Origin: a virus
Lineage: Duplodnaviria > Caudoviricetes
DNA: 51,893 nt
Reading direction: 5' to 3' (one strand)
Virus record (IMG/VR): IMGVR_UViG_3300048836_000042
Coordinates: 1 to 51,893 of that record
Shown here: in pieces, positions 1 through 51,893 of the stretch
Position numbering within the stretch: position 1 is the first letter of the stretch
Layout of the letters: every line of letters begins with the position of its first letter
Translations under genes and position numbers: made by a program
Notes under the pieces: model-generated
Seen by the model: only the letters and a program-made list of their open reading frames with translations
Told to the model about the DNA's origin: nothing
Database searches by the model: none

Positions 1-127
1 TAGTGGTACCTGTTCCACAGTCGTCGATGCAGACCTCCCTTCGCCCCATGTACCACACCCGGTATATCTAGACGGATATATCTTTCTAGCCGATGCGGGT
101 TCAGGAGACATCTACAACTCAAATAAT
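1..127. repeat. 127-bp terminal direct repeat (copy at 51767-51893); circular-assembly overlap
   Basis: Exact identity of tagtggtacc...caaataat at both ends; it lies inside an ORF that reads in frame across the join. Confidence 0.97.
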
Positions 128-1048
128 GATGATCCTACGGCCTGGACAGCGGGTGACTTCATTAATGCAGAGATGAGCGCAGATTATATTGAAGTATTAA
201 TTCGCATTAAAAACTATATCTTAGTGATGGGTTATGACAGTATTGAGTATTTTTATGACGCCGGTATTGCCACAGGTAGCCCGCTACAGCGCAACGACTC
301 ACCATTTCAGTCTTTTGGAACTTTAGGTGGAGTATGTACGTTGGGAAATTTAGTTATATTTGTGGGGCACCAAAAGAATCAAAACCTTGGGGTGTATGTC
401 ATTAATGATTTTAAAATCAATAAAATCAGTTCGGATATTGTTGACCGTTCCATCCTGCCAGCCGGCACCACGATTAATGAAAAGAGCACTCTTACCCTAA
501 ATGTTAATGCCCACTCGATGTCCCTAGACGGCCATCATTTCTATGTTCTTAACTGCGAAAACGCCACTTGGGTTTATGATCTAGCGCATAATGAGTGGTA
601 TGAGTGGGCCGACACCACGAATGCGCCCATGAACATTGAGGCTGTTTGGAACATGCGTAACGGCCATTGCTACACAGCAATTGGATCAACAGACAAAATT
701 AAATTCTTTTCTCCAGCGGCGTACACAGATAATGGAGTTAATTTTAACTGTATTTATCGCACGGAGAAACTTGATTTTGGTACAAAAAACTGGAAATATA
801 TTAATCGGCTATTCCTTGACGTAAATCAACAGGAAGACAGTGGCACATCAAATATTGAAATTACCTGGTCGGACAAAGATTGGTCGGATACCGGGGTAGT
901 GGCAAGAAATATTAATTTGTTTAGCATCTCACCTTTTATCAATCGCTTGGGTCGCACAAGATCACGCAGTTTTCAAATTAAATATCGGGACGCATATCCG
1001 TTATTCTTAAAAGGTATGTATCTTGATATCAACGTGGGACAACACTAA
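1..1048 (+). CDS. 3' part of P22 gp10-like tail/DNA-stabilisation protein
   Basis: Frame from base 2 reads VYLDGYIFL...; also GHHFYVL, TWVYD...W.EW, WSD...W, RLGRTRSRSF, which resemble the Phage_stabilise family. Confidence 0.8.
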   Translation, partial: SGTCSTVVDADLPSPHVPHPVYLDGYIFLADAGSGDIYNSNNDDPTAWTAGDFINAEMSADYIEVLIRIKNYILVMGYDSIEYFYDAGIATGSPLQRNDSPFQSFGTLGGVCTLGNLVIFVGHQKNQNLGVYVINDFKINKISSDIVDRSILPAGTTINEKSTLTLNVNAHSMSLDGHHFYVLNCENATWVYDLAHNEWYEWADTTNAPMNIEAVWNMRNGHCYTAIGSTDKIKFFSPAAYTDNGVNFNCIYRTEKLDFGTKNWKYINRLFLDVNQQEDSGTSNIEITWSDKDWSDTGVVARNINLFSISPFINRLGRTRSRSFQIKYRDAYPLFLKGMYLDINVGQH

Positions 1049-1689
1049 TGCCGGTGGATTATTCAAAGATTCCACCACCGCCTTTTGGTGCAGAGCCCAA
1101 TGCCTACGTGTGGCGCGACTGGTATTCTAAAGTGCAACAAAGCTCTCAAATTGCCAGTGATGACGTAGATACAATTGAAACTAGGTTGACAACCGCTGAG
1201 TCAGACATTACTACACTTGAAAATGATGTAGTGGATATTGATGGCCGAGTGACAACACTAGAAGGTCTTGTTTCGCCTACAGGACCACAAAAGTTTTTAC
1301 CAGCAGTTAGCTACTTACGTGTTGGCACGTCTACTACCGGATATATTTCTATAGAAAATGATGGCACATTTGATGTAAGCAGTGACGGCGTAAGTTGGAC
1401 TCAAATACCCCATGCCAATTGGTACACACCAACTACAGCCTCTATCGGAAATAGCTATTGGGTTAGATACCGCGAGTTGTATGTCAGCGACCGAACAAAA
1501 TTGACACAAACAGGTAGCGCACTAGACACATGGTTGTCTTTAGCATCAGATAGAGCTATTGAATACGCCGCTTCCATAGTAGGTACAGATAAAGAAGTTG
1601 CTTTAATTCAAATAGAAATTTCCTCAGATAGTGGGGGAGCTACAATCGTAGGTTCCGGAGTGGCATATTTGCTATTCAATGGCAGTTAA
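1048..1689 (+). CDS. Tail needle-like protein (gp26-like coiled coil plus C-terminal knob)
   Basis: Heptad stretch IETRLTTAESDITTLENDVVDIDGRVTTLE; position after the gp10-like gene. Confidence 0.55.
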   Translation: MPVDYSKIPPPPFGAEPNAYVWRDWYSKVQQSSQIASDDVDTIETRLTTAESDITTLENDVVDIDGRVTTLEGLVSPTGPQKFLPAVSYLRVGTSTTGYISIENDGTFDVSSDGVSWTQIPHANWYTPTTASIGNSYWVRYRELYVSDRTKLTQTGSALDTWLSLASDRAIEYAASIVGTDKEVALIQIEISSDSGGATIVGSGVAYLLFNGS

Positions 1690-1705
1690 TTTGTAAGGAT
1701 AACGT

Positions 1706-1957
1706 ATGAAACTAGACAAAATTCTTCACGTCGGGGCTGGTTACGCCGTGTACCTAACTGTTGTACCCTTGGGTATGGAGTGGGCTGCTCTAGCGACGAT
1801 TGTTGCCGCCGTTGGTAAAGAAGTCTACGACAAATACTTTGGGGGCACAGTAGATCATTATGACGCTGTGGCAACAGTTGCCGGAGGTGTATTAGCTGGG
1901 GCGGTGAGCGCTGCCATCTCGAATCTTCTCTTCTCTTCTGGCGGCGCAGGGGTTTAA
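1706..1957 (+). CDS. Small membrane protein
   Basis: DKILH...GKEVYD...D motif, hydrophobic helices, AAGGA RBS. Confidence 0.6.
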   Translation: MKLDKILHVGAGYAVYLTVVPLGMEWAALATIVAAVGKEVYDKYFGGTVDHYDAVATVAGGVLAGAVSAAISNLLFSSGGAGV

Positions 1958-1958
1958 T

Positions 1959-3308
1959 ATGGCAACAAACTTTTGGGACTACGAATCTTGGGGGAACAAG
2001 TTCGACCCGTCGAAACTCGGCGGAGCACAGCAGACATTTCGCTACGATCCGTCATGGGGCGGCAGTGGCGAGAACTCGCTGGCATCGATGCTGCCGATGT
2101 TCGTGCAGCAGTCGCCGGGCGCCTTGCAGTCGCTCGGGTTGGCGGAAGCCGATCTAGGCTACGTGCCAGGCCGTTACGAACACGATTCCTATGTCGCCGA
2201 TCAATGGAACCTGAGTGATGCAGCGAAGAAGGCGCTGTCTGGTCTGTCCGTCGACGAGTTGGGCTACGGCGGCGGGAAGACGGCAAAGGCGTTGAAAGAC
2301 GGCGACGGCAACATTCTGGGCATGTCCAAACCGATCAGTCCGGCCGGCGGTGATCTGCTCGAAAATGCGATCATGGGCATCGTCGCCGCGGGCACGGGCG
2401 GAATTCTCGGGCAGGCACTCGGGTTTCTCCCTGGCGCAATGAATCCCCTACAACCTTCAACCTGGGGCGGAGCTGCAACTGCTTCTAACACTGGAGTTCC
2501 TTTTGAGCTAGGGAACATGGGTGGCGCCACGTCGCTACCTGTTTCTGGTGGTACCGCTACTGGCGCCGCTGGAAGCACCAATCCCCTATACCAACTAGGG
2601 GGTGCCAGCTTAGGCGGCACAGGTGGGGCTGCTGCCACAAGCCCGTACTCACTAGTTACTGGTAGCATGGCTCCCGGAACTACCGGAGCGCTTCTAGGTA
2701 ACACTCTGGGAGCAGCGCAAAGCGGACTCACTGCCACCGGTGCCGGACTTGGACTGACAGGACTTGGTTCTGTTCTAGGGGGCGGTATCGGAGATTCTAT
2801 TGGAGCAGGACTAGACTCAACTATCGGTAGTTCTTTAAAAGCCGCTATTCGCAAAGCTGTTGGTGGTCAGCAGGGTCAACCAGGCGGATTTAATCTCGGT
2901 AATCTCCTTGGTTCCCTTGGACAGATGTATCAAGCAAATCAGTATCAAAACAGTCTTGATAAACTGTATGGTACCCTGTCGGATACTGGCCCATACGAGG
3001 CCGCTCTTCGCCAAGAACTAGAGCGTAGGGATGCTGCCTCTGGCCGGCGTAGCCAGTACGGCCCCCGGGAAGTGGAACTACAAGCCAAGATGTATGACGC
3101 GCGCTCCAAGAATGCTACAACCCTTGCTGCATTGACTAGTAATCAGAACGCTGCTCTAGGTAGTATGCTGCAAGGCGGTATGCTTGCCAGTACTTCGAGT
3201 GGTCTACTTAATCCAAAGACTGGCGGGCTAGGACAGGTGGGGCAAGATATTTGGGACGGTATCACCGACAGTGATTGGTGGGGTGATCTCTTTGACTTCG
3301 GGGGCTAA
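1959..3308 (+). CDS. Gly/Ala-rich putative ejection (internal virion) protein
   Basis: 449-aa low-complexity ORF at the ejection-protein position. Confidence 0.6.
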   Translation: MATNFWDYESWGNKFDPSKLGGAQQTFRYDPSWGGSGENSLASMLPMFVQQSPGALQSLGLAEADLGYVPGRYEHDSYVADQWNLSDAAKKALSGLSVDELGYGGGKTAKALKDGDGNILGMSKPISPAGGDLLENAIMGIVAAGTGGILGQALGFLPGAMNPLQPSTWGGAATASNTGVPFELGNMGGATSLPVSGGTATGAAGSTNPLYQLGGASLGGTGGAAATSPYSLVTGSMAPGTTGALLGNTLGAAQSGLTATGAGLGLTGLGSVLGGGIGDSIGAGLDSTIGSSLKAAIRKAVGGQQGQPGGFNLGNLLGSLGQMYQANQYQNSLDKLYGTLSDTGPYEAALRQELERRDAASGRRSQYGPREVELQAKMYDARSKNATTLAALTSNQNAALGSMLQGGMLASTSSGLLNPKTGGLGQVGQDIWDGITDSDWWGDLFDFGG

Positions 3309-4247
3309 ATGAATAACTTAATGTACACTCCGCAGAATCTCCAACAGGTGTCACAACTGCCTCTTGGAATGTTTATGCAGGGCCTCGGTCAACTTGAACA
3401 ATTTAAACAAAACGATCAGGCCACTCTTGCTAATGTAATGGCGGAACGCCAACGTGCCTCTGAAACCCACGGTATGAATATGCGCCAAGGGGAAGCCACG
3501 TTGGCAGGAACCATGCTCGGCAATCAGAAAGCACAGATGACGAATGCGGCCACTGCTGCTACTCTTCCCTCTGAGATTCAAGCAAAGATTATCGAAAACA
3601 CCGGGAAGATGGATAAGCACCAGTTTGATATGTGGACTCGTAAAGTTGAGCGTGGTGTGGCCGAGGGAGATCCCCGTATGAAGGCTATCTGGGACAATAT
3701 GCCAGCTATCCGTACAAAACGAGAGGAGGCTGCCCAGGATAAGGAATTAGCCGAAATGGAGGACGCGACTAGGCGCCGGGGTCAAGATATGACGGCTGCT
3801 AGCGCCCGGTATACTGCTGACCAAGCAACGGCTCGTGCGGCGGCTAAGGGTGCGGCTGGTCCGCGTGTTCCTCGTTCTCCACGAGAACTCTATTCCATGT
3901 ATCAGTTTGAGGCCAACAACCCAGATCGCACGCCGGAACAACGGCAAGAAATGCAGATGCTTGCAGACAGGGAACTAGAGAAGATTGTTCAAGAGCAAAT
4001 TCTTAAAGCACAAGCCATGGGTGCCGGAAAGCCCGATGTCGCTGGTATGACACAAGGATCTATTCCAACCCGTCCGATGCCACAAGCGTCCGATATTCTC
4101 CCTAATCGTCAACCGCAACCTGCTGCTCAACCGGAACCAACAAACAAAGGACCAGCAAAAATTAGCACACAAGAAGAATACAACAAGCTTCCTCCTGGGG
4201 CTTTATATGTGCATCCTGATGGTACTGTCCGTAGAAAGCGTGTGTAA
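3309..4247 (+). CDS. Putative ejection (internal virion) protein
   Basis: Gln/Ala/Met-rich helical ORF, translationally coupled to its neighbours. Confidence 0.6.
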   Translation: MNNLMYTPQNLQQVSQLPLGMFMQGLGQLEQFKQNDQATLANVMAERQRASETHGMNMRQGEATLAGTMLGNQKAQMTNAATAATLPSEIQAKIIENTGKMDKHQFDMWTRKVERGVAEGDPRMKAIWDNMPAIRTKREEAAQDKELAEMEDATRRRGQDMTAASARYTADQATARAAAKGAAGPRVPRSPRELYSMYQFEANNPDRTPEQRQEMQMLADRELEKIVQEQILKAQAMGAGKPDVAGMTQGSIPTRPMPQASDILPNRQPQPAAQPEPTNKGPAKISTQEEYNKLPPGALYVHPDGTVRRKRV

Positions 4248-7200
4248 TGGCTTGGGGTGATATGGACGTTATTGTCTCTTTCGGGGGCAATGACGAAATT
4301 ATTGGGCAGGACGACGAGATTATTTCTCAAGAGCCTAAAAAGAAAGGTTGGACTCCACTTGAGGATATCAAGGGGACTGGCATGGCTATTGCTGACGTAG
4401 TTGGTGGTATTGGCAAGTATGCTGTAAACGTACCAGCCGCCGCTATGGCGAAGATTGTGCGTCCATCCGGAAACTTTAAAGAGTATCTAGATGCTGCTGC
4501 ACAAGAGTTGGAGAGTAAAGTTCCTTCTTTTGGAAGTTCTTTAGCGGGTAGCAACACCGCGTATAATACTATTATGAAGCCGTTTGAGGCTTGGGATAAA
4601 TATGTGGTGCAGCCTGGTGCTACCAAAGCAGGAGAACTAACGGGTAGCAAAGATGTTCAAGGTGCGGCCGAGGTATTGTTAAACTTAGCTCCTATTCCTG
4701 GGCTGGCTTTAGCCGGTAAAGGATTGGCTAAGGGGGCCGCTGCTGTTGATCCCGGTCTTCGCAATGTGGAGTATCGTAAACCAGCTTCTATTCCTGATTC
4801 TGCTAGGATCGGGGAAAATGATCCTGTTGTAGCTAAGGCTGGTGAAGACCTGGGCCCACTCACCAACGAAGCACGCCAGTATGAGCTATTCGATCAACCA
4901 GAAATGGGACGAGTGGCAAATCCGTATGAAGCAAAGCTTGGTGATTGGCGTGTTGATGAGAATGGTATCCCGATCAAGGCAGACCTTTCCATGGAACTAC
5001 AGAACCTACAGAATCCTCTTCAGATGAACCTGTGGGGAGATGAGTTACCACAAACACGCAATCCTATCGGACAGTCAGCGGATCTTATGGATGCCCAGCG
5101 TCAACTGTTTGACGAGGGTATGCAGGAGGGGATTCCTCTTACGCAGGCCATTGACAGCATGGATTGGGCTCACCGCAGGGAAGCTATCAACCGTGAATTA
5201 AAAGGCGCTGTAGAGCCCTCTGGTGCCCTCGAAGGGGCTATTGCAGAGGCTAACAGTCCGTTCCGTGGTCCTGGATCAAAACAAGCCGGGGCCATAGACC
5301 TGGATTTGCTCACTTTGGGGTTAGTGAGGCTATTCCATGGTGGAAAGGAATTTAAAATCTGGGATCCAAGTACAGTAGGCAAGGGGGAGGGAATGGCCGC
5401 TTTGGGTCCGGGCCTCTATGCCGGTGACAACGTGGAACTCGCTCGCATTTATCAGAAATATGGTAACGATATTAAAATGGACCCAGTTACTGGGGATTTT
5501 ATTACAGTTCCGGGTGTTGTTAACGAAATGGCGGTTAATCCGAAGAATATCATTGATATTCGCACGGATAAATCCCCAGAAACAAAAGCAAAAATTCTTC
5601 AGGCACAAAAAAATCTTGATGATATCGGGGCAAAAGGTACGGCGCGTGGGATCGTGTCTGCATTGCAGCAACATTGGGATCCAAACGCCGCACGAAAAGC
5701 GTTAATTGATGCCGGCATTGACGGTTTGTCAGTTCAACTAGGCGGTAAACTGGGCAAAGAGATTGTGCTTTTCAATCCAGAAGCAATCGCACAAGTGTCT
5801 CGTGTTGACACGCCGGTTGAAAAGATGGATGTTTCCAAATATCTTAGCAAGGGAATGTCCCGTTCCCAGCGCGGTGTGGTTGACTTCAGTTCCCTACCAG
5901 AAACATTCAAGAAGATCGCAGGGCTAACCAGAGAATCTCCCGAAGTGGTAAGAGCACAGAAGACTGCCATCGCTAACGCTATTACTGGTATTGAAGGTTA
6001 TCGCCCAATCAAGACACCGGAGCAAGTGGTTGCTATGGCACCACAGGCTAAAGACCTCGGTCCTCTACAGAAGTTTAATGCTGACACTTGGCGGCCCGGT
6101 ATTCGTATTAATGCTATCAATACAAACAACCCACTGATTCGTTTTGCCAGCACGGCTATCCACGATGCTTGGACTAAAGCAGAGAACTATGCCCGCGAGT
6201 ACATTACTGACAACAAAACTGGCATTGGTCCTCTTTGGAATAAACTAAACAACCAAGAGAAAATCGAAATCCACGAACTGCTAAAAGCAGGAGATCGCGC
6301 CACTAAGAAATTTACTTCAGAAGAACTCACTGAGTCAGGTTTTACTGAAAAACAGATTCGTTTCATGCGTCGTTACTATGAGATGGACGACAAGAAGTAC
6401 GAAGTCTGGAACGATTTCCGTATGCAGACTGGGCAAGATCCTATTCCGTACCGTCCGGGGCACTTTGCTGGTGTCTTCAAAGGGGACTACAAAGCACTTG
6501 CACTAGATAAAGATGGGAAAGTCATCGGTTACATTGGGACAGATACTCGTCTTGGGTTTAGCAATGCAGTAAAAGAAATCGAGAAGAAATTCCCAGGAGC
6601 TACTTTCACGCCCGTCAAGCGTGCGAAGTTGGGCGGCTATGGTCAGCGTGGAGATATGTTTAGTGGTCTTAAAGACCTACTTGCTGTCCTAGCTAAGAAT
6701 GACCCACGTATAGCAGATGTAATGCAGGCTGTGGAACAAGCGGTTGTTCAAAAAGCAGATGCTACATTCGGTGCTAACGTACACGCACTGGACAAGAAAG
6801 GCATCTGGGGTAACGAGGGCAACAAGCCGTGGAAAGATGACCCTGTTGCTAACGCCAATGAAGCTATCAAGGCATTCCTTGGTTACTGGGAAGAGGGCAT
6901 GATCTCTCACCACATGATGCCCGTGGAGGGGCAGATTTCTTCCTTGATGCAGAATCCCGCACTTGATGGGATGCCTCGCGCTAAAGATTATGTCAATGAA
7001 TATATTAAAGGAATGACAGGTCGTCACGTAGGGGACTTGGGCTCTGCTTTAAACACATTAATTGATGCCCCGTTTAAACTCACGGGTATGGGACCAAGTA
7101 TTCCACGCGCGATAGTCAACCAAACCACCAAACGCATGGGGCAGCTAACTCAGGGCTTTATGAACCTCCCATACACTGCCATGCAGTTCACACAGATTGC

Positions 7201-8569
7201 ACAGACGGGTATGCCCATCTTCTTGAAGGCAGCAGAGGGGGTAGGTAAATCCCCCGCTTCTGTGGCACAGTCTGTGGCTGCTGGTACGTCCACTTCGATG
7301 AAGCTATGGATTTCCCGCCTAACGGGGGATGATAAATATTTGAATCCTCTTGAGAAGAGAGCGGCAGAGTATGCTGAAGGCAAAGGACTTCTACAATTCT
7401 CTGAATTTGAGGAAGTGTCTCACGTCACTCAAGGGCCTGTCGCTAAGCGCGCGGATCAGATCATTGACTTCAACCGGACCCTCGGAGAGAAGGCCACTCG
7501 TCCGCACGCTTTCTTCACATTTGTGGATATCCTGAAAGACAGCAATCTGCCAGAAGCAGAACTTTTTGACACCGCCTACAACTTGACACAGGACGCTATG
7601 GTGGACTATTCCGCCCGTGAACGTGCTCCCATGTTCAAGAACCTTGGTGTCACAGGACAGCTAGCTGGGAACCTACAACAGTTTGCTCTGACTTATATGG
7701 ATCAGATTGGACGCTGGCACAAAGCAGCAGCTAAGGGAGATCCCAAACCTCTCATCGCAGGTATGACCGCTCTATTTGCTTTCGCTGGTATTGTTGGAAT
7801 GCCATTCTATGGCACAGCCGACATGATTGTGGAAGAGCTAACAGACAAGTATTACGGCGAAAAGCAGAACATTCAAACTCTAGTTATGCGTAATGGACCT
7901 GAGTGGGCCAAGACTGACTGGGCTCAATACGGTCTGGTGTCGGATTTAACTGACCTGAACATCAGCAGCCGCCTTGGTATGGCAGATGTACTGCCGGAGT
8001 CTCCATTGGATGCTGTGTCCCCATATGCTTCTACGATTGGGCGTATGGGAGAGAGTATGATCGACCTTGCCAAGAACCAGGATCCACAGGCGGCTAAGAA
8101 TGCACTGCGCCAATTCGCACCATCGAGCCTTCGTGGTGTGGTGGAGAACAAACTGTTGACAACCCCTGACGGTGTAACGATTAACAAAGAAGGGCAGTTA
8201 GACTACCCCCGTACTGAGTTTGATCGTGAAGCACGTAAGTGGGCTATGACTTCTCTTGAAGAAGCCAAGGCCAAGGAAAAGCTATATAGCAAATCACAGA
8301 GCCTGAAGGCTGACCAAGAACGTCTGACCAAAGTACAGGATAAAGTCAACCGTCGCTTTGCCAACAAAGGTGCTGAGTTTGTGGGTACTGAAGAATGGAA
8401 TGAACTCGTTAATGAATATGTACAGCGTGGTGGAGAACCACAGACTCTAGTGCAGAGTCTAATCACTAGCGAGGAACAAAGGAAGCTGACGGCTAAGCAG
8501 CGTGCGGAAGGTGTGCAACTTAATACTGTTAAGGCACTGCGCCGTTGGATGAAACTAAACGAGGATTAA
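4247..8569 (+). CDS. Large internal virion/ejection protein with an ADP-ribosyltransferase-like (ART-PolyVal-type) domain
   Basis: 1440 aa; RLFHGG..F..DPS.VGKGEG...GPGLY...ARIY...GIDG...KEIVLFNP at about 5327-5790. Confidence 0.7.
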   Translation: MAWGDMDVIVSFGGNDEIIGQDDEIISQEPKKKGWTPLEDIKGTGMAIADVVGGIGKYAVNVPAAAMAKIVRPSGNFKEYLDAAAQELESKVPSFGSSLAGSNTAYNTIMKPFEAWDKYVVQPGATKAGELTGSKDVQGAAEVLLNLAPIPGLALAGKGLAKGAAAVDPGLRNVEYRKPASIPDSARIGENDPVVAKAGEDLGPLTNEARQYELFDQPEMGRVANPYEAKLGDWRVDENGIPIKADLSMELQNLQNPLQMNLWGDELPQTRNPIGQSADLMDAQRQLFDEGMQEGIPLTQAIDSMDWAHRREAINRELKGAVEPSGALEGAIAEANSPFRGPGSKQAGAIDLDLLTLGLVRLFHGGKEFKIWDPSTVGKGEGMAALGPGLYAGDNVELARIYQKYGNDIKMDPVTGDFITVPGVVNEMAVNPKNIIDIRTDKSPETKAKILQAQKNLDDIGAKGTARGIVSALQQHWDPNAARKALIDAGIDGLSVQLGGKLGKEIVLFNPEAIAQVSRVDTPVEKMDVSKYLSKGMSRSQRGVVDFSSLPETFKKIAGLTRESPEVVRAQKTAIANAITGIEGYRPIKTPEQVVAMAPQAKDLGPLQKFNADTWRPGIRINAINTNNPLIRFASTAIHDAWTKAENYAREYITDNKTGIGPLWNKLNNQEKIEIHELLKAGDRATKKFTSEELTESGFTEKQIRFMRRYYEMDDKKYEVWNDFRMQTGQDPIPYRPGHFAGVFKGDYKALALDKDGKVIGYIGTDTRLGFSNAVKEIEKKFPGATFTPVKRAKLGGYGQRGDMFSGLKDLLAVLAKNDPRIADVMQAVEQAVVQKADATFGANVHALDKKGIWGNEGNKPWKDDPVANANEAIKAFLGYWEEGMISHHMMPVEGQISSLMQNPALDGMPRAKDYVNEYIKGMTGRHVGDLGSALNTLIDAPFKLTGMGPSIPRAIVNQTTKRMGQLTQGFMNLPYTAMQFTQIAQTGMPIFLKAAEGVGKSPASVAQSVAAGTSTSMKLWISRLTGDDKYLNPLEKRAAEYAEGKGLLQFSEFEEVSHVTQGPVAKRADQIIDFNRTLGEKATRPHAFFTFVDILKDSNLPEAELFDTAYNLTQDAMVDYSARERAPMFKNLGVTGQLAGNLQQFALTYMDQIGRWHKAAAKGDPKPLIAGMTALFAFAGIVGMPFYGTADMIVEELTDKYYGEKQNIQTLVMRNGPEWAKTDWAQYGLVSDLTDLNISSRLGMADVLPESPLDAVSPYASTIGRMGESMIDLAKNQDPQAAKNALRQFAPSSLRGVVENKLLTTPDGVTINKEGQLDYPRTEFDREARKWAMTSLEEAKAKEKLYSKSQSLKADQERLTKVQDKVNRRFANKGAEFVGTEEWNELVNEYVQRGGEPQTLVQSLITSEEQRKLTAKQRAEGVQLNTVKALRRWMKLNED

Positions 8570-8570
8570 T

Positions 8571-8951
8571 ATGATTGTAAAAGATTGGTCAAAGTACAAG
8601 AACTTCGAGAAGCATGAGTTTGACTGCAAGCATACAGGTAAGAATGAGATGCAGGAAGAATTCATGGACAATCTGCAAGCTCTCCGTGATATGTTCAAGA
8701 CGCCAATGAAGATCACTAGTGGCTATAGGGACAAGTCCCATCCTGCGGAACGAGACAAAGCGGGGATTGGTCCACATAATCAAGGACTGGCTTGTGATGT
8801 TGCTGTACGTGGTGCTGACGCTTACAAGCTGGTGGGGTTGGCTATCGGTATGGGCTTTACTGGTATCGGAGTAAGTCAGAAAGGTAACAGTAGGTTCATT
8901 CACCTGGATATGGTTAAATCCAGTATACGACCTACTATCTGGTCATATTAA
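8571..8951 (+). CDS. Endolysin, peptidase M15 family
   Basis: EFDC...ITSGYR...H..G.ACD...GIG...FIHLD zinc-peptidase motifs. Confidence 0.85.
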   Translation: MIVKDWSKYKNFEKHEFDCKHTGKNEMQEEFMDNLQALRDMFKTPMKITSGYRDKSHPAERDKAGIGPHNQGLACDVAVRGADAYKLVGLAIGMGFTGIGVSQKGNSRFIHLDMVKSSIRPTIWSY

Positions 8952-8952
8952 C

Positions 8953-8979
8953 AAAAAGGGGGCTTTAAGCCCCCTTTCT
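8953..8979. terminator. Bidirectional intrinsic terminator between the convergent arms
   Basis: AAAAAGGGGGC-TTTAA-GCCCCCTTT. Confidence 0.85.
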
Positions 8980-9428
8980 TATTTCTCCTTCATAATTAGT
9001 TTAGTGAATCCCATACCAGTGTTAGGATCAAACTTACTGGCAATCTTGACTGCCTCGTAAGGATCTTTACCACTAGCCATAGCTGCTTGTGCGAAGTGCA
9101 TACCACTACCTACTGAGAAGTGTGGTTCAGTAATCCTCATCCAGTTGTTCAACGTAGTACCGTGCATGATATAGCCTTTGTCTGTTAACACAAGCATTTC
9201 AATACCGCGACACTTTGGTTGTTTTTCTAGTGGATTATATAGCCAAGTAATAATAGGTCCGAAATTATCTGCGTTACCACAGAAGCCAATGAATGCTTTC
9301 TTGCACTCAAAGACTTCCGGCAATGGTACTTGATGGATTTTGGTTACGCCAGTCAGCTTCATTCCCGAAGCATGTGTGAACTGGCGGTCACCTGCCATCA
9401 TGTACTTGTTAACCGCGATTGTAGTTAT
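8979..9428 (-). CDS. HslV/proteasome-beta-like Ntn peptidase; probable ATA start
   Basis: (M)TTIAV...AGDRQ...GFCG...VGSG..FA.AAM..G....EAV.IA...D..TG; GGAG 8 nt upstream of ATA, and an in-frame stop two codons upstream. Confidence 0.75.
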   Translation of the reverse strand: MTTIAVNKYMMAGDRQFTHASGMKLTGVTKIHQVPLPEVFECKKAFIGFCGNADNFGPIITWLYNPLEKQPKCRGIEMLVLTDKGYIMHGTTLNNWMRITEPHFSVGSGMHFAQAAMASGKDPYEAVKIASKFDPNTGMGFTKLIMKEK

Positions 9429-9465
9429 TGCTTATACTCCGTCATCTACCCAGTCTGATCCCCAA

Positions 9466-12051
9466 TTAGACTCCGCAGGAACCCCCGTGCCCTGTGAGTT
9501 CACAGATATCCACTTCTTCGAAGACTGTTCCTTTGTGCTTGATTGCGTCCTCGTAGGGGACAACTGTGAGGGGCTGCCCTCCTCGTGATCCGTCGGGGTA
9601 GCACGTAAAACCTCTAAGACGAGGGGCATACCTCGCCAGGATACCAGCAAACGTGTTAACGTCTGATTCAGAATTTCCTCGTGAACCCCATGAGGGAAGG
9701 TTGATGGTAGAACTGATCGACATATCAACGTAGTCCTGAATGTCTGCTTGGAATTTGATTCGTCGTTCATAGTCATGTGCTAGGTCCAATGCTGTGTCAA
9801 TAGACTCAGGCTTTACTCCGTACTTTTCGATGAGGTTTTGAGCGGTCCCATCGACAACGAACTCGTATTTCCACTTTGTTCCATCCGTGAGATAACGTCG
9901 CTTATATGCCACTGCAAAGAGTGGTTCAATTCCTGTAGTTGTTCCAGCAAGAATTCCGATGGTACCAGTTGGTGCGATAGCGCGGTACGCAACGGGCCTG
10001 CTAATGTAATAACGGTCGCAGTGCTCATTTGCGCTTTTTTCAGACTCGGTTCGATATACTTCAAGCCATTGTTTGAGTTCATTTGTTACCTCGTATCTTT
10101 GTCCTCGTTGTAAGAGCCACTCGTGGATTCCCATGAGCCCAAGCCCAAGCCGACGATTCTTTTCTCGGACTCGATAAACTTTGTCATACGGGAGATCCGC
10201 ACGGAGAGTTCCGCAAACAAGGAACTTAGAGGCAAGTTGTACAACGGACTTGAACTGTTCAAGATTCTCAATATTCCCCATGTTGATGCTACCCAGATTA
10301 CAAACATCGCTGTCATCTTCCGAAGTAACCTCAGTGCAATTTGATACAATTATCCCCTCCGCCATAAAAGAGTGTTCATCTACCACAACGTCACAACAGT
10401 ATACATCAGAGTAGCCTGCATCCTCTACCGAAAGAACTTTGATTTTGGCTTTGCGGTAGGAATCATAAGAAGAAACTTTGAGCCGTTTAGTTGGAATGAT
10501 TTTAGCAAAACGAGAAGTGTATTCACTATATACCGTGAGCATATACCCCTGCGTTTGTCCATATGTAGAGAAACCAGCAGTTGAAATTCCGGCAAGGATA
10601 CCAAGACTTTCTAGCAGTCTACGAACTCCCTGCAAAAATGCTTCGTGCTTAGAGGCAACTCGTACTGCCCCCCTCTCGGCTACATAGTTTCCATCTGCAT
10701 CAAACAACCCGGCCAAGAAACTACATTGTTCTGCTGTAGGTTTGCCAAACAAATCCTCCGGGAATACCTCTTTGTGCCTATTAGCAAACAAGTTATGGTT
10801 CTTTGTGTATGCTCGCAAATATCCCCTAGAATCCGAGTAATTCCACGAAGTCAATAGATCCTTGTCAAAGTTATCAAAGCAGTCTCTACTCGCATCCGTA
10901 CAGAAAGATACGTCGGCCCGAGGATATGAACGATGAAATGTGCCATCACCATAGATATATCCTAGTGTGTAGTGTTTTGTGCAGAGAAAACTATCCACTT
11001 CATTGTTAAGTTGAATGAGTAGATTATCTCCCTCTTGGAGATCCTTTGCGGGTTTTTTAGTCCCATCTTCCAAGAAGAACTCATGGGTAGGTTCTGCAAC
11101 AATCTCCCGGCCACCGGACATATACACTCTAACTACCGAAGCGTTCTCCATTGTCTTGTTAAAGACAGTATTGGCCCACTGCTTACCTGTCCAGACCTTT
11201 ACTGTAGACCCGACAATATCCCTAATTTGCTTGTATCCATCAATGGTCAAGACATATGTATCTGGCCCCAATGGAGCGTTACGAAGTGTTTCATTCTCTT
11301 TATCCCCAAAGTTAAAGCTGAATCCTGGCTCACCAGTACGCATTGCTTGGTAGCAATTCTCAATAAACACGGAGTTATTTTCCAAGCCAAGACTGTGTCT
11401 GATTGAGGCGTCGTCATAGTTCACAGAAATATTGGTCATGTCAAGCGGAGCCCAAGCATTGAAGTTACGCTCTTTCATGGCCTTTACTTCATCTGACCAA
11501 TTCTTTGCTCTAAGGAAGTCAGGAATATCTTCATGTTGCCAATTAAGTGAAGCGTAGATTGCGGATCGCCTAGAGCCCCCTTGCATAATTCCACGTCCCA
11601 CCTCATTCATCATTTGCATCAGAGGGACCGGACCAGAGGCTAGTCCCCCGGTTTTTGACAAGGGTTTTCCAGCGGGGCGTAGCCTAGAATAATCTACCCC
11701 GATACCGCCACCAACCATTAAGCAGGAGCTAGCTCGCCAGAGAAGTTCCGCCCATTCTTCTCTGGTGTCATATTCTGCTCGTAATAGAAAACAGTTATTA
11801 TAATATTTATTCGGCCGCCCTGCGTAATAAAGGTATCGTCCTCCAGGTAGGAAGCGCATCTCTTTAATATGTTGGGCAAGTTCTCGTCGGTCCCCTTCCG
11901 ACATAAGTACAGGTAGGGTCCCCCCGCGACTGCCACAGACATCCTCAACCAGCCGGTCGGCGAGAGCATCCCAGTCATCACTTGGTCCTTGTGCATATTT
12001 TTGCCTAAAAATGTTTTGTGCAAAAGAAGTCTTAAATCGGTTTACCTGCAT
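9466..12051 (-). CDS. nrdJ: Ribonucleotide reductase, class II-like, intein-containing
   Basis: FLPGGR, NNCF, GGGIG, QGGSRRSA, NA|CTE...VCNLGS, APTGT motifs; no nrdB small subunit seen in the genome; likely start MQVNRF at 12051. Confidence 0.88.
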   Translation of the reverse strand: MQVNRFKTSFAQNIFRQKYAQGPSDDWDALADRLVEDVCGSRGGTLPVLMSEGDRRELAQHIKEMRFLPGGRYLYYAGRPNKYYNNCFLLRAEYDTREEWAELLWRASSCLMVGGGIGVDYSRLRPAGKPLSKTGGLASGPVPLMQMMNEVGRGIMQGGSRRSAIYASLNWQHEDIPDFLRAKNWSDEVKAMKERNFNAWAPLDMTNISVNYDDASIRHSLGLENNSVFIENCYQAMRTGEPGFSFNFGDKENETLRNAPLGPDTYVLTIDGYKQIRDIVGSTVKVWTGKQWANTVFNKTMENASVVRVYMSGGREIVAEPTHEFFLEDGTKKPAKDLQEGDNLLIQLNNEVDSFLCTKHYTLGYIYGDGTFHRSYPRADVSFCTDASRDCFDNFDKDLLTSWNYSDSRGYLRAYTKNHNLFANRHKEVFPEDLFGKPTAEQCSFLAGLFDADGNYVAERGAVRVASKHEAFLQGVRRLLESLGILAGISTAGFSTYGQTQGYMLTVYSEYTSRFAKIIPTKRLKVSSYDSYRKAKIKVLSVEDAGYSDVYCCDVVVDEHSFMAEGIIVSNCTEVTSEDDSDVCNLGSINMGNIENLEQFKSVVQLASKFLVCGTLRADLPYDKVYRVREKNRRLGLGLMGIHEWLLQRGQRYEVTNELKQWLEVYRTESEKSANEHCDRYYISRPVAYRAIAPTGTIGILAGTTTGIEPLFAVAYKRRYLTDGTKWKYEFVVDGTAQNLIEKYGVKPESIDTALDLAHDYERRIKFQADIQDYVDMSISSTINLPSWGSRGNSESDVNTFAGILARYAPRLRGFTCYPDGSRGGQPLTVVPYEDAIKHKGTVFEEVDICELTGHGGSCGV
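10339..11274 (-). mobile_element. 312-aa intein with LAGLIDADG homing endonuclease in RNR
   Basis: PLGPDT...EPTHEF...LGYIYGDG...LAGLFDADG...VYCCDV...HSF...IIVSN/C; removal restores NACTE. Confidence 0.9.
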
Positions 12052-12235
12052 CGTTTTCCCTGTTGTAGTATTCTTCACCAATTAGTTCATCTTTATATTC
12101 TTTAATCTCGGCAACAGCCTCTCTCTCTTGTTGCACTCGCAAGCGAAACCGCACACTCTTTGAATGATTGTGTGACAACACACTGTCGTCTGACTTTTCG
12201 TGTTTACGGTTGGATTTCTTTTCGGATGAACTCAT
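12032..12235 (-). CDS. Hypothetical protein
   Basis: Fills the gap before RNR in the operon direction. Confidence 0.5.
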   Translation of the reverse strand: MSSSEKKSNRKHEKSDDSVLSHNHSKSVRFRLRVQQEREAVAEIKEYKDELIGEEYYNRENDAGKPI

Positions 12236-12356
12236 CTTTTTCTAGGATCCTGTCTCGAAAGGTATCTACTAATTCTTCGGAGGTAATCTCTAGCAACTCA
12301 AGCAGAGTTACCTCATCAATATGGCGAAGCTCTTCTAGCAGCTCAATGTGGTTCAT
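12204..12356 (-). CDS. Small hypothetical protein (50 aa, not in the ORF track)
   Basis: MNHIELLEELRHIDEVTLLELLEITSEELVDTFRDRI...; ATGA overlap with the MazG-like stop. Confidence 0.7.
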   Translation of the reverse strand: MNHIELLEELRHIDEVTLLELLEITSEELVDTFRDRILEKDEFIRKEIQP

Positions 12357-12685
12357 CGCTCACTGCCAGATCCCATGATCAAATTACGTGCCTTACGGGA
12401 CTCCAGCTTTTCAATATTGCCTTTGGCTACATCCTCCAAGGACCAGTCATTGTCTCCAGCAATCTGACTGACGTACCATAGGATATCTCCGAGTTCCTTA
12501 TACAGCTTAGTAGCGGCCATATCTGGGCCGTAGTCCCCACGCAGAAGTCGCTTGAAGACAGCAGCCACTTCCCCGGCCTCTTCCAGCAGACCCATTACCC
12601 GCTCCTCTGGGGGAGCTGAGGGTACCCGGAAATCTGCGGCCTTACTCTGGTATTCGTTCAACGTCATGTCATTTTGCACCATCAT
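12353..12685 (-). CDS. MazG-like nucleotide pyrophosphohydrolase
   Basis: EYQ..A...GLLEEAGEV...KELGDILWY...LEDVA..N.EKL..R. Confidence 0.88.
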   Translation of the reverse strand: MMVQNDMTLNEYQSKAADFRVPSAPPEERVMGLLEEAGEVAAVFKRLLRGDYGPDMAATKLYKELGDILWYVSQIAGDNDWSLEDVAKGNIEKLESRKARNLIMGSGSER

Positions 12686-12854
12686 CTTCCTCCCAATACC
12701 TTACATAGAAAAACTCACCTAGATCCCTAATTCGTTCCCGGGGATACCCCTGCTCTACTAGCCAGTCTTCCGTGCTAGGAACAGCGTGAGGAATCTCCTT
12801 GGGAAATCCATAGCGCCAGCCCTCGGGTGGGTCACAAATCAATCGTTTAGCCAT
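12669..12854 (-). CDS. Hypothetical protein (DPPEGWRYGFPK)
   Basis: AGGA RBS, coupled to the next gene. Confidence 0.65.
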   Translation of the reverse strand: MAKRLICDPPEGWRYGFPKEIPHAVPSTEDWLVEQGYPRERIRDLGEFFYVRYWEEDDGAK

Positions 12855-12865
12855 AGGTGTTATTC

Positions 12866-13096
12866 CTAAATTTTATTAACATTACTCTTTGCTTCATCCA
12901 CCTGAACTGAAATATTAAATTTATCTAAGGAATCTTTATCACAGAAGATTCGCAACGTATCGTCTTTTCCAAGGGGAATTGTTGCTTCCCTCATTATTTC
13001 AGTATTAAATACAATCTTTGTAGGTGGGTCATAAAAATCCGTGTCAAAGAGCGCGTAGTAGTATTTAACGTTCATTTTTGGCGGACTCCACTTCAA
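12866..13096 (-). CDS. Hypothetical protein
   Basis: Operon-direction ORF; start uncertain. Confidence 0.5.
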   Translation of the reverse strand: MKWSPPKMNVKYYYALFDTDFYDPPTKIVFNTEIMREATIPLGKDDTLRIFCDKDSLDKFNISVQVDEAKSNVNKI

Positions 13097-13394
13097 TAAA
13101 CTTCTCTAGAAAATGGATGGCTTTGCGAATGTCATCAATACCACCCTTATCACGCCACCGTGCGATGTACTTTAGAGCCGTACCATCCAGGTAGCCAAGG
13201 CCCCACTCTGTAATCACATCCCACGGCTGGAGGTCACCATACTTCTTATAGTGATTCCCAGCGACTTGCTTTTCATTGGCTTTGGGTTGTTTATAACCCT
13301 GCATGTCGGCGATATCGTGTTCATTTACCATATCGTCTCTCCAGATACCCAAGTGAGACAGGCATGAGGTCAAATTCACCGTCATGTACTTCAT
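13065..13394 (-). CDS. DUF3310/SaV-like protein (start probably downstream, near MVNEHD)
   Basis: QVAGNHY...QPWD...G.ALKYIAR..DKGG.DDIRKA. Confidence 0.8.
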   Translation of the reverse strand: MKYMTVNLTSCLSHLGIWRDDMVNEHDIADMQGYKQPKANEKQVAGNHYKKYGDLQPWDVITEWGLGYLDGTALKYIARWRDKGGIDDIRKAIHFLEKFIEVESAKNER

Positions 13395-14085
13395 GAAGCA
13401 TCAGGCAACCACGCCAGTGCTTGTTCCCTTGTGGTCCCATGTAATCTTCGTCATGCTGATAACAACTCCCTGCAATAATGCTAGTTAATCGAGTTCCGTC
13501 CGCCCGGTGTCCTGTGGCGATTTGTAGACCTTGCTGATGACCGGCAACACAGGACATATGCTTTTTGTTAAGCTGTGCAGCGGCTGTAGTGCAAGGGCGA
13601 CCGAGAACACCAGAGGTAAAATAGTGACTGTAAGCAATCCCGTCGATAACAACAACGTCGAGAAATGGATATACCTCCCAACCGAACTCTTTATACTGGA
13701 GATCCTCGATAGAGAGAACCCCATCTAGTTTCGGGTCGTTGTTTGTAGCCTTGACAATTCTTTGCTCATGATTGCCGAGAGTAAGAACAAGTCGTGGTAG
13801 GTACCTTTCTCGATGACCTTTACGAGCTTTGCTGTTATACTCTCGGAGAGGGGAGAGTAAATGTTCCATAGCTCGGTGTGTAGCTGCGATGTCATCTTTG
13901 TACCGTCTGCCTTCAAACGATTTAGTACCGACATCATAACTAGAGAGTGAAGGCATGTCTGCAAAGTCTCCTCCACAGATAACAACTTCTGGCTTTTTGT
14001 CAACGATGTACTGTCCAACTCGGGTGAGGTAACTCGTATCATGTGTGGGCTTTACTTGGCAGTCTGGTATATAAAAATGTTTAAT
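13321..14085 (-). CDS. Calcineurin-like metallophosphoesterase; probable ATT start
   Basis: IPDCQ, GGDFADM, LGNHE, YSHY, AGHQQ motifs; GGGGG 7 nt upstream of ATT-AAA-CAT. Confidence 0.82.
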   Translation of the reverse strand: MKHFYIPDCQVKPTHDTSYLTRVGQYIVDKKPEVVICGGDFADMPSLSSYDVGTKSFEGRRYKDDIAATHRAMEHLLSPLREYNSKARKGHRERYLPRLVLTLGNHEQRIVKATNNDPKLDGVLSIEDLQYKEFGWEVYPFLDVVVIDGIAYSHYFTSGVLGRPCTTAAAQLNKKHMSCVAGHQQGLQIATGHRADGTRLTSIIAGSCYQHDEDYMGPQGNKHWRGCLMLHEVHDGEFDLMPVSLGYLERRYGK

Positions 14086-14258
14086 CGACAAACCCCCTTT
14101 CTTCGGTGTCATCAATTGAATTGAAAACATTCATGCCTTGAGCAGTCAGGAAATTAAGAGAGAAAGTAAGGAGTGCTTTAGCTTCCTCTGGACTGATGGA
14201 CTGAGTAAATTTAATAGAACCATCCTCTTCAAATACAGGCACATCAATAATTTTCATT
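14081..14258 (-). CDS. Small hypothetical protein (MKIIDVPVF...)
   Basis: AAAGGA RBS; start coordinate approximate. Confidence 0.6.
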
Positions 14259-14595
14259 CTTGTTTTCCTTTTAGTAATTCGATGAAATGATCCAGGCTGA
14301 TAATTGCTAAGGGAATATGCCTGTCCATCTTCACTACAACTAGTGGTTCGTGGTTGCCATGCTCCTTTGCCTGGGAATAATAGGTATGAATCTGGGACTT
14401 TGCTTTGGACTTGCATTCGATCTGATATGGAATCAGTTTACGGGCGGCTGGTGATAGCTGGAGATCTTCTCCCCCGGCCCCCATACTAGTGCTTCTTACA
14501 TCATCCGGCTCCAAAGAAGGAAATGCTCTAAGTAGCTTGCCACGAACATACTTCTGGAAGTTCCGGCCTTTCGCTTTACAACTTTGCGGGGTCAC
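14254..14595 (-). CDS. PD-(D/E)xK nuclease, putative Holliday junction resolvase
   Basis: SCKAKGR.FQ...MGAGGEDL...IECK...QA...PLVV. Confidence 0.8.
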   Translation of the reverse strand: MTPQSCKAKGRNFQKYVRGKLLRAFPSLEPDDVRSTSMGAGGEDLQLSPAARKLIPYQIECKSKAKSQIHTYYSQAKEHGNHEPLVVVKMDRHIPLAIISLDHFIELLKGKQE

Positions 14596-15283
14596 CTATA
14601 ATGTTCCTCCAATGATCGCCTAGTTTACGGTGAATATACACACACTGGGCATTAAGGTCTAATTCTTCTTCCGAAGAATACCGTCCAAGTACGGCTTCAT
14701 AGCGTTCCCGATTGGACTCACACCCGTGTAGAATCCCGGCCGCTTTCTTAGGTCCGATTCCCCGGACACCTTTGATGTTGTCGGTAGTATCACCAACCAA
14801 TAGCTGATAAAAAAACCAATAATCCGCTTCCTCATTTGAGACAGTGTAGATTCGCTTTTCACGTACTACCTCTCCTAATCGTCGCAGTTCCCAATTATAG
14901 TGTAGTCCTTTAATTTGATTAAGGTCTTTGTCCAGATGTGCCAGGATGGTATCAGTGCACTCTAGCTGGCGGATACCAAGCATATCATCTGCCTCGATAT
15001 CATCCGTCCAGTTAGCTTCCCACTTCTCTGTGATATACTGCTTTACTTCTTTTTCCCAAAGGGGTCTGTAGGAGGCTTTACGATTACCTTTGTATTCTGG
15101 GTAGACATTATATCGGAAGTTGTTATCCCCGGAAAACCAAAGCTCGTATTCAGTGGCTCCGGTTTCTGCAAGGATGTTCTCGATGAAGCTGTCTGCTCTT
15201 GTGCAGGCAACTTCAACGTCTTCTTCTTCTGCGCTTGCAGCACAGGCAAACGCGAGGTTATCGGCATCAATTAACGCTCGCAC
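14576..15283 (-). CDS. 5'-3' exonuclease (T7 gp6/FEN-like)
   Basis: LIDAD, NFR...YPEYKGNR, EADD, DKDL, GDTTDNIKGV.GIG.KKA. Confidence 0.92.
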   Translation of the reverse strand: MRALIDADNLAFACAASAEEEDVEVACTRADSFIENILAETGATEYELWFSGDNNFRYNVYPEYKGNRKASYRPLWEKEVKQYITEKWEANWTDDIEADDMLGIRQLECTDTILAHLDKDLNQIKGLHYNWELRRLGEVVREKRIYTVSNEEADYWFFYQLLVGDTTDNIKGVRGIGPKKAAGILHGCESNRERYEAVLGRYSSEEELDLNAQCVYIHRKLGDHWRNIIGDPAKL

Positions 15284-15629
15284 TTACAGTGGTCCCGTAA
15301 TCAGTAGTATAATGGATACGCTTAATGCCAACAGATTCAATAAGAGCCATACACTCAGAGCAAGGGCGAGCCATCCCAATGGCACCTCCTTTAGTAAACC
15401 TTGTAACATATAGGTCACTTCCTGCAAGGTCTTCAAGACGCTTTTCCTTTAATAGTTTTAAGATAGCAGCAGCTTCGGCGTGTAGTGTCTCAGTATGAAG
15501 CAAAGAGGAGGGACGCCTGCTATTGAATCCCGTAGCCAGGATACGCCCTCCCTTTACAATCACTGCTCCTAGCCGATGCTGCGCAAACTCTGATTTAAGA
15601 GCTTGCTTTGCAGCCATGCGAAAGCTCAA
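15267..15629 (-). CDS. Zinc-dependent cytidine/dCMP-deaminase-family protein
   Basis: GAVIV...GFN...HAE...LYVTR...PCSEC. Confidence 0.85.
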   Translation of the reverse strand: MSFRMAAKQALKSEFAQHRLGAVIVKGGRILATGFNSRRPSSLLHTETLHAEAAAILKLLKEKRLEDLAGSDLYVTRFTKGGAIGMARPCSECMALIESVGIKRIHYTTDYGTTVSASVN

Positions 15630-15916
15630 AAATCAAACTCCCGTTTACGGTGTTGTGAAGTGAGCATTACTTTCAGCCGGTACTTTCCATCTGCCACAGG
15701 GAATCTCTCGGTGCTAACACGCTTCTTGTGGTAGTAAGCCCAATTCTTCACTGCGATAAACATCCTGTACATATCAGCGTATTCCATAGGATGGGTGAGA
15801 ATATAATCACCCACCTTTTTTAGATGCTTACTGAACCCGTACTTATCAGTAGGGAACGTCTTCGATAGCTGATTCCATCTTAGCCATGTTTTCTTCGGCG
15901 CCGACTCCGTAGACAT
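15626..15916 (-). CDS. Hypothetical protein
   Basis: Operon-direction ORF; start uncertain. Confidence 0.5.
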   Translation of the reverse strand: MSTESAPKKTWLRWNQLSKTFPTDKYGFSKHLKKVGDYILTHPMEYADMYRMFIAVKNWAYYHKKRVSTERFPVADGKYRLKVMLTSQHRKREFDF

Positions 15917-16358
15917 AATCAACAAACTCCTGTGCGACAGATAGAACATCTTGAACGCTAGGGGGCGTCTTGGCACCAGTGGTAAGCAGTTCTACTGCAT
16001 GACCGATACTAGACTGCTTGACAATAAGCATCTGGCGTAGCTTCCGCTCTTCAGATGTTTCGTAGTTGCTACCAGTTACCTTGCCACCACCATAGGCTGG
16101 CTTAGCTGCGGCGGGTTCGTCACCCATGGGCTTGATTGCCACCCAGTCCCAGTAATCCCCATTCTTTTTGGTTTCTACATCCCAGTTGCTACCCCTAGTA
16201 GCATCCTTGACAATATCAAAGACTTGTGGGTTGGCGAAGGAGAAAATCTTCTTGTTGCTGTTCTTGCCGTTAGCAGAATAAACAACGCTAGCAACGGTGT
16301 AGCCCTTCGGGCCTTTCTTTACGAACTCAGTCGTGACTTCTTGGATTGTGACTTGCAT
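15846..16358 (-). CDS. Putative ssDNA-binding/recombination protein
   Basis: Beta-rich N-terminus, IVKQSS helix, acidic tail ending EDVPY; next to the polymerase. Confidence 0.55.
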   Translation of the reverse strand: MQVTIQEVTTEFVKKGPKGYTVASVVYSANGKNSNKKIFSFANPQVFDIVKDATRGSNWDVETKKNGDYWDWVAIKPMGDEPAAAKPAYGGGKVTGSNYETSEERKLRQMLIVKQSSIGHAVELLTTGAKTPPSVQDVLSVAQEFVDYVYGVGAEENMAKMESAIEDVPY

Positions 16359-16367
16359 TTATTTCCT

Positions 16368-16914
16368 TTAATTAAAGTTAATCTCTCGCATATCGGCTTT
16401 GTTCGGCCCAACCTTGATCTCACACATGAGAGGCAGTCGTAGGGCATAGTCGAACTCTTCTTTGCAGTAGATGTGTGTGTTCTCCACTGCATCTTTTAAC
16501 ATCACACTAATATTATACACGTTTTTCTCCGGCGTGTCAAGGACCAGGCTATCGTGGATGGTTTGAATAAATTCTCCTTCTAGACCAGACTCTTTAAAGC
16601 GTTTGAAGAACGCAACTCTGGCGAGCTTAACAAGATCAGCACCAAAGGACTGGATAGGGTAGTTCTTGATCTTAGTCTCAGGCCACTTCCATCCGTATGC
16701 TGTTTGCTTGGGAGCAAAGTTAAAGTAGCGTCCTGCCGGTGTTTCGAGGTATCCATTCTCCTTTACAAATTTGATGTCGTTGTAGTGTCCTCTGGCGATC
16801 CCTTTGTATTTCTCGTAGAACTCATCAATGACTCGTTGCCACTGACGCTCTGTAAAGCCAACGTCGATAAAGTCTGAATCCATCGAATAGCCATATGCAG
16901 ATGCTCCGTATAAT
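16368..16914 (-). CDS. Family A DNA polymerase, C-terminal gene, exon 2
   Basis: LYGA (end of motif B), GY.ETP.GR, NYPIQS.GAD, TIHDS (motif C). Confidence 0.92.
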
Positions 16915-17523
16915 CCTATATGTTAGCTGCATGTTCCCATGCAGAGCAGACTATATCATCACCCATTTGCATGGGTGGGGTGCGCTTCCACAGTCTCCTG
17001 TGTACTCTCTTTCGAGATAGTCGTTACACCTTCAAAGGAGTTCCAACACTTGTGTTCAATTTGATGGCATCGCTTGCACAATACCTCCAGATTGCTATCA
17101 ACATTGTTGGTCCGGTTGTGATCTTTGTGGTGCCCTGCCCAAGTTCCTCGCTTGGAGGCGTCGATATCTGTACCACATCGTTCACAACAATAATTAAGAT
17201 ATTCCAAACGTTCTCTTGCAAGTCGCTGGAATACTGACAAACCATGGCGGTAGCCGGAAGCATCCGGCCCCCTTTTACTGCCCCGCCCCACACCTTTGAA
17301 TAGACCTTTCTTAATAGTCCATTCTTTAATCTGCTGCTTCTGTTTTGCTTTTGCGCAGGGCTTGCAACGCTTCTGGTTTCTTCCAGTACGTTGAAGGACA
17401 ACACCACAGTCTGTACACTGCATAATTATTTTCCTTTGCTTGGCTCGGGATTGTCCGGTCTGGAGTTCCCCCGAATTCACACCCTTCAACTAATACATTA
17501 CTGTATTAGCGGCCTTTATTCAA
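16915..17523 (-). mobile_element. Group I intron (about 609 nt) in DNA polymerase motif B
   Basis: P1 with U.G pair (GCU|UU..AAGGC); R-like AACGACUA; S-like GAUAUAGUCU; P9 CUGCAUG-GGAA-CAUGCAG; terminal G; splicing gives F-K-L-L-Y-G in frame. Confidence 0.9.
16959..17423 (-). CDS. Intron-encoded HNH homing endonuclease
   Basis: MQCTDC...CERC...HHKDHNRTNN...NLEVLCKRCHQIEH; AAGGA RBS; 3' end overlaps the intron core. Confidence 0.88.
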   Translation of the reverse strand: MQCTDCGVVLQRTGRNQKRCKPCAKAKQKQQIKEWTIKKGLFKGVGRGSKRGPDASGYRHGLSVFQRLARERLEYLNYCCERCGTDIDASKRGTWAGHHKDHNRTNNVDSNLEVLCKRCHQIEHKCWNSFEGVTTISKESTQETVEAHPTHANG

Positions 17524-17693
17524 AGCTTGAAGATGAAGATTTTAGCGATTGTTCTAGTCGGTAGTTTGAATCGCTCTTGATTGAGCGCATGGAGATCCAG
17601 TTTGTTAGAAAGTTCTGTGTGTAATACGTCATCTTTGTACCTATCCTCTGCTACGAAGATCTCAAGGCTTTTTACGTCTGCATTAATCAGCAT
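17524..17693 (-). CDS. Family A DNA polymerase, C-terminal gene, exon 1 (not in the ORF track)
   Basis: MLINADVKSLE (motif A) ... DLH ... RTIAKIFIFKL (motif B). Confidence 0.9.
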
Positions 17694-18870
17694 ACCTACT
17701 CACGAGTAGCTCGTCTACTTCCACAGGGGTGTTCTGCATGTTAGGCGCAGATGAGCTAAGTCGGCCGGTGATGACCACATTTTGATTATATTGCGGATGG
17801 ATTAGATCATCTTGCCAATTCATGTTTTTAATCTTCCCCTTTATGCTTTCAACCATTTCCACGACCTTGATTTTCCCGGACCTCTCAGCAAGTAGTTCCA
17901 GAAGTACCCCATTTTCTTTCTTACGACTCTTAAGTTGCTTGAGCGTCGGAGCGTCAGTCTGGTAAAAGCGTGTAGTGGCACTTGGATCCTCCGCCGTTTT
18001 CTTAACCTCTGTCCCCTCCAGCGGTTTAAAACGTTGGTCAAACGGAATGGCTGTAGTAAACCATCGTCTTTGAATATAGCTTTGCCCCGCCTTCTCACCA
18101 GTTTTGTATACGGCCGGACTTTCGGTTGCCCATTTAAATTGTATTTCGCCACCATAGAGGAGGGCACTTAGATGATCTCCAGAATCGTAATTGAAAGCAC
18201 CTTCAGGAATCCCATCAGGAAGATAGCCATTAAGCAAACGCTCAATACCGTTAATATCAGATGTGTACTTAGCCACCTTCTCATCTGCTTTAGCAGTATC
18301 AAACTTAACACCAGCCCACTCGGCAGCTTGTAAGGTCTTGAGGTCTTCACCTTCTAACCAGACCAATCTTTTCTGTTTTTCAGAGAGCATTCGCTGCTGT
18401 ACGTCAAAGAGCATTTTTGTAAGCTGCACGTCCCAGCAGTTGTACTCTTTGAGAATGGACAGTGGAATGTTTTCGGTACTGACACCCTGGTTCCAGTATT
18501 CGGCCACCAAGTCTGTTTTAACTGGTAGACCATATTCTTTACAAGTGTCATTAAGCGATGCAAACCTGTGCTCCTGCCCAGTGTAGATAAATTCCGCTAA
18601 TTGGCAGTCCCAGACTTTGTGGTTAGTTCGGAGCTTAATACCCACATTAGCAAGCCAGTGGATGTCGAACTTGATATTAAACCCAATGAGGCAATCAGCA
18701 CGCTCCACTGCCCTACTAAGAAAGGAAATAAAATCAGGGTCAGTGTAATATTTAAACACGATGCCATTACTGCTAAGGCAAGAATAACTGATGAGTCGGT
18801 TAAGCGGATCAAAAGGATGTCCTTTGTTATGTGTGGAAGTTTCAACGTCAAATACTAGGATGTTACTCAT
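17683..18870 (-). CDS. Family A DNA polymerase, N-terminal gene (3'-5' exonuclease + thumb)
   Basis: FDVET, GFNIKFD, YNCWDV, TGRLSSSAPNMQN. Confidence 0.9.
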   Translation of the reverse strand: MSNILVFDVETSTHNKGHPFDPLNRLISYSCLSSNGIVFKYYTDPDFISFLSRAVERADCLIGFNIKFDIHWLANVGIKLRTNHKVWDCQLAEFIYTGQEHRFASLNDTCKEYGLPVKTDLVAEYWNQGVSTENIPLSILKEYNCWDVQLTKMLFDVQQRMLSEKQKRLVWLEGEDLKTLQAAEWAGVKFDTAKADEKVAKYTSDINGIERLLNGYLPDGIPEGAFNYDSGDHLSALLYGGEIQFKWATESPAVYKTGEKAGQSYIQRRWFTTAIPFDQRFKPLEGTEVKKTAEDPSATTRFYQTDAPTLKQLKSRKKENGVLLELLAERSGKIKVVEMVESIKGKIKNMNWQDDLIHPQYNQNVVITGRLSSSAPNMQNTPVEVDELLVSRYAD

Positions 18871-19061
18871 AAATCATTTAGTGTCGCCCATTCAAGAATA
18901 TCTGCGATAGCATCATTGACATTGGGATATTTCCTGACAAATTCTTGGGCAGCTTCTTCATTTAACCATTTGACGCCATGCTCCAGATCATTTTGTAAAG
19001 CAAATTCCAGGTTGTCAATCAAATCTGATAATGTCTTTGTATCTTGCAAAGGTGGGTTCAA
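18867..19061 (-). CDS. Hypothetical protein
   Basis: GAGG RBS, ATGA coupling to the polymerase gene. Confidence 0.55.
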   Translation of the reverse strand: MNPPLQDTKTLSDLIDNLEFALQNDLEHGVKWLNEEAAQEFVRKYPNVNDAIADILEWATLNDL

Positions 19062-19069
19062 TCATTACC

Positions 19070-19507
19070 TCAAACTTTGCACCATAATCTACGAATGTGA
19101 CCAACACTCACATTAAATTTAGCAGCAAGTATTTTACCCATACCATATTTGCGATTTGCTTTAATATAAGCAATATCGTCATCACTTAGGATGGCTCTTG
19201 GATTTTTAGTACCACGCCTATCATATCCTTTCCAACCAGTATTGTTGCCCGCTAGTTTGCGATCTCGCATATTATCATATCCATCCCCTAAATATAGGTG
19301 ATCTAAATTTACACAGGATGGATTATTACATCGGTGGAGCACCATTTTCCCATTCGGGATTTCTCCGTATTTAGCTTTATAAGCTTCACGATGAGCCCTA
19401 GCAGTTTTACCCTGTGAATTTTTACATAGGCCATATCCATCTTTATCTTTGCAAAATTTCCAAATTTTACAATCACTCAAATTTAATGATGTCTGCATAA
19501 CGTGCAA
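19070..19507 (-). CDS. Free-standing HNH endonuclease
   Basis: C..W...DKDGYG...AHR...VLHRCNNPSCVN.DHL..G...DNM.D; start probably TTG near 19480. Confidence 0.88.
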   Translation of the reverse strand: MHVMQTSLNLSDCKIWKFCKDKDGYGLCKNSQGKTARAHREAYKAKYGEIPNGKMVLHRCNNPSCVNLDHLYLGDGYDNMRDRKLAGNNTGWKGYDRRGTKNPRAILSDDDIAYIKANRKYGMGKILAAKFNVSVGHIRRLWCKV

Positions 19508-20726
19508 TCTCCGGTTTTATAATCGTTTCAAATCTGCCGTGACGTAGATCAGGAATACTGTCTTTGTCACCAAATAATTTGTTTTTACTGATATTAATAA
19601 ATCTTACGTATTCTTGGTTTTGGTCATGGGTTTTCCCAAGTCCAAGAATGAAGTCTGCTTCAGCTTGCTTGCTAGTCTTAGCATTGGCAACGTGCTCCAT
19701 AGTGAGGTAACGTACTCCTTCTGCGGTTCCGTCAGCTTGGCATACTCCGATGGCGGCATGTGAGTTTTTAGCCAACTCTCTAGCCCATTGATAAATTGCT
19801 CCAAGTCGAAGGTCATCTCGGTCAGCGGCGAATCCTCGGATCTTGTCGATTTGGTCGTAGACAACGAGTGCTGGTTGGTACTTCGCCACGATCTTTTCCA
19901 CATCGCCTTTTCCAATGATCGCCGAGTCAAAAAGTTTGAAATTCCCATTTGTTTCCTCGTTGAATTTCTCGTTGAAGTATCTAGCATTTGCCAGTAACTT
20001 ATCAAGCTCGATACCGAAGTATGCTTGATAGATACGAAGCATTACTTTCTTGCCGTCTTCCTCGTTGTTGAACCATACCGCAGGTCGTGTATTAGACATG
20101 AGCATCTGTGTAATCTCGCTTGCGAGGAAGGTAGTTTTGCCAGTTTCGGGTCTAGCGAATATAAATCCGAAATCGCCCTCTCTAAGCGAGCCAAGACTCT
20201 TGTTAAGACAGTCAAGTCGCCATCTGAGTCCTTGGTCTTTGTAGGATTGGTCAAGAATATCCTCTAAGTTGGTAGTTATTTCCGTTAATGAGTCTTCTTG
20301 CTGGGTATGATCGACCTTCTCGAACGCTTCAGTGTAGTAACTTTGGAGATCCTGCACTGTCTCGATGCCCTGGGCCACCTTATAAGCCTTCTCAGACAGC
20401 TTCAGAGCCCCGCTGCGCGTTTTAATCTCAAGCAGGATACCCTGCCCTACCTCCGGTGAAATGCGAAGCTCTGAGAGGCTTTCAAGCATTCCATCGTAGA
20501 TGGTCTTGTCTGCCGTAGGATACTTAACCCAGAAGTAGGCAGACAGTTCATCAATCGTTAAGTCATTGTCTGGGAATTTCTCATGTAATTCAAATAGAGA
20601 TGAATATAAATAACTTAATTCCCTATATGTTTCTTTGATATAATCTAAATTAACTAAGTCTTTATATTTACTATAGTTATCTTTAGATAACAATAATACT
20701 ATTAATTGTTTTTCAGGTATTACCAA
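19473..20726 (-). CDS. Replicative DnaB/T7 gp4-like helicase
   Basis: FARPETGKTT (Walker A), NNEE, VYDQ.DK, CQA, SKT.KQAEAD, KNK. Confidence 0.9.
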   Translation of the reverse strand: MVIPEKQLIVLLLSKDNYSKYKDLVNLDYIKETYRELSYLYSSLFELHEKFPDNDLTIDELSAYFWVKYPTADKTIYDGMLESLSELRISPEVGQGILLEIKTRSGALKLSEKAYKVAQGIETVQDLQSYYTEAFEKVDHTQQEDSLTEITTNLEDILDQSYKDQGLRWRLDCLNKSLGSLREGDFGFIFARPETGKTTFLASEITQMLMSNTRPAVWFNNEEDGKKVMLRIYQAYFGIELDKLLANARYFNEKFNEETNGNFKLFDSAIIGKGDVEKIVAKYQPALVVYDQIDKIRGFAADRDDLRLGAIYQWARELAKNSHAAIGVCQADGTAEGVRYLTMEHVANAKTSKQAEADFILGLGKTHDQNQEYVRFINISKNKLFGDKDSIPDLRHGRFETIIKPEIARYADIIKFE

Positions 20727-20826
20727 TATATTTCACCCTAAGAAATGACAAACCCCCCCTTACCCCCCGTTGTTTCTAAGCAACAGTTGGAATTACGTGT
20801 CAAGCACGAAAGCTAAAGAAGCCAAT

Positions 20827-20856
20827 AGTTTAGCACACTTTAGGTACTCTTGTCAA
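20827..20856 (-). promoter_or_regulatory. Sigma70-type promoter upstream of the helicase
   Basis: TTGACA-N18-TAAACT with TGTG extension. Confidence 0.6.
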
Positions 20857-20924
20857 GCTTTTTTTTCTTCTGAAGCTCTGGAGGGGGCTCCGGAGGGGCC
20901 ATTCCTAGGGGAGCACAACTCACA

Positions 20925-21605
20925 TTAGTTCTCCAGCATAGCTTTGTAGGACACAGGGAACAATGCCTCTAGATGGCTTTTAATGCCCTCTACAAGCTCA
21001 CGAGTCTCTTGTTGGGCATGGGGATCAAGGCGGAGCTTACAAACGCGACAGAAGGCCGCTAATGAGCCCGACCAAATCCACTCAGTCATGGTGTTTTGTG
21101 GCAGTACCATACGTGCTTGTTCCGGGGCAACGCCAGCATCAAGAAGATCATTATACACAAAACACATTTCTTGCACTTGAGTGCCTACTCGTGCGGAAAT
21201 CAACATATTAGGCTGGGCGTCATCCACTACTCCGCTACTGCCTTGTTTTGCATTCTCTGGCTTACCTCGCCACTCATTAGGGAACCAGAATTCTGGCTCG
21301 TCGTCAACATACCGTCTACTGACTTCATTCCACGCTAAACCGACCTGATGTTTCACTAACTGTCGTGCAACAAAGATAGGAGCTTTGATGCGGAAGCTCA
21401 GGAAAGCATGTGCAAACGGAGTCCAATGGTTGTGTCGTGCAAGATAATTGATTAACTTGCAGTCTTTTTCAGATAGTTCACCAATACTGTCCCGACTATA
21501 ATCCCAGTCGCTTTCTTTAGCAAAAGATACTCGGGCCGCGTTAACGACGCTAAGATCAGAACCCATGTGATCAACCAATTCCACCGACATTGGAGAGATT
21601 TTCAT
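20925..21605 (-). CDS. thyX: Flavin-dependent thymidylate synthase
   Basis: VVNAARVS, HWTPF, ARQLVKH...NEVSRRY, EQARMVLP, HAQ.E. Confidence 0.95.
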   Translation of the reverse strand: MKISPMSVELVDHMGSDLSVVNAARVSFAKESDWDYSRDSIGELSEKDCKLINYLARHNHWTPFAHAFLSFRIKAPIFVARQLVKHQVGLAWNEVSRRYVDDEPEFWFPNEWRGKPENAKQGSSGVVDDAQPNMLISARVGTQVQEMCFVYNDLLDAGVAPEQARMVLPQNTMTEWIWSGSLAAFCRVCKLRLDPHAQQETRELVEGIKSHLEALFPVSYKAMLEN

Positions 21606-22302
21606 TAATTTCCTTAAAGGTTAGAGATTTAGGATCTTTATCAGTAGAGATAATACTGACTGGATTATCAATAATACTCTCTAACTGTAATGCTTTCTTC
21701 TTTACGTTTAGTTCCTGGTCTTTATCCAACCATAGAACAACAGGTTTATTTGCTTGTCTCAGGTAATAGTAATGACAGGGATGAAAAGCAGTCCCGAATA
21801 AACAAATAGTGGTATTAATTTGACCTACTTTATGTAGTGATACTACATCTTCGACAACCACAATTCGATCGGATCGTTGATCTTCTCCGACAACTTCTGT
21901 GTGTCGGTGGCAGTCCCCCCAGACGTACCACTTTCGGGTGCGTCTGTCTGGTTCTCCCAGAAATCTTCCGATGGAAAAGGCCATCGGGGAACCGACCGTG
22001 AATACGAGTCGGTTGAAGGCTTCAGAATAGCCGGTATATTCTTTCCAGTAGGTGTATGGGAGTCCGTATTGTAGGAGCCATTCCCAGGCTTTTGCTGGGA
22101 CTTCTCTGGTGAAGTCAAAAGGTAACAGACTTTTTGCGACATCTGGCTTAGCCTCAATGCGTTGAAAGAATTTGGGGTATACATGGAATCCACAAGCAAA
22201 GCAGTGAGAATGCCCATTGCCATATACAACAAGGTTATCCCCCCGGCTATCTTTACCGTTTGCTACACATCGTGGACAAGACTCATAGTGATAATTAGCA
22301 AT
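21571..22302 (-). CDS. DNA primase (Zn ribbon + TOPRIM); probable ATT start
   Basis: Frame is open upstream of the tracked ATG: (M)ANYHYESCPRC...DNL..Y..GH.HCFACG, then VVVED, WLDKD, KDPK; AGGGG RBS, and TAA-T-ATT follows the upstream gene. Confidence 0.88.
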   Translation of the reverse strand: MANYHYESCPRCVANGKDSRGDNLVVYGNGHSHCFACGFHVYPKFFQRIEAKPDVAKSLLPFDFTREVPAKAWEWLLQYGLPYTYWKEYTGYSEAFNRLVFTVGSPMAFSIGRFLGEPDRRTRKWYVWGDCHRHTEVVGEDQRSDRIVVVEDVVSLHKVGQINTTICLFGTAFHPCHYYYLRQANKPVVLWLDKDQELNVKKKALQLESIIDNPVSIISTDKDPKSLTFKEINENLSNVGGIG

Positions 22303-22303
22303 A

Positions 22304-22567
22304 TTAATATCCCCTTTCCATCCTGCGTTCCCATGCCCCCATGGCCGCGTCGATGGAGGCGTCTAGTGATGGTGCGGGCGCGTGTTGCGTGCCGTCTGCC
22401 GCTAGGTAGTGGGTGGAGACAAACCGAGTGCCATCGGATGCTGTCCAGTGGGTTCCGTCTGTGCGCAAATCAAGGCTGCGGCGGGAGCGCAGCCACCGAT
22501 ACCGCTCCGCGTCCTCCCGCAGCGCATCGCGCTCGGCCCGCAGCGCCTGGTACTTGTCACTCATCAT
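22304..22567 (-). CDS. GC-rich hypothetical protein (DAERYRWLR...IDAAM motif)
   Basis: GAGGAGG RBS; this motif is typical of lambdoid ead/ea22-like genes. Confidence 0.7.
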   Translation of the reverse strand: MMSDKYQALRAERDALREDAERYRWLRSRRSLDLRTDGTHWTASDGTRFVSTHYLAADGTQHAPAPSLDASIDAAMGAWERRMERGY

Positions 22568-22847
22568 TAACCTCCTCAAATTCAAAGATCATAAGAACAT
22601 TCCTAGCGGGTTCGTGCCGATAATTCGTATTAATTGCCGGTGGAGAGATATACAGGAAATTAGCCCCCTTCTCCTTAAGAATACGTATGAAGTTCTCCCG
22701 GTGCTCATCTTGATTTAACCCGGAGATAGCAATGTATGTGTCACTAGTATTGGGTTTGAAGTCACTATTGAGCTGGTACTGGGTACCAGACTGCCGGGAA
22801 TACCAATATTGGACATACTGGTCCAGGCTACCATGACGCAGAGCCAT
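22557..22847 (-). CDS. Hypothetical protein
   Basis: Coupled ORF with AGGAAGGA RBS. Confidence 0.65.
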   Translation of the reverse strand: MALRHGSLDQYVQYWYSRQSGTQYQLNSDFKPNTSDTYIAISGLNQDEHRENFIRILKEKGANFLYISPPAINTNYRHEPARNVLMIFEFEEVNDE

Positions 22848-23215
22848 TACAATTCCTTCCTGATTGCTACCGTCAGAGGACCGTTCTTGGTATTAATGTG
22901 TTTATATTCGTTCTTGGGCGTGCGTGATCGTCCTCGTCCAACGTGTCCGGCGTATACCATGATACCCTTACCGGTAGTTACTTTGGTCTTCTCGCCGGTT
23001 TCCTCTACGTAATTCGCACCACAGCACGCAGCGAACATACTATATGCTCTCGTGTTATGCCACTCGTCTTCTTCGGGACCATACCGCCCTCGGCCCGTCA
23101 CATAATCATAACCGAGGAATGGCCGAAAAGGATGTGCCAGCTTACAGAGTATCTTCATCTTCATCCTCCCCATAGAAGAGATCATTGATATCCTCATCCT
23201 CTTCAAAATCATCAT
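22847..23215 (-). CDS. Hypothetical protein with CCG motif (start probably near 23160)
   Basis: Operon-direction ORF. Confidence 0.6.
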   Translation of the reverse strand: MMILKRMRISMISSMGRMKMKILCKLAHPFRPFLGYDYVTGRGRYGPEEDEWHNTRAYSMFAACCGANYVEETGEKTKVTTGKGIMVYAGHVGRGRSRTPKNEYKHINTKNGPLTVAIRKEL

Positions 23216-23369
23216 AAGAGGTGGTGTTCACCTTGTCCTTTGGTTCCACTGGCTGAATCGGAATGTCTTTAAGACATTTAACACAGATATCCAGATACTC
23301 CAGAGTGACAGGATGCTTTAGCACCGACTCATAGTCACTGAGGTTTCGATTACAGCATTGACAGCGCAT
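23142..23369 (-). CDS. Small Zn-finger protein with acidic tail
   Basis: MRCQCCN..L...LDICVKC. Confidence 0.7.
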   Translation of the reverse strand: MRCQCCNRNLSDYESVLKHPVTLEYLDICVKCLKDIPIQPVEPKDKVNTTSYDDFEEDEDINDLFYGEDEDEDTL

Positions 23370-23674
23370 TACAATCCCTTAATAAAAATTCCAACAAGAT
23401 TACCTGTTTTAGTGGAGGTAAAGGATTTTACTAATTCCCACTTGTTTTCTTCAAGAATACGAACTTGTGCGGTGTTACTTAGCTGTGCTGTGCATAAACA
23501 GATATCATACCCTAAATTTTCCGCTTCTACAAGTCTTTCTGCGTGAGCAACTCTCCCCAATCCTTTACCCCGTTGTCCCGAAGGAACAAAAACAGAATGA
23601 AACACTGCAACTTGGCTACATCCCGGAAGATTATCAATCTCACCAATGACATCCCCATGATTAAAGCGCATCAC
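23369..23674 (-). CDS. GNAT-family acetyltransferase-like protein
   Basis: VFV...QRGKGLG acetyl-CoA motif; N..QV.IL...W. Confidence 0.75.
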   Translation of the reverse strand: MMRFNHGDVIGEIDNLPGCSQVAVFHSVFVPSGQRGKGLGRVAHAERLVEAENLGYDICLCTAQLSNTAQVRILEENKWELVKSFTSTKTGNLVGIFIKGL

Positions 23675-24393
23675 TTACTCCTCAGATTATACATGTTAAT
23701 CAGTGCTTCTGCGTATTTTTCAAGCGTTGTACCCATGAGCCCCGGCCTCGAATTGACTTCCAGGACATAGCATTGATCCCGCTTCTCATTGTAGATGAGA
23801 TCCACAGCGCCATACTCATAGCCACATGCCGCAACTGCACGTATAGCCAGATCGGCAGCGCCATTAGGAGGATTAATCCCATCACGACAATAGACATAAC
23901 CATTGTTAACATTGCGAATACGAGTATCACGAGTGGACTCAAATCCGTGCTTCTTTCTTTTCTGCTGTACATCAATTACTTCTCCTCCGAAGACATGGAA
24001 GCGGTACTCTGATTTCTTGGGGATGTATTCCGTATACAGAGGTGCCATTGGTACGTCCACAATGCCCGGCTCAAACTGAACAATCCCCCGGCCATTCGTC
24101 GAGTTAACAAGGGTGCGTGCAAATACAGTTTTAGCAGAAAGATGCTCAATATCCGCAGCAGAAATGCAAAACTTAGGACAAGATACCGCTGCAAGTTGGA
24201 AGCGATGGAATTGTTCAACTTTATCCAGCGCCTGTTGAGTTACTTGGAAGAATGATCGACCTTGCTTTGCAGTTCGCCGCCGATAAACAGAATTAACTAC
24301 CCGCTCCTTGAGGGCGGATTGTAGTGCTTTGGCAAACTTACTACCAGGGGGGTTGACAACGATATAGAAGGGTTTGGTGTACATTAGTGGCAT
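23671..24393 (-). CDS. ATP-grasp ligase (RimK-like, phiEco32-type)
   Basis: DKVEQF, YIPKKSEYRFHV, YGAVD, VLEVNSRPG. Confidence 0.88.
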   Translation of the reverse strand: MPLMYTKPFYIVVNPPGSKFAKALQSALKERVVNSVYRRRTAKQGRSFFQVTQQALDKVEQFHRFQLAAVSCPKFCISAADIEHLSAKTVFARTLVNSTNGRGIVQFEPGIVDVPMAPLYTEYIPKKSEYRFHVFGGEVIDVQQKRKKHGFESTRDTRIRNVNNGYVYCRDGINPPNGAADLAIRAVAACGYEYGAVDLIYNEKRDQCYVLEVNSRPGLMGTTLEKYAEALINMYNLRSK

Positions 24394-25688
24394 TCAAGTT
24401 GTTTAACTTCCGTTGTGAGGACAGGAACAGGGTGCGTACAGAAGAGAGTCACTAGATTGTATTTCTCTCCCTCTGTTGGAGTAACTGTGTGGTGAACCAC
24501 TCCGCTTGTTGGTTCTACTTGATACAAGGAAACACTGGTGAAGTTCAAGGCTTCGATCTCCGTTACTCTTTGCAGCCGCAAATAGACTAGCGGGCTAGGC
24601 TTGCTGGGATCTGACGTAACCATAGAACCATACACAAGCCATTGTAGATTCTTTGGATCGTCATACAACTGCACATAGTCTGTGAACTCAACCAGAACTG
24701 TGTCGGGTTTGTTGACGCGGAACAGCTCCTTTATCTCGTCGGCTTCTGCGTCGCTTACCCGGAACTCCTCAAATTTATTTTCTATAATGTAATCGTATAG
24801 AGTCTTCTCGTTGTAGCTCCGGGTGGAATGCTCTACTGCTTGCCTAACCGTGTTAAGGTCCACTGGAGGACTGTAGTCATGGCGGTATGAGCCCGTTCCC
24901 ATGTACTGCCTGTAGTTTTGCCAGTGGGTGAGATCCTCGTCGTATTCTGTGCTGGCAGGAGCGTGTTGGTGCTGAAATTTATAGTCCAGCGGACCCACCT
25001 CGTATTTCCATTGACGCCCGTCAATTGTAAAGGTGTGCAGCTCACCCGGGGTAAGTAGCTGAACGTGGTCCTTAAGCTTCACCTTAGCCCTGCTTGCGGC
25101 ATAGAGGATCGTTTCACACTCGGATGCAAACAGATATCCGCCGTCCGTGGTCTCAACAATCCACAGGGGCCGCTCGTTATTCCGAATCAAGTGCAGTGAT
25201 TTCGTCTTGACATTATACCACACCAGAGCATAAGCGGCATTAATCTTTTGTAGAGCCTCCTCGATGTTGTCGTGGTCCGCAAGAACATGTGCAATTGCTT
25301 CGGAGTCCACCTCGACATCCTTATGGTGCTTATGGCTGCCGATATACGTGCCATTCTGCACCAGCACAATCTTGTCCTCTACCCAGAAAGGGTGGGCATT
25401 AGTGTCATTAACTGTGCCCCGAGTAGCAGCCCGGTTATGCCCCACCATGAACATCCCGGTAGACCAGCCCTTTCGCTCTAGGGCCTGGTATTCCCTATGC
25501 TGAATGAAATCAGGACCATGGATAGCAGCCTTGCGAATGTGCACATTGCTGTTGTTCTCCACAAGAAATACTCCGGTGCTGTCCCATCCACGCTGGGTAT
25601 CAAGAAACAGCATATCTTTGAACATCTTCTGCTCATTGGTGCTGAAACCATTCTGGAAACTAGCAACCATTCCAACGATGCCACACAT
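24384..25688 (-). CDS. Class II (Ntn) glutamine amidotransferase
   Basis: MCGIVG, RG.DSTG, GHNRAAT.G, NAHPF, NG, DSE, RN.ERPL. Confidence 0.92.
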   Translation of the reverse strand: MCGIVGMVASFQNGFSTNEQKMFKDMLFLDTQRGWDSTGVFLVENNSNVHIRKAAIHGPDFIQHREYQALERKGWSTGMFMVGHNRAATRGTVNDTNAHPFWVEDKIVLVQNGTYIGSHKHHKDVEVDSEAIAHVLADHDNIEEALQKINAAYALVWYNVKTKSLHLIRNNERPLWIVETTDGGYLFASECETILYAASRAKVKLKDHVQLLTPGELHTFTIDGRQWKYEVGPLDYKFQHQHAPASTEYDEDLTHWQNYRQYMGTGSYRHDYSPPVDLNTVRQAVEHSTRSYNEKTLYDYIIENKFEEFRVSDAEADEIKELFRVNKPDTVLVEFTDYVQLYDDPKNLQWLVYGSMVTSDPSKPSPLVYLRLQRVTEIEALNFTSVSLYQVEPTSGVVHHTVTPTEGEKYNLVTLFCTHPVPVLTTEVKQLECH

Positions 25689-26680
25689 TACAGCTCTACC
25701 TCCAAATTATTTACGATAGCTTGGTCATGGTCGAGGAAGTCGGCCGGTTCCGGCGCTGGCGGAACCACATCCTCGAACAGCTCGGGGTAATTTGCCCTAA
25801 GCTCATTAATCATCTGCGTGGTGCTTCTACTGACCTGCACCCCTGGTTTAATCTTGTTATTCAACAGGGCGTACTTCAGATTCAAGACACCGTTCTCCAT
25901 CAAAGCCGCCACATCTGCTCCTTGTAGGCATTCTGCATCTTCTCGGAAAACATCCCGCATGACACTAAAGTAGTGTGAGGTAGTGTTCAAGTCAATGAAA
26001 AGATTCTTCACCTGTTCAAAGGGAAGATTCCGGGCCAGATGAAAAATGTGCCCAATTAGACGGCACCACTCATAGATGAGTTCCTTGTTGTTGGTTCCGG
26101 GGAGATGCCGCCACTCAATGGTGCCCAGCGAAGTTACCGGAAGCAGGTTTAGGGCAGTGTATTTCTGCCAGTCATGGAACACTACGTCCTCCTTGTTTAG
26201 CATCTTCGTAATGGAGCGGTAATTCAATTGTGTTTCCGCCCAGGGAACACAGAAGATATTACGTCGCCGATCCATACCGGCATAGTTGAACAGCACCCCC
26301 TCAAACACCTGATAAATCATGCTAATAGAGGCTAGCTGTTCCACAGTCAGATCCTGCACATTGGTGTGGACATGGACTGAGCATCGCTCGCTGTAATTAG
26401 CGGGGCCCAACCAGTCATTGTGGGAAAAGAATGTGTCCAGAGCCCACACTAGGTTGCTGTAGGTCATGGGCTTCGTAATGAATTCCAATCCGCTATTGCG
26501 GAGAGAACCATCTTCCGTTACGTCTAGCCCCGGAGTCTGCATGTCGGGCCGGCAGCCCTCAATCTCAAGCTCGACTCCGTAGATAAGGGATGGGTCCGGG
26601 GGATTTCGCCGGGTCGCTTTGCTTGTTTTCCAGGGAGATACCGGCTTTAGCCCGTAGCGCATACAGATGGTGTCAGGCAT
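25688..26680 (-). CDS. Amidoligase (COOH-NH2 ligase family)
   Basis: GVELEIE, DGSLR..GLEF, RCSVHVH, KYTALNL, TIEWR. Confidence 0.88.
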   Translation of the reverse strand: MPDTICMRYGLKPVSPWKTSKATRRNPPDPSLIYGVELEIEGCRPDMQTPGLDVTEDGSLRNSGLEFITKPMTYSNLVWALDTFFSHNDWLGPANYSERCSVHVHTNVQDLTVEQLASISMIYQVFEGVLFNYAGMDRRRNIFCVPWAETQLNYRSITKMLNKEDVVFHDWQKYTALNLLPVTSLGTIEWRHLPGTNNKELIYEWCRLIGHIFHLARNLPFEQVKNLFIDLNTTSHYFSVMRDVFREDAECLQGADVAALMENGVLNLKYALLNNKIKPGVQVSRSTTQMINELRANYPELFEDVVPPAPEPADFLDHDQAIVNNLEVEL

Positions 26681-27317
26681 TCAGCTCCTCCACACGGTAC
26701 GGGAATCCGTTCCGATGAATAACATCATTAAGTTCCTGTGTAACTTTGAAAGAGGGGTCAATTGAGAGTACCCTCGTGGTGTGATCGACCGTGCCGATCT
26801 CTGTCGCATAGAAGTAGACCGCGCCCTGAGTCATTGCGAAGTGTTTAGACAAGGCAACTGTTGGAGCAGTGGGATCGACATCGGCATACTGGTACGTCTG
26901 GGGACTTCCAAAGATACCTGCAAGAAGCCGCAGAGACAATTTCTGTGGAATCAAACCGAGAGCAGTCAGCTTCTGGATACTGGTATTATTTCGGCTAATA
27001 CCCCTTTTCCACTGTCGTGCTGGAATTCGACTCATGTAGTATACCGAGGAATCCTCTCCGGTGAAGTATCCCCTGTCCACCTGAATAAACTCAAACATCA
27101 CATTAGAGTCAATGTTTGCGTGGAAGAGCATACCATCGTCATCCGTATTGAAGTACACAGCATCCCGGGTATTCTCCCGGATGTAGATCAGACGCTTTTG
27201 ATTATCCGATTTAATTAGGAACCCGTAGGTGTCCAGATAGCGAGGACCGAAGTCCCGCATGTTCTCGTGCGTGTATGTCTCAAGCATGTTGTGGCATAGG
27301 CAGTTGAAGTGACTCAA
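26673..27317 (-). CDS. Hypothetical protein within the ligase cluster
   Basis: Y..RIPARQWKRG motif; coupled on both sides. Confidence 0.7.
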   Translation of the reverse strand: MSHFNCLCHNMLETYTHENMRDFGPRYLDTYGFLIKSDNQKRLIYIRENTRDAVYFNTDDDGMLFHANIDSNVMFEFIQVDRGYFTGEDSSVYYMSRIPARQWKRGISRNNTSIQKLTALGLIPQKLSLRLLAGIFGSPQTYQYADVDPTAPTVALSKHFAMTQGAVYFYATEIGTVDHTTRVLSIDPSFKVTQELNDVIHRNGFPYRVEELNA

Positions 27318-28077
27318 TCAGCAGGCGGGCTCCCGCCTTGTCATTGTTGTTGATAACACCTTGAATATCGTCGGCAAGAACATCCACATTAATAGTCTTA
27401 TTATGCCATGCCTCCATAGCAGCGGAAGTTGCGTCCCAAATCCAGGCAGTCAACACAGGATCAAGCACCCAGAAGTTGGAAAGACTGCGGTACTCCACTC
27501 CATACGGTTTGATTCGGCAGGCGCCAGCTTTACCATACAGATTCTTACGCAGATCCCCCTCATCCAACAGGGTACTCGGTACACCGAGGAATAGATCAAG
27601 GTATTTAACAAAGTTAAAGGCTTGCTTACGGGACTTGAACTTGTGTCCAACGTGGACGTGTCCACCGCAGGTACGCAGTCGCCTATCCGTAGCAGCAGGT
27701 CGCGGATTAGCCTTACCGTCAAGCCAAGCATTGAAGTCTGGGTCACACCCGAACTGCATTGCGGCAGGATGCAGCAACTCCTGCATTGGGAAGGAAACAG
27801 CCGAGGTACTAGCGAACTTGTACCCTTTCTGCTGCACCATATCTGTCAGGTAGGACATCGCCCGATTAATGGTATTAACGAACTGCTCCTTGTCCTGGGA
27901 AGGGGGCACATTGTACTCCAGTGCCACGTTGTCCTCTTGCACAGCGAACCCATCCCCGATAGGGAGGGGCATCGGGTTGCTCTTGGAGCCTCCGATACGT
28001 CCACACGCTGCGATGTAAGCACCAGCAGCATCTTGCAGGAACAACTCGGGATCAGCACCAATTACGAATTTACGCAT
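27280..28077 (-). CDS. phiEco32-like COOH-NH2 ligase type 2
   Basis: IGADPELF, QEDNVALE, FGCDPDFNAW, RTCGGHVHVG, R..LYGKAG..R.KPYGVEYRSLSNFW. Confidence 0.92.
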   Translation of the reverse strand: MRKFVIGADPELFLQDAAGAYIAACGRIGGSKSNPMPLPIGDGFAVQEDNVALEYNVPPSQDKEQFVNTINRAMSYLTDMVQQKGYKFASTSAVSFPMQELLHPAAMQFGCDPDFNAWLDGKANPRPAATDRRLRTCGGHVHVGHKFKSRKQAFNFVKYLDLFLGVPSTLLDEGDLRKNLYGKAGACRIKPYGVEYRSLSNFWVLDPVLTAWIWDATSAAMEAWHNKTINVDVLADDIQGVINNNDKAGARLLIESLQLPMPQHA

Positions 28078-28078
28078 A

Positions 28079-28519
28079 TTAATCCTTGTAATGGAAAATG
28101 AACGCCTTCAAGCAATGGTAGACCTTGCGCTCTGGGTAGTTGCTATTCCCAGCCCAGTCTGTCTCAAACACCTTGTACTTCCAAAGATCAAACTCTTGCA
28201 TGAATCTCTTGAACGTAGCCTCTTGGATATTAGTGAGAATAAATATGTGTGTCTCGTTATCTTTCTTGGCATCCACATACGCGCTTTTGAAGCCGGCTTT
28301 ACTCATCGCCAGCAGGTCGTCATAGGTTTTTTTTCCCCCCGGATGTGTACGTTCGTATGCTTCCGTATAGGTTTCGCATAGCCTCTCAAAAGATTCGCAC
28401 CCGAATATCTTCCCACCATTAATCCGAGCATAGCTATCGTATTCCTCTTGAGTGGTGCAGTACCACCCTGCATCAGGAATAGTCCGAAGAGCATCAAAGT
28501 GACAGCTCTTAATCTTCAT
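28079..28519 (-). CDS. Hypothetical protein
   Basis: GGAG RBS, coupled. Confidence 0.65.
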   Translation of the reverse strand: MKIKSCHFDALRTIPDAGWYCTTQEEYDSYARINGGKIFGCESFERLCETYTEAYERTHPGGKKTYDDLLAMSKAGFKSAYVDAKKDNETHIFILTNIQEATFKRFMQEFDLWKYKVFETDWAGNSNYPERKVYHCLKAFIFHYKD

Positions 28520-28784
28520 ACTCTCTCCGATTCAGTTTGAAGTTAAACCAGACACCATCAATTTCAAAAGACTGGATTTTTTGATACGAGGTGCTTCGTA
28601 CTTTGGTTTTATGGGCATTAATCGCCAGAGTAATTCCCTTGTTCCTGCGATCTATGGTGAGATCCTCCACTAGCTGGCTGCCACAGCATTCCGCAATCCT
28701 CCCCCCTAAACAGTATTCGGCGTCCGGCTTTGTGAGAGCAGGCTGGATCTCCCAGTTTTTGAGGAACTCAATCAACTGTGGCAT
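28509..28784 (-). CDS. Hypothetical protein with CCG motif
   Basis: Coupled ORF. Confidence 0.6.
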   Translation of the reverse strand: MPQLIEFLKNWEIQPALTKPDAEYCLGGRIAECCGSQLVEDLTIDRRNKGITLAINAHKTKVRSTSYQKIQSFEIDGVWFNFKLNRREYED

Positions 28785-29415
28785 ATTGTTGCAGCTTTTC
28801 GTTAACGTAGTTAATCACATACCGATTGGCAGGAGTATTTTCGTCCATCATCTCCGGATGCCATTGAATGGCAAAGCCTTTGAGTTGTGGGAAGTACACG
28901 AACTCTGGTTCGATAGGCATCTCCACATCGACATCCACATCGTAATGCACAGCACTCCGGATTCGATCCGACCAAGCAATCATTTCATGCTCAACTTCAA
29001 ACGGATACAACATCTGATGGTGGATGCTGTTGACATTAATCCGTTTATTGTCATAAGTGAGCACGTCGTGCATCCCCATGTGATTGTCAACGTGTTGGAT
29101 GAGATAGCCTCCAGCCAGGGCACACAACATCTGCGCCCCACGGCACACACCAATGATGGGAATACCGATCTCTTTGGCACGTCGCATCAGGTCCCACTCG
29201 ATCCTGTCACGTTGACTGAGCGTGTCCATCGCGTGAGTGTATCGTGATCGACCTCGATTGTATAGGGCGGGGCTGATGTCACCACCACCCCAGACAATTA
29301 GAACGTCGTCTTCTCGCAACAGATCCGGGTTACTGCTGTGTGCAGTATCAATAACTCCATTAATCAGATGGAAGGGATGGAAATCATCGTAAATAGCGGA
29401 GAAAAGGCGAATCAT
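28768..29415 (-). CDS. Class I glutamine amidotransferase / peptidase C26-like
   Basis: GGGDISPALY, RD..E, GVCRGAQ, NSIHHQ, QWHPE. Confidence 0.92.
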   Translation of the reverse strand: MIRLFSAIYDDFHPFHLINGVIDTAHSSNPDLLREDDVLIVWGGGDISPALYNRGRSRYTHAMDTLSQRDRIEWDLMRRAKEIGIPIIGVCRGAQMLCALAGGYLIQHVDNHMGMHDVLTYDNKRINVNSIHHQMLYPFEVEHEMIAWSDRIRSAVHYDVDVDVEMPIEPEFVYFPQLKGFAIQWHPEMMDENTPANRYVINYVNEKLQQYATVD

Positions 29416-29729
29416 ACGGGCATCAGTCCTTGGTCAGTAAATTCAGCACGAACACTCGGGGTTTCTGGGACATAGGTCACTTCCTCTACTTTGCAAAGGG
29501 CGTAAGAGTTCCTCCGGTTAGTGCGTTGCATATAGTCCAGCGTGATCTCAGCATCCCGCCGATTGTCACACCAAACAACCATTGTATCCGCCGTAATTTC
29601 TCCCATCCAGCTTTGATCACGGCCCTGCTGTACATAACTTTGGACAGCCAGGCCCCGGTCACGATCTCGTACAACAAAGTTGAACTGTGGAAGAATCTGC
29701 ACTACAGCATATCGACGAGGTGTCGTCAT
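29412..29729 (-). CDS. Hypothetical protein
   Basis: GGAG RBS, coupled. Confidence 0.65.
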   Translation of the reverse strand: MTTPRRYAVVQILPQFNFVVRDRDRGLAVQSYVQQGRDQSWMGEITADTMVVWCDNRRDAEITLDYMQRTNRRNSYALCKVEEVTYVPETPSVRAEFTDQGLMPV

Positions 29730-30094
29730 TATTTACTCCGTTTCAATTGGGAAGGAATACACATTCTGGTTACACCAGAGTCGAAGTCTACTTCGAGGAA
29801 GAAGGGTTTGTTATTAACCCAGTTAACTTTGGTATGATCGGTTTCTACGTGACTGACGGTTCCTCTGTTAGATGTCCCTCGCTGCTTAACACGATGTCCG
29901 GCTACAAAACGATTGGCCTTGACGTGCCTAGCGAGGACTAGTTCCCTATAGTTAGGGTCTTTGGGATCGAAGTGTGTCCGCGTTTCCTTCTGGTCACGCG
30001 GGTGATTCACTATGATTGCGTAGCTGATCAAGGTATGGTTTAACCACGTTAATGTACTCATTCTCAGTAATGCGACGGACCAATTGGATGTCAT
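29729..30094 (-). CDS. Hypothetical protein (start probably near 30010)
   Basis: Operon-direction ORF. Confidence 0.55.
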   Translation of the reverse strand: MTSNWSVALLRMSTLTWLNHTLISYAIIVNHPRDQKETRTHFDPKDPNYRELVLARHVKANRFVAGHRVKQRGTSNRGTVSHVETDHTKVNWVNNKPFFLEVDFDSGVTRMCIPSQLKRSK

Positions 30095-30407
30095 CCCAAC
30101 GGGCCATCCCCTTTAGCGAGACAAGATACAGGAGTTCAGGGTGATGCGGACCATACTTCTTGATGGTCATCTGTTCAAAATTATCCTGGATTTTCTCCAC
30201 TTTCAGTACAGCATAGGCAACGTCCGCTCCCGAGAGAGTCTGTGTCCGATAAGTAACGTAGTCACCAACCTGGATGCCGAACTTTTCCCGCCACTTGTCT
30301 AGGTCGGCTTGAGACTTGATGTCTGGATTCGGCCGCCCTCGGTTGGTCCAGTTCGACGAATTGTAGGTGTGCGGCGGTTTAACAACAATAATCTCATGTG
30401 AGATCAT
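29994..30407 (-). CDS. Hypothetical protein
   Basis: ATGA-coupled ORF. Confidence 0.6.
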   Translation of the reverse strand: MISHEIIVVKPPHTYNSSNWTNRGRPNPDIKSQADLDKWREKFGIQVGDYVTYRTQTLSGADVAYAVLKVEKIQDNFEQMTIKKYGPHHPELLYLVSLKGMARWDDIQLVRRITENEYINVVKPYLDQLRNHSESPA

Positions 30408-30712
30408 ACCACGTATTTCCAGACGTAGTAAAAATTGTGCTCATCCTCGTCGAAGTTGCACACTTCGCATAGCGCACCAAGCAAGCGCGGAAGATCCTTC
30501 TTTCTGATGGGTTTCTTTTCCGTAAGCGCAGCCATTTCGCGCCCGATACGTTTGCAGAATTGATCCTTGGGATTGCAGAAGGTAACCTGCACCAGCACCG
30601 ACGTATGATCGTCCTTCTTGGGACTGATTAATGCTGTAAATGCACGCGGCTCCCGGTTGGGCAATTTGCCAGGGGCACTGTACCGGTGCACATAGAAGGG
30701 TTTGAAACTCAT
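30404..30712 (-). CDS. Hypothetical protein (C.PKDQF.KRIGR..A motif)
   Basis: AAAGGA RBS, coupled. Confidence 0.65.
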   Translation of the reverse strand: MSFKPFYVHRYSAPGKLPNREPRAFTALISPKKDDHTSVLVQVTFCNPKDQFCKRIGREMAALTEKKPIRKKDLPRLLGALCEVCNFDEDEHNFYYVWKYVV

Positions 30713-30915
30713 TTCGTTCCTTTGTGCGAGGAATTAAGACCTTTTAATAACGAATAATCAGTCACAACGATATAGTTGGACTTTGGCATTGGTACTATGC
30801 AATGACGATGTTCTTTTGCTTGGCGTTCTCCACAGCTAAGGCACAGATGATGACCAAGATTCCAACGCGCAGGAACCACATCATCGCCGCAAGCAGCGCA
30901 GTGGTGTCCATTCAT
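30709..30915 (-). CDS. Small Zn-finger protein (DksA/TraR C4-like spacing)
   Basis: CAACGD.V..AR...G..LCLSC. Confidence 0.65.
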   Translation of the reverse strand: MNGHHCAACGDDVVPARWNLGHHLCLSCGERQAKEHRHCIVPMPKSNYIVVTDYSLLKGLNSSHKGTK

Positions 30916-31421
30916 TTATCAATAATAATTTTAAAGTAAGTATCCGTGTCGGGTTCATACATCATAACCCCTTCCGGCCGCATATATCCCGGGGCCACCA
31001 AACTCCCATTTTGAATAAGAAAATTACGGGCTTCCTCCCAAGATGTCGCATGAATTACTGGAACCACCGAACAACATTTTGGAGTTTCTGGATTGTGTTC
31101 TCCCCACCGCCTTGTGTTAAACAAGCTGAATTTCTTCTCAGTTTGGTCATATCCTCTCTGAATCCCAGCTCCCCACCACTCACCAAAATGGTAACCGGGG
31201 CCTAATTTTAATAATTCTTCGTAATTTTCCATTGCCCATCTAGCGAACCCATAATTATCGTCTTCTGGGGAAATGAATCTCGTGCGAGACTGACAACGTA
31301 GATCCCCAGGATCTTCAGCACTAATCACCACACAAGCGTTTGTGCCGTCAATTTTTTCTGTGAAAACCGCCGGCCTCTTTTTTTCGAGTCGGATGATTTT
31401 TGGCCAAGGTTTGAATTCCAT
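30912..31421 (-). CDS. Minimal RNA ligase / nucleotidyltransferase
   Basis: TEKIDGTN (KxDG), QSR, FGEW.G.GIQ, F.LFN, PEGV. Confidence 0.8.
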   Translation of the reverse strand: MEFKPWPKIIRLEKKRPAVFTEKIDGTNACVVISAEDPGDLRCQSRTRFISPEDDNYGFARWAMENYEELLKLGPGYHFGEWWGAGIQRGYDQTEKKFSLFNTRRWGEHNPETPKCCSVVPVIHATSWEEARNFLIQNGSLVAPGYMRPEGVMMYEPDTDTYFKIIIDK

Positions 31422-31664
31422 TTATCGGCTCGCAATAATAGCGTTATTGTTGCAGATCATGGTGTTTATGTCCTGCCCATACGTGATAGGCATGTCTCGC
31501 GCCAGCACGCCATGCAGCCAACGCAGCAGGTCATGCCCAACGCGCATACCCGCCAGCCTGTATGTCGATGATCGACCTTGACGAACCCTAACCCAGTCAC
31601 CCCATTGGGTACCTAGGAACAGGTCATACGTGTTGTTGTCGATACGTCGTGCTTCGATTAGCAT
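31422..31664 (-). CDS. Hypothetical early protein
   Basis: GGAGTTAATC-ATG. Confidence 0.65.
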   Translation of the reverse strand: MLIEARRIDNNTYDLFLGTQWGDWVRVRQGRSSTYRLAGMRVGHDLLRWLHGVLARDMPITYGQDINTMICNNNAIIASR

Positions 31665-31687
31665 GATTAACTCCAATTAATTAGGAG

Positions 31688-31716
31688 GAAAAAGAAAAGG
31701 GTGGCCGAAGCCACCC
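31688..31716 (-). terminator. Intrinsic terminator
   Basis: GGGTGGC-TTCG-GCCACCC-TTTTCTTTTT. Confidence 0.8.
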
Positions 31717-31738
31717 AGGCGAGATACCGATACATCCG

Positions 31739-31909
31739 TTATTGGACGTGCTCGGTAGTAGGTGCCACGGCAACGTGGTCTTTAAACAGATTAATTGCCT
31801 TGTCAAGAGCCATTGACGCTTCCGCGTATGGATCTTGATTCTTGGGAACAGAAACATACCCAATCACTTCAGTGCAATCAGGTGAGTAAACAGCATAACG
31901 CGCTTCCAT
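31739..31909 (-). CDS. Small hypothetical protein (MEARYAVY...)
   Basis: AAGGA RBS; this is the plausible 3' part of the tracked 31739..32149 ORF. Confidence 0.6.
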   Translation of the reverse strand: MEARYAVYSPDCTEVIGYVSVPKNQDPYAEASMALDKAINLFKDHVAVAPTTEHVQ

Positions 31910-31922
31910 TTGCAATCCTTTG

Positions 31923-32519
31923 CTAAATGCCATAGACCAAAGCGTTGAAGTCTTTTCTCGCCGAAGCCCACGCCGCGTCCCACGCCGCAGCACCGCCGGC
32001 AGCCCTCGCCGAAGCCCTCGCCGCGTCCCACGCCGAAGCCCACGCCGCGTCCCACGCCGCGTCCCTCGCCGAAGCCCACGCCGCAGCACCGCCGGCAGCC
32101 CTCGCCGAAGCCCACGCCGCGTCCCTCGCCGCAGCCCGGATTGACTCATCGCCGGTCATGAGGTAGTCGAGCACTACATCCGGCGGTGACCACATATGCA
32201 CCACAGACAGCGCCTGCATCCGCGCGTAGTAGCGGAGCATCTCTGTCGCGTCCATCCGCGCGATGATGGTGCGTTCGCTGCACGCGATCTTTTCCTCCGG
32301 GTCGCCGTGATGGACGATGACGCCGCCGCATTTGACGAGGCACAAGACCGGGCCGGGCGCGTATCGCAGGGCGTCGAATGGCTCACGACTAGCGTGCAGG
32401 CCAGATTGGCACGGCACGACTGGCCCGGTGTGAATCAGCTTCACTCCGTCAGCAGGAACGGGCCCTCCGTTGCGCAGGGTGTCACCGACAAAGTGCCACG
32501 CGAATACGTCACTCATCAT
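31923..32519 (-). CDS. GC-rich hypothetical protein with AAWDA/ASARA repeats
   Basis: GAGGAGG RBS; C.SGLHAS motif; Ala-rich repeat tract. Confidence 0.75.
31958..32135. repeat. Degenerate 12-nt tandem coding repeat
   Basis: Units such as GCGGCGTGGGAC / TCGGCGAGGGCT. Confidence 0.85.
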
Positions 32520-32661
32520 TAACCTCCTCGTGATAAAGCTTGACGGCCTGCCGGATCTCATCATCCGAATACCCGGTATTCCGGAGATACTGCCACACAT
32601 TATACCAAGGGCTGTTCTCCATCCAGATGATCTTTTCGAGAACTTCACGAACGCGGTCCAT
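32509..32661 (-). CDS. Small hypothetical protein
   Basis: AAGGAGTTAATC-ATG. Confidence 0.65.
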   Translation of the reverse strand: MDRVREVLEKIIWMENSPWYNVWQYLRNTGYSDDEIRQAVKLYHEEVNDE

Positions 32662-32672
32662 GATTAACTCCT

Positions 32673-32876
32673 TTATTGATTGGCAAATTCCTGGGCAAAC
32701 TCCGGCCGCAGACCGAACTTCAAGGCGTTGCGATAAGCGTTTCCACGGCACACTGACACGTACCGTGGCCCGAGCTTCTGATTAGCGGCTGCATTGCACC
32801 AATGCCACATACTCCACTCAGAGTGGTGCCGCATTCCATTGGTGTTCAACTGCTCCGGGCGAAACAAATCAAACAT
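32673..32876 (-). CDS. Small hypothetical protein
   Basis: GGAGCTAATC-ATG just downstream of the tRNA. Confidence 0.6.
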   Translation of the reverse strand: MFDLFRPEQLNTNGMRHHSEWSMWHWCNAAANQKLGPRYVSVCRGNAYRNALKFGLRPEFAQEFANQ

Positions 32877-32896
32877 GATTAGCTCCATTAAAGGAC

Positions 32897-32981
32897 TGGT
32901 GCGACCGATGGGACTCGAACCCATACGGATTACTCCGGCAGATTTTAAGTCTGCTGTGGCTACCAATTACACCACGGTCGC
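32897..32981 (-). tRNA. tRNA-Leu(UAA), CCA encoded
   Basis: GCGACCG/CGGTCGC acceptor stem, GCAGA-CTTAAAA-TCTGC anticodon arm, long variable arm, GGTTCGAGTCC T arm, ACCA end. Confidence 0.95.
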
Positions 32982-32988
32982 GGTTAGG

Positions 32989-33201
32989 TTACAGGATGCC
33001 GGCCTTTTCCAGCTTCTTGGCGGTGCTGTACTTCAGCTTCGCGTTGCCACTCTGATCGGCAGTGACACCCAGCTTGGTGTGCTCCGCATTGTAGAGCGTG
33101 CGGCGTGCCACCCAGTTGCCCGGCTGTTGATGATCGACCTTCATGGCGGCCATCGCCAGCGCTGCGCCCATCGAAGTGGGCCGATAAACCTTGTTAATCA
33201 T
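32989..33201 (-). CDS. Small early protein
   Basis: GGAG RBS. Confidence 0.65.
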   Translation of the reverse strand: MINKVYRPTSMGAALAMAAMKVDHQQPGNWVARRTLYNAEHTKLGVTADQSGNAKLKYSTAKKLEKAGIL

Positions 33202-33202
33202 G

Positions 33203-33379
33203 TTAGTTCTCCACACGATGCCCACAACCCGGGGCGTAGTTGTTGATTGCCTCTTCCAGCCGACGCTCGCATGCTTTCTCATCCAACGGCGAGCAAAGCT
33301 CCAAGAAACACTCCAGTGCGATCTGCTTCAACGCTTTACAGCGTGCCACAAGCATCTCATACCCATCAGCTTCGGTCAT
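33203..33379 (-). CDS. Small early protein (58 aa, not in the ORF track)
   Basis: MTEADGYEMLVARC...; ATGA coupling. Confidence 0.55.
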   Translation of the reverse strand: MTEADGYEMLVARCKALKQIALECFLELCSPLDEKACERRLEEAINNYAPGCGHRVEN

Positions 33380-33534
33380 TCCTCATTCTCCATGTAAGCA
33401 TAGCCCGCTTCTTGGGCCATGCGGTTGATAATCTCACACTCGGCAATATCCATGATCTGCCGCAGTGCCTCATCGTCGAGCAAGCCTACGCTATCGCGCA
33501 GACCGTCGAGCAACTCACGCGCGGACATGAGCAT
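33376..33534 (-). CDS. Small early protein (52 aa, not in the ORF track)
   Basis: MLMSARELLDGL...; GGAAGG RBS. Confidence 0.55.
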   Translation of the reverse strand: MLMSARELLDGLRDSVGLLDDEALRQIMDIAECEIINRMAQEAGYAYMENEE

Positions 33535-33679
33535 GATCGACCTTCCGGCGTTGCTTGGTGTAGACGCTGGCGTAGTAGGGGCGACAGTAGCTGTGACCGC
33601 GCTCGCCGTAGACGACAGGCTTCTCGCTGGTGTGTGCCTCGCTGCGCACGAGGCGGGGGAACTTCATGTAATTAAGCAT
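33515..33679 (-). CDS. Small early protein (54 aa, not in the ORF track)
   Basis: GGAG RBS; MLNYMKFPRLV... Confidence 0.55.
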   Translation of the reverse strand: MLNYMKFPRLVRSEAHTSEKPVVYGERGHSYCRPYYASVYTKQRRKVDHAHVRA

Positions 33680-33840
33680 GTTAATGCTCCGGTTGACTGT
33701 GCCACCATGACACAGAGGATTAGTCCCGTTAATGCCCTGGCCTCACAGCCCATCGAACCAGGGTTTACATTTGCCCAGTAACAGGGCGAGCCATTAACAG
33801 AACTAATCCCCTGTTGCCAGGGGAAGGGAAGGGGAGGGGA

Positions 33841-34470
33841 TCAGACCTCGTTCGCCTTGTTGCTGATCTCGACAAGAGTCTCGTACAGCCGCTGCTCCGT
33901 GGCGTCAGCATCCTGACTCGGGGCATTGTTCTTGAGAAACTTGGCAAGCTTCACCGCCAGGGTATCCGCCTTTCGGCCGGCCTTGGACTGCGAGAACGTC
34001 CGAGCATAGGCCACGAGCGTGTCATAGCCCGCATGTTCCAACATCTCCTTGTCGGTCTGGGCGTGCTTGCTCTTGTCGTCCAGGTTCTGGTTCACGTAGT
34101 CGCGCCAACCCTCGACACTGCCACCGCTGTTGAATGCATTGGCGATGGTTTGAAGCTTCGACACTTCGACAGACATGGAAGCCGTGTTCACCTTCGCGAA
34201 CTTCTCACCGAAGCCGGCCTCCTTCTGCGCCTTCGTCATCGATGCCTTGTCCGCCTTGATGGTGTTCAGGAACACGGTGCGGGCTTCCACTGTCATGTCG
34301 ATGATGCGGATAGCGAAGGCACGCCACTGACTGCGGCCACCCTTCGCATACGCCATGACTTCCGCCGCCAGCATGGTGCCGGCGAGCCTGTCATCCCTGG
34401 ATTCCACCCGAAGCGGTGCCTTCGTCATCGGACGGGAGCCAGTCTCGGCAATCACTTGCATCGAATGCAT
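33841..34470 (-). CDS. First early gene, helical hypothetical protein
   Basis: TAGGAGA RBS; GC3-rich codon usage. Confidence 0.8.
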   Translation of the reverse strand: MHSMQVIAETGSRPMTKAPLRVESRDDRLAGTMLAAEVMAYAKGGRSQWRAFAIRIIDMTVEARTVFLNTIKADKASMTKAQKEAGFGEKFAKVNTASMSVEVSKLQTIANAFNSGGSVEGWRDYVNQNLDDKSKHAQTDKEMLEHAGYDTLVAYARTFSQSKAGRKADTLAVKLAKFLKNNAPSQDADATEQRLYETLVEISNKANEV

Positions 34471-34899
34471 TTCAATCTCCTAGGTTAATACGCTCGACAT
34501 TGAACGTATTAGATAAGAGATTAATCTTATCAATCGGACACTCTAAGGATCTAGTCACAGTCTCACGACGTTAAAAGTGTTTCCATGTGCGTGCTCGCCT
34601 AGCATGGTGCCACCCATGCATGTATCCGATAAAGCTGTGACCGATTTTTGTAGTGCCGTCCACGTTTCTAACTAACCCTGCTGCTCGCATCCTCCAGAAC
34701 ATTCTACCGGGCAGAGTCATGACATATGCTCCCACATAGTCACGTAACTAACCTTCCGTTTGTCCTATGGTATCGCGCATTACCTAGGTTAATCTTCTCG
34801 CTACTAGGTCAACGTCTAGCGTATAGCTAGTATCACAGTATGCGTTACCCGTGTGGTTGCATTCGCGGCCTTCGCCACGCGGGAATACATCAATTAAGT

Positions 34900-34911
34900 T
34901 TTTAAAGAGCG
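34900..34911 (-). promoter_or_regulatory. boxA-like antitermination element
   Basis: CGCTCTTTAAAA immediately after the predicted TSS. Confidence 0.65.
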
Positions 34912-34918
34912 TGCTCAC

Positions 34919-34947
34919 ACTATAATCGAACTGAAAACCCGAGTCAA
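34919..34947 (-). promoter_or_regulatory. Early sigma70 promoter
   Basis: TTGACT-N17-TATAGT. Confidence 0.75.
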
Positions 34948-35023
34948 GCGCAGGGGCATTACCACCGAGCGGGTATGCGCCGCTACCTGTGAACCCTGCC
35001 AACTAGGACAGTTCGATTAACCG

Positions 35024-35035
35024 TGTTAAAGAGCG
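35024..35035 (-). promoter_or_regulatory. boxA antitermination element
   Basis: CGCTCTTTAACA, matching the rrn boxA core GCTCTTTAACA; downstream of extended -10 TGTGCATAAT. Confidence 0.7.
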
Positions 35036-35296
35036 TTGATATTTAATGTCATCTCTGACGGTTCCCATTATGCACACTAATGTGTTGTTTGGACGCCACA
35101 AATGGTAAGAATTTGTAACAGCGTAAGTGTGTACTCACTAACCTGGTCTGCGCCCGCGTCGCGCGATAGTCCAGAACGCGCGTAACGCACGCGCCCAGGC
35201 GCGCTAGGCGTGCCATGATACCACGTAGGCCAGGGGATGCAATAGGGGTTTACCCTGGGAATGTAACAGTGTGTGTGTTCTGTAACAGGATGTAGC

Positions 35297-35372
35297 TTAT
35301 CCACAGGCTTGATAACATGTGAACAACCTGTGGATTCACCTATGAAAACGGGTGTGGATAACATGTGAACAG
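35297..35372. promoter_or_regulatory. DnaA-box cluster
   Basis: Perfect TTATCCACA at 35297 (+) and 35353 (-), plus three degenerate boxes. Confidence 0.7.
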
Positions 35373-35499
35373 CCGCAGGCTGGGCAGATAACTTTTCCCT
35401 AGGGGTAGGGTACCTGGACGCTAGAAAAACGCTCTACGAGCCTTCTAGGGGCTTTGCTGGGGGTGCTCACATGGTGGGATGAAAGGGCACAGGATGGAA

Positions 35500-35559
35500 T
35501 GGCACGACGCTTGCTAGTGCCACTTGAGTCAACTCTGACGAGTTGGCATGGGCCTTGCT
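35500..35559 (+). promoter_or_regulatory. Two tandem sigma54 (-24/-12) consensus sites
   Basis: TGGCACGACGCTTGCT (35500-35515) and TGGCATGGGCCTTGCT (35544-35559). Confidence 0.65.
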
Positions 35560-35797
35560 TGGGGGGCCTTATACGGTACCGGGTGGGGTATATACCCCCC
35601 TAGGTATCTCTATCCCTGGAGACGGTAGCACCTATTCATTTGATAAATGTTGGTTTATCATGCTATAAAATATAGCAATTAATCGACTCTGTCCCCAATT
35701 TCAAGGGGGTGTGGGGGGAAAATTCTTGTGTTGGTGATGGGGTGTAATACACCATACTAAAATTCTTATAGTTTTTACACAATGGTCCTATAGGTCT

Positions 35798-35834
35798 AAA
35801 AAGAAAACCCCGGGGGTCGCTGACGCTCCCGGGG
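35798..35834 (-). terminator. Intrinsic terminator
   Basis: CCCCGGG...CCCGGGG-TTTTCTTTTT. Confidence 0.75.
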
Positions 35835-36138
35835 CTATAGACTTCTTATCGAAGATAAGACTAACTTTTATTGTTTTTATTATACATCACACGTAACACG
35901 TAGTGTTACAGTAGATATATTACATATATCACCCTTGGTGAAGACAAAGGTTAGCCATCCCACAATAAAGAGGATTAACCTTCATCTGCATCAAGGACAT
36001 CACCCTCGGAGCCAGACTGTACCTTGGACTGTTTTCACCACACGCTCTCAGGACACGTTGCACATCTGTGGATTTCCCGGTGGTATGTGCTTATTCAAGA
36101 CTGGAACCACCCGTTGAGTCCCCGTTCTTCCAGTCTAT
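35798..36138 (-). ncRNA. Candidate ~340-nt structured non-coding RNA
   Basis: Bounded by a strong promoter and a terminator; no long ORF; at least five hairpins. Confidence 0.5.
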
Positions 36139-36145
36139 GTCTAAT

Positions 36146-36174
36146 AGTATACCACAAATTTAGTAAAAAGTCAA
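36146..36174 (-). promoter_or_regulatory. Leftward sigma70 promoter
   Basis: TTGACT-N17-TATACT with TG extension. Confidence 0.8.
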
Positions 36175-36224
36175 GGGGTTTTATAAAAAAAGTTAAAAAA
36201 AGTTGCATTTTTATAAAAAAAGAC

Positions 36225-36253
36225 TTGACAAAAACAAAAAAGTGTGATATACT
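36225..36253 (+). promoter_or_regulatory. Rightward sigma70 promoter for the packaging/structural arm
   Basis: TTGACA-N17-TATACT with TG extension and A-tract UP element. Confidence 0.85.
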
Positions 36254-36274
36254 ATATGTATAGGATGAAAATTT

Positions 36275-36799
36275 ATGTCTGAAGTCACAAAATTACCAAA
36301 CGGTTTTTACCCAGAAATCCCGATGGAGAAGAAAATGGAGCTGATCAAAGCTTACGTTTCTCTTGGGAATATGCGGTTAGCCTCCGAAATGGTTGGTATC
36401 AACTATGAGACCGCTCGGTATTGGCGTAAAACCAAAGATTGGTGGCCTAAACTCATGGAGGAGGCCAAGCAGGAGCAGCGCCAGGAACTTCAAGGGCGTC
36501 TTGGTAAGATTACAGAAACCGCTCTTTCGATCATGGAAGATCGGCTTAAGAATGGTGAGTACATTCTGAACATAAAAACCGGAGATATTATCAGAAAACC
36601 CGTGGGCCTGCGGGACGCAAACCAGGCCGCCAATAATCTGATGACTCAAGCCACCAAGCTGGAAGAAATGAATAGTAAGTCGCATACAGTGGATGAGTCT
36701 ACAGCAGAAGTTCTTAAGCAACTGGCCAATGAGTTCGCTAAGTTTGCTAAGAAGAAAGTTAATACTGAAATTATAGACGTGGAAGTCAAGGAGATTTGA
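36275..36799 (+). CDS. Putative terminase small subunit
   Basis: N-terminal HTH-like segment (LASEMVGINYETARYW), helical core, first gene of the packaging arm. Confidence 0.6.
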   Translation: MSEVTKLPNGFYPEIPMEKKMELIKAYVSLGNMRLASEMVGINYETARYWRKTKDWWPKLMEEAKQEQRQELQGRLGKITETALSIMEDRLKNGEYILNIKTGDIIRKPVGLRDANQAANNLMTQATKLEEMNSKSHTVDESTAEVLKQLANEFAKFAKKKVNTEIIDVEVKEI

Positions 36800-37138
36800 A
36801 TGCTAGTTGTGAATCCAATTTTATCTTATGGTCCCGGATTTTTGCAAGTACGGCCGAACGAGAATTTGTACCAAAAACAAATTGGGACAATTCAAGGGCT
36901 AAACGAGTATGTTCGTTGGACCCTATCAACAGACTCCTCCGGGCCTTTCACCCTGGAACTTAGCCATAATTATGGGGATCAGACTACAGTAATGCTCTCA
37001 GGAAATGTCCCTGAACACAAAGGAACGTACCTTATCAATGCTCGAATTAAAGCCTCTGTACAAGTTGTATATGGGTACATTATGCCTGAACCAGCCGAAC
37101 AAGAAATTACGTTCAGTATTCAACTTAATGTTCGGTAA
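36800..37138 (+). CDS. Hypothetical protein
   Basis: AAGGAG RBS. Confidence 0.55.
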   Translation: MLVVNPILSYGPGFLQVRPNENLYQKQIGTIQGLNEYVRWTLSTDSSGPFTLELSHNYGDQTTVMLSGNVPEHKGTYLINARIKASVQVVYGYIMPEPAEQEITFSIQLNVR

Positions 37139-37141
37139 TTT

Positions 37142-37441
37142 ATGCCGTACATGACCGACGGAAAGCGGGACTACAAAAAAGAGGTGGCCAAATACACCTC
37201 CAAGCCCGAAGTAGTAAAGAAGCGTGTGGAGCAGAATAAAGCTCGTCGTATGGCTGAAAAAGAGGGTTTGGTGAAGAAGGGGGATGGCAAAGAGGTAGAT
37301 CATCGTAAACCCCTCTCTAAAGGGGGCACTACGACAAAATCAAATCTTCGTGTGGTTCCCGCCAAAGAAAACCGTTCGTTTAGCCGAAATAAAGATGGCT
37401 CTTTAAAAAATCAAACTAGTCGCCGTGAACGAAAAAAATAA
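37142..37441 (+). CDS. Small HNH protein (terminase-associated type)
   Basis: EVDHRKPLSKGG....NLRV....NRS. Confidence 0.8.
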   Translation: MPYMTDGKRDYKKEVAKYTSKPEVVKKRVEQNKARRMAEKEGLVKKGDGKEVDHRKPLSKGGTTTKSNLRVVPAKENRSFSRNKDGSLKNQTSRRERKK

Positions 37442-37480
37442 TTGCTCTAAATGTGGTTTATTTGCAGGGCAGGGTAAATA

Positions 37481-37918
37481 ATGTCTTTCTGGGGTAAACT
37501 GTTTGGCACTGATGAAGCCATCAGCAAAACAATTGATGTTGTTAGCGAAGGGCTTGACAAGCTAGTTTACACCTCTGAAGAGAAGGCGGATGCCGCCGCC
37601 AGGGAGCGGACAGAAGCTCGCTCCATGCTTGTTAAGTGGATGGAAGCCACGCAGGGCCAAAATCTTGCACGTAGGCTTATTAGTCTTGCTATCACAGGTG
37701 TCTGGTTATCCCAATACGTTATTGCTACTACTGCTTCCTCCGTTGCTATTTTCTGGGATACGCAATCAATTAATCTAAATAAATTGGCTGCTGTTCAAAT
37801 CGGTACTGCTGAACAGATGAACGGACCAGTAATGCTGATCTTAGCTTTCTACTTTGCTGCACCACACATGGGAGATTTTGCCCAGGCAATCGTCGGTAGA
37901 TTTAAGCAAAAAGTATAA
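37481..37918 (+). CDS. Holin-like membrane protein
   Basis: LD.LVYT.EEKA, two TM helices, ILAFYF. Confidence 0.6.
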   Translation: MSFWGKLFGTDEAISKTIDVVSEGLDKLVYTSEEKADAAARERTEARSMLVKWMEATQGQNLARRLISLAITGVWLSQYVIATTASSVAIFWDTQSINLNKLAAVQIGTAEQMNGPVMLILAFYFAAPHMGDFAQAIVGRFKQKV

Positions 37919-38202
37919 TGTACTCGAATTGCCTGTTCTGGTCAATCCGACGGTTTTGCCAGTTACAAAAAGAATGGATTGAAAACGGGGAGCAGAAAGG
38001 CTACGAGCCTGTCTGGTATCTCCGATCAAGTAGACTAGCCCCTTGGTGGGTTCCATCATGGGGTGTTGAGCGCCGAGTAGGCAATAAGATTATCACTGAA
38101 AAGTTTTCTCCAGAAAATAAAGAACGATTGAAGTGGTATCAAGTCTGGCGAAAATTCTGGTTTAAGGGTTATGTTGAAGTAACATATGCAGTTAACAAGT
38201 GA
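37918..38202 (+). CDS. Trp-rich hypothetical protein
   Basis: TAATG-coupled ORF. Confidence 0.55.
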   Translation: MYSNCLFWSIRRFCQLQKEWIENGEQKGYEPVWYLRSSRLAPWWVPSWGVERRVGNKIITEKFSPENKERLKWYQVWRKFWFKGYVEVTYAVNK

Positions 38203-39685
38203 AATTATTGCCGGTTTTAGTGGAAGTTTATTACAAAAAAGTTATGATCAAGCCGTCGAATCCCCTGAATGTCACGCCGAATGGTGGGACTTATGTACAT
38301 CCAAGGCCCCGAAGGTCGCAATTGCCGCTCCGAGGCGACATGCGAAAAGTACCGCAATTACTTTGGCCTACGTACTGGCGTGTCTACTGTTTCGCAACAG
38401 GAAATATGCCCTAATTGTTTCTGATACCATCACTCAGGCAACTCAGTTCCTGGGAGATATCAAGAAAGAGTTAGCAGACAACGATAGAATTATCAAGCTC
38501 TTTGGGATCAAAGAGTTTCTAAAAGACACCGAAGACGATGTGATTATCGCCTTCACAGATGGAGAACAGTTCCGTATTACTGCCAAAGGCTCCGAACAAA
38601 AACTTCGTGGTTTAAAGTGGAACAACAAACGACCCGATTTAATTGTAGGAGACGACCTTGAAAACGATGAAATCGTTCTCAACGCTGAACGTAGACAAAA
38701 GTTTAAACGCTGGTTCTACGGTGCTCTGGTTCCTTCTCTGGCTGTTAATGGCGTCATTAGGATTGTGGGGACTATTCTACACGAAGACAGCCTACTGAAC
38801 AACCTGATGCCCTCTGACTACGATAGAGATACCGTAGTAGAAGAGCTAAAGACGTACAACCCAAGAGCAACCAACAGTTGGAAAGCTCTTAAGTATCGAG
38901 CCCACTCAGATGATTTCAAGTACATCTTGTGGCCCCAGCGATACAAAGCAGATTGGTTCTTGTCCGAAAGACAGGATTTTATTGACCGCGGATTGGCGGA
39001 TGTATATTCTCAGGAATACCTGAACATCCCAATTGATGAAAGTGTTGCTTACTTCCGAAAGAGTGACTTCGTAGCTGAACATTCGGAAGACAAGAAAGCC
39101 AAGCTTAACTATTATATCACAGCGGACTTGGCAATTTCCCAGAAAGAAACAGCGGACTACTCCGTTTTTCTTATTGCTGGTGTGGATGAGAACAGAGTTA
39201 TCCATGTACGAAATGTGATCCGTGAGCGGTTGGATGGTAAAGAGATTGTAGACACCCTACTTAATTTACAAAAAGTCTACAACCCAGAGCTAGTCGGTAT
39301 CGAAGAAATGCAGGTGTCCAAGGCAATTGGACCGTTCCTTCGAGAAGAGATGATCAAGACCGGCAATTATATCAATCTTATTCCCCTGAAACACGGGGGT
39401 AAAGACAAGATTGCCAGGGCAAAGTCAGTACAGGCCCGGGTTAGGGCAAGAGCAGTAAAGTTTGATAAGTCAGGTGATTGGTACTCTATTTTCGAGGATG
39501 AACTTTGTAAGTTTCCTCGTGGAACGAAAGATGACCAAGTTGACGCATTCGCCTATTTGGGGCTAATGTTAGATTCATTAATCGAAGCCCCAACACGAGC
39601 AGAAGAAGAGGAAGAACAATACTACGATGATTTATCCAGAGCAAACCTCGGGAATGATGGCAAATCAGCCCTCTGTGGATACTAA
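38186..39685 (+). CDS. terL: Terminase large subunit
   Basis: APRRHAKST, LRG, RPDLIVGDDLE, GT.LHED, QEY.N, DLA, DDQVDA. Confidence 0.95.
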   Translation: MQLTSEIIAGFSGSLLQKSYDQAVESPECHAEWWDLCTSKAPKVAIAAPRRHAKSTAITLAYVLACLLFRNRKYALIVSDTITQATQFLGDIKKELADNDRIIKLFGIKEFLKDTEDDVIIAFTDGEQFRITAKGSEQKLRGLKWNNKRPDLIVGDDLENDEIVLNAERRQKFKRWFYGALVPSLAVNGVIRIVGTILHEDSLLNNLMPSDYDRDTVVEELKTYNPRATNSWKALKYRAHSDDFKYILWPQRYKADWFLSERQDFIDRGLADVYSQEYLNIPIDESVAYFRKSDFVAEHSEDKKAKLNYYITADLAISQKETADYSVFLIAGVDENRVIHVRNVIRERLDGKEIVDTLLNLQKVYNPELVGIEEMQVSKAIGPFLREEMIKTGNYINLIPLKHGGKDKIARAKSVQARVRARAVKFDKSGDWYSIFEDELCKFPRGTKDDQVDAFAYLGLMLDSLIEAPTRAEEEEEQYYDDLSRANLGNDGKSALCGY

Positions 39686-41720
39686 AGAATCCATGCGTGC
39701 TCTGGTAGAGAGCACTAACCTGATTAAGAAGTTTAAAGAAGATCAGTTAATGGAGCTTGCTGAGCAAGTCTCTACTGGTTTCGAGCATGATCTACTTTCC
39801 CGTGCAGAGTGGGATAAGGCCGCCAAAGAGTGGACAGAACTAGCCCTACAGGTACGTCGGGAAAAGACTTATCCATGGCCAGGCGCAGCAAACGTTAAGT
39901 ATCCCCTACTGTCCACCGCTGCAATGCAGTTCAATGCTCGCTCTTATCCTTCTCTCGTTCCCTCAGACGGCAATATTGTAAAAACTATTGTTGTGGGCTC
40001 TGACCCCACTGGGGAAAAGAAAACCCGGGCAGAGCGGGTTGGGAAGTACATGTCGTACCAGATCCTCCATGAAATGGATGGCTGGGAAGAAGACATGGAC
40101 AAACTCCTGATTATGCTTCCTATTGTTGGAATGGCATTCAAGAAGACATACTTCAGTCCGATTACTAAAAAGAATGTCAGTGAATTGGTCTTTCCTAAGA
40201 ATCTTGTTGTTAACTACTGGACTAAGAACTTAGAAGAAGCTGACCGCATTTCTGAGATCATCATGATGCCACAGCGCGTCCTGAAATCTCGTCAAATGTC
40301 TGGTATTTTTGACAAGAACGTTGATTTAGGGGAACCCCATGCCCACATTGAACAAGATCAAGCAGTCGCTATCCGCCAAGATGAAACACTTCCGTACTTC
40401 ATTGTCGAGCAGCATTGCTACTATGACAAAGACGGTGACGGATACCCTGAACCGTACATTGTCACATTTGAGCGTTACAGCAAAAAGCTTCTACGAGTCG
40501 TCGCTAGATTCGATGAAGAGTGTGTTTCAGTCGGAGAGGATGGAAAACTTCAAGAAATCCGTCCAATCCAGTATTACACCAAGTATGGCTTTATTCCTAA
40601 TCCTGATGGCTCTTTTTATGACATTGGCTTTGGTGTCCTGCTTGGCCCGCTAAACGAATCTGTAAACACCCTGATTAACCAGCTTCTGGATTCAGGGCAC
40701 CTCTACAACCTACAAGCCGGCTTCTTAGGCAAAGGCTTGAAGATGAAAATGGGTGAGGCCCAGTTCAAACCCGGTGAGTGGAAAGTTCTCACTGGAGCTA
40801 TCGGGGATGATCTGAAGAAACAGATCATGCCTCTTCCGGTCAAGGAACCCTCAAACGTTCTATTCCAGCTTATGGGTACATTAGTGACCTCGGGTAAGGA
40901 ACTCGCTTCTGTAGCTGAAATCTTCACAGGCAAGATGCCAGGGCAGAACACCCCTGCTACTACGACTATGGCTACGGTAGAGCAGGGCATGAAGGTATTC
41001 ACGGCTGTCTATAAGCGGATTTACCGCGCCCTTGCCCTTGAATTCAAAAAGCTGTATGAACTGAATCGTTTATACGCCGAACCAAATAAGTATCAAATGA
41101 TTGTGGACACAGCGATTGGTCCCGATGATTTTGATAAGCAAAGCTATGATGTTTGTCCTGCTGCTGATCCTAATGCGCTATCGCAATCAGAAAGGTTGAT
41201 GAAAGCCCAAGGTCTGCTGGAACTACTTCCGTCAGGGATGCTTGATCCTGTCAAGGTCATTTCTCGTGTTCTAGAAGCACAAGAACAACCCAACTGGCAA
41301 GAGCTTCTTAATCAGCAGGTCAGAGAGACCGGGCAACCTCCCCCACCTCCGCCTGATCCGAAACTGATGGCTATCCAAGCTAAAGCAGAAACAGATCAGA
41401 AGAAAGCTGCTGTTGATATTCAGAAGAAACAAATGGACATGGAGCTAAGTGCCCGTGACCAGCAACTGAAAGCAGCCATGGAGCAACAGAAGCATGCACA
41501 AGACATGCAGAACAAGACCCAGATGGCACAACTAGATGCTGCCAGCAAACTACAGATGAGCGAGATTTTCGCCGCCGAGGCTAAAGCCAAGGCAATGCAA
41601 GGGCTCACACAGGGCGAGCAACAGCATCAGCAGAAACTTCAACAGATGAAGGAGAAATCAAAATCGCAACAAGGGAACAGTGGCGGGACTGGAAAGAATC
41701 AGTCTGCACGAAAGAAATAA
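39627..41720 (+). CDS. Portal protein (start possibly 39654)
   Basis: PWPGAANV..PLL, G.AFKKTY, FYDIGFG, Q/M-rich C-terminal barrel; follows terL. Confidence 0.88.
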   Translation: MIYPEQTSGMMANQPSVDTKESMRALVESTNLIKKFKEDQLMELAEQVSTGFEHDLLSRAEWDKAAKEWTELALQVRREKTYPWPGAANVKYPLLSTAAMQFNARSYPSLVPSDGNIVKTIVVGSDPTGEKKTRAERVGKYMSYQILHEMDGWEEDMDKLLIMLPIVGMAFKKTYFSPITKKNVSELVFPKNLVVNYWTKNLEEADRISEIIMMPQRVLKSRQMSGIFDKNVDLGEPHAHIEQDQAVAIRQDETLPYFIVEQHCYYDKDGDGYPEPYIVTFERYSKKLLRVVARFDEECVSVGEDGKLQEIRPIQYYTKYGFIPNPDGSFYDIGFGVLLGPLNESVNTLINQLLDSGHLYNLQAGFLGKGLKMKMGEAQFKPGEWKVLTGAIGDDLKKQIMPLPVKEPSNVLFQLMGTLVTSGKELASVAEIFTGKMPGQNTPATTTMATVEQGMKVFTAVYKRIYRALALEFKKLYELNRLYAEPNKYQMIVDTAIGPDDFDKQSYDVCPAADPNALSQSERLMKAQGLLELLPSGMLDPVKVISRVLEAQEQPNWQELLNQQVRETGQPPPPPPDPKLMAIQAKAETDQKKAAVDIQKKQMDMELSARDQQLKAAMEQQKHAQDMQNKTQMAQLDAASKLQMSEIFAAEAKAKAMQGLTQGEQQHQQKLQQMKEKSKSQQGNSGGTGKNQSARKK

Positions 41721-41881
41721 CATACGCTTATAAGCAGCGTATTCTAGCCATCCAGGAGTTACTGGGTGTTTCCGCAGGATTAGATCCTGCTCAAGATCGG
41801 TTCCATACAGGTTATATTGCAGCAGTCAATGATTTCTTGAACATGGAACTAATTGATGAGGAGACTCAAGAGGATGATTAA
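41663..41881 (+). CDS. Small post-portal protein (72 aa, not in the ORF track); probable ATC start
   Basis: (M)ATREQWRDWK...T...D...G.I.A..DFL; AAGGAG 8 nt upstream of ATC; stop overlaps the GroES-like ATG. Confidence 0.7.
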   Translation: MATREQWRDWKESVCTKEITYAYKQRILAIQELLGVSAGLDPAQDRFHTGYIAAVNDFLNMELIDEETQEDD

Positions 41882-42200
41882 AACCCCTCTACATCGTGTT
41901 ACAGTTATTCCATTTGACGTAGATGAATGGGATGAAACACGGAAAAAGGCCAAGTCTCTTGGCTTTGCACTACCTGATGCAGACATGGGTGGTGTACGCG
42001 CTAAAGCTAGCGTGGATATAGGCAGTGTCTTCCAGATTGGTAGCACAGCCTTTAAAGATTTCGGAGATACTCCGATTAAAGTCGGCGATACAGTAGCCTA
42101 CGTTAAGAACTCAGGTAAGTTCGTTAAAGATCCCTTCGATCAAAAAGAATACCTAGTTCTCAATGATGAGGATATTGTGGCCATTTTTGAGAAAGAATAA
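41874..42200 (+). CDS. GroES-like co-chaperonin
   Basis: IKTPLHRV.V...G..LP...G.V..IG...IKVGDTV.Y...G...EYLVLNDEDIVAI. Confidence 0.8.
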   Translation: MIKTPLHRVTVIPFDVDEWDETRKKAKSLGFALPDADMGGVRAKASVDIGSVFQIGSTAFKDFGDTPIKVGDTVAYVKNSGKFVKDPFDQKEYLVLNDEDIVAIFEKE

Positions 42201-42201
42201 C

Positions 42202-42981
42202 ATGGAAGAAAACCAAAACCAAGAAGCTCCAGTAGAGCAATCTACGGAAGAGGTAAAACAGGATCCATTTACTGAACGGGCAATGGAACTGGGTTGGAGG
42301 CCACAAGAAGAGTGGCAAGGTGCTCCAGAAGATTTCATTGACGCAAAGGAGTTTGTTCGCCGTCAACCGTTGTTTGAAAAGATCGAGCACCAGTCTCGTG
42401 AACTCAAACAACTGAAGCAGGCTTTTGATGCCTTTAAAACGCATCACTCCAAAGTCAAAGAAGCAGAATACAATCGCGCTCTAGCGGCATTAAAAACAGA
42501 ACGTCGTCGCGCACTGTCAGATGGTGAGACTGATCGAGCACTGGCTATCGAGGATCAAATCGAAGATATCCAGGGGCAGAAACAACAGTTTGAGCGAGAA
42601 GTATCCACAAAAGAACAAGAGGCTCCAGTAGCCCGTCCAGAGTTTGTTCGCTGGACACAAGAGAATTCATGGTATGGTAAAGACCGAGCAATGACTGCTT
42701 TTGCAGACAAACTCGGGGTTGAACTAGCGCAGCAAGGGTACACTCCTATGGATGTTCTACGGGAAGTAACAGTAGAAATCAAAAAGGAATTCCAGCACAA
42801 GTTCAACAATCCACGCCGAGAGCGAGCAGGTCAAGTAGAGGGAGGTTCCCGTACTTCTAACAGTGCGGAACCAGATTTCCAGATGACTGACGACGAGCGT
42901 CGAATTATGAATCGACTAGTTAGTGCGGGTGCACTGACGAAAGATGAGTATGTCAAAGAGTTGAAGCGAACCAGGGGTTAA
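42202..42981 (+). CDS. Putative scaffolding protein
   Basis: Acidic N-terminus, GW.P.EEW.G motif, coiled coil, EYVKEL C-terminus. Confidence 0.65.
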   Translation: MEENQNQEAPVEQSTEEVKQDPFTERAMELGWRPQEEWQGAPEDFIDAKEFVRRQPLFEKIEHQSRELKQLKQAFDAFKTHHSKVKEAEYNRALAALKTERRRALSDGETDRALAIEDQIEDIQGQKQQFEREVSTKEQEAPVARPEFVRWTQENSWYGKDRAMTAFADKLGVELAQQGYTPMDVLREVTVEIKKEFQHKFNNPRRERAGQVEGGSRTSNSAEPDFQMTDDERRIMNRLVSAGALTKDEYVKELKRTRG

Positions 42982-42983
42982 TC

Positions 42984-43394
42984 ATGACGAGAGAAACAGC
43001 AACCCGAGTATCGCGTCCTAAGCGGACGCCTATCAACGGTCGTAATATCCTGACTGTTACGGGAAAAGATCCCAACTACGTTTATCGTATTGTGAATGAT
43101 GTGGGAGATCGCATCGCTATGTTTAAAGAAGCATGCTATGAGCTTGTTGACAGCGACTCTGTAAAAGTCGGTGATCGGCGAGTTAACGTGGCATCTGCCG
43201 AGGGCTCTAAAGCTCAAGTATCTGTTGACCGAGAAGGCACTAAAGCTTTCGTTATGCGTATTCCGAAGGAATTGTATGAGGAAGACCAACGTGCCAAACA
43301 GGTCCATGTAGATGAGCTAGAGCAATCTATTAAAAAGGAAGCTCTCTCTAAAAATGAACTTCAATCCGGTAAGATGGAAATCCTCCGCGACTAA
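42984..43394 (+). CDS. Head-module hypothetical protein
   Basis: Y.YR.VND..RI...YE.V motif; position. Confidence 0.65.
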   Translation: MTRETATRVSRPKRTPINGRNILTVTGKDPNYVYRIVNDVGDRIAMFKEACYELVDSDSVKVGDRRVNVASAEGSKAQVSVDREGTKAFVMRIPKELYEEDQRAKQVHVDELEQSIKKEALSKNELQSGKMEILRD

Positions 43395-43430
43395 GAAATT
43401 TTTAGGGGAGCTATTTTTGGAGTAATCTAA

Positions 43431-44033
43431 ATGGCATCTGTTCTTTCGGGCTTTCGCCCTGTAAAACACATGAACGGCTCCCCCTATAATGGGCAAGTCA
43501 ATCGCTATATGATTAGCGCCAGCGATTCGCAAGTAACTAACGTGGGTGACCTCGTAGTTCTTTCGGATAACGACGCGCTAATTGACACCGCTGGTGGCGG
43601 TGTTTATCCCGCTGTCGAGCGGGCTGCCTCTGCAACTTCGTCAGCAATTGTTGGTGCTATTGTTGGTTTCGAACCCGACTACAGCAACCTAAACACTGGC
43701 AACTATCGTGCTGCTTCCACGCGGCGTGTTGTGCTAGTTGCTGACTCTCCTGACCTAATCTTTGCTTGCCCTCAAGACGGCAACATTTCTCCTCCGGCAG
43801 TTGGTCTAAACTGTTCCCTAGTCATTGGCTCAGGTGCTGCAACTGCTCCTTATGCGTCAACTATGAAGGTTGACAGCTCGGAGGTTGCTACCACGGCCAC
43901 TGACCCAGTGCAGATTGTAGGTATTGTTAACTCACCAGACAACGCCAATCGTCTGGCGGACAGCGGCCGGCCCGAACTACTTGTCCGTATCAACACCCAT
44001 GCGTTTAGCGCAGCGGGTCTAGCCGGCGTTTAA
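43431..44033 (+). CDS. Putative capsid decoration/minor capsid protein
   Basis: GFRPV...GD.V motif; directly upstream of the MCP. Confidence 0.6.
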   Translation: MASVLSGFRPVKHMNGSPYNGQVNRYMISASDSQVTNVGDLVVLSDNDALIDTAGGGVYPAVERAASATSSAIVGAIVGFEPDYSNLNTGNYRAASTRRVVLVADSPDLIFACPQDGNISPPAVGLNCSLVIGSGAATAPYASTMKVDSSEVATTATDPVQIVGIVNSPDNANRLADSGRPELLVRINTHAFSAAGLAGV

Positions 44034-44049
44034 TAGGGGGTAATGTATT

Positions 44050-44958
44050 ATGGCTATTATCAATAGCGGTTCTTTTGCAAAAGCCCTCTGGCCCGGTGTT
44101 AATGCTTGGTACGGTAAGGCTTACAGTGAGTATCCTGTAGAATACACGAAGCTGTTCGAGACTTTCAAGTCCAGCCGTGCATTTGAAGAGGATGTTGGTG
44201 TTTCGAGCTTTGGTCTGGCGGTTGTCAAGCCGGAAGGCAGCCCAATCAGCTATGACTCTGAGCGTCAGGCTTACATCACTCGCTACTCGCACGTAGTGTA
44301 TGCCCTTGGTTTCATGATCACTCGTGAAATCATGGACGATGACCTGTATGATGTTGTTGGTCAGCGTAAGGCCCAAGGTCTTGCCTTCTCAATGCGTCAA
44401 ACCAAGGAAGTTGTTGCGGCTAACGTGTACAACCGTGCATTTACAGCAGCTTACGCCGGCGGTGATGGTAAAGAACTCTGCGCCACTGACCACCCACTAT
44501 TCGCTGGTGGTGATTGGTCGAACGAGCTTTCGACTGCTGCCGATCTGAGTGAAGCTGCTCTTGAGCAAGCTCATATCGACATCGCTGGTTTCACCAACGA
44601 CCGCGGTCTGCTGATCTCTGTTCGTCCGAAGGCGCTGATTATCCCACGTCAACTGATGTTCGAGGCCAAGCGTATTACTGCACCTACTGGTCGCCCTGGC
44701 ACTGACACTAACGATGTCAACGCCATGAAGGCTATGGGTCTGGTTCCTGAAGTTGTGGTTAACCATTATCTGACGGATGCTGATGCTTGGTTCCTGCGCA
44801 CTGATGTGCCCCACGGTATGAAGCACTTCGAGCGTCGTGCTGACAGCTTCGATATGGATAACGATTTTGACACCGAGAACGCCAAGTTCAAGGCCACTGC
44901 TCGTTATTCGTTCGGTTGGACCGATCCTCGCGGCCTGTTTGGCAGCCCTGGCGCCTAA
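44050..44958 (+). CDS. Major capsid protein
   Basis: S.RAFEE, K.EG..I.YD, DD.Y, TKE..AA, GDG..L....HP, RYSFGW.DPRG.FGSPGA. Confidence 0.9.
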   Translation: MAIINSGSFAKALWPGVNAWYGKAYSEYPVEYTKLFETFKSSRAFEEDVGVSSFGLAVVKPEGSPISYDSERQAYITRYSHVVYALGFMITREIMDDDLYDVVGQRKAQGLAFSMRQTKEVVAANVYNRAFTAAYAGGDGKELCATDHPLFAGGDWSNELSTAADLSEAALEQAHIDIAGFTNDRGLLISVRPKALIIPRQLMFEAKRITAPTGRPGTDTNDVNAMKAMGLVPEVVVNHYLTDADAWFLRTDVPHGMKHFERRADSFDMDNDFDTENAKFKATARYSFGWTDPRGLFGSPGA

Positions 44959-45002
44959 TTAACTTGGGGGAGATTTCCTCCCCCTAATTTAAGGAGGTCT
45001 AA

Positions 45003-45401
45003 ATGGCTGTTAATATTTCATATCCAAAGCCCCGGAGTGTTATGCAGAAGACGTTTGCAATTGCACGCACGGATTCATCGACTGTAAAGTGCGTTCTTCC
45101 AAAGGACGCAGTGATTACTGAAGTGATCTGCTATCAAAACGTAAACGCTGGTACGAACCCTGCAACGTGGACTGTTGGCTGGACTGGTGCCACGGATGCT
45201 GTTCTAAATGCGTTCTCTGCTGCTACTACGGCCGTTGGCCTAGTACTGGCTGGTACAGCAATTGGTTCGGGCGTGTATGCAAAGCTTGACTCTGACAAGG
45301 CAGTGTTTTCCACCTTTGGTGGTACATCGGTTTCCGGTGGCACAGGCTATGTCACGATCAAGTACTTTGTTCCAGGCCCAGGTGAGGGTGTAGACGACTA
45401 A
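45003..45401 (+). CDS. Virion structural protein
   Basis: AAGGAGG RBS; beta-rich; follows the MCP. Confidence 0.6.
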   Translation: MAVNISYPKPRSVMQKTFAIARTDSSTVKCVLPKDAVITEVICYQNVNAGTNPATWTVGWTGATDAVLNAFSAATTAVGLVLAGTAIGSGVYAKLDSDKAVFSTFGGTSVSGGTGYVTIKYFVPGPGEGVDD

Positions 45402-45409
45402 TCGTCCGA

Positions 45410-45432
45410 TGGGGGTGAAAAGCCCCCTATTA
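45410..45432 (+). terminator. Possible intrinsic terminator
   Basis: GGGGGT-GAAA-AGCCCCC-TATT. Confidence 0.5.
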
Positions 45433-45453
45433 ACATTATAGGTAGGGAACAAA

Positions 45454-45786
45454 ATGGGAAATGTATTTGTTAAATCTGGACATGTGCGGGATATTCTTTC
45501 TGATGCCACAACTACCGTTACTGGAGCATGGCAATTTAAAGACGCACCAAAGGTAGCTATTCAAGCAACGGTAGTTGGTACTGGGGCTGTCACTGCTACA
45601 ATTGTAATCGAAGCGTCTAATGACGGCACGTATGCCTTGGCAACAGTACTTGGCACAATTACTCTGTCTGGGACTACAAGCGACTCAGATGGATTCACTA
45701 CGGATGCTCCTTGGAAATTTATCCGGGCGAGAATTACAGCTATTTCAGGTACAAGTGCCACCGTTAACGTGACAGCGAGCGCATAA
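45454..45786 (+). CDS. Virion structural protein
   Basis: IEASNDG...W.FIRA beta-sandwich pattern. Confidence 0.6.
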   Translation: MGNVFVKSGHVRDILSDATTTVTGAWQFKDAPKVAIQATVVGTGAVTATIVIEASNDGTYALATVLGTITLSGTTSDSDGFTTDAPWKFIRARITAISGTSATVNVTASA

Positions 45787-47477
45787 TGAGTGTCTCTACC
45801 AATTCATCAGTTTCTGGTATCCTTAACCTGACCGCGGCGCAGGTGGCGCTGCTGGAGCCGCAATATGTCGTTACTGCGTCAGGCGATACGTCCGGTGTGG
45901 ATGATGCTGCTGCGATTAATGCAGCAGTTGCACTTGCTGTTGCTGCCGGCGTCCCGTCCGTTGTGCGTTTCGCCGCAGGTCAATACTATCTGTCAGCGCC
46001 CATCAAGTTGACGAACGCTACCGCTGTAGTTCTTGCGGGCGACAACGGATCTGCAAGGCTCAAGTTGGCCGACAACATGGACGCTGCTGTGCCTGGCGAT
46101 ATGGTCAATCTGATCGAACTCAGCGGTTGCACCCGCTGCGGAATCGTCGGCCTGAGCCTTGACGGCAACTACCAGCAGCAGAACATGGCCAATCTGGCTA
46201 TGTCGTTTGGTGATGCCGCACAAGGCGGATCAGGCAACCGCCGTGACCCGATTTCGATTAGGTATACCGGCGCCGGCTCCGCGTGTTCGATGGTAATTTC
46301 AGGAAGCACGCTGACAACCACCGTGACCGGCGGCCCCGGCAGCGAAAACCTGAACATCGACCTTACCGCAGCCGGCTATGACACCATCGCAGAACTGGTC
46401 GAATACATTCATGCGTTCGGTGGTACTGCTGGCGCGACATACAGCTGCACCATCATTCATGACAGTTTTGGGGATCAGAAGTCCGCACGGCTTTATGGCC
46501 GCACCTACGCTGACATCAAGACATCGACAACTGGAGTCGATTTTGCCAACGCCAGCAACGCGGCAACACATGAAATTTACGGCAATTGCATCTACCTGAT
46601 TAACTCTAACGAGTGCGAGGTCGTTGGTTGCGACTTGAGTAATGCGCCGCACATGGGCGTCCTGATTACTAAAGACTCTTCGCGCAACAGAATCATCAAC
46701 AACACAGGCCAGCTTAATAACTGGCGTGCGTGCGAGATTTGGCCCAACGAAGGAACGGACTCATCACACAATCTGATCGCAGGCAATCAGTTCAAGAACT
46801 CATATCACGACTCCATCGTCGTTGAATTTCCAGGCACATTTCGCAATAGCATCGTTGGAAATACTATCCTGCTTGATGACCTGGCTTTTAACAGTGGTAT
46901 GCATGAAGGGATTGTGGTTTATGATTCCGTCGGCAACGTAGTTCAAGGCAACACGCTGGAAGGCTGCGGTATCACGGTGCAGCACGGCGCCTGTCACTAC
47001 AACGTCATTCAAGGCAATACGGTAGACGCGCAAGACCGGAGTGCTTTGCCCTACAGGACACGAGGCGTGCACATCAGAGCGGGGATTGGCAACGTGGTTG
47101 AGGGCAACTCGCTACATGACCCTTACTACGACACAATCCGCGTAGAGGCGTCCGCCTCAAAAACCGTCATAAAGAATAACGTGCTGACGCTGAACAACAA
47201 TGCGCCCAGGTATCCAATTTTTGTGGAAGCCAGCAGCGCACAGACGATCATCGGCGACAACGTGCTCGACGGCAATACGAACGGCATTAATGACCTCGGC
47301 ACGCGAACCATCCTGAATGGCGTCGGACAGAACGGATCGAATGATCCAGCCAGCGCCGGCAACTGGAATGGTAACGGCGTCGAAGGTGTGATTGTGCAAT
47401 GGGACAACGGCGCCGGCAAAAAACGCCTGAGCCAGTACAGCGGTGGCGCGTGGATTAACTATTATCTCGAACCGTGA
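45786..47477 (+). CDS. Right-handed beta-helix tailspike/depolymerase
   Basis: GD..G.DDAAAINAA, V.F.AG.Y, repeated N.I.GN units. Confidence 0.78.
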   Translation: MSVSTNSSVSGILNLTAAQVALLEPQYVVTASGDTSGVDDAAAINAAVALAVAAGVPSVVRFAAGQYYLSAPIKLTNATAVVLAGDNGSARLKLADNMDAAVPGDMVNLIELSGCTRCGIVGLSLDGNYQQQNMANLAMSFGDAAQGGSGNRRDPISIRYTGAGSACSMVISGSTLTTTVTGGPGSENLNIDLTAAGYDTIAELVEYIHAFGGTAGATYSCTIIHDSFGDQKSARLYGRTYADIKTSTTGVDFANASNAATHEIYGNCIYLINSNECEVVGCDLSNAPHMGVLITKDSSRNRIINNTGQLNNWRACEIWPNEGTDSSHNLIAGNQFKNSYHDSIVVEFPGTFRNSIVGNTILLDDLAFNSGMHEGIVVYDSVGNVVQGNTLEGCGITVQHGACHYNVIQGNTVDAQDRSALPYRTRGVHIRAGIGNVVEGNSLHDPYYDTIRVEASASKTVIKNNVLTLNNNAPRYPIFVEASSAQTIIGDNVLDGNTNGINDLGTRTILNGVGQNGSNDPASAGNWNGNGVEGVIVQWDNGAGKKRLSQYSGGAWINYYLEP

Positions 47478-47497
47478 CCTGCCGGTAAAGGAACACC

Positions 47498-47536
47498 ATG
47501 ACCATCGAAACCGCCACCTACATCGCCGAGCAGTAG
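47498..47536 (+). pseudogene. 12-codon remnant of a tail-fibre gene start (MTIETATYIAEQ*)
   Basis: AAAGGA RBS; resembles the M.lEtatyI N-terminus common to phage fibre genes; ends at the GC-to-AT junction. Confidence 0.5.
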
Positions 47537-47537
47537 A

Positions 47538-47783
47538 ATGCTTCGACACGAGCTACGTCAGTCCTGCCTTCGTTTATACCAAGACCCAGCAGCAGATTAT
47601 TGGGCAGTACCAGACGCAGTAGGTAATGTGTTGTGGTTGGATAACAAAACAATCGTTCTATCGGAATTGCGTGGTAAATTTACAAGAATCACATGGCGGG
47701 AAATGCTGGACTGGCTTAGACAGCAAAGTATCCAAACAATACTATGTGAACGCGCAGAGGCGCATATCCTCCCTTGTGCGTAA
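47538..47783 (+). CDS. Hypothetical protein
   Basis: Operon-direction ORF. Confidence 0.5.
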   Translation: MLRHELRQSCLRLYQDPAADYWAVPDAVGNVLWLDNKTIVLSELRGKFTRITWREMLDWLRQQSIQTILCERAEAHILPCA

Positions 47784-47901
47784 CCTTCTACAGTAGGGGC
47801 AGGGTGGTTTCGGATTGATGTTATGGAATTGCTGGCTCACTTCCGTCACAGTCCGGATTAAGTCAGTTAATTCAACTAGTTCAATTTTTATGGAGTCCAC
47901 C

Positions 47902-48150
47902 ATGTCCCCCGAGTATATCGCAACCGCTGGCATCCTGATTAATCTTTTGTTTGGAGGGGTTATTTGGTTTATGAAACAATCTTACACAGATTTAAAATCT
48001 CAAGTAAAAGAACATAAGATTGAGCTGGATCATGTTAAAGATAAATACTATAAAAAAGAAGACTTTCGTGATTTCCGTGACGAACTTTGGACCCGCCTAG
48101 ACAAAATGGAAGTAGCTTGGACGCACCAACTAAATGAGCTACGTAAATAG
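47902..48150 (+). CDS. Single-TM coiled-coil protein (holin/antiholin-like)
   Basis: GGAG RBS before MSPEY; TM helix, then Y.KKEDF. Confidence 0.6.
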   Translation: MSPEYIATAGILINLLFGGVIWFMKQSYTDLKSQVKEHKIELDHVKDKYYKKEDFRDFRDELWTRLDKMEVAWTHQLNELRK

Positions 48151-48176
48151 TAGTTATTTCAAAAGAGGGTGCTGAT

Positions 48177-48500
48177 GTGAGCTATATTAACAACAGTTAT
48201 TTCAAGCATGGCTCCTACAATGTTATCTGTGATGTATGTGGTTTCCAGTTTAAATCAGATGCTGTAAGGTTTCGGTGGGATGGCCTTATCGTCTGCAAAG
48301 AAGACTGGGAACCAGACCATCCACAGAAATATATTAGGGTCCGGAGCGATCCTAAACCAGTCCCATTTGTGCGGTATGAGGGGGACTCTACTTATGTCTC
48401 TACCCCACCCGCAACATGCAATGTGCTCACCCAACAAGGTCGCGCAGACATCGGTATCGCAGACTGCGCACAAGCTGACGTAAACAACTTTTTAGGATAA
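48177..48500 (+). CDS. Small Cys-containing virion-module protein
   Basis: ICDVCGF.FK....RWDGL.VC..DWEP.HPQ. Confidence 0.7.
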   Translation: MSYINNSYFKHGSYNVICDVCGFQFKSDAVRFRWDGLIVCKEDWEPDHPQKYIRVRSDPKPVPFVRYEGDSTYVSTPPATCNVLTQQGRADIGIADCAQADVNNFLG

Positions 48501-48502
48501 AT

Positions 48503-50605
48503 ATGGCAGATACAACTTTTAGCAGTGGTACAGTAATTACTTCTGACTGGCTGAATGACGTAAATGATCATGTATACGACACAGAGTTTGAAACTGTGGC
48601 GTCCCTACGAGCATCAACCTCTCCTGGTGAGAGGGTTACGACAAGAGGCTATTACACCGCTGGAGATGGCGGGGGTGGGACCTACTGGCGTGATGACAGC
48701 GATACAGTCACGGCAGACAACAACGGTACTGTACTTGTAACTGCTGACGGTAGTCGGATGAAACTAATGGTGACCGGTGGACATTTATCCACGAAGCAAT
48801 GTGGCGTTCGCGGGGATGGCACCACAGGTGAAACCGAAGAACTACTCGCCGCAGACGTGATGGCTAGGGCGATTAAGAAGGCATTGTTCATTGAAGGTAT
48901 TGTTCTCCTTGATGAACAAGTTTGGCTAGAGAATCCCACACATTGGATTTTCTCTGGTTGGCCAAACAACGGCAACACTAATGATGGCCCCACTGCCTCT
49001 ACGGTGTCAGGGTCTTGGCTGAAAGTGCCTGCTTCTATGCCTAGTGGCAGTTCGGCAGTAGTCGTTGCCCACCCAGGTATCATCTTTACCCACGGCGCCA
49101 TCGGCTGTGATCCATCGTTTACATGGCCTTACGACGGACTAACAATCCTAGCCAATGGGTTCCGATGGGACAAGGGCTTGGTCTTCGGGATGGGCCGTGA
49201 TGGCATCTTTTTGGGGACGCCTTCCGGGACAACTGGTGGGTACAATAGTAACTCAGTAGTTCTTGACCAAGTCGCTTCTGTGTGGAACGGAAGGCATGGT
49301 ATCAACATTTCCGACGACGACGGTGCCTTGGATGCAAACACATTCCTGCTACTGTCACCACGTTGTTTCAATAACGCGGGACATGGTATCCGTTTTGGTA
49401 AAACATACCTAGGTGGCACAGTGATCACCCCCACCATTGAATTTAACGCTGTGGGGTTATACTTTGAAGCTAACGCCTCACAAATTCTTATCCTAGGTGG
49501 TGATATTGAGGCTAACGTAGGCCCGCACACTTCGGGTGGTGTTGAAGGAACAGGCCCGCTACAGAACGTTATTGAGGTAACTCCAGGCGCTAATAATTTT
49601 TCTTATGTGACCATTCAAGGCGTATTGCGGAACGACGTAGGGACTCCTTTAACTACTAAAGGAGATGTTTACACTTACAGCACGACTAACGCACGACTTC
49701 CAGTGGGTACGGATGGACAGGTACTCGTGGCGGACAGTGCTGAGGCCACAGGGCTGCGTTGGGGTGACCCAGGAACACCAACTATTATAAACCCTCTTCT
49801 GGTGAAAGAGGACTACGCTGGCATTACAAAGATGACGGCTGAGAACCTATCAACCTCCTCAGGTGCGTCGACACAGGTTCACCTAAAAACAGACAAGGGG
49901 ACAGCAGGACTATGGCAAAGGGCTAACGTAGACGGTGGTGAGTTCATTTTCGGGACCGTTGACCATACTGGAAACATCGGTTTGATGTCCAACGGGGTTA
50001 TCCGGTTTGGTTTCCCATCAGACGGTTCCCTCGCTATCGGTGGCTACTCAGCAGTAGGCACAGCCGGTCAGGTACTTACCAGTGGGGGACCCGGCGCTGC
50101 GGTGTCGTGGACATCAGCCGGTTCTGGGACCGTGTCCAGCGTGGCAATGACAGTTCCTACAGGAATGACTGTAACAGGTTCTCCCATTACTACCTCCGGT
50201 ACTCTCGGACTAGGGTATGCCGCTGGATATCGAGCCTACACCGATGCGGAGAACACGAAGCTGGCAGGACTGCCGACCACCGCCGTTAATAAGACTGGTG
50301 ACACCATGTCGGGGGACCTTACGGTTTCCAAAGCAGACGCCGCCGTCACCGCGAGTGCTACCTCCGGGAACGGCAACCTGGTGGCGCAGAGTGGCTCGAT
50401 CATCGGAGGGATGCGAGCCGGGGGTGGTGCTGTCGAACTTGGGGGATTGAGTGCAAACGAAGTTCGACTGCTGGGGGCTAGTGGCGCCCAACGGATTATC
50501 TTCACGACGGGGGGACTGATTCGACTTCTCGGCCTCCCAACAACGGACCCAGGAGTTTCGGGAGCGATTTGGAACAGTAGTGGCACATTGCGGATTTCTC
50601 CGTAA
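48503..50605 (+). CDS. Tail fibre/tailspike protein
   Basis: I.SDWLNDVN anchor, GYY..GDGGGG, beta-helix region, G.AGQVLTS.G repeats. Confidence 0.82.
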   Translation: MADTTFSSGTVITSDWLNDVNDHVYDTEFETVASLRASTSPGERVTTRGYYTAGDGGGGTYWRDDSDTVTADNNGTVLVTADGSRMKLMVTGGHLSTKQCGVRGDGTTGETEELLAADVMARAIKKALFIEGIVLLDEQVWLENPTHWIFSGWPNNGNTNDGPTASTVSGSWLKVPASMPSGSSAVVVAHPGIIFTHGAIGCDPSFTWPYDGLTILANGFRWDKGLVFGMGRDGIFLGTPSGTTGGYNSNSVVLDQVASVWNGRHGINISDDDGALDANTFLLLSPRCFNNAGHGIRFGKTYLGGTVITPTIEFNAVGLYFEANASQILILGGDIEANVGPHTSGGVEGTGPLQNVIEVTPGANNFSYVTIQGVLRNDVGTPLTTKGDVYTYSTTNARLPVGTDGQVLVADSAEATGLRWGDPGTPTIINPLLVKEDYAGITKMTAENLSTSSGASTQVHLKTDKGTAGLWQRANVDGGEFIFGTVDHTGNIGLMSNGVIRFGFPSDGSLAIGGYSAVGTAGQVLTSGGPGAAVSWTSAGSGTVSSVAMTVPTGMTVTGSPITTSGTLGLGYAAGYRAYTDAENTKLAGLPTTAVNKTGDTMSGDLTVSKADAAVTASATSGNGNLVAQSGSIIGGMRAGGGAVELGGLSANEVRLLGASGAQRIIFTTGGLIRLLGLPTTDPGVSGAIWNSSGTLRISP

Positions 50606-50620
50606 ACCAAAGGAAATATA

Positions 50621-51322
50621 ATGGCTGTTAGCGGTTCCACCACTTGGGAATTAACCCGAAATGAAATTATCACTGCGGCATACCGTAAATTAGGTATTCC
50701 AGGAGAAGGTAATTCTCTTTCTACTGCTCAGATCAATGATGGGGCAGAGGCGTTGAACGCCATTATCAATCTCGCGGTGACAGATGGGATGCCTCTGTGG
50801 AAACGCTCGGAGGCAACACTTGTTCCTAATAATGTATTACAGCAATATACTATTCCTTCAGCCGTTAAAATTCCTGCGGTATTCCTCCGGGACACATCTA
50901 ATGGAACGCAATACGAACTACAGAATAAGAGTATGTATGATTTCCACCAGCTTCCTCGGAACACCACCCCGGCGACACCAATAGCGTACTATGCCCAGCC
51001 CACGATTAGTGGTTACACAGTATTTATTTGGCCCCTATATAGTGATGCAGACACTATTGCCAACAAACGATTAATTGTTGTATACCAAGATGAGTTTGAT
51101 TCCTTCACTTCTAGTGGACAGACTCTGGATTTCCCCGCATACTGGACGCAAGCCATGATTTTTCAAACTGCTTTGTCCTTGGCACCAGAAAATGGAATCC
51201 CTATTGAAGACCAAAAGATTCTAGCTGCAAATGCAAAGATGGCCTGGGATAAAGCATCAGCATATGGTGATGAGGAAGGTTCTTTGTTTATTACTCCAAA
51301 TTACTGGGGCCGACATGGCTAA
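50621..51322 (+). CDS. Head-tail adaptor (P22 gp4 / tail tubular-like)
   Basis: II.AAYRKLG...ALN...WP...DFP..W..A....A..LA.E.G. Confidence 0.7.
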   Translation: MAVSGSTTWELTRNEIITAAYRKLGIPGEGNSLSTAQINDGAEALNAIINLAVTDGMPLWKRSEATLVPNNVLQQYTIPSAVKIPAVFLRDTSNGTQYELQNKSMYDFHQLPRNTTPATPIAYYAQPTISGYTVFIWPLYSDADTIANKRLIVVYQDEFDSFTSSGQTLDFPAYWTQAMIFQTALSLAPENGIPIEDQKILAANAKMAWDKASAYGDEEGSLFITPNYWGRHG

Positions 51323-51893
51323 TACCAATAGTCCGCAATTTAGCACTTATAAAACCGAGTATATTGCGTTTAATAAAACGGCAAACTATCGTGATGGTAA
51401 TTTAAGTGATAAACGTGACTCGTACATTTTAAATATGTACTATGACTATGAGAGCAATAAAGACAAAAATAGTCCAGTACGTTTAAAAAAGCGCCCCGGG
51501 TTGGTAGACACAACTTACGCTCTTACACGGAGCGTCTCTACTGATCCCATCAGAGGTAGTTATTACAACGTAAATGCAAATACCTTCTACTGGGCGGTTA
51601 GTAATAAAGTTTTTTCAGTTAGCCCCGACCTGGGGGCTTCCATAAGAACTGTGGCTACTCTGGTTACTTCGGAAGGCTATGTGGGATTTACTGACTTCTT
51701 AAAGAGCGATAATACCCGCTATGTTATTTTTACAGATGGGACAGACCTCTGGGTAGATAACTACGCTAGTGGTACCTGTTCCACAGTCGTCGATGCAGAC
51801 CTCCCTTCGCCCCATGTACCACACCCGGTATATCTAGACGGATATATCTTTCTAGCCGATGCGGGTTCAGGAGACATCTACAACTCAAATAAT
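51315..51893 (+). CDS. 5' part of P22 gp10-like tail/DNA-stabilisation protein (continues at 1..1048; about 499 aa in total)
   Basis: ATG at 51315 overlaps the upstream stop; 452 nt to the join plus 1048 nt = 1500 nt, in frame; LKKRPGL motif; follows the gp4-like gene. Confidence 0.8.
   Translation, partial: MANTNSPQFSTYKTEYIAFNKTANYRDGNLSDKRDSYILNMYYDYESNKDKNSPVRLKKRPGLVDTTYALTRSVSTDPIRGSYYNVNANTFYWAVSNKVFSVSPDLGASIRTVATLVTSEGYVGFTDFLKSDNTRYVIFTDGTDLWVDNYASGTCSTVVDADLPSPHVPHPVYLDGYIFLADAGSGDIYNSNN
51767..51893. repeat. Second copy of the 127-bp terminal overlap
   Basis: Identical to 1-127. Confidence 0.97.

Follow-up and report, generated by a model that had tools for sequence, protein, structure and literature searches.

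Judged from reading frames and conservation, three genes of this phage are firm cases of translation starting at an isoleucine (AUH) codon: a DNA primase at ATT, an HslV-like peptidase at ATA and a small gene behind the portal gene at ATC, each lacking a usable canonical start. The start of a fourth gene, encoding a metallophosphoesterase, is either ATT or a TTG two codons upstream. The reading we favour, with a probability of about 0.8, is that ATT 22302, ATA 9428 and ATC 41663 are true starts and ATT 14085 probably another, all served by weak near-cognate initiation at a lowered yield. The initiator fMet-tRNA would read the near-cognate codon, aided by a strong Shine-Dalgarno (SD) sequence 7-8 nt upstream. 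In E. coli, near-cognate codons are described as yielding about 1-2% of the AUG level (10.1101/063800), and an AUH start would thus be expected to give far less protein than ATG, which would suit proteins needed in small amounts; expression levels and the anti-SD sequence are those of E. coli and may not match the host's.

The window, which is the whole stretch of DNA analysed (51,893 nt), represents a phage genome in full (51.9 kb), assembled from a sewage sludge metagenome. A DNA search against isolate phages returned short thyX and helicase matches only and no close relative. In RNA runs, less than 0.1 of the sampled words of this genome were present, a result with no bearing on expression. 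All start assignments are read from DNA; the primase, peptidase and phosphoesterase lie on the minus strand and the post-portal gene on the plus strand. The features are as follows.

8979..9428, minus strand: gene for the HslV-like N-terminal-nucleophile (Ntn) peptidase, start ATA 9428..9426; phrog_1040, peptidase HslV family, E 9e-29
9432..9434, minus strand: in-frame TAA that ends the 114-aa gene upstream, two codons ahead of the peptidase ATA
9437..9440, minus strand: SD GGAG of the peptidase, 8 nt before ATA; GGGG in other strains
13321..14085, minus strand: metallophosphoesterase gene, start ATT 14085..14083 or alternatively TTG 14091..14089; phrog_221, E 9e-55
14093..14097, minus strand: SD-like GGGGG of the phosphoesterase, 7 nt from ATT; dG -11.9 for ATT, -4.2 for TTG
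19473..20726, minus strand: DnaB-like helicase gene, TTG start in this genome; comparison gene
21571..22302, minus strand: DNA primase gene (Zn ribbon and Toprim), start ATT 22302..22300; phrog_47, DNA primase, E 4e-19
22304..22306, minus strand: TAA of the upstream 93-aa gene, ending 1 nt before the primase ATT
22311..22315, minus strand: SD-like AGGGG of the primase, 8 nt before ATT; anti-SD duplex dG -7.8
39627..41720, plus strand: portal gene, sharing its last 58 nt with the post-portal gene, which is in the -1 frame
41649..41654, plus strand: SD AAGGAG of the post-portal gene, 8 nt before ATC and internal to the portal coding sequence
41663..41881, plus strand: small post-portal gene, 72 aa with an acidic C-terminus, start ATC 41663; conserved ORF
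41874..42200, plus strand: Cpn10-like control gene (Pfam Cpn10, E 3e-9), just downstream of the post-portal gene

Start codons of the peptidase, primase and phosphoesterase

The four codons and their SD-like sites, at spacings of 7-8 nt and dG of -6.1 to -11.9, all lie where the earlier note had placed them. An SD site before an ATH codon is not by itself unusual, because 93 of the 779 internal in-frame ATH codons of this genome (12%) also carry one with dG of -6 or below; the start signal therefore rests on position at the ORF boundary and on conservation among relatives. A canonical start is absent before the conserved N-terminal features of the primase, peptidase and post-portal gene, a standard at which the phosphoesterase fails through TTG 14091, so that three of the four AUH-start genes originally claimed are firm. 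In orthologues of all four genes start codons occupy the aligned position, and the toggling among codons that had been predicted is seen in each family.

The peptidase ATA is followed by ACT ACA ATC GCG, encoding TTIA, and the first canonical codon, ATG 9401, lies downstream of it. The family profile also matches HslV chains in the PDB (E 8e-8), and the protein resembles HslV and proteasome beta-type Ntn hydrolases in its N-terminal Thr-Thr-Ile, its GSG motif and its PHROG and PDB profile matches, while differing in being shorter (149 aa) and phage-encoded. The Thr right after the initiator is, we presume, the catalytic residue. Once Met is removed this Thr would be exposed as the first residue, and because it must be so exposed, only the codon immediately before it can serve as the start. 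Among 54 distinct relatives that codon is start-type in every case (ATG 22, GTG 12, TTG 9, ATA 6, ATC 4, CTG 1), and a Thr directly after the initiator in 54 of 54, together with the family matches, assigns the protein by sequence to the HslV-type Ntn hydrolases. In each of the 11 relatives with near-cognate starts, an SD core is found at a spacing of 6-9 nt. On the peptidase tree (all trees were made with FastTree only) the start codon changed at least seven times, without clustering. Because the Thr must be residue 1, the family serves as a natural read-out of which start codons are usable. In three cultured-phage records the HslV-like genes are annotated from the aligned first codon; these are presumably canonical starts, and the three records offer no cultured AUH example for this gene.

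The primase ATT follows the stop of the upstream gene within a stop-to-stop frame of 21571..22362(-). The first in-frame ATG, GTG or TTG is at 21984, 98 codons past the CPRC zinc ribbon, and in relatives 7-12 codons separate the start from the first Cys. Fifteen of the 16 distinct loci use ATG, GTG or TTG there, leaving this genome as the only one with an ATH start. The primase ATT could be a recent, mildly harmful change.

That the primase ATT is unique to one genome, itself a metagenome assembly, invites the suspicion that the AUH codons are assembly errors, or that the genes are pseudogenes which have lost their starts. We regard this as the least credible of the alternatives, since identical AUH codons turn up again in assemblies made independently and in the genome of an isolate, which bears out the earlier view that they are starts and not sequencing errors. 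Clades with ATH starts and intact, conserved ORFs also persist over deep divergence, and both primase and helicase are indispensable to replication. A check of the reads at these bases had been called for; it bears on the peptidase only. Among the best-supported variants listed (up to position 11593), none falls on ATA 9426-9428 in contigs from four runs and four studies, though one of the 255 variants outside that list might, and both ATT codons lie beyond that position. Flanking changes among these variants are synonymous in other strains, as at 9423 and 9414 in strain contigs near the peptidase start, and 9438 T>C, in contigs of four runs, turns the SD from GGAG into GGGG.

The phosphoesterase ATT overlaps the upstream TAA (ATTAA). 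The earlier note had conceded a poorly spaced TTG, and TTG 14091 does exist, with the SD 1 nt away, but further in-frame canonical codons upstream (ATG 14130, TTG 14115 and ATG 14112) had been overlooked. In the ATT column 29 distinct relatives include 11 ATG, four TTG and four ATT, and in each of the four with ATT the spacing from the SD is 1 nt for TTG and 7 nt for ATT. Under a conservative counting rule all 29 are scored canonical. ATT 14085 is probably the true initiation codon.

The post-portal gene and its overlap with the portal gene

Of 83 sources, 81 carry the post-portal ORF. In 72 distinct contexts the rule used assigns its start to ATC 27 times, ATT 26, ATG 11 and GTG 6, with none in two. 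An ATC or ATT start is thus found in 53 of 72 distinct relatives, including the isolate Alcaligenes phage QDWS535, in whose GenBank record the gene is unannotated and on which a paper search found no literature. An upstream in-frame canonical codon occurs in none of the 53 ATH-class loci. The SD geometry is the same in this isolate and in two further genomes, G001 and G003, and the median SD dG is -8.8 for the ATH class vs -5.6 for the canonical one. Among the 53 ATH contexts, L054 is poorly aligned and lacks an SD, and two further loci, L072 and L075, have GTT at the aligned codon, without a recognised start. Two ATH clades (38 and 25 rows) remain stable as portal identity falls to about 60% (FastTree, root not fixed). 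Near-cognate starts are both frequent and persistent over evolutionary time in several gene families of these phages.

The ATC or ATT start accompanies the 58-nt overlap with the portal gene, whereas canonical-class genes have an ATGA or GTGA stop-start overlap of 4 nt or less. The overlapped portal codon in the ATH class is TTA in 26 loci, TCA in 13, TCG in 8 and TCT in 6. A single base change from ATGA to ATCA or ATTA would delete the portal TGA and weaken the post-portal start together, lengthening the portal tail by about 19 codons. We infer the direction ATGA to ATYA, on a tree whose root is not fixed; if it is right, one mutation can reshape two overlapping genes. M13 gene V/VII is an example of an ATGA-type overlap with translational coupling, and the canonical-class post-portal genes resemble it in meeting the portal stop at ATGA or GTGA. 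The class to which this genome belongs differs in its 58-nt overlap and ATC start, and with that arrangement post-portal initiation must happen inside a translated gene. Re-initiation is itself described as sensitive to initiation factor 3 (IF3) (PMC2268962).

The same geometry could suggest that the AUH codons are not starts at all, and that recoding takes their place: a -1 frameshift would make the post-portal ORF an extension of the portal protein, as its -1 frame and its overlap with the portal gene in most relatives would allow, and readthrough of the single TAA that separates the peptidase from the in-frame upstream gene would be followed by self-cleavage at Thr. Proteasome-type Ntn hydrolases can indeed self-cleave a propeptide. 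We consider recoding very unlikely. No slippery heptamer X XXY YYZ (scanned with YYY = AAA or TTT) occurs in the overlap of any of the 53 ATH-class loci, in QDWS535 and G001 the -1 frame is open for no more than 3-4 codons ahead of ATC, beginning at the SD, and an AAGGAG-type SD is conserved 5-9 nt upstream of the post-portal start. Among peptidase relatives, the upstream frame and its stop vary while the codon before Thr is always start-type. Nor did Rfam place a self-splicing intron at any of the four AUH sites.

IF3 and comparison with known systems

In bacteria near-cognate starts are regarded as a great rarity, and 10.1101/063800 gives infC and pcnB as the only confirmed E. coli examples. 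The phage genes resemble these AUU genes in having an SD before a near-cognate AUH codon; starts of this kind are poorly read, and IF3 discriminates against them (10.1101/063800; PMC5499595). They differ in belonging to a phage, in occurring several per genome and in using ATT, ATA and ATC. The infC gene is autoregulated by its own product, a loop of which none is evident in this phage. IF3 is reported to inhibit initiation at non-canonical codons in E. coli (PMC2268962; PMC5499595), from which IF3 sensitivity of the phage AUH starts may be expected by analogy. A cultured relative makes this directly testable.

The earlier note went further, proposing that the AUH genes form an IF3-sensitive regulon, switched or throttled together, perhaps by a phage factor that targets the initiation machinery, such as an early protein or an ADP-ribosyltransferase. 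The effect of IF3 in E. coli would fit this, as would the unusual frequency of AUH starts in the phage group (3-4 of about 80 genes per genome) and the precedent of Streptomyces sigR, whose GTC start is described as regulated in an IF3-dependent manner (PMC5472188). We nonetheless think such a regulon improbable. Its membership differs between genomes: the primase is ATH in this genome only (1/16), the helicase in G001 and G003, where this genome has TTG, and the peptidase has its repeated changes. The AUH genes are also split between the replication and head modules, and gene overlap offers a simpler structural cause of the post-portal ATY. A phage factor fared no better: this genome has no match to IF3_C (PF00707) or to ADPrib_exo_Tox (PF03496), the one ART family tried, and its 1440-aa protein is without a Pfam match. 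With a gene set that varies from one genome to another, neither a fixed regulon nor a phage factor has support, and nothing shows the AUH-start genes to form one coordinated regulatory set. No special initiator tRNA was found either, the sole tRNA of this genome being tRNA-Leu(UAA).

A looser proposal is that this phage group or its hosts have relaxed or switchable start-codon discrimination, with gains of AUH being adaptive and not drift. Infection, a phage protein, or a peculiarity of host IF3 or initiator tRNA would then raise AUH initiation, and the helicase, primase, peptidase and post-portal protein would make up a translation class tracking the state of the initiation machinery. We hold this to be unlikely, if somewhat less so than a fixed regulon.

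Deinococcus dnaA (ATC) and rpsL (CTG) are comparable in that a replication gene starts at ATC, in a lineage-conserved way, and was missed by gene callers; N-terminal peptides were seen there (PMC2830850), whereas the phage starts are read from DNA and their pattern spans gene families over hundreds of contigs. In Streptomyces the non-canonical start of sigR sets the stoichiometry of co-transcribed genes, although this is a single regulatory gene with an IF3 effect shown experimentally (PMC5472188); its GTC may bear on the GTT of L072 and L075. Searches of the open-access literature brought up no account of AUH starts that are conserved within gene families of phages. Standard gene callers cannot call such starts, which leaves gaps, as with the post-portal gene of QDWS535, or may lead to truncated calls: a peptidase begun at ATG 9401 would miss the catalytic Thr.

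Helicase, control genes and other candidates

The helicase has an ATH start in 21 of 65 distinct relatives; the earliest canonical codon can be as much as 140 codons further downstream. The Cpn10-like control has a canonical start in all 51 distinct relatives. Non-canonical starts flagged in nine of 56 portal loci proved to be an anchor artefact, since in all nine an in-frame ATG precedes the conserved block. The one group I intron that Rfam detects in the genome (16927..17533) lies inside the DNA polymerase gene, and the ORF without a start at 16368..16922 is exon 2 behind it, not an AUH gene. In the all-against-all comparison, ORFs 27280..28107, 42948..43394 and 48479..50605, together with the portal gene, have a normal ATG, and their apparent upstream conservation reflects overlap with the previous gene.

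Four genes with probable AUH starts

The viral record, a metagenome assembly, is complete at 51,893 bp and has direct terminal repeats. Its genes occupy the plus strand at 1-8.9 kb, switch to the minus strand from 9 to 35 kb and return to the plus strand from 36 to 52 kb. The closest isolate is Alcaligenes phage vB_Af_QDWS535 (large terminase 54% identity), and near-identical DNA is found in at least seven studies of activated-sludge and wastewater metagenomes. The earlier note assigned AUH start codons (ATT, ATA or ATC; ATH in DNA) preceded by Shine-Dalgarno (SD) sites to four genes, and when the sequence was re-read all four codons and SD sites sat where it had placed them, three on the minus strand:

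22302, minus strand: primase, ATT
9428, minus strand: HslV-like peptidase, ATA
14085, minus strand: phosphoesterase, ATT
41663, plus strand: post-portal gene, ATC

The primase frame is open from 22362, and its first canonical codon (ATG, GTG or TTG), at 21984, is 98 codons past the CPRC...HCFAC zinc ribbon; the start reads AGGGG-N8-ATT, the ATT lying 1 nt after the TAA of the upstream gene. The peptidase start region is TAA GCA ATA ACT ACA ATC GCG, with GGAG 8 nt before the ATA, and the post-portal gene, in the -1 frame relative to the portal gene, has its AAGGAG-N8-ATC inside the final stretch of that gene. The phosphoesterase has GGGGG-N7-ATT, the codon overlapping the upstream stop as ATTAA, and in-frame canonical codons at 14091 (TTG), 14112 (ATG), 14115 (TTG) and 14130 (ATG).

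An SD-like site precedes 93 of the 779 internal in-frame ATH codons of the window (12%), and the combination alone is not rare there. A scan of all ORFs in the window found only these genes, plus ORF 16368..16922, to lack a workable canonical start close to the ORF boundary. That ORF, an exon 2 lying after a group I intron, was rejected as a further AUH start.

The earlier note also doubted that sequencing errors could account for these codons. The peptidase start is spanned by contigs from four runs in four studies; among the best-supported variants in them, none alters ATA 9426-9428. A further 255 variants lie outside that set, and a change at the ATA is possible among them; none of the best-supported variants lies beyond 11593, and the ATT codons are outside their range. 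Nearby variants in the set include two that are synonymous (9423 and 9414) and one, at 9438, that turns GGAG into GGGG. Contigs differing at 5-6 positions per kilobase span the phosphoesterase ATT at 14085. At 22339..22347, inside the GC-rich gene of 93 aa that lies upstream of the primase, contigs of all four runs diverge from the window; the sequence ahead of the primase start thus varies among strains.

Start codons in related phages

The genes were compared one by one with those of two complete relatives, G001 (50.4 kb) and G003 (52.6 kb).

Start codons in the window and in two complete relatives
Primase: window ATT; G001 ATG; G003 TTG (TTG AAT TTG versus ATT AAT ATT in the window)
Peptidase: window ATA; G001 ATA (no canonical codon until 43 codons downstream); G003 ATA
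Phosphoesterase: window ATT; G001 ATG at the aligned codon; G003 ATG
Post-portal gene: window ATC; G001 AAGGAG followed by ATC ATC ATC; G003 AAGGAG-N8-ATC
Helicase: window TTG; G001 ATT (AAGGAG-N6-ATT, no canonical codon before 61); G003 ATA (GGAG-N8-ATA, no canonical codon before 106)

In G002, a 99% identical strain with a different upstream gene, the aligned phosphoesterase codon is ATG. The G003 helicase start is preceded by a promoter-like site (TTGACA-N17-TATACT) and is therefore not a coupled start. Elsewhere in G003 (locus L034, approximately 13085..13120), the C-terminal half of a split DNA polymerase has its first canonical start at codon 36, past a conserved INADVK block, and the upstream TAA shares bases with an ATC (TAATC); possible readings are a further AUH start and a frameshift joint.

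The peptidase matches phrog_1040 (HslV family), and the family profile matches HslV structures. Its scan gave 76 loci, 64 of them matching from residue 1 and reducing to 54 distinct contexts. Thr follows the start-position codon in all 54, and the codon itself toggles, as the earlier note anticipated for an orthologue alignment: it is ATG (22), GTG (12), TTG (9), ATA (6), ATC (4) or CTG (1). An SD core is present at 6-9 nt in 11/11 near-cognate contexts versus 30/43 canonical ones. The start state changes 10 times on a FastTree tree, where well-supported branches require at least seven of the changes and the states show no clustering; the window's nearest relative (95% identity) carries TTG.

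For the helicase, 84 sources were reduced to 72 usable rows, in which 65 contexts were distinct: 42 with canonical starts, 21 with ATH and two with neither. The state changes at least nine times on the tree, and 13 of the 15 rows in the window's supported clade are ATH. The primase (19 sources, 16 distinct contexts) is canonical in 15, the window alone being ATH. For the phosphoesterase, 81 sources, less 35 not matching the motif and 17 duplicates, left 29 distinct contexts, all with a canonical codon in range; the aligned codon is ATG in 11, TTG in four and ATT in four, the last being the window and relatives at 100%, 84% and 77% identity. In all four of these the SD site is spaced 7 nt from the ATT but just 1 nt from a TTG, and, judged from sequence, ATT is somewhat the more probable start. 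As a control, the Cpn10-like gene beside the post-portal gene has a canonical start in 51/51 contexts. A second control, the portal start, was flagged as non-canonical at 9 of 56 loci, all nine being anchor artefacts.

The post-portal gene and the portal stop

A portal-anchored scan yielded 378 relatives; the 80 loci retained from them, with the window, G001 and QDWS535, make 83 sources; a small conserved ORF in the -1 frame is present in 81. When any ATG, GTG or TTG 5-13 codons before a conserved Trp is counted as canonical, the 72 distinct contexts divide into ATC (27), ATT (26), ATG (11), GTG (6) and none (2); one ATH context, at locus L054, aligns poorly. The two loci without a recognised start in range, L072 and L075, carry GTT in the aligned position, which in close relatives is occupied by ATT. 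Either the gene has been lost there or a GTT start is in use, comparable to the GTC start reported for Streptomyces sigR, which is under IF3 control (PMC5472188).

Canonical post-portal starts overlap the portal stop by at most 4 nt (ATGA or GTGA), and ATH starts have a median portal overlap of 58 nt. The portal codon lying over the ATH start is TTA (26), TCA (13), TCG (8) or TCT (6). Most of these are one change from TGA, and therefore a change from ATGA to ATCA or ATTA would in a single step lose the portal stop and weaken the post-portal start. This direction is inferred on an unrooted tree, in which clades of 38 and 25 rows are ATH and the state changes five times overall. The ATH class has a median SD dG of -8.8 and the canonical class one of -5.6, and neither an upstream in-frame canonical codon nor a slippery heptamer was found in any of the 53 ATH contexts.

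QDWS535 has AAGGAG-N7-ATC at this start, the ATC being at 3325..3327 of OK172329.1, in a stretch that is unannotated in its record. The conserved 72-aa ORF (OK172329.1 3313..3531; L033/L037) falls in a 185-nt unannotated gap after the portal gene, and the record has several further gaps.

Probable initiation at AUH, and other features of the genome

On the best reading, the initiator tRNA would read AUH in the usual near-cognate manner, a strong, well-spaced SD site making the codon workable, and such starts would keep the enzymes and a minor head protein at low yield. In E. coli, near-cognate codons are reported to yield approximately 1-2% of AUG (10.1101/063800) and to be selected against by IF3 (PMC2268962; PMC5499595); given this selection, IF3 sensitivity of the phage AUH starts is a fair inference by analogy. 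A coordinated IF3-sensitive regulon, as proposed in the earlier note, is not supported: the set of AUH genes varies from one genome to another, and its members belong to early as well as late modules. Nor is the phage-encoded factor suggested with it supported by domain matches: neither an IF3-like nor an ADPrib_exo_Tox domain was found in the window, and a 1440-aa protein has no Pfam match.

AUH starts themselves are of a known kind, with reported examples in infC and pcnB of E. coli (10.1101/063800) and in Deinococcus dnaA, which has an ATC start (PMC2830850). The new elements are how frequent and persistent they are across phage gene families and the tie to the ATGA overlap; no prior description of conserved AUH starts in such families was found in open-access main text.

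The window also carries the following features:

10339..11274, minus strand: LAGLIDADG intein (Pfam Intein_splicing, LAGLIDADG_3) in ORF 9466..12081, an 871-aa ribonucleotide reductase
16927..17533, minus strand: group I intron (Rfam RF00028, 58 bits), splitting the family A DNA polymerase gene
16959..17489, minus strand: HNH endonuclease ORF within the intron
19070..19516, minus strand: free-standing HNH_3 homing endonuclease gene, after the helicase
20925..21605, minus strand: flavin-dependent thymidylate synthase (thyX-like), between the separate primase and helicase genes
32897..32981, minus strand: tRNA-Leu(UAA), the sole tRNA gene, in the most GC-rich region

An intron-less form of the polymerase gene also occurs in contigs of all four runs (joint 16914 to 17524, 609 nt). 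The 936-nt intein insert is missing from contigs in all four, and the G001 homologue is 561 aa; the HNH_3 gene is missing in contigs of three of the four (joint 19069 to 19528, 458 nt). GC content is 58% at 32-34 kb versus approximately 47% elsewhere in the window.

What the first reader, a model, noticed from the sequence alone, without database searches (positions are those of the whole stretch)
35798..36174. Stand-alone ~340-nt structured RNA transcribed back-to-back with the packaging arm
A near-consensus leftward promoter (36146-36174) and a U-tailed terminator (35798-35834) enclose a segment with no ORF longer than about 23 codons that I could find. It is full of helices on the minus strand: AGACUGGAA/UUCCAGUCU at the very 5' end, GCACAU/AUGUGC, AAGGUUA..AUCC/GGAU..UAACCUU, GUAACAC/GUGUUAC and UCUUAUC/GAUAAGA. 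I do not recognise it as tRNA, tmRNA, 6S or SRP RNA. Inference: a novel phage sRNA (decoy or antitoxin mimic, packaging- or replication-linked).
Basis: partly seen in the sequence, partly recalled or inferred. Interest (0 to 1): 0.7.

Follow-up and report, generated by a model that had tools for sequence, protein, structure and literature searches.

The report
Strain-specific early leader RNA, function unproven
A strong leftward promoter and a good terminator in this wastewater phage probably make a non-coding RNA of about 340 bases, but its body is an orphan, swappable insert with no counterpart in related phages, and only the small hairpin inside the terminator is conserved.

Summary
The anatomy is real. 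A sigma-70-type promoter (36174-36146, minus strand) sits back to back with the promoter of the packaging arm. An intrinsic terminator (35834-35798) follows about 340 nt downstream, and there is no convincing ORF between them.

The claim of a structured RNA family is not supported. No Rfam family matches. Fold stability (z -2.6 to -3.4) lies in the top 5-7% of this genome's own background, and the 5' third folds no better than shuffles. None of the related phages examined has the body; they carry a T/AT-rich leader at that place. Near-identical strains from wastewater runs show the region is mosaic: one named helix is deleted, the middle is replaced in another allele, and an HNH endonuclease gene is inserted between the promoters.

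The conserved part is a hairpin with two tandem G.A pairs (35830-35815), found in 16 distinct versions with compensatory changes. In this lineage it has been built into the terminator.

Best reading (0.45): a non-coding early leader RNA released by premature termination, next to an origin-like region with DnaA boxes, with a hypervariable cargo body. A trans-acting sRNA is possible (0.2) but unsupported. No RNA data could be obtained.

The parts
36146..36174 (-). Leftward promoter P_L1 (TTGACT, 17 nt, TG-n-TATACT); predicted start near 36140-36138
   Evidence: A homologous promoter stands at the same place in relatives.
36225..36253 (+). Rightward promoter of the packaging arm (terS-like ORF 36275-36799), back to back with P_L1
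   Evidence: The ORF matches phrog_4044, terminase small subunit, 3e-05, and weakly DUF1804.
35798..36140 (-). Predicted non-coding transcript of about 340 nt
   Evidence: It matches no Rfam family and has no homologue in relatives.
36018..36140 (-). 5' domain holding helices AGACUGGAA/UUCCAGUCU and GCACAU/AUGUGC. All strain alleles seen share it, but it folds no better than shuffles.
   Evidence: z +0.55; pieces 36018-36157 have 0 other letters in X1, X2 and X4; a variant in X1 and X20 has changes at 36093-36103.
35933..35996 (-). Long hairpin with 21-nt arms (81% complementary). It nearly coincides with the 23-codon ORF 36000-35929 and lies inside the segment 35833-36017 that another allele replaces.
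   Evidence: I4; z -2.33; records X2-10, X4-17, X20-12.
35886..35927 (-). 42-nt segment holding the GUAACAC/GUGUUAC hairpin. It is deleted between short direct repeats in other strains, so it is dispensable.
   Evidence: joint 35885/35928 in X1, X2, X4; L083.
35864..35881 (-). A-rich tract of six consecutive A-R-N triplets
   Evidence: one of 7 runs of 6 or more triplets on both strands of the window. The weak CrcZ and CyaR matches lie here.
35844..35860 (-). Hairpin UCUUAUC/GAUAAGA
35798..35834 (-). Intrinsic terminator: a G+C stem enclosing the conserved motif, then a U-rich run
   Evidence: In the replaced-middle allele the motif is again followed by a run of U (table 7, loose end at 35814).
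35815..35830 (-). Conserved hairpin GGGAGC-loop-GCGACC with two tandem G.A pairs. It is the only part of the finding shared with related phages.
35705..35722 (-). Context: conserved run TTTTCCCCCCACACCCCC with a conserved block just upstream of it, 417-594 nt from terS in relatives

Best explanation
The unit is the promoter-proximal leader of a conserved leftward early promoter (P_L1). In this phage lineage the leader ends about 340 nt downstream at an intrinsic terminator, so a discrete non-coding RNA is released by premature termination.

The terminator is a local elaboration of a family-wide hairpin with tandem G.A pairs: G+C arms and a U run have been added around it. The RNA body between promoter and hairpin is a hypervariable cargo slot, not a conserved structured RNA. 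Relatives fill the slot with a T/AT-rich leader, and one relative has a small ORF with its own terminator there. Co-circulating strains carry deleted or replaced versions of the body.

The likely role is in cis. Transcription from the strong P_L1 is stopped before it runs into the ORF-poor, origin-like region with DnaA boxes and the second early promoter P_L2.

Shown: promoter, terminator, absence of homologues, mosaic alleles, conservation of the hairpin. Inferred: that the RNA is made, that it terminates there, and the insulating role.
For: 1. The promoter pair is conserved in relatives. The terminator hairpin is stable at z -3.53.
2. The replaced-middle allele still has the motif followed by a U run, although the sequence after it differs (table 7).
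3. The body has no homologue in 81 loci, in a 6.2-kb comparison, among 48 upstream regions, or in the phage and plasmid collections.
4. In the alignment of 12 syntenic regions, the window alone has about 230 nt of ordinary composition where the others have T/AT-rich sequence.
5. Alleles: a 42-nt deletion; 35833-36017 replaced; a 38-letter insert at 35828/35830; 450-620 letters inserted between the promoters. In L083 that insert is an HNH endonuclease gene (phrog_3322, 5e-27).
6. Hairpin: 16 distinct sequences, G.A/A.G invariant in 16 of 16. Pair 2 is GC 12 / CG 4, pair 5 GC 15 / AU 1, pair 6 CG 13 / GC 3, pair 7 CG 7 / AU 3 / G.A 2, and no Watson-Crick position is broken. On the 14-row alignment, 92.8% of cells are paired and 0 of 500 shuffles reach that.
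7. A second leftward promoter (34947-34919, 10/12) precedes the first sizeable leftward ORF, so the early genes need not depend on P_L1.
8. Terminator-like hairpins occur in the P_L1 leaders of 6 of 11 relatives scanned.
9. Leader-derived ncRNA candidates made by premature termination are reported in virulent Pseudomonas phages (PMC10914365, passages read).
Against: - No RNA evidence of any kind: no listed holder is on record as RNA.
- The counts of promoter-like and terminator-like sites in the 3-kb region are not above shuffles.
- The body is letter-identical in strains whose flanks differ by 2-9% (record X2-9 has 14 differences in 35603-35756 and none in 35757-36047). That fits purifying selection or a recently spread functional module at least as well as neutral cargo.
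- An A-R-N tract plus a U-tailed terminator resembles Hfq-binding sRNAs.
- In most relatives no U run follows the hairpin, so termination at the hairpin is a lineage trait, not the family rule.
- I picked 4 of the 18 hairpin instances by eye.
Confidence: 0.45

Rival explanations
1. The body is a functional trans-acting small RNA carried as an accessory 'RNA moron' in the early slot. It would be expressed immediately from a host-type promoter, bind Hfq through the A-R-N tract and the U tail, and act as a sponge or decoy or pair with host mRNAs.
For: It has a discrete promoter-to-terminator unit. A tract of six A-R-N triplets lies about 30 nt before the terminator. The module is 100% identical across strains with diverged flanks. 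The one substitution seen, 35961 G to A in L083, changes Gly to Arg in the small ORF but keeps the predicted pair, G.U to A-U. No ORF has a family or a homologue.
Against: There is no homologue beyond near-identical strains, so no covariation. The 5' domain shared by all alleles is not unusually structured, z +0.55. One hairpin is dispensable and the middle is replaceable. Pairing to the phage's own 98 translation start regions is no better than for shuffled RNA: 73 of 100 shuffles do as well. The best repeat or complement elsewhere in the genome is 13 nt, E 0.21. The CrcZ and CyaR matches are far below threshold. Seven comparable A-R-N runs exist in the genome. The host is unknown, so host targets could not be tested.
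Confidence: 0.2
2. An origin-proximal transcript. P_L1 transcription towards the DnaA-box region activates or primes replication, and the RNA itself is a by-product or a primer precursor.
For: The only two exact matches to the DnaA-box 9-mer in the window lie 440-500 nt beyond the terminator (35297-35305 plus strand, 35353-35361 minus strand). In relatives such boxes occur at 0.28 per kb in the 1.3 kb upstream of terS against 0.02 per kb elsewhere (16 in 56,466 nt against 11 in 463,425 nt). The region is ORF-poor in the window, L004 and L005. The minimum of cumulative GC skew falls at 34-35 kb.
Against: A strong terminator stands between promoter and boxes. GC skew also follows the direction of transcription, which switches here. 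No initiator protein was identified. With one mismatch allowed, DnaA-box matches are only weakly enriched in the window as a whole: 21 against 12.8 +/- 3.7, with 4 of 100 shuffles reaching 21.
Confidence: 0.1
3. No meaningful RNA. The segment is filler or scar left by recombination and homing-endonuclease traffic at a hot spot. The conserved hairpin, the C run and the neighbouring block work on DNA (packaging or replication site).
For: The region is mosaic, with an HNH gene in one allele and, in L038, a small ORF with its own terminator at the same slot (the ORF was read by eye). Of the 47 relatives' upstream regions taken, 15 were cut short by a contig end; further contigs stop nearer still to terS. 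The 5' domain is structurally ordinary.
Against: The hairpin's two mismatches are G.A on the leftward strand in all 16 versions and would be C/T mismatches on the other strand. A double-stranded palindromic binding site would be expected to be symmetric. P_L1 is kept at near-consensus quality in relatives. The body is identical across strains.
Confidence: 0.13
4. The region encodes a micro-protein of 23 codons (ATG 36000) or 44 codons (GTG 36063).
For: The frame is open. GAGG lies upstream of the ATG. The replaced segment 35833-36017 starts 17 nt before that ATG and holds the whole 23-codon ORF.
Against: GAGG ends only 3 nt before the ATG, whereas the neighbouring genes have AGGAG or AGGA about 7 nt before theirs. 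There is no Pfam or PHROG match at E up to 1. No protein of 24-77 residues in the 5.8 billion-sequence collection shares three 5-residue words with the 44-aa ORF. The ORF nearly coincides with a 64-nt hairpin. The only substitution seen is non-synonymous. The peptide is not hydrophobic, so it is unlike small membrane toxins (read).
Confidence: 0.05

Closest known systems
Leader (5'UTR)-derived ncRNA candidates made by premature termination in virulent Pseudomonas phages (Putzeys et al. 2024, PMC10914365; passages read)
   Same: A defined promoter and an early terminator upstream of genes on the same strand give a short RNA with no convincing SD-preceded ORF, in a lytic phage that uses host-type promoters.
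   Different: Those candidates rest on long-read RNA data and northern blots, and the paper says they are conserved within a genus. Here there is no RNA data and the body is absent from all relatives found.
Lambda OOP RNA (recalled, not looked up)
   Same: A short transcript with its own promoter and intrinsic terminator beside the replication origin region.
   Different: As I recall it, OOP is about 77 nt and acts as an antisense to cII. Here there is no overlapping gene, the RNA is about 340 nt, and no antisense target was found.
Lambdoid nut (boxA/boxB) and HK022 put sites (recalled) as models for the conserved hairpin
   Same: A small conserved hairpin in the leader just downstream of an early promoter. 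BoxA-like words stand further down the same strand (34910-34902 and 35034-35026).
   Different: The hairpin's loop varies from 3 to 18 nt and the invariant part is the tandem G.A stem. No N-like protein was identified. In the window the hairpin is part of a terminator rather than a site that overrides one.
Hfq-binding sRNAs and the Hfq sponge CrcZ (Rfam RF01675; CyaR RF00112)
   Same: An A-rich A-R-N tract followed by a U-tailed intrinsic terminator.
   Different: Scores are 11.7 and 17.2 bits against gathering scores of 95 and 47. Only the A-rich stretch and the terminator align.
phi29 packaging RNA (recalled)
   Different: No Rfam family of any kind matched. This phage has a terS/HNH/TerL packaging module, and the RNA is on the opposite strand to it.
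Phage morons and free-standing homing endonuclease genes in intergenic slots
   Same: A variable insert with promoter and terminator between conserved modules. An HNH gene (L083) and a small ORF (L038) occupy the same neighbourhood in other genomes.
   Different: The insert here has no convincing coding capacity.

Membership tests
Sigma-70 promoter | -35 and -10 hexamers close to consensus with 16-18 nt spacing | tested here: met
   10 of 12 with TG, 17-nt spacer; conserved in relatives.
Sigma-70 promoter | Mapped transcription start | not testable with these tools
   No RNA holder listed.
Intrinsic (Rho-independent) terminator | G+C-rich hairpin directly followed by a U run | tested here: met
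   -20.2 kcal/mol, z -3.53; listed by the scan.
Any Rfam 15 family (tRNA, tmRNA, 6S, SRP, phage RNAs, ribozymes, riboswitches, CyaR, CrcZ) | Score at or above the family's gathering threshold | tested here: not met
   No match at gathering. The best matches at E up to 10 are 18.1, 17.2 and 11.7 bits against 100, 47 and 95. ARAGORN finds only tRNA-Leu at 32897-32981.
Conserved structured RNA (a new family) | Homologues in related genomes whose helices covary | tested here: not met
   Relatives have no homologue of the body. Only near-identical copies exist, with one substitution.
Conserved structured RNA (a new family) | Folding energy clearly beyond the genomic background | tested here: inconclusive
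   z -2.6 to -3.4 against 4 of 56 and 3 of 56 background windows; the 5' domain has z +0.55.
Leader-derived phage ncRNA by premature termination | Promoter and terminator upstream of same-strand genes, with no SD-preceded ORF | tested here: inconclusive
   The architecture is met. A 23-codon ORF has GAGG 3 nt before its ATG. The RNA itself was not observed.
Hfq-binding sRNA | U-tailed terminator plus an A-R-N or U-rich Hfq site | tested here: met
   The motif is common: 7 runs of 6 or more triplets in the window.
Hfq-binding sRNA | Complementarity to target mRNAs; binding to Hfq | tested here: not met
   Pairing to phage start regions is no better than for shuffles. Host targets and Hfq binding are not testable here.
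Type I toxin mRNA | Small hydrophobic membrane peptide | tested here: not met
   The 23- and 44-residue products hold Pro, Lys, Asn, Gln and His and have no hydrophobic span (read).
Kink-turn | Three-nucleotide bulge directly 5' of the tandem G.A pairs (feature recalled) | tested here: not met
   Two Watson-Crick pairs flank the G.A pairs on both sides in all 16 versions.
Lambdoid boxB | Short stem with a loop of fixed size and purine-rich sequence (feature recalled) | tested here: not met
   Loops vary from 3 to 18 nt and in sequence.

The most novel reading that the evidence does not exclude
The slot just downstream of the conserved early promoter is a hypervariable 'RNA moron' site. Co-circulating strains of this wastewater phage carry alternative early RNAs there (the window's body, a deleted form, a replaced middle), and each ends at the same conserved tandem-G.A hairpin. 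The window's allele would be a functional decoy or Hfq-binding RNA that acts on the host at the very start of infection. The hairpin would be a new cis-acting RNA signal, for processing, protein binding or termination control, shared by a clade that includes the cultured Alcaligenes phage vB_Af_QDWS535.
Probability: 0.12. Interest if true: 0.6.

Novelty: new member of a known kind. Interest (0 to 1): 0.3.

Why it matters
If the RNA is made, it adds one more case to the growing list of short early leader RNAs of lytic phages. Its body is swapped between strains, which is the pattern seen at accessory and counter-defence loci.

The more solid and reusable result is the family-level map of the arm junction:
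- a conserved divergent promoter pair;
- a strand-specific hairpin with tandem G.A pairs, supported by compensatory changes;
- a conserved C-rich block;
- a cluster of DnaA boxes.

The promoter, a hairpin of this kind and the C-rich block also stand in a cultured Alcaligenes phage (DnaA boxes were not looked for there), so they can be tested at the bench. As it stands, the finding itself is an unconfirmed orphan RNA of modest interest.

Tried and rejected
- Rfam at gathering and at E up to 10 on the window, and at gathering on 13 relatives' loci. Only a group I intron and tRNAs were found.
- blastn and tblastx of the region against 81 loci and 48 upstream regions. Only the promoters and the stretch beyond the terminator match.
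- Phage collection (2-kb query) and plasmid collection: no match.
- Exact 21-mer from the 5' hairpin: 0 hits in IMG/VR, 1 JGI contig. Exact 19-mer across the terminator motif: 0 hits in IMG/VR.
- Sequencing runs: no RNA holder listed. X20 is labelled RNA-Seq but is probably DNA, and its contigs give no start, end or strand.
- Is the RNA part of the HNH gene's mobile unit? 20 loci with relatives of the L083 endonuclease show no similarity to the RNA.
- Antisense to the phage's own start regions: the best duplex is no better than for shuffled RNA. Repeats or complements elsewhere in the window: at most 13 nt.
- Small ORFs: no Pfam or PHROG hit and no homologue of the 44-aa ORF. Only lengths of 24-77 residues were searched.
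- Kink-turn, boxB, cohesive-end site and CsrA-type GGA hairpins were considered for the conserved hairpin and neighbouring repeats. All were dropped: no bulge, variable loop length, and GGA absent in most relatives.
- MAFFT put the 5' arm of the 17-row hairpin alignment out of register, so the pairs were counted by script instead.
- A long alignment of the ORF-poor gap was mostly unalignable outside a few blocks and was not used for structure.
- Not available: earlier findings and relatives of a virus record.

Full report
CONTEXT

The window is a complete 51,893-bp virus record with direct terminal repeats. The genes form two arms. The leftward arm (about 9000-34470, minus strand) carries:
- DNA polymerase;
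- a DnaB-like helicase;
- ribonucleotide reductase;
- an amidoligase and an amidotransferase;
- an RNA ligase;
- tRNA-Leu.

The rightward arm starts at 36275 with a terS-like ORF, a 99-aa HNH protein, TerL (38186-39685) and the portal. Between the arms lies an ORF-poor gap, 34470-36275. The finding occupies the right-hand end of that gap. The nearest named relatives by TerL are MW202796.1 (51.6%) and Alcaligenes phage vB_Af_QDWS535 (54.2%). Near-identical sequence is held by wastewater and activated-sludge runs of 9 studies.

THE OBSERVATION

The leftward promoter (36174-36146: TTGACT, 17 nt, TATACT with TG) and the rightward promoter (36225-36253) are the two best sigma-70 matches in 34500-37500. 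The total number of promoter-like sites there (5) equals what shuffles give. The terminator at 35834-35798 is a stable G+C hairpin followed by a U run (z -3.53, 1 of 200 shuffles).

As a whole, the 343 nt fold to -107.2 kcal/mol, with z -2.62 or -3.36 in my own run. The complementary strand scores -3.0. Among 56 windows of equal length taken across the genome, 4 reach -2.6 and 3 reach -3.36.

Split up, the 5' 123 nt are ordinary (z +0.55). The signal comes from the long hairpin at 35996-35933, an AU-rich hairpin, and the terminator.

On the minus strand the longest ATG ORF is 23 codons (36000-35929). From GTG 36063 it reads 44 aa.

No Rfam family matches. The three hits at E up to 10 (Gl_U6, CyaR, CrcZ) lie far under threshold and cover only the A-rich stretch and the terminator.

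RELATIVES

TerL fetched 80 related loci from IMG/VR. Neither blastn nor tblastx finds the RNA body in any of them. Only the two promoters match, plus, in L023, the stretch beyond the terminator. The phage and plasmid collections give nothing.

Twelve syntenic regions were aligned. They show a shared plan, in this order:
1. the rightward promoter;
2. the leftward promoter (12/12 or 11/12 in L004 and L005);
3. about 100 nt of T/AT-rich leader;
4. a small hairpin motif;
5. 100-200 nt that include two roughly 21-nt repeats;
6. a conserved block ending in a run of the form TTTTCCCCCCACCCCC (window 35722-35705).

The window keeps the promoters, the hairpin, the block and the C run. In place of the T-rich leader it has about 230 nt of ordinary composition, and it lacks the repeats. 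L038 has a small ORF with its own terminator in the same slot (read by eye). The cultured Alcaligenes phage has the same plan: a 12/12 promoter, an AT-rich leader, a hairpin with the two arms in swapped order (by eye), the block and the C run.

STRAINS

Contigs of four runs were laid on 35500-36500. One JGI contig, L083, was also compared. Together they show several alleles of this very phage.
(a) The body is letter-identical in X1, X2 and X4 over 35757-36157. In the same X2 contig, the stretch 35603-35756 has 14 differences.
(b) A 42-nt deletion (35886-35927) between short direct repeats removes the GUAACAC/GUGUUAC hairpin. It is present in three studies and in L083.
(c) In records X2-10, X4-17 and X20-12, the segment 35833-36017 is replaced by about 162 other letters, while 36018-36047 and the motif 35814-35832 are kept. 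Beyond the motif that allele again has a U run, though a different sequence (table 7).
(d) A 38-letter insert sits at 35828/35830 in X1 and X2.
(e) 450-620 letters are inserted between the two promoters.

In L083 the inserted stretch between the promoters is a 161-aa HNH endonuclease gene with its own promoter and ribosome-binding site (phrog_3322, 5e-27). L083 differs from the window's RNA by one substitution at 35961. It changes Gly to Arg in the 23-codon ORF and G.U to A-U in the predicted hairpin. Relatives of that endonuclease elsewhere have no RNA-like flank.

THE CONSERVED HAIRPIN

The motif GGGAGC-loop-GCGACC (35830-35815) recurs on the leftward strand upstream of terS in the closer clade. 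Four further versions of the form GCGAG..-loop-..CGAGC were picked by eye.

Counted over 18 instances, 16 of them distinct:
- the two central positions are G.A and A.G in 16 of 16;
- pair 2 is G-C 12 / C-G 4;
- pair 5 is G-C 15 / A-U 1;
- pair 6 is C-G 13 / G-C 3;
- pair 7 is C-G 7 / A-U 3 / G.A 2;
- no Watson-Crick position is ever broken;
- loops run from 3 to 18 nt.

On the 14-row alignment, the tool gives 92.8% of cells paired, 2 of 5 pairs with changes on both sides, and 0 of 500 shuffles reaching the observed pairing or covariation score. On the other strand the mismatches would be C/T. The element therefore looks like a single-stranded, strand-specific structure, most simply part of the P_L1 transcript. 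It has no 3-nt bulge, so it is not a kink-turn. It has no fixed loop, so it is not boxB-like.

Only in the window's lineage is it wrapped in extra G+C arms and followed by U's. Some relatives have other terminator-like hairpins in the leader (6 of 11).

SURROUNDINGS

Beyond the terminator lie:
- the C-run block;
- the only two exact DnaA-box words of the window (35297-35305 and 35353-35361);
- a G+C-rich stretch also seen in L004 and L005;
- a second leftward promoter (34947-34919);
- two copies of a word, GCTCTTTAA (34910-34902 and 35034-35026). It resembles the boxA antitermination element as I recall it.

In relatives, exact DnaA boxes are twelve times denser in the 1.3 kb upstream of terS than elsewhere in the loci. 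This looks like an origin and regulatory region. That is inference.

READING

The promoter and terminator most likely define a real, non-coding early unit. Its body, however, is not a conserved structured RNA. It is an orphan, strain-level cassette in a slot that other genomes fill differently, and parts of it are dispensable.

I therefore read it as a leader RNA released by premature termination, whose main role is in cis: stopping P_L1 transcription before the origin-like region. The conserved hairpin is the functional core (confidence 0.45).

The identity of the body across diverged strains, together with the A-R-N tract and U tail, keeps a trans-acting, Hfq-type or decoy sRNA alive (0.2). 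The other rivals:
- origin-proximal priming or activation (0.1);
- a DNA-level site with no meaningful RNA (0.13);
- a micro-protein (0.05).

Pairing to the phage's own start regions and self-complementarity are at chance level.

COMPARISON AND VERDICT

The closest known kind is the leader-derived ncRNA candidate made by premature termination in virulent Pseudomonas phages (PMC10914365, passages read). By position it also recalls lambda OOP (recalled). It is not a member of any Rfam family.

Two literature searches turned up nothing on a tandem-G.A leader hairpin in phages. That is a weak negative, from listings only.

Verdict: observation partly confirmed, interpretation partly supported, a new member of a known kind, interest 0.3.

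Noticed in passing
window 16927-17533 (-): Group I intron (Rfam RF00028, 58 bits, E 3.4e-12). It lies next to ORF 17683-18870, which matches DNA polymerase families, so the polymerase gene is probably split by the intron.
   Followed up: partly
window 35297-35305 (+) and 35353-35361 (-): The only two exact DnaA-box words in the window, 48 nt apart and in inverted orientation, lie in the ORF-poor gap. In relatives such boxes occur at 0.28 per kb upstream of terS against 0.02 per kb elsewhere. This may be the origin of replication.
   Followed up: partly
window 34919-34947 (-), 34902-34910 and 35026-35034: A second leftward promoter (TTGACT-17-TATAGT) is followed at once by GCTCTTTAA, and a second copy of that word lies 124 nt upstream. 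Similar words (CTTTAACAA) follow the equivalent promoters in L004 and L005. They resemble boxA antitermination elements (recalled).
   Followed up: partly
window 35705-35760 (-); L004 2304-2319, L005 3729-3747, L113 about 3245-3265: A conserved block ends in a run of the form TTTTCCCCCCACCCCC, always on the leftward strand and 417-594 nt from terS. The C run varies in length (5, 6, 7 or 9), so it is not coding. Its role is unknown; a Rho-loading site, a packaging site and an origin site were considered.
   Followed up: partly
L083 354-839 (-): In a near-identical strain, a 161-aa HNH endonuclease gene with an N-terminal helix-turn-helix is inserted between the two divergent promoters. It looks like a free-standing homing endonuclease.
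   Followed up: partly
L038, between the leftward promoter and the C run: A small ORF of about 100 aa with its own terminator occupies the slot that holds the RNA body in the window. By eye it has a D...E-x-K pattern like restriction-type nucleases. This was not tested.
   Followed up: no
loci L002-L070: Fifteen of the 47 relatives' upstream regions taken were cut short by a contig end within 1.3 kb upstream of terS, and several more contigs stop still nearer to terS or inside it. Possible causes are assembly breaks at a hypervariable or AT-rich region, or true genome ends.
   Followed up: no
relatives L004, L005, L022, L108 (leader, after the hairpin): Two tandem repeats of about 21 nt (of the type CCTAGAAG...TTTAAA), spaced about two helical turns apart, are absent from the window. 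They may be iterons or paired small hairpins.
   Followed up: no
window 24384-26680 (-): Adjacent glutamine amidotransferase-like and amidoligase genes. In other phages this pairing goes with DNA base hypermodification (recalled).
   Followed up: no
window 30912-31421 (-) and 32897-32981 (-): An RNA ligase gene lies near tRNA-Leu(TAA). This hints at tRNA repair or supply against host anticodon nucleases.
   Followed up: no
window 36179-36192 and 36209-36222: An exact 14-nt direct repeat, TTTTATAAAAAAAG, lies between the two divergent promoters. It may be a pair of UP-like elements.
   Followed up: no
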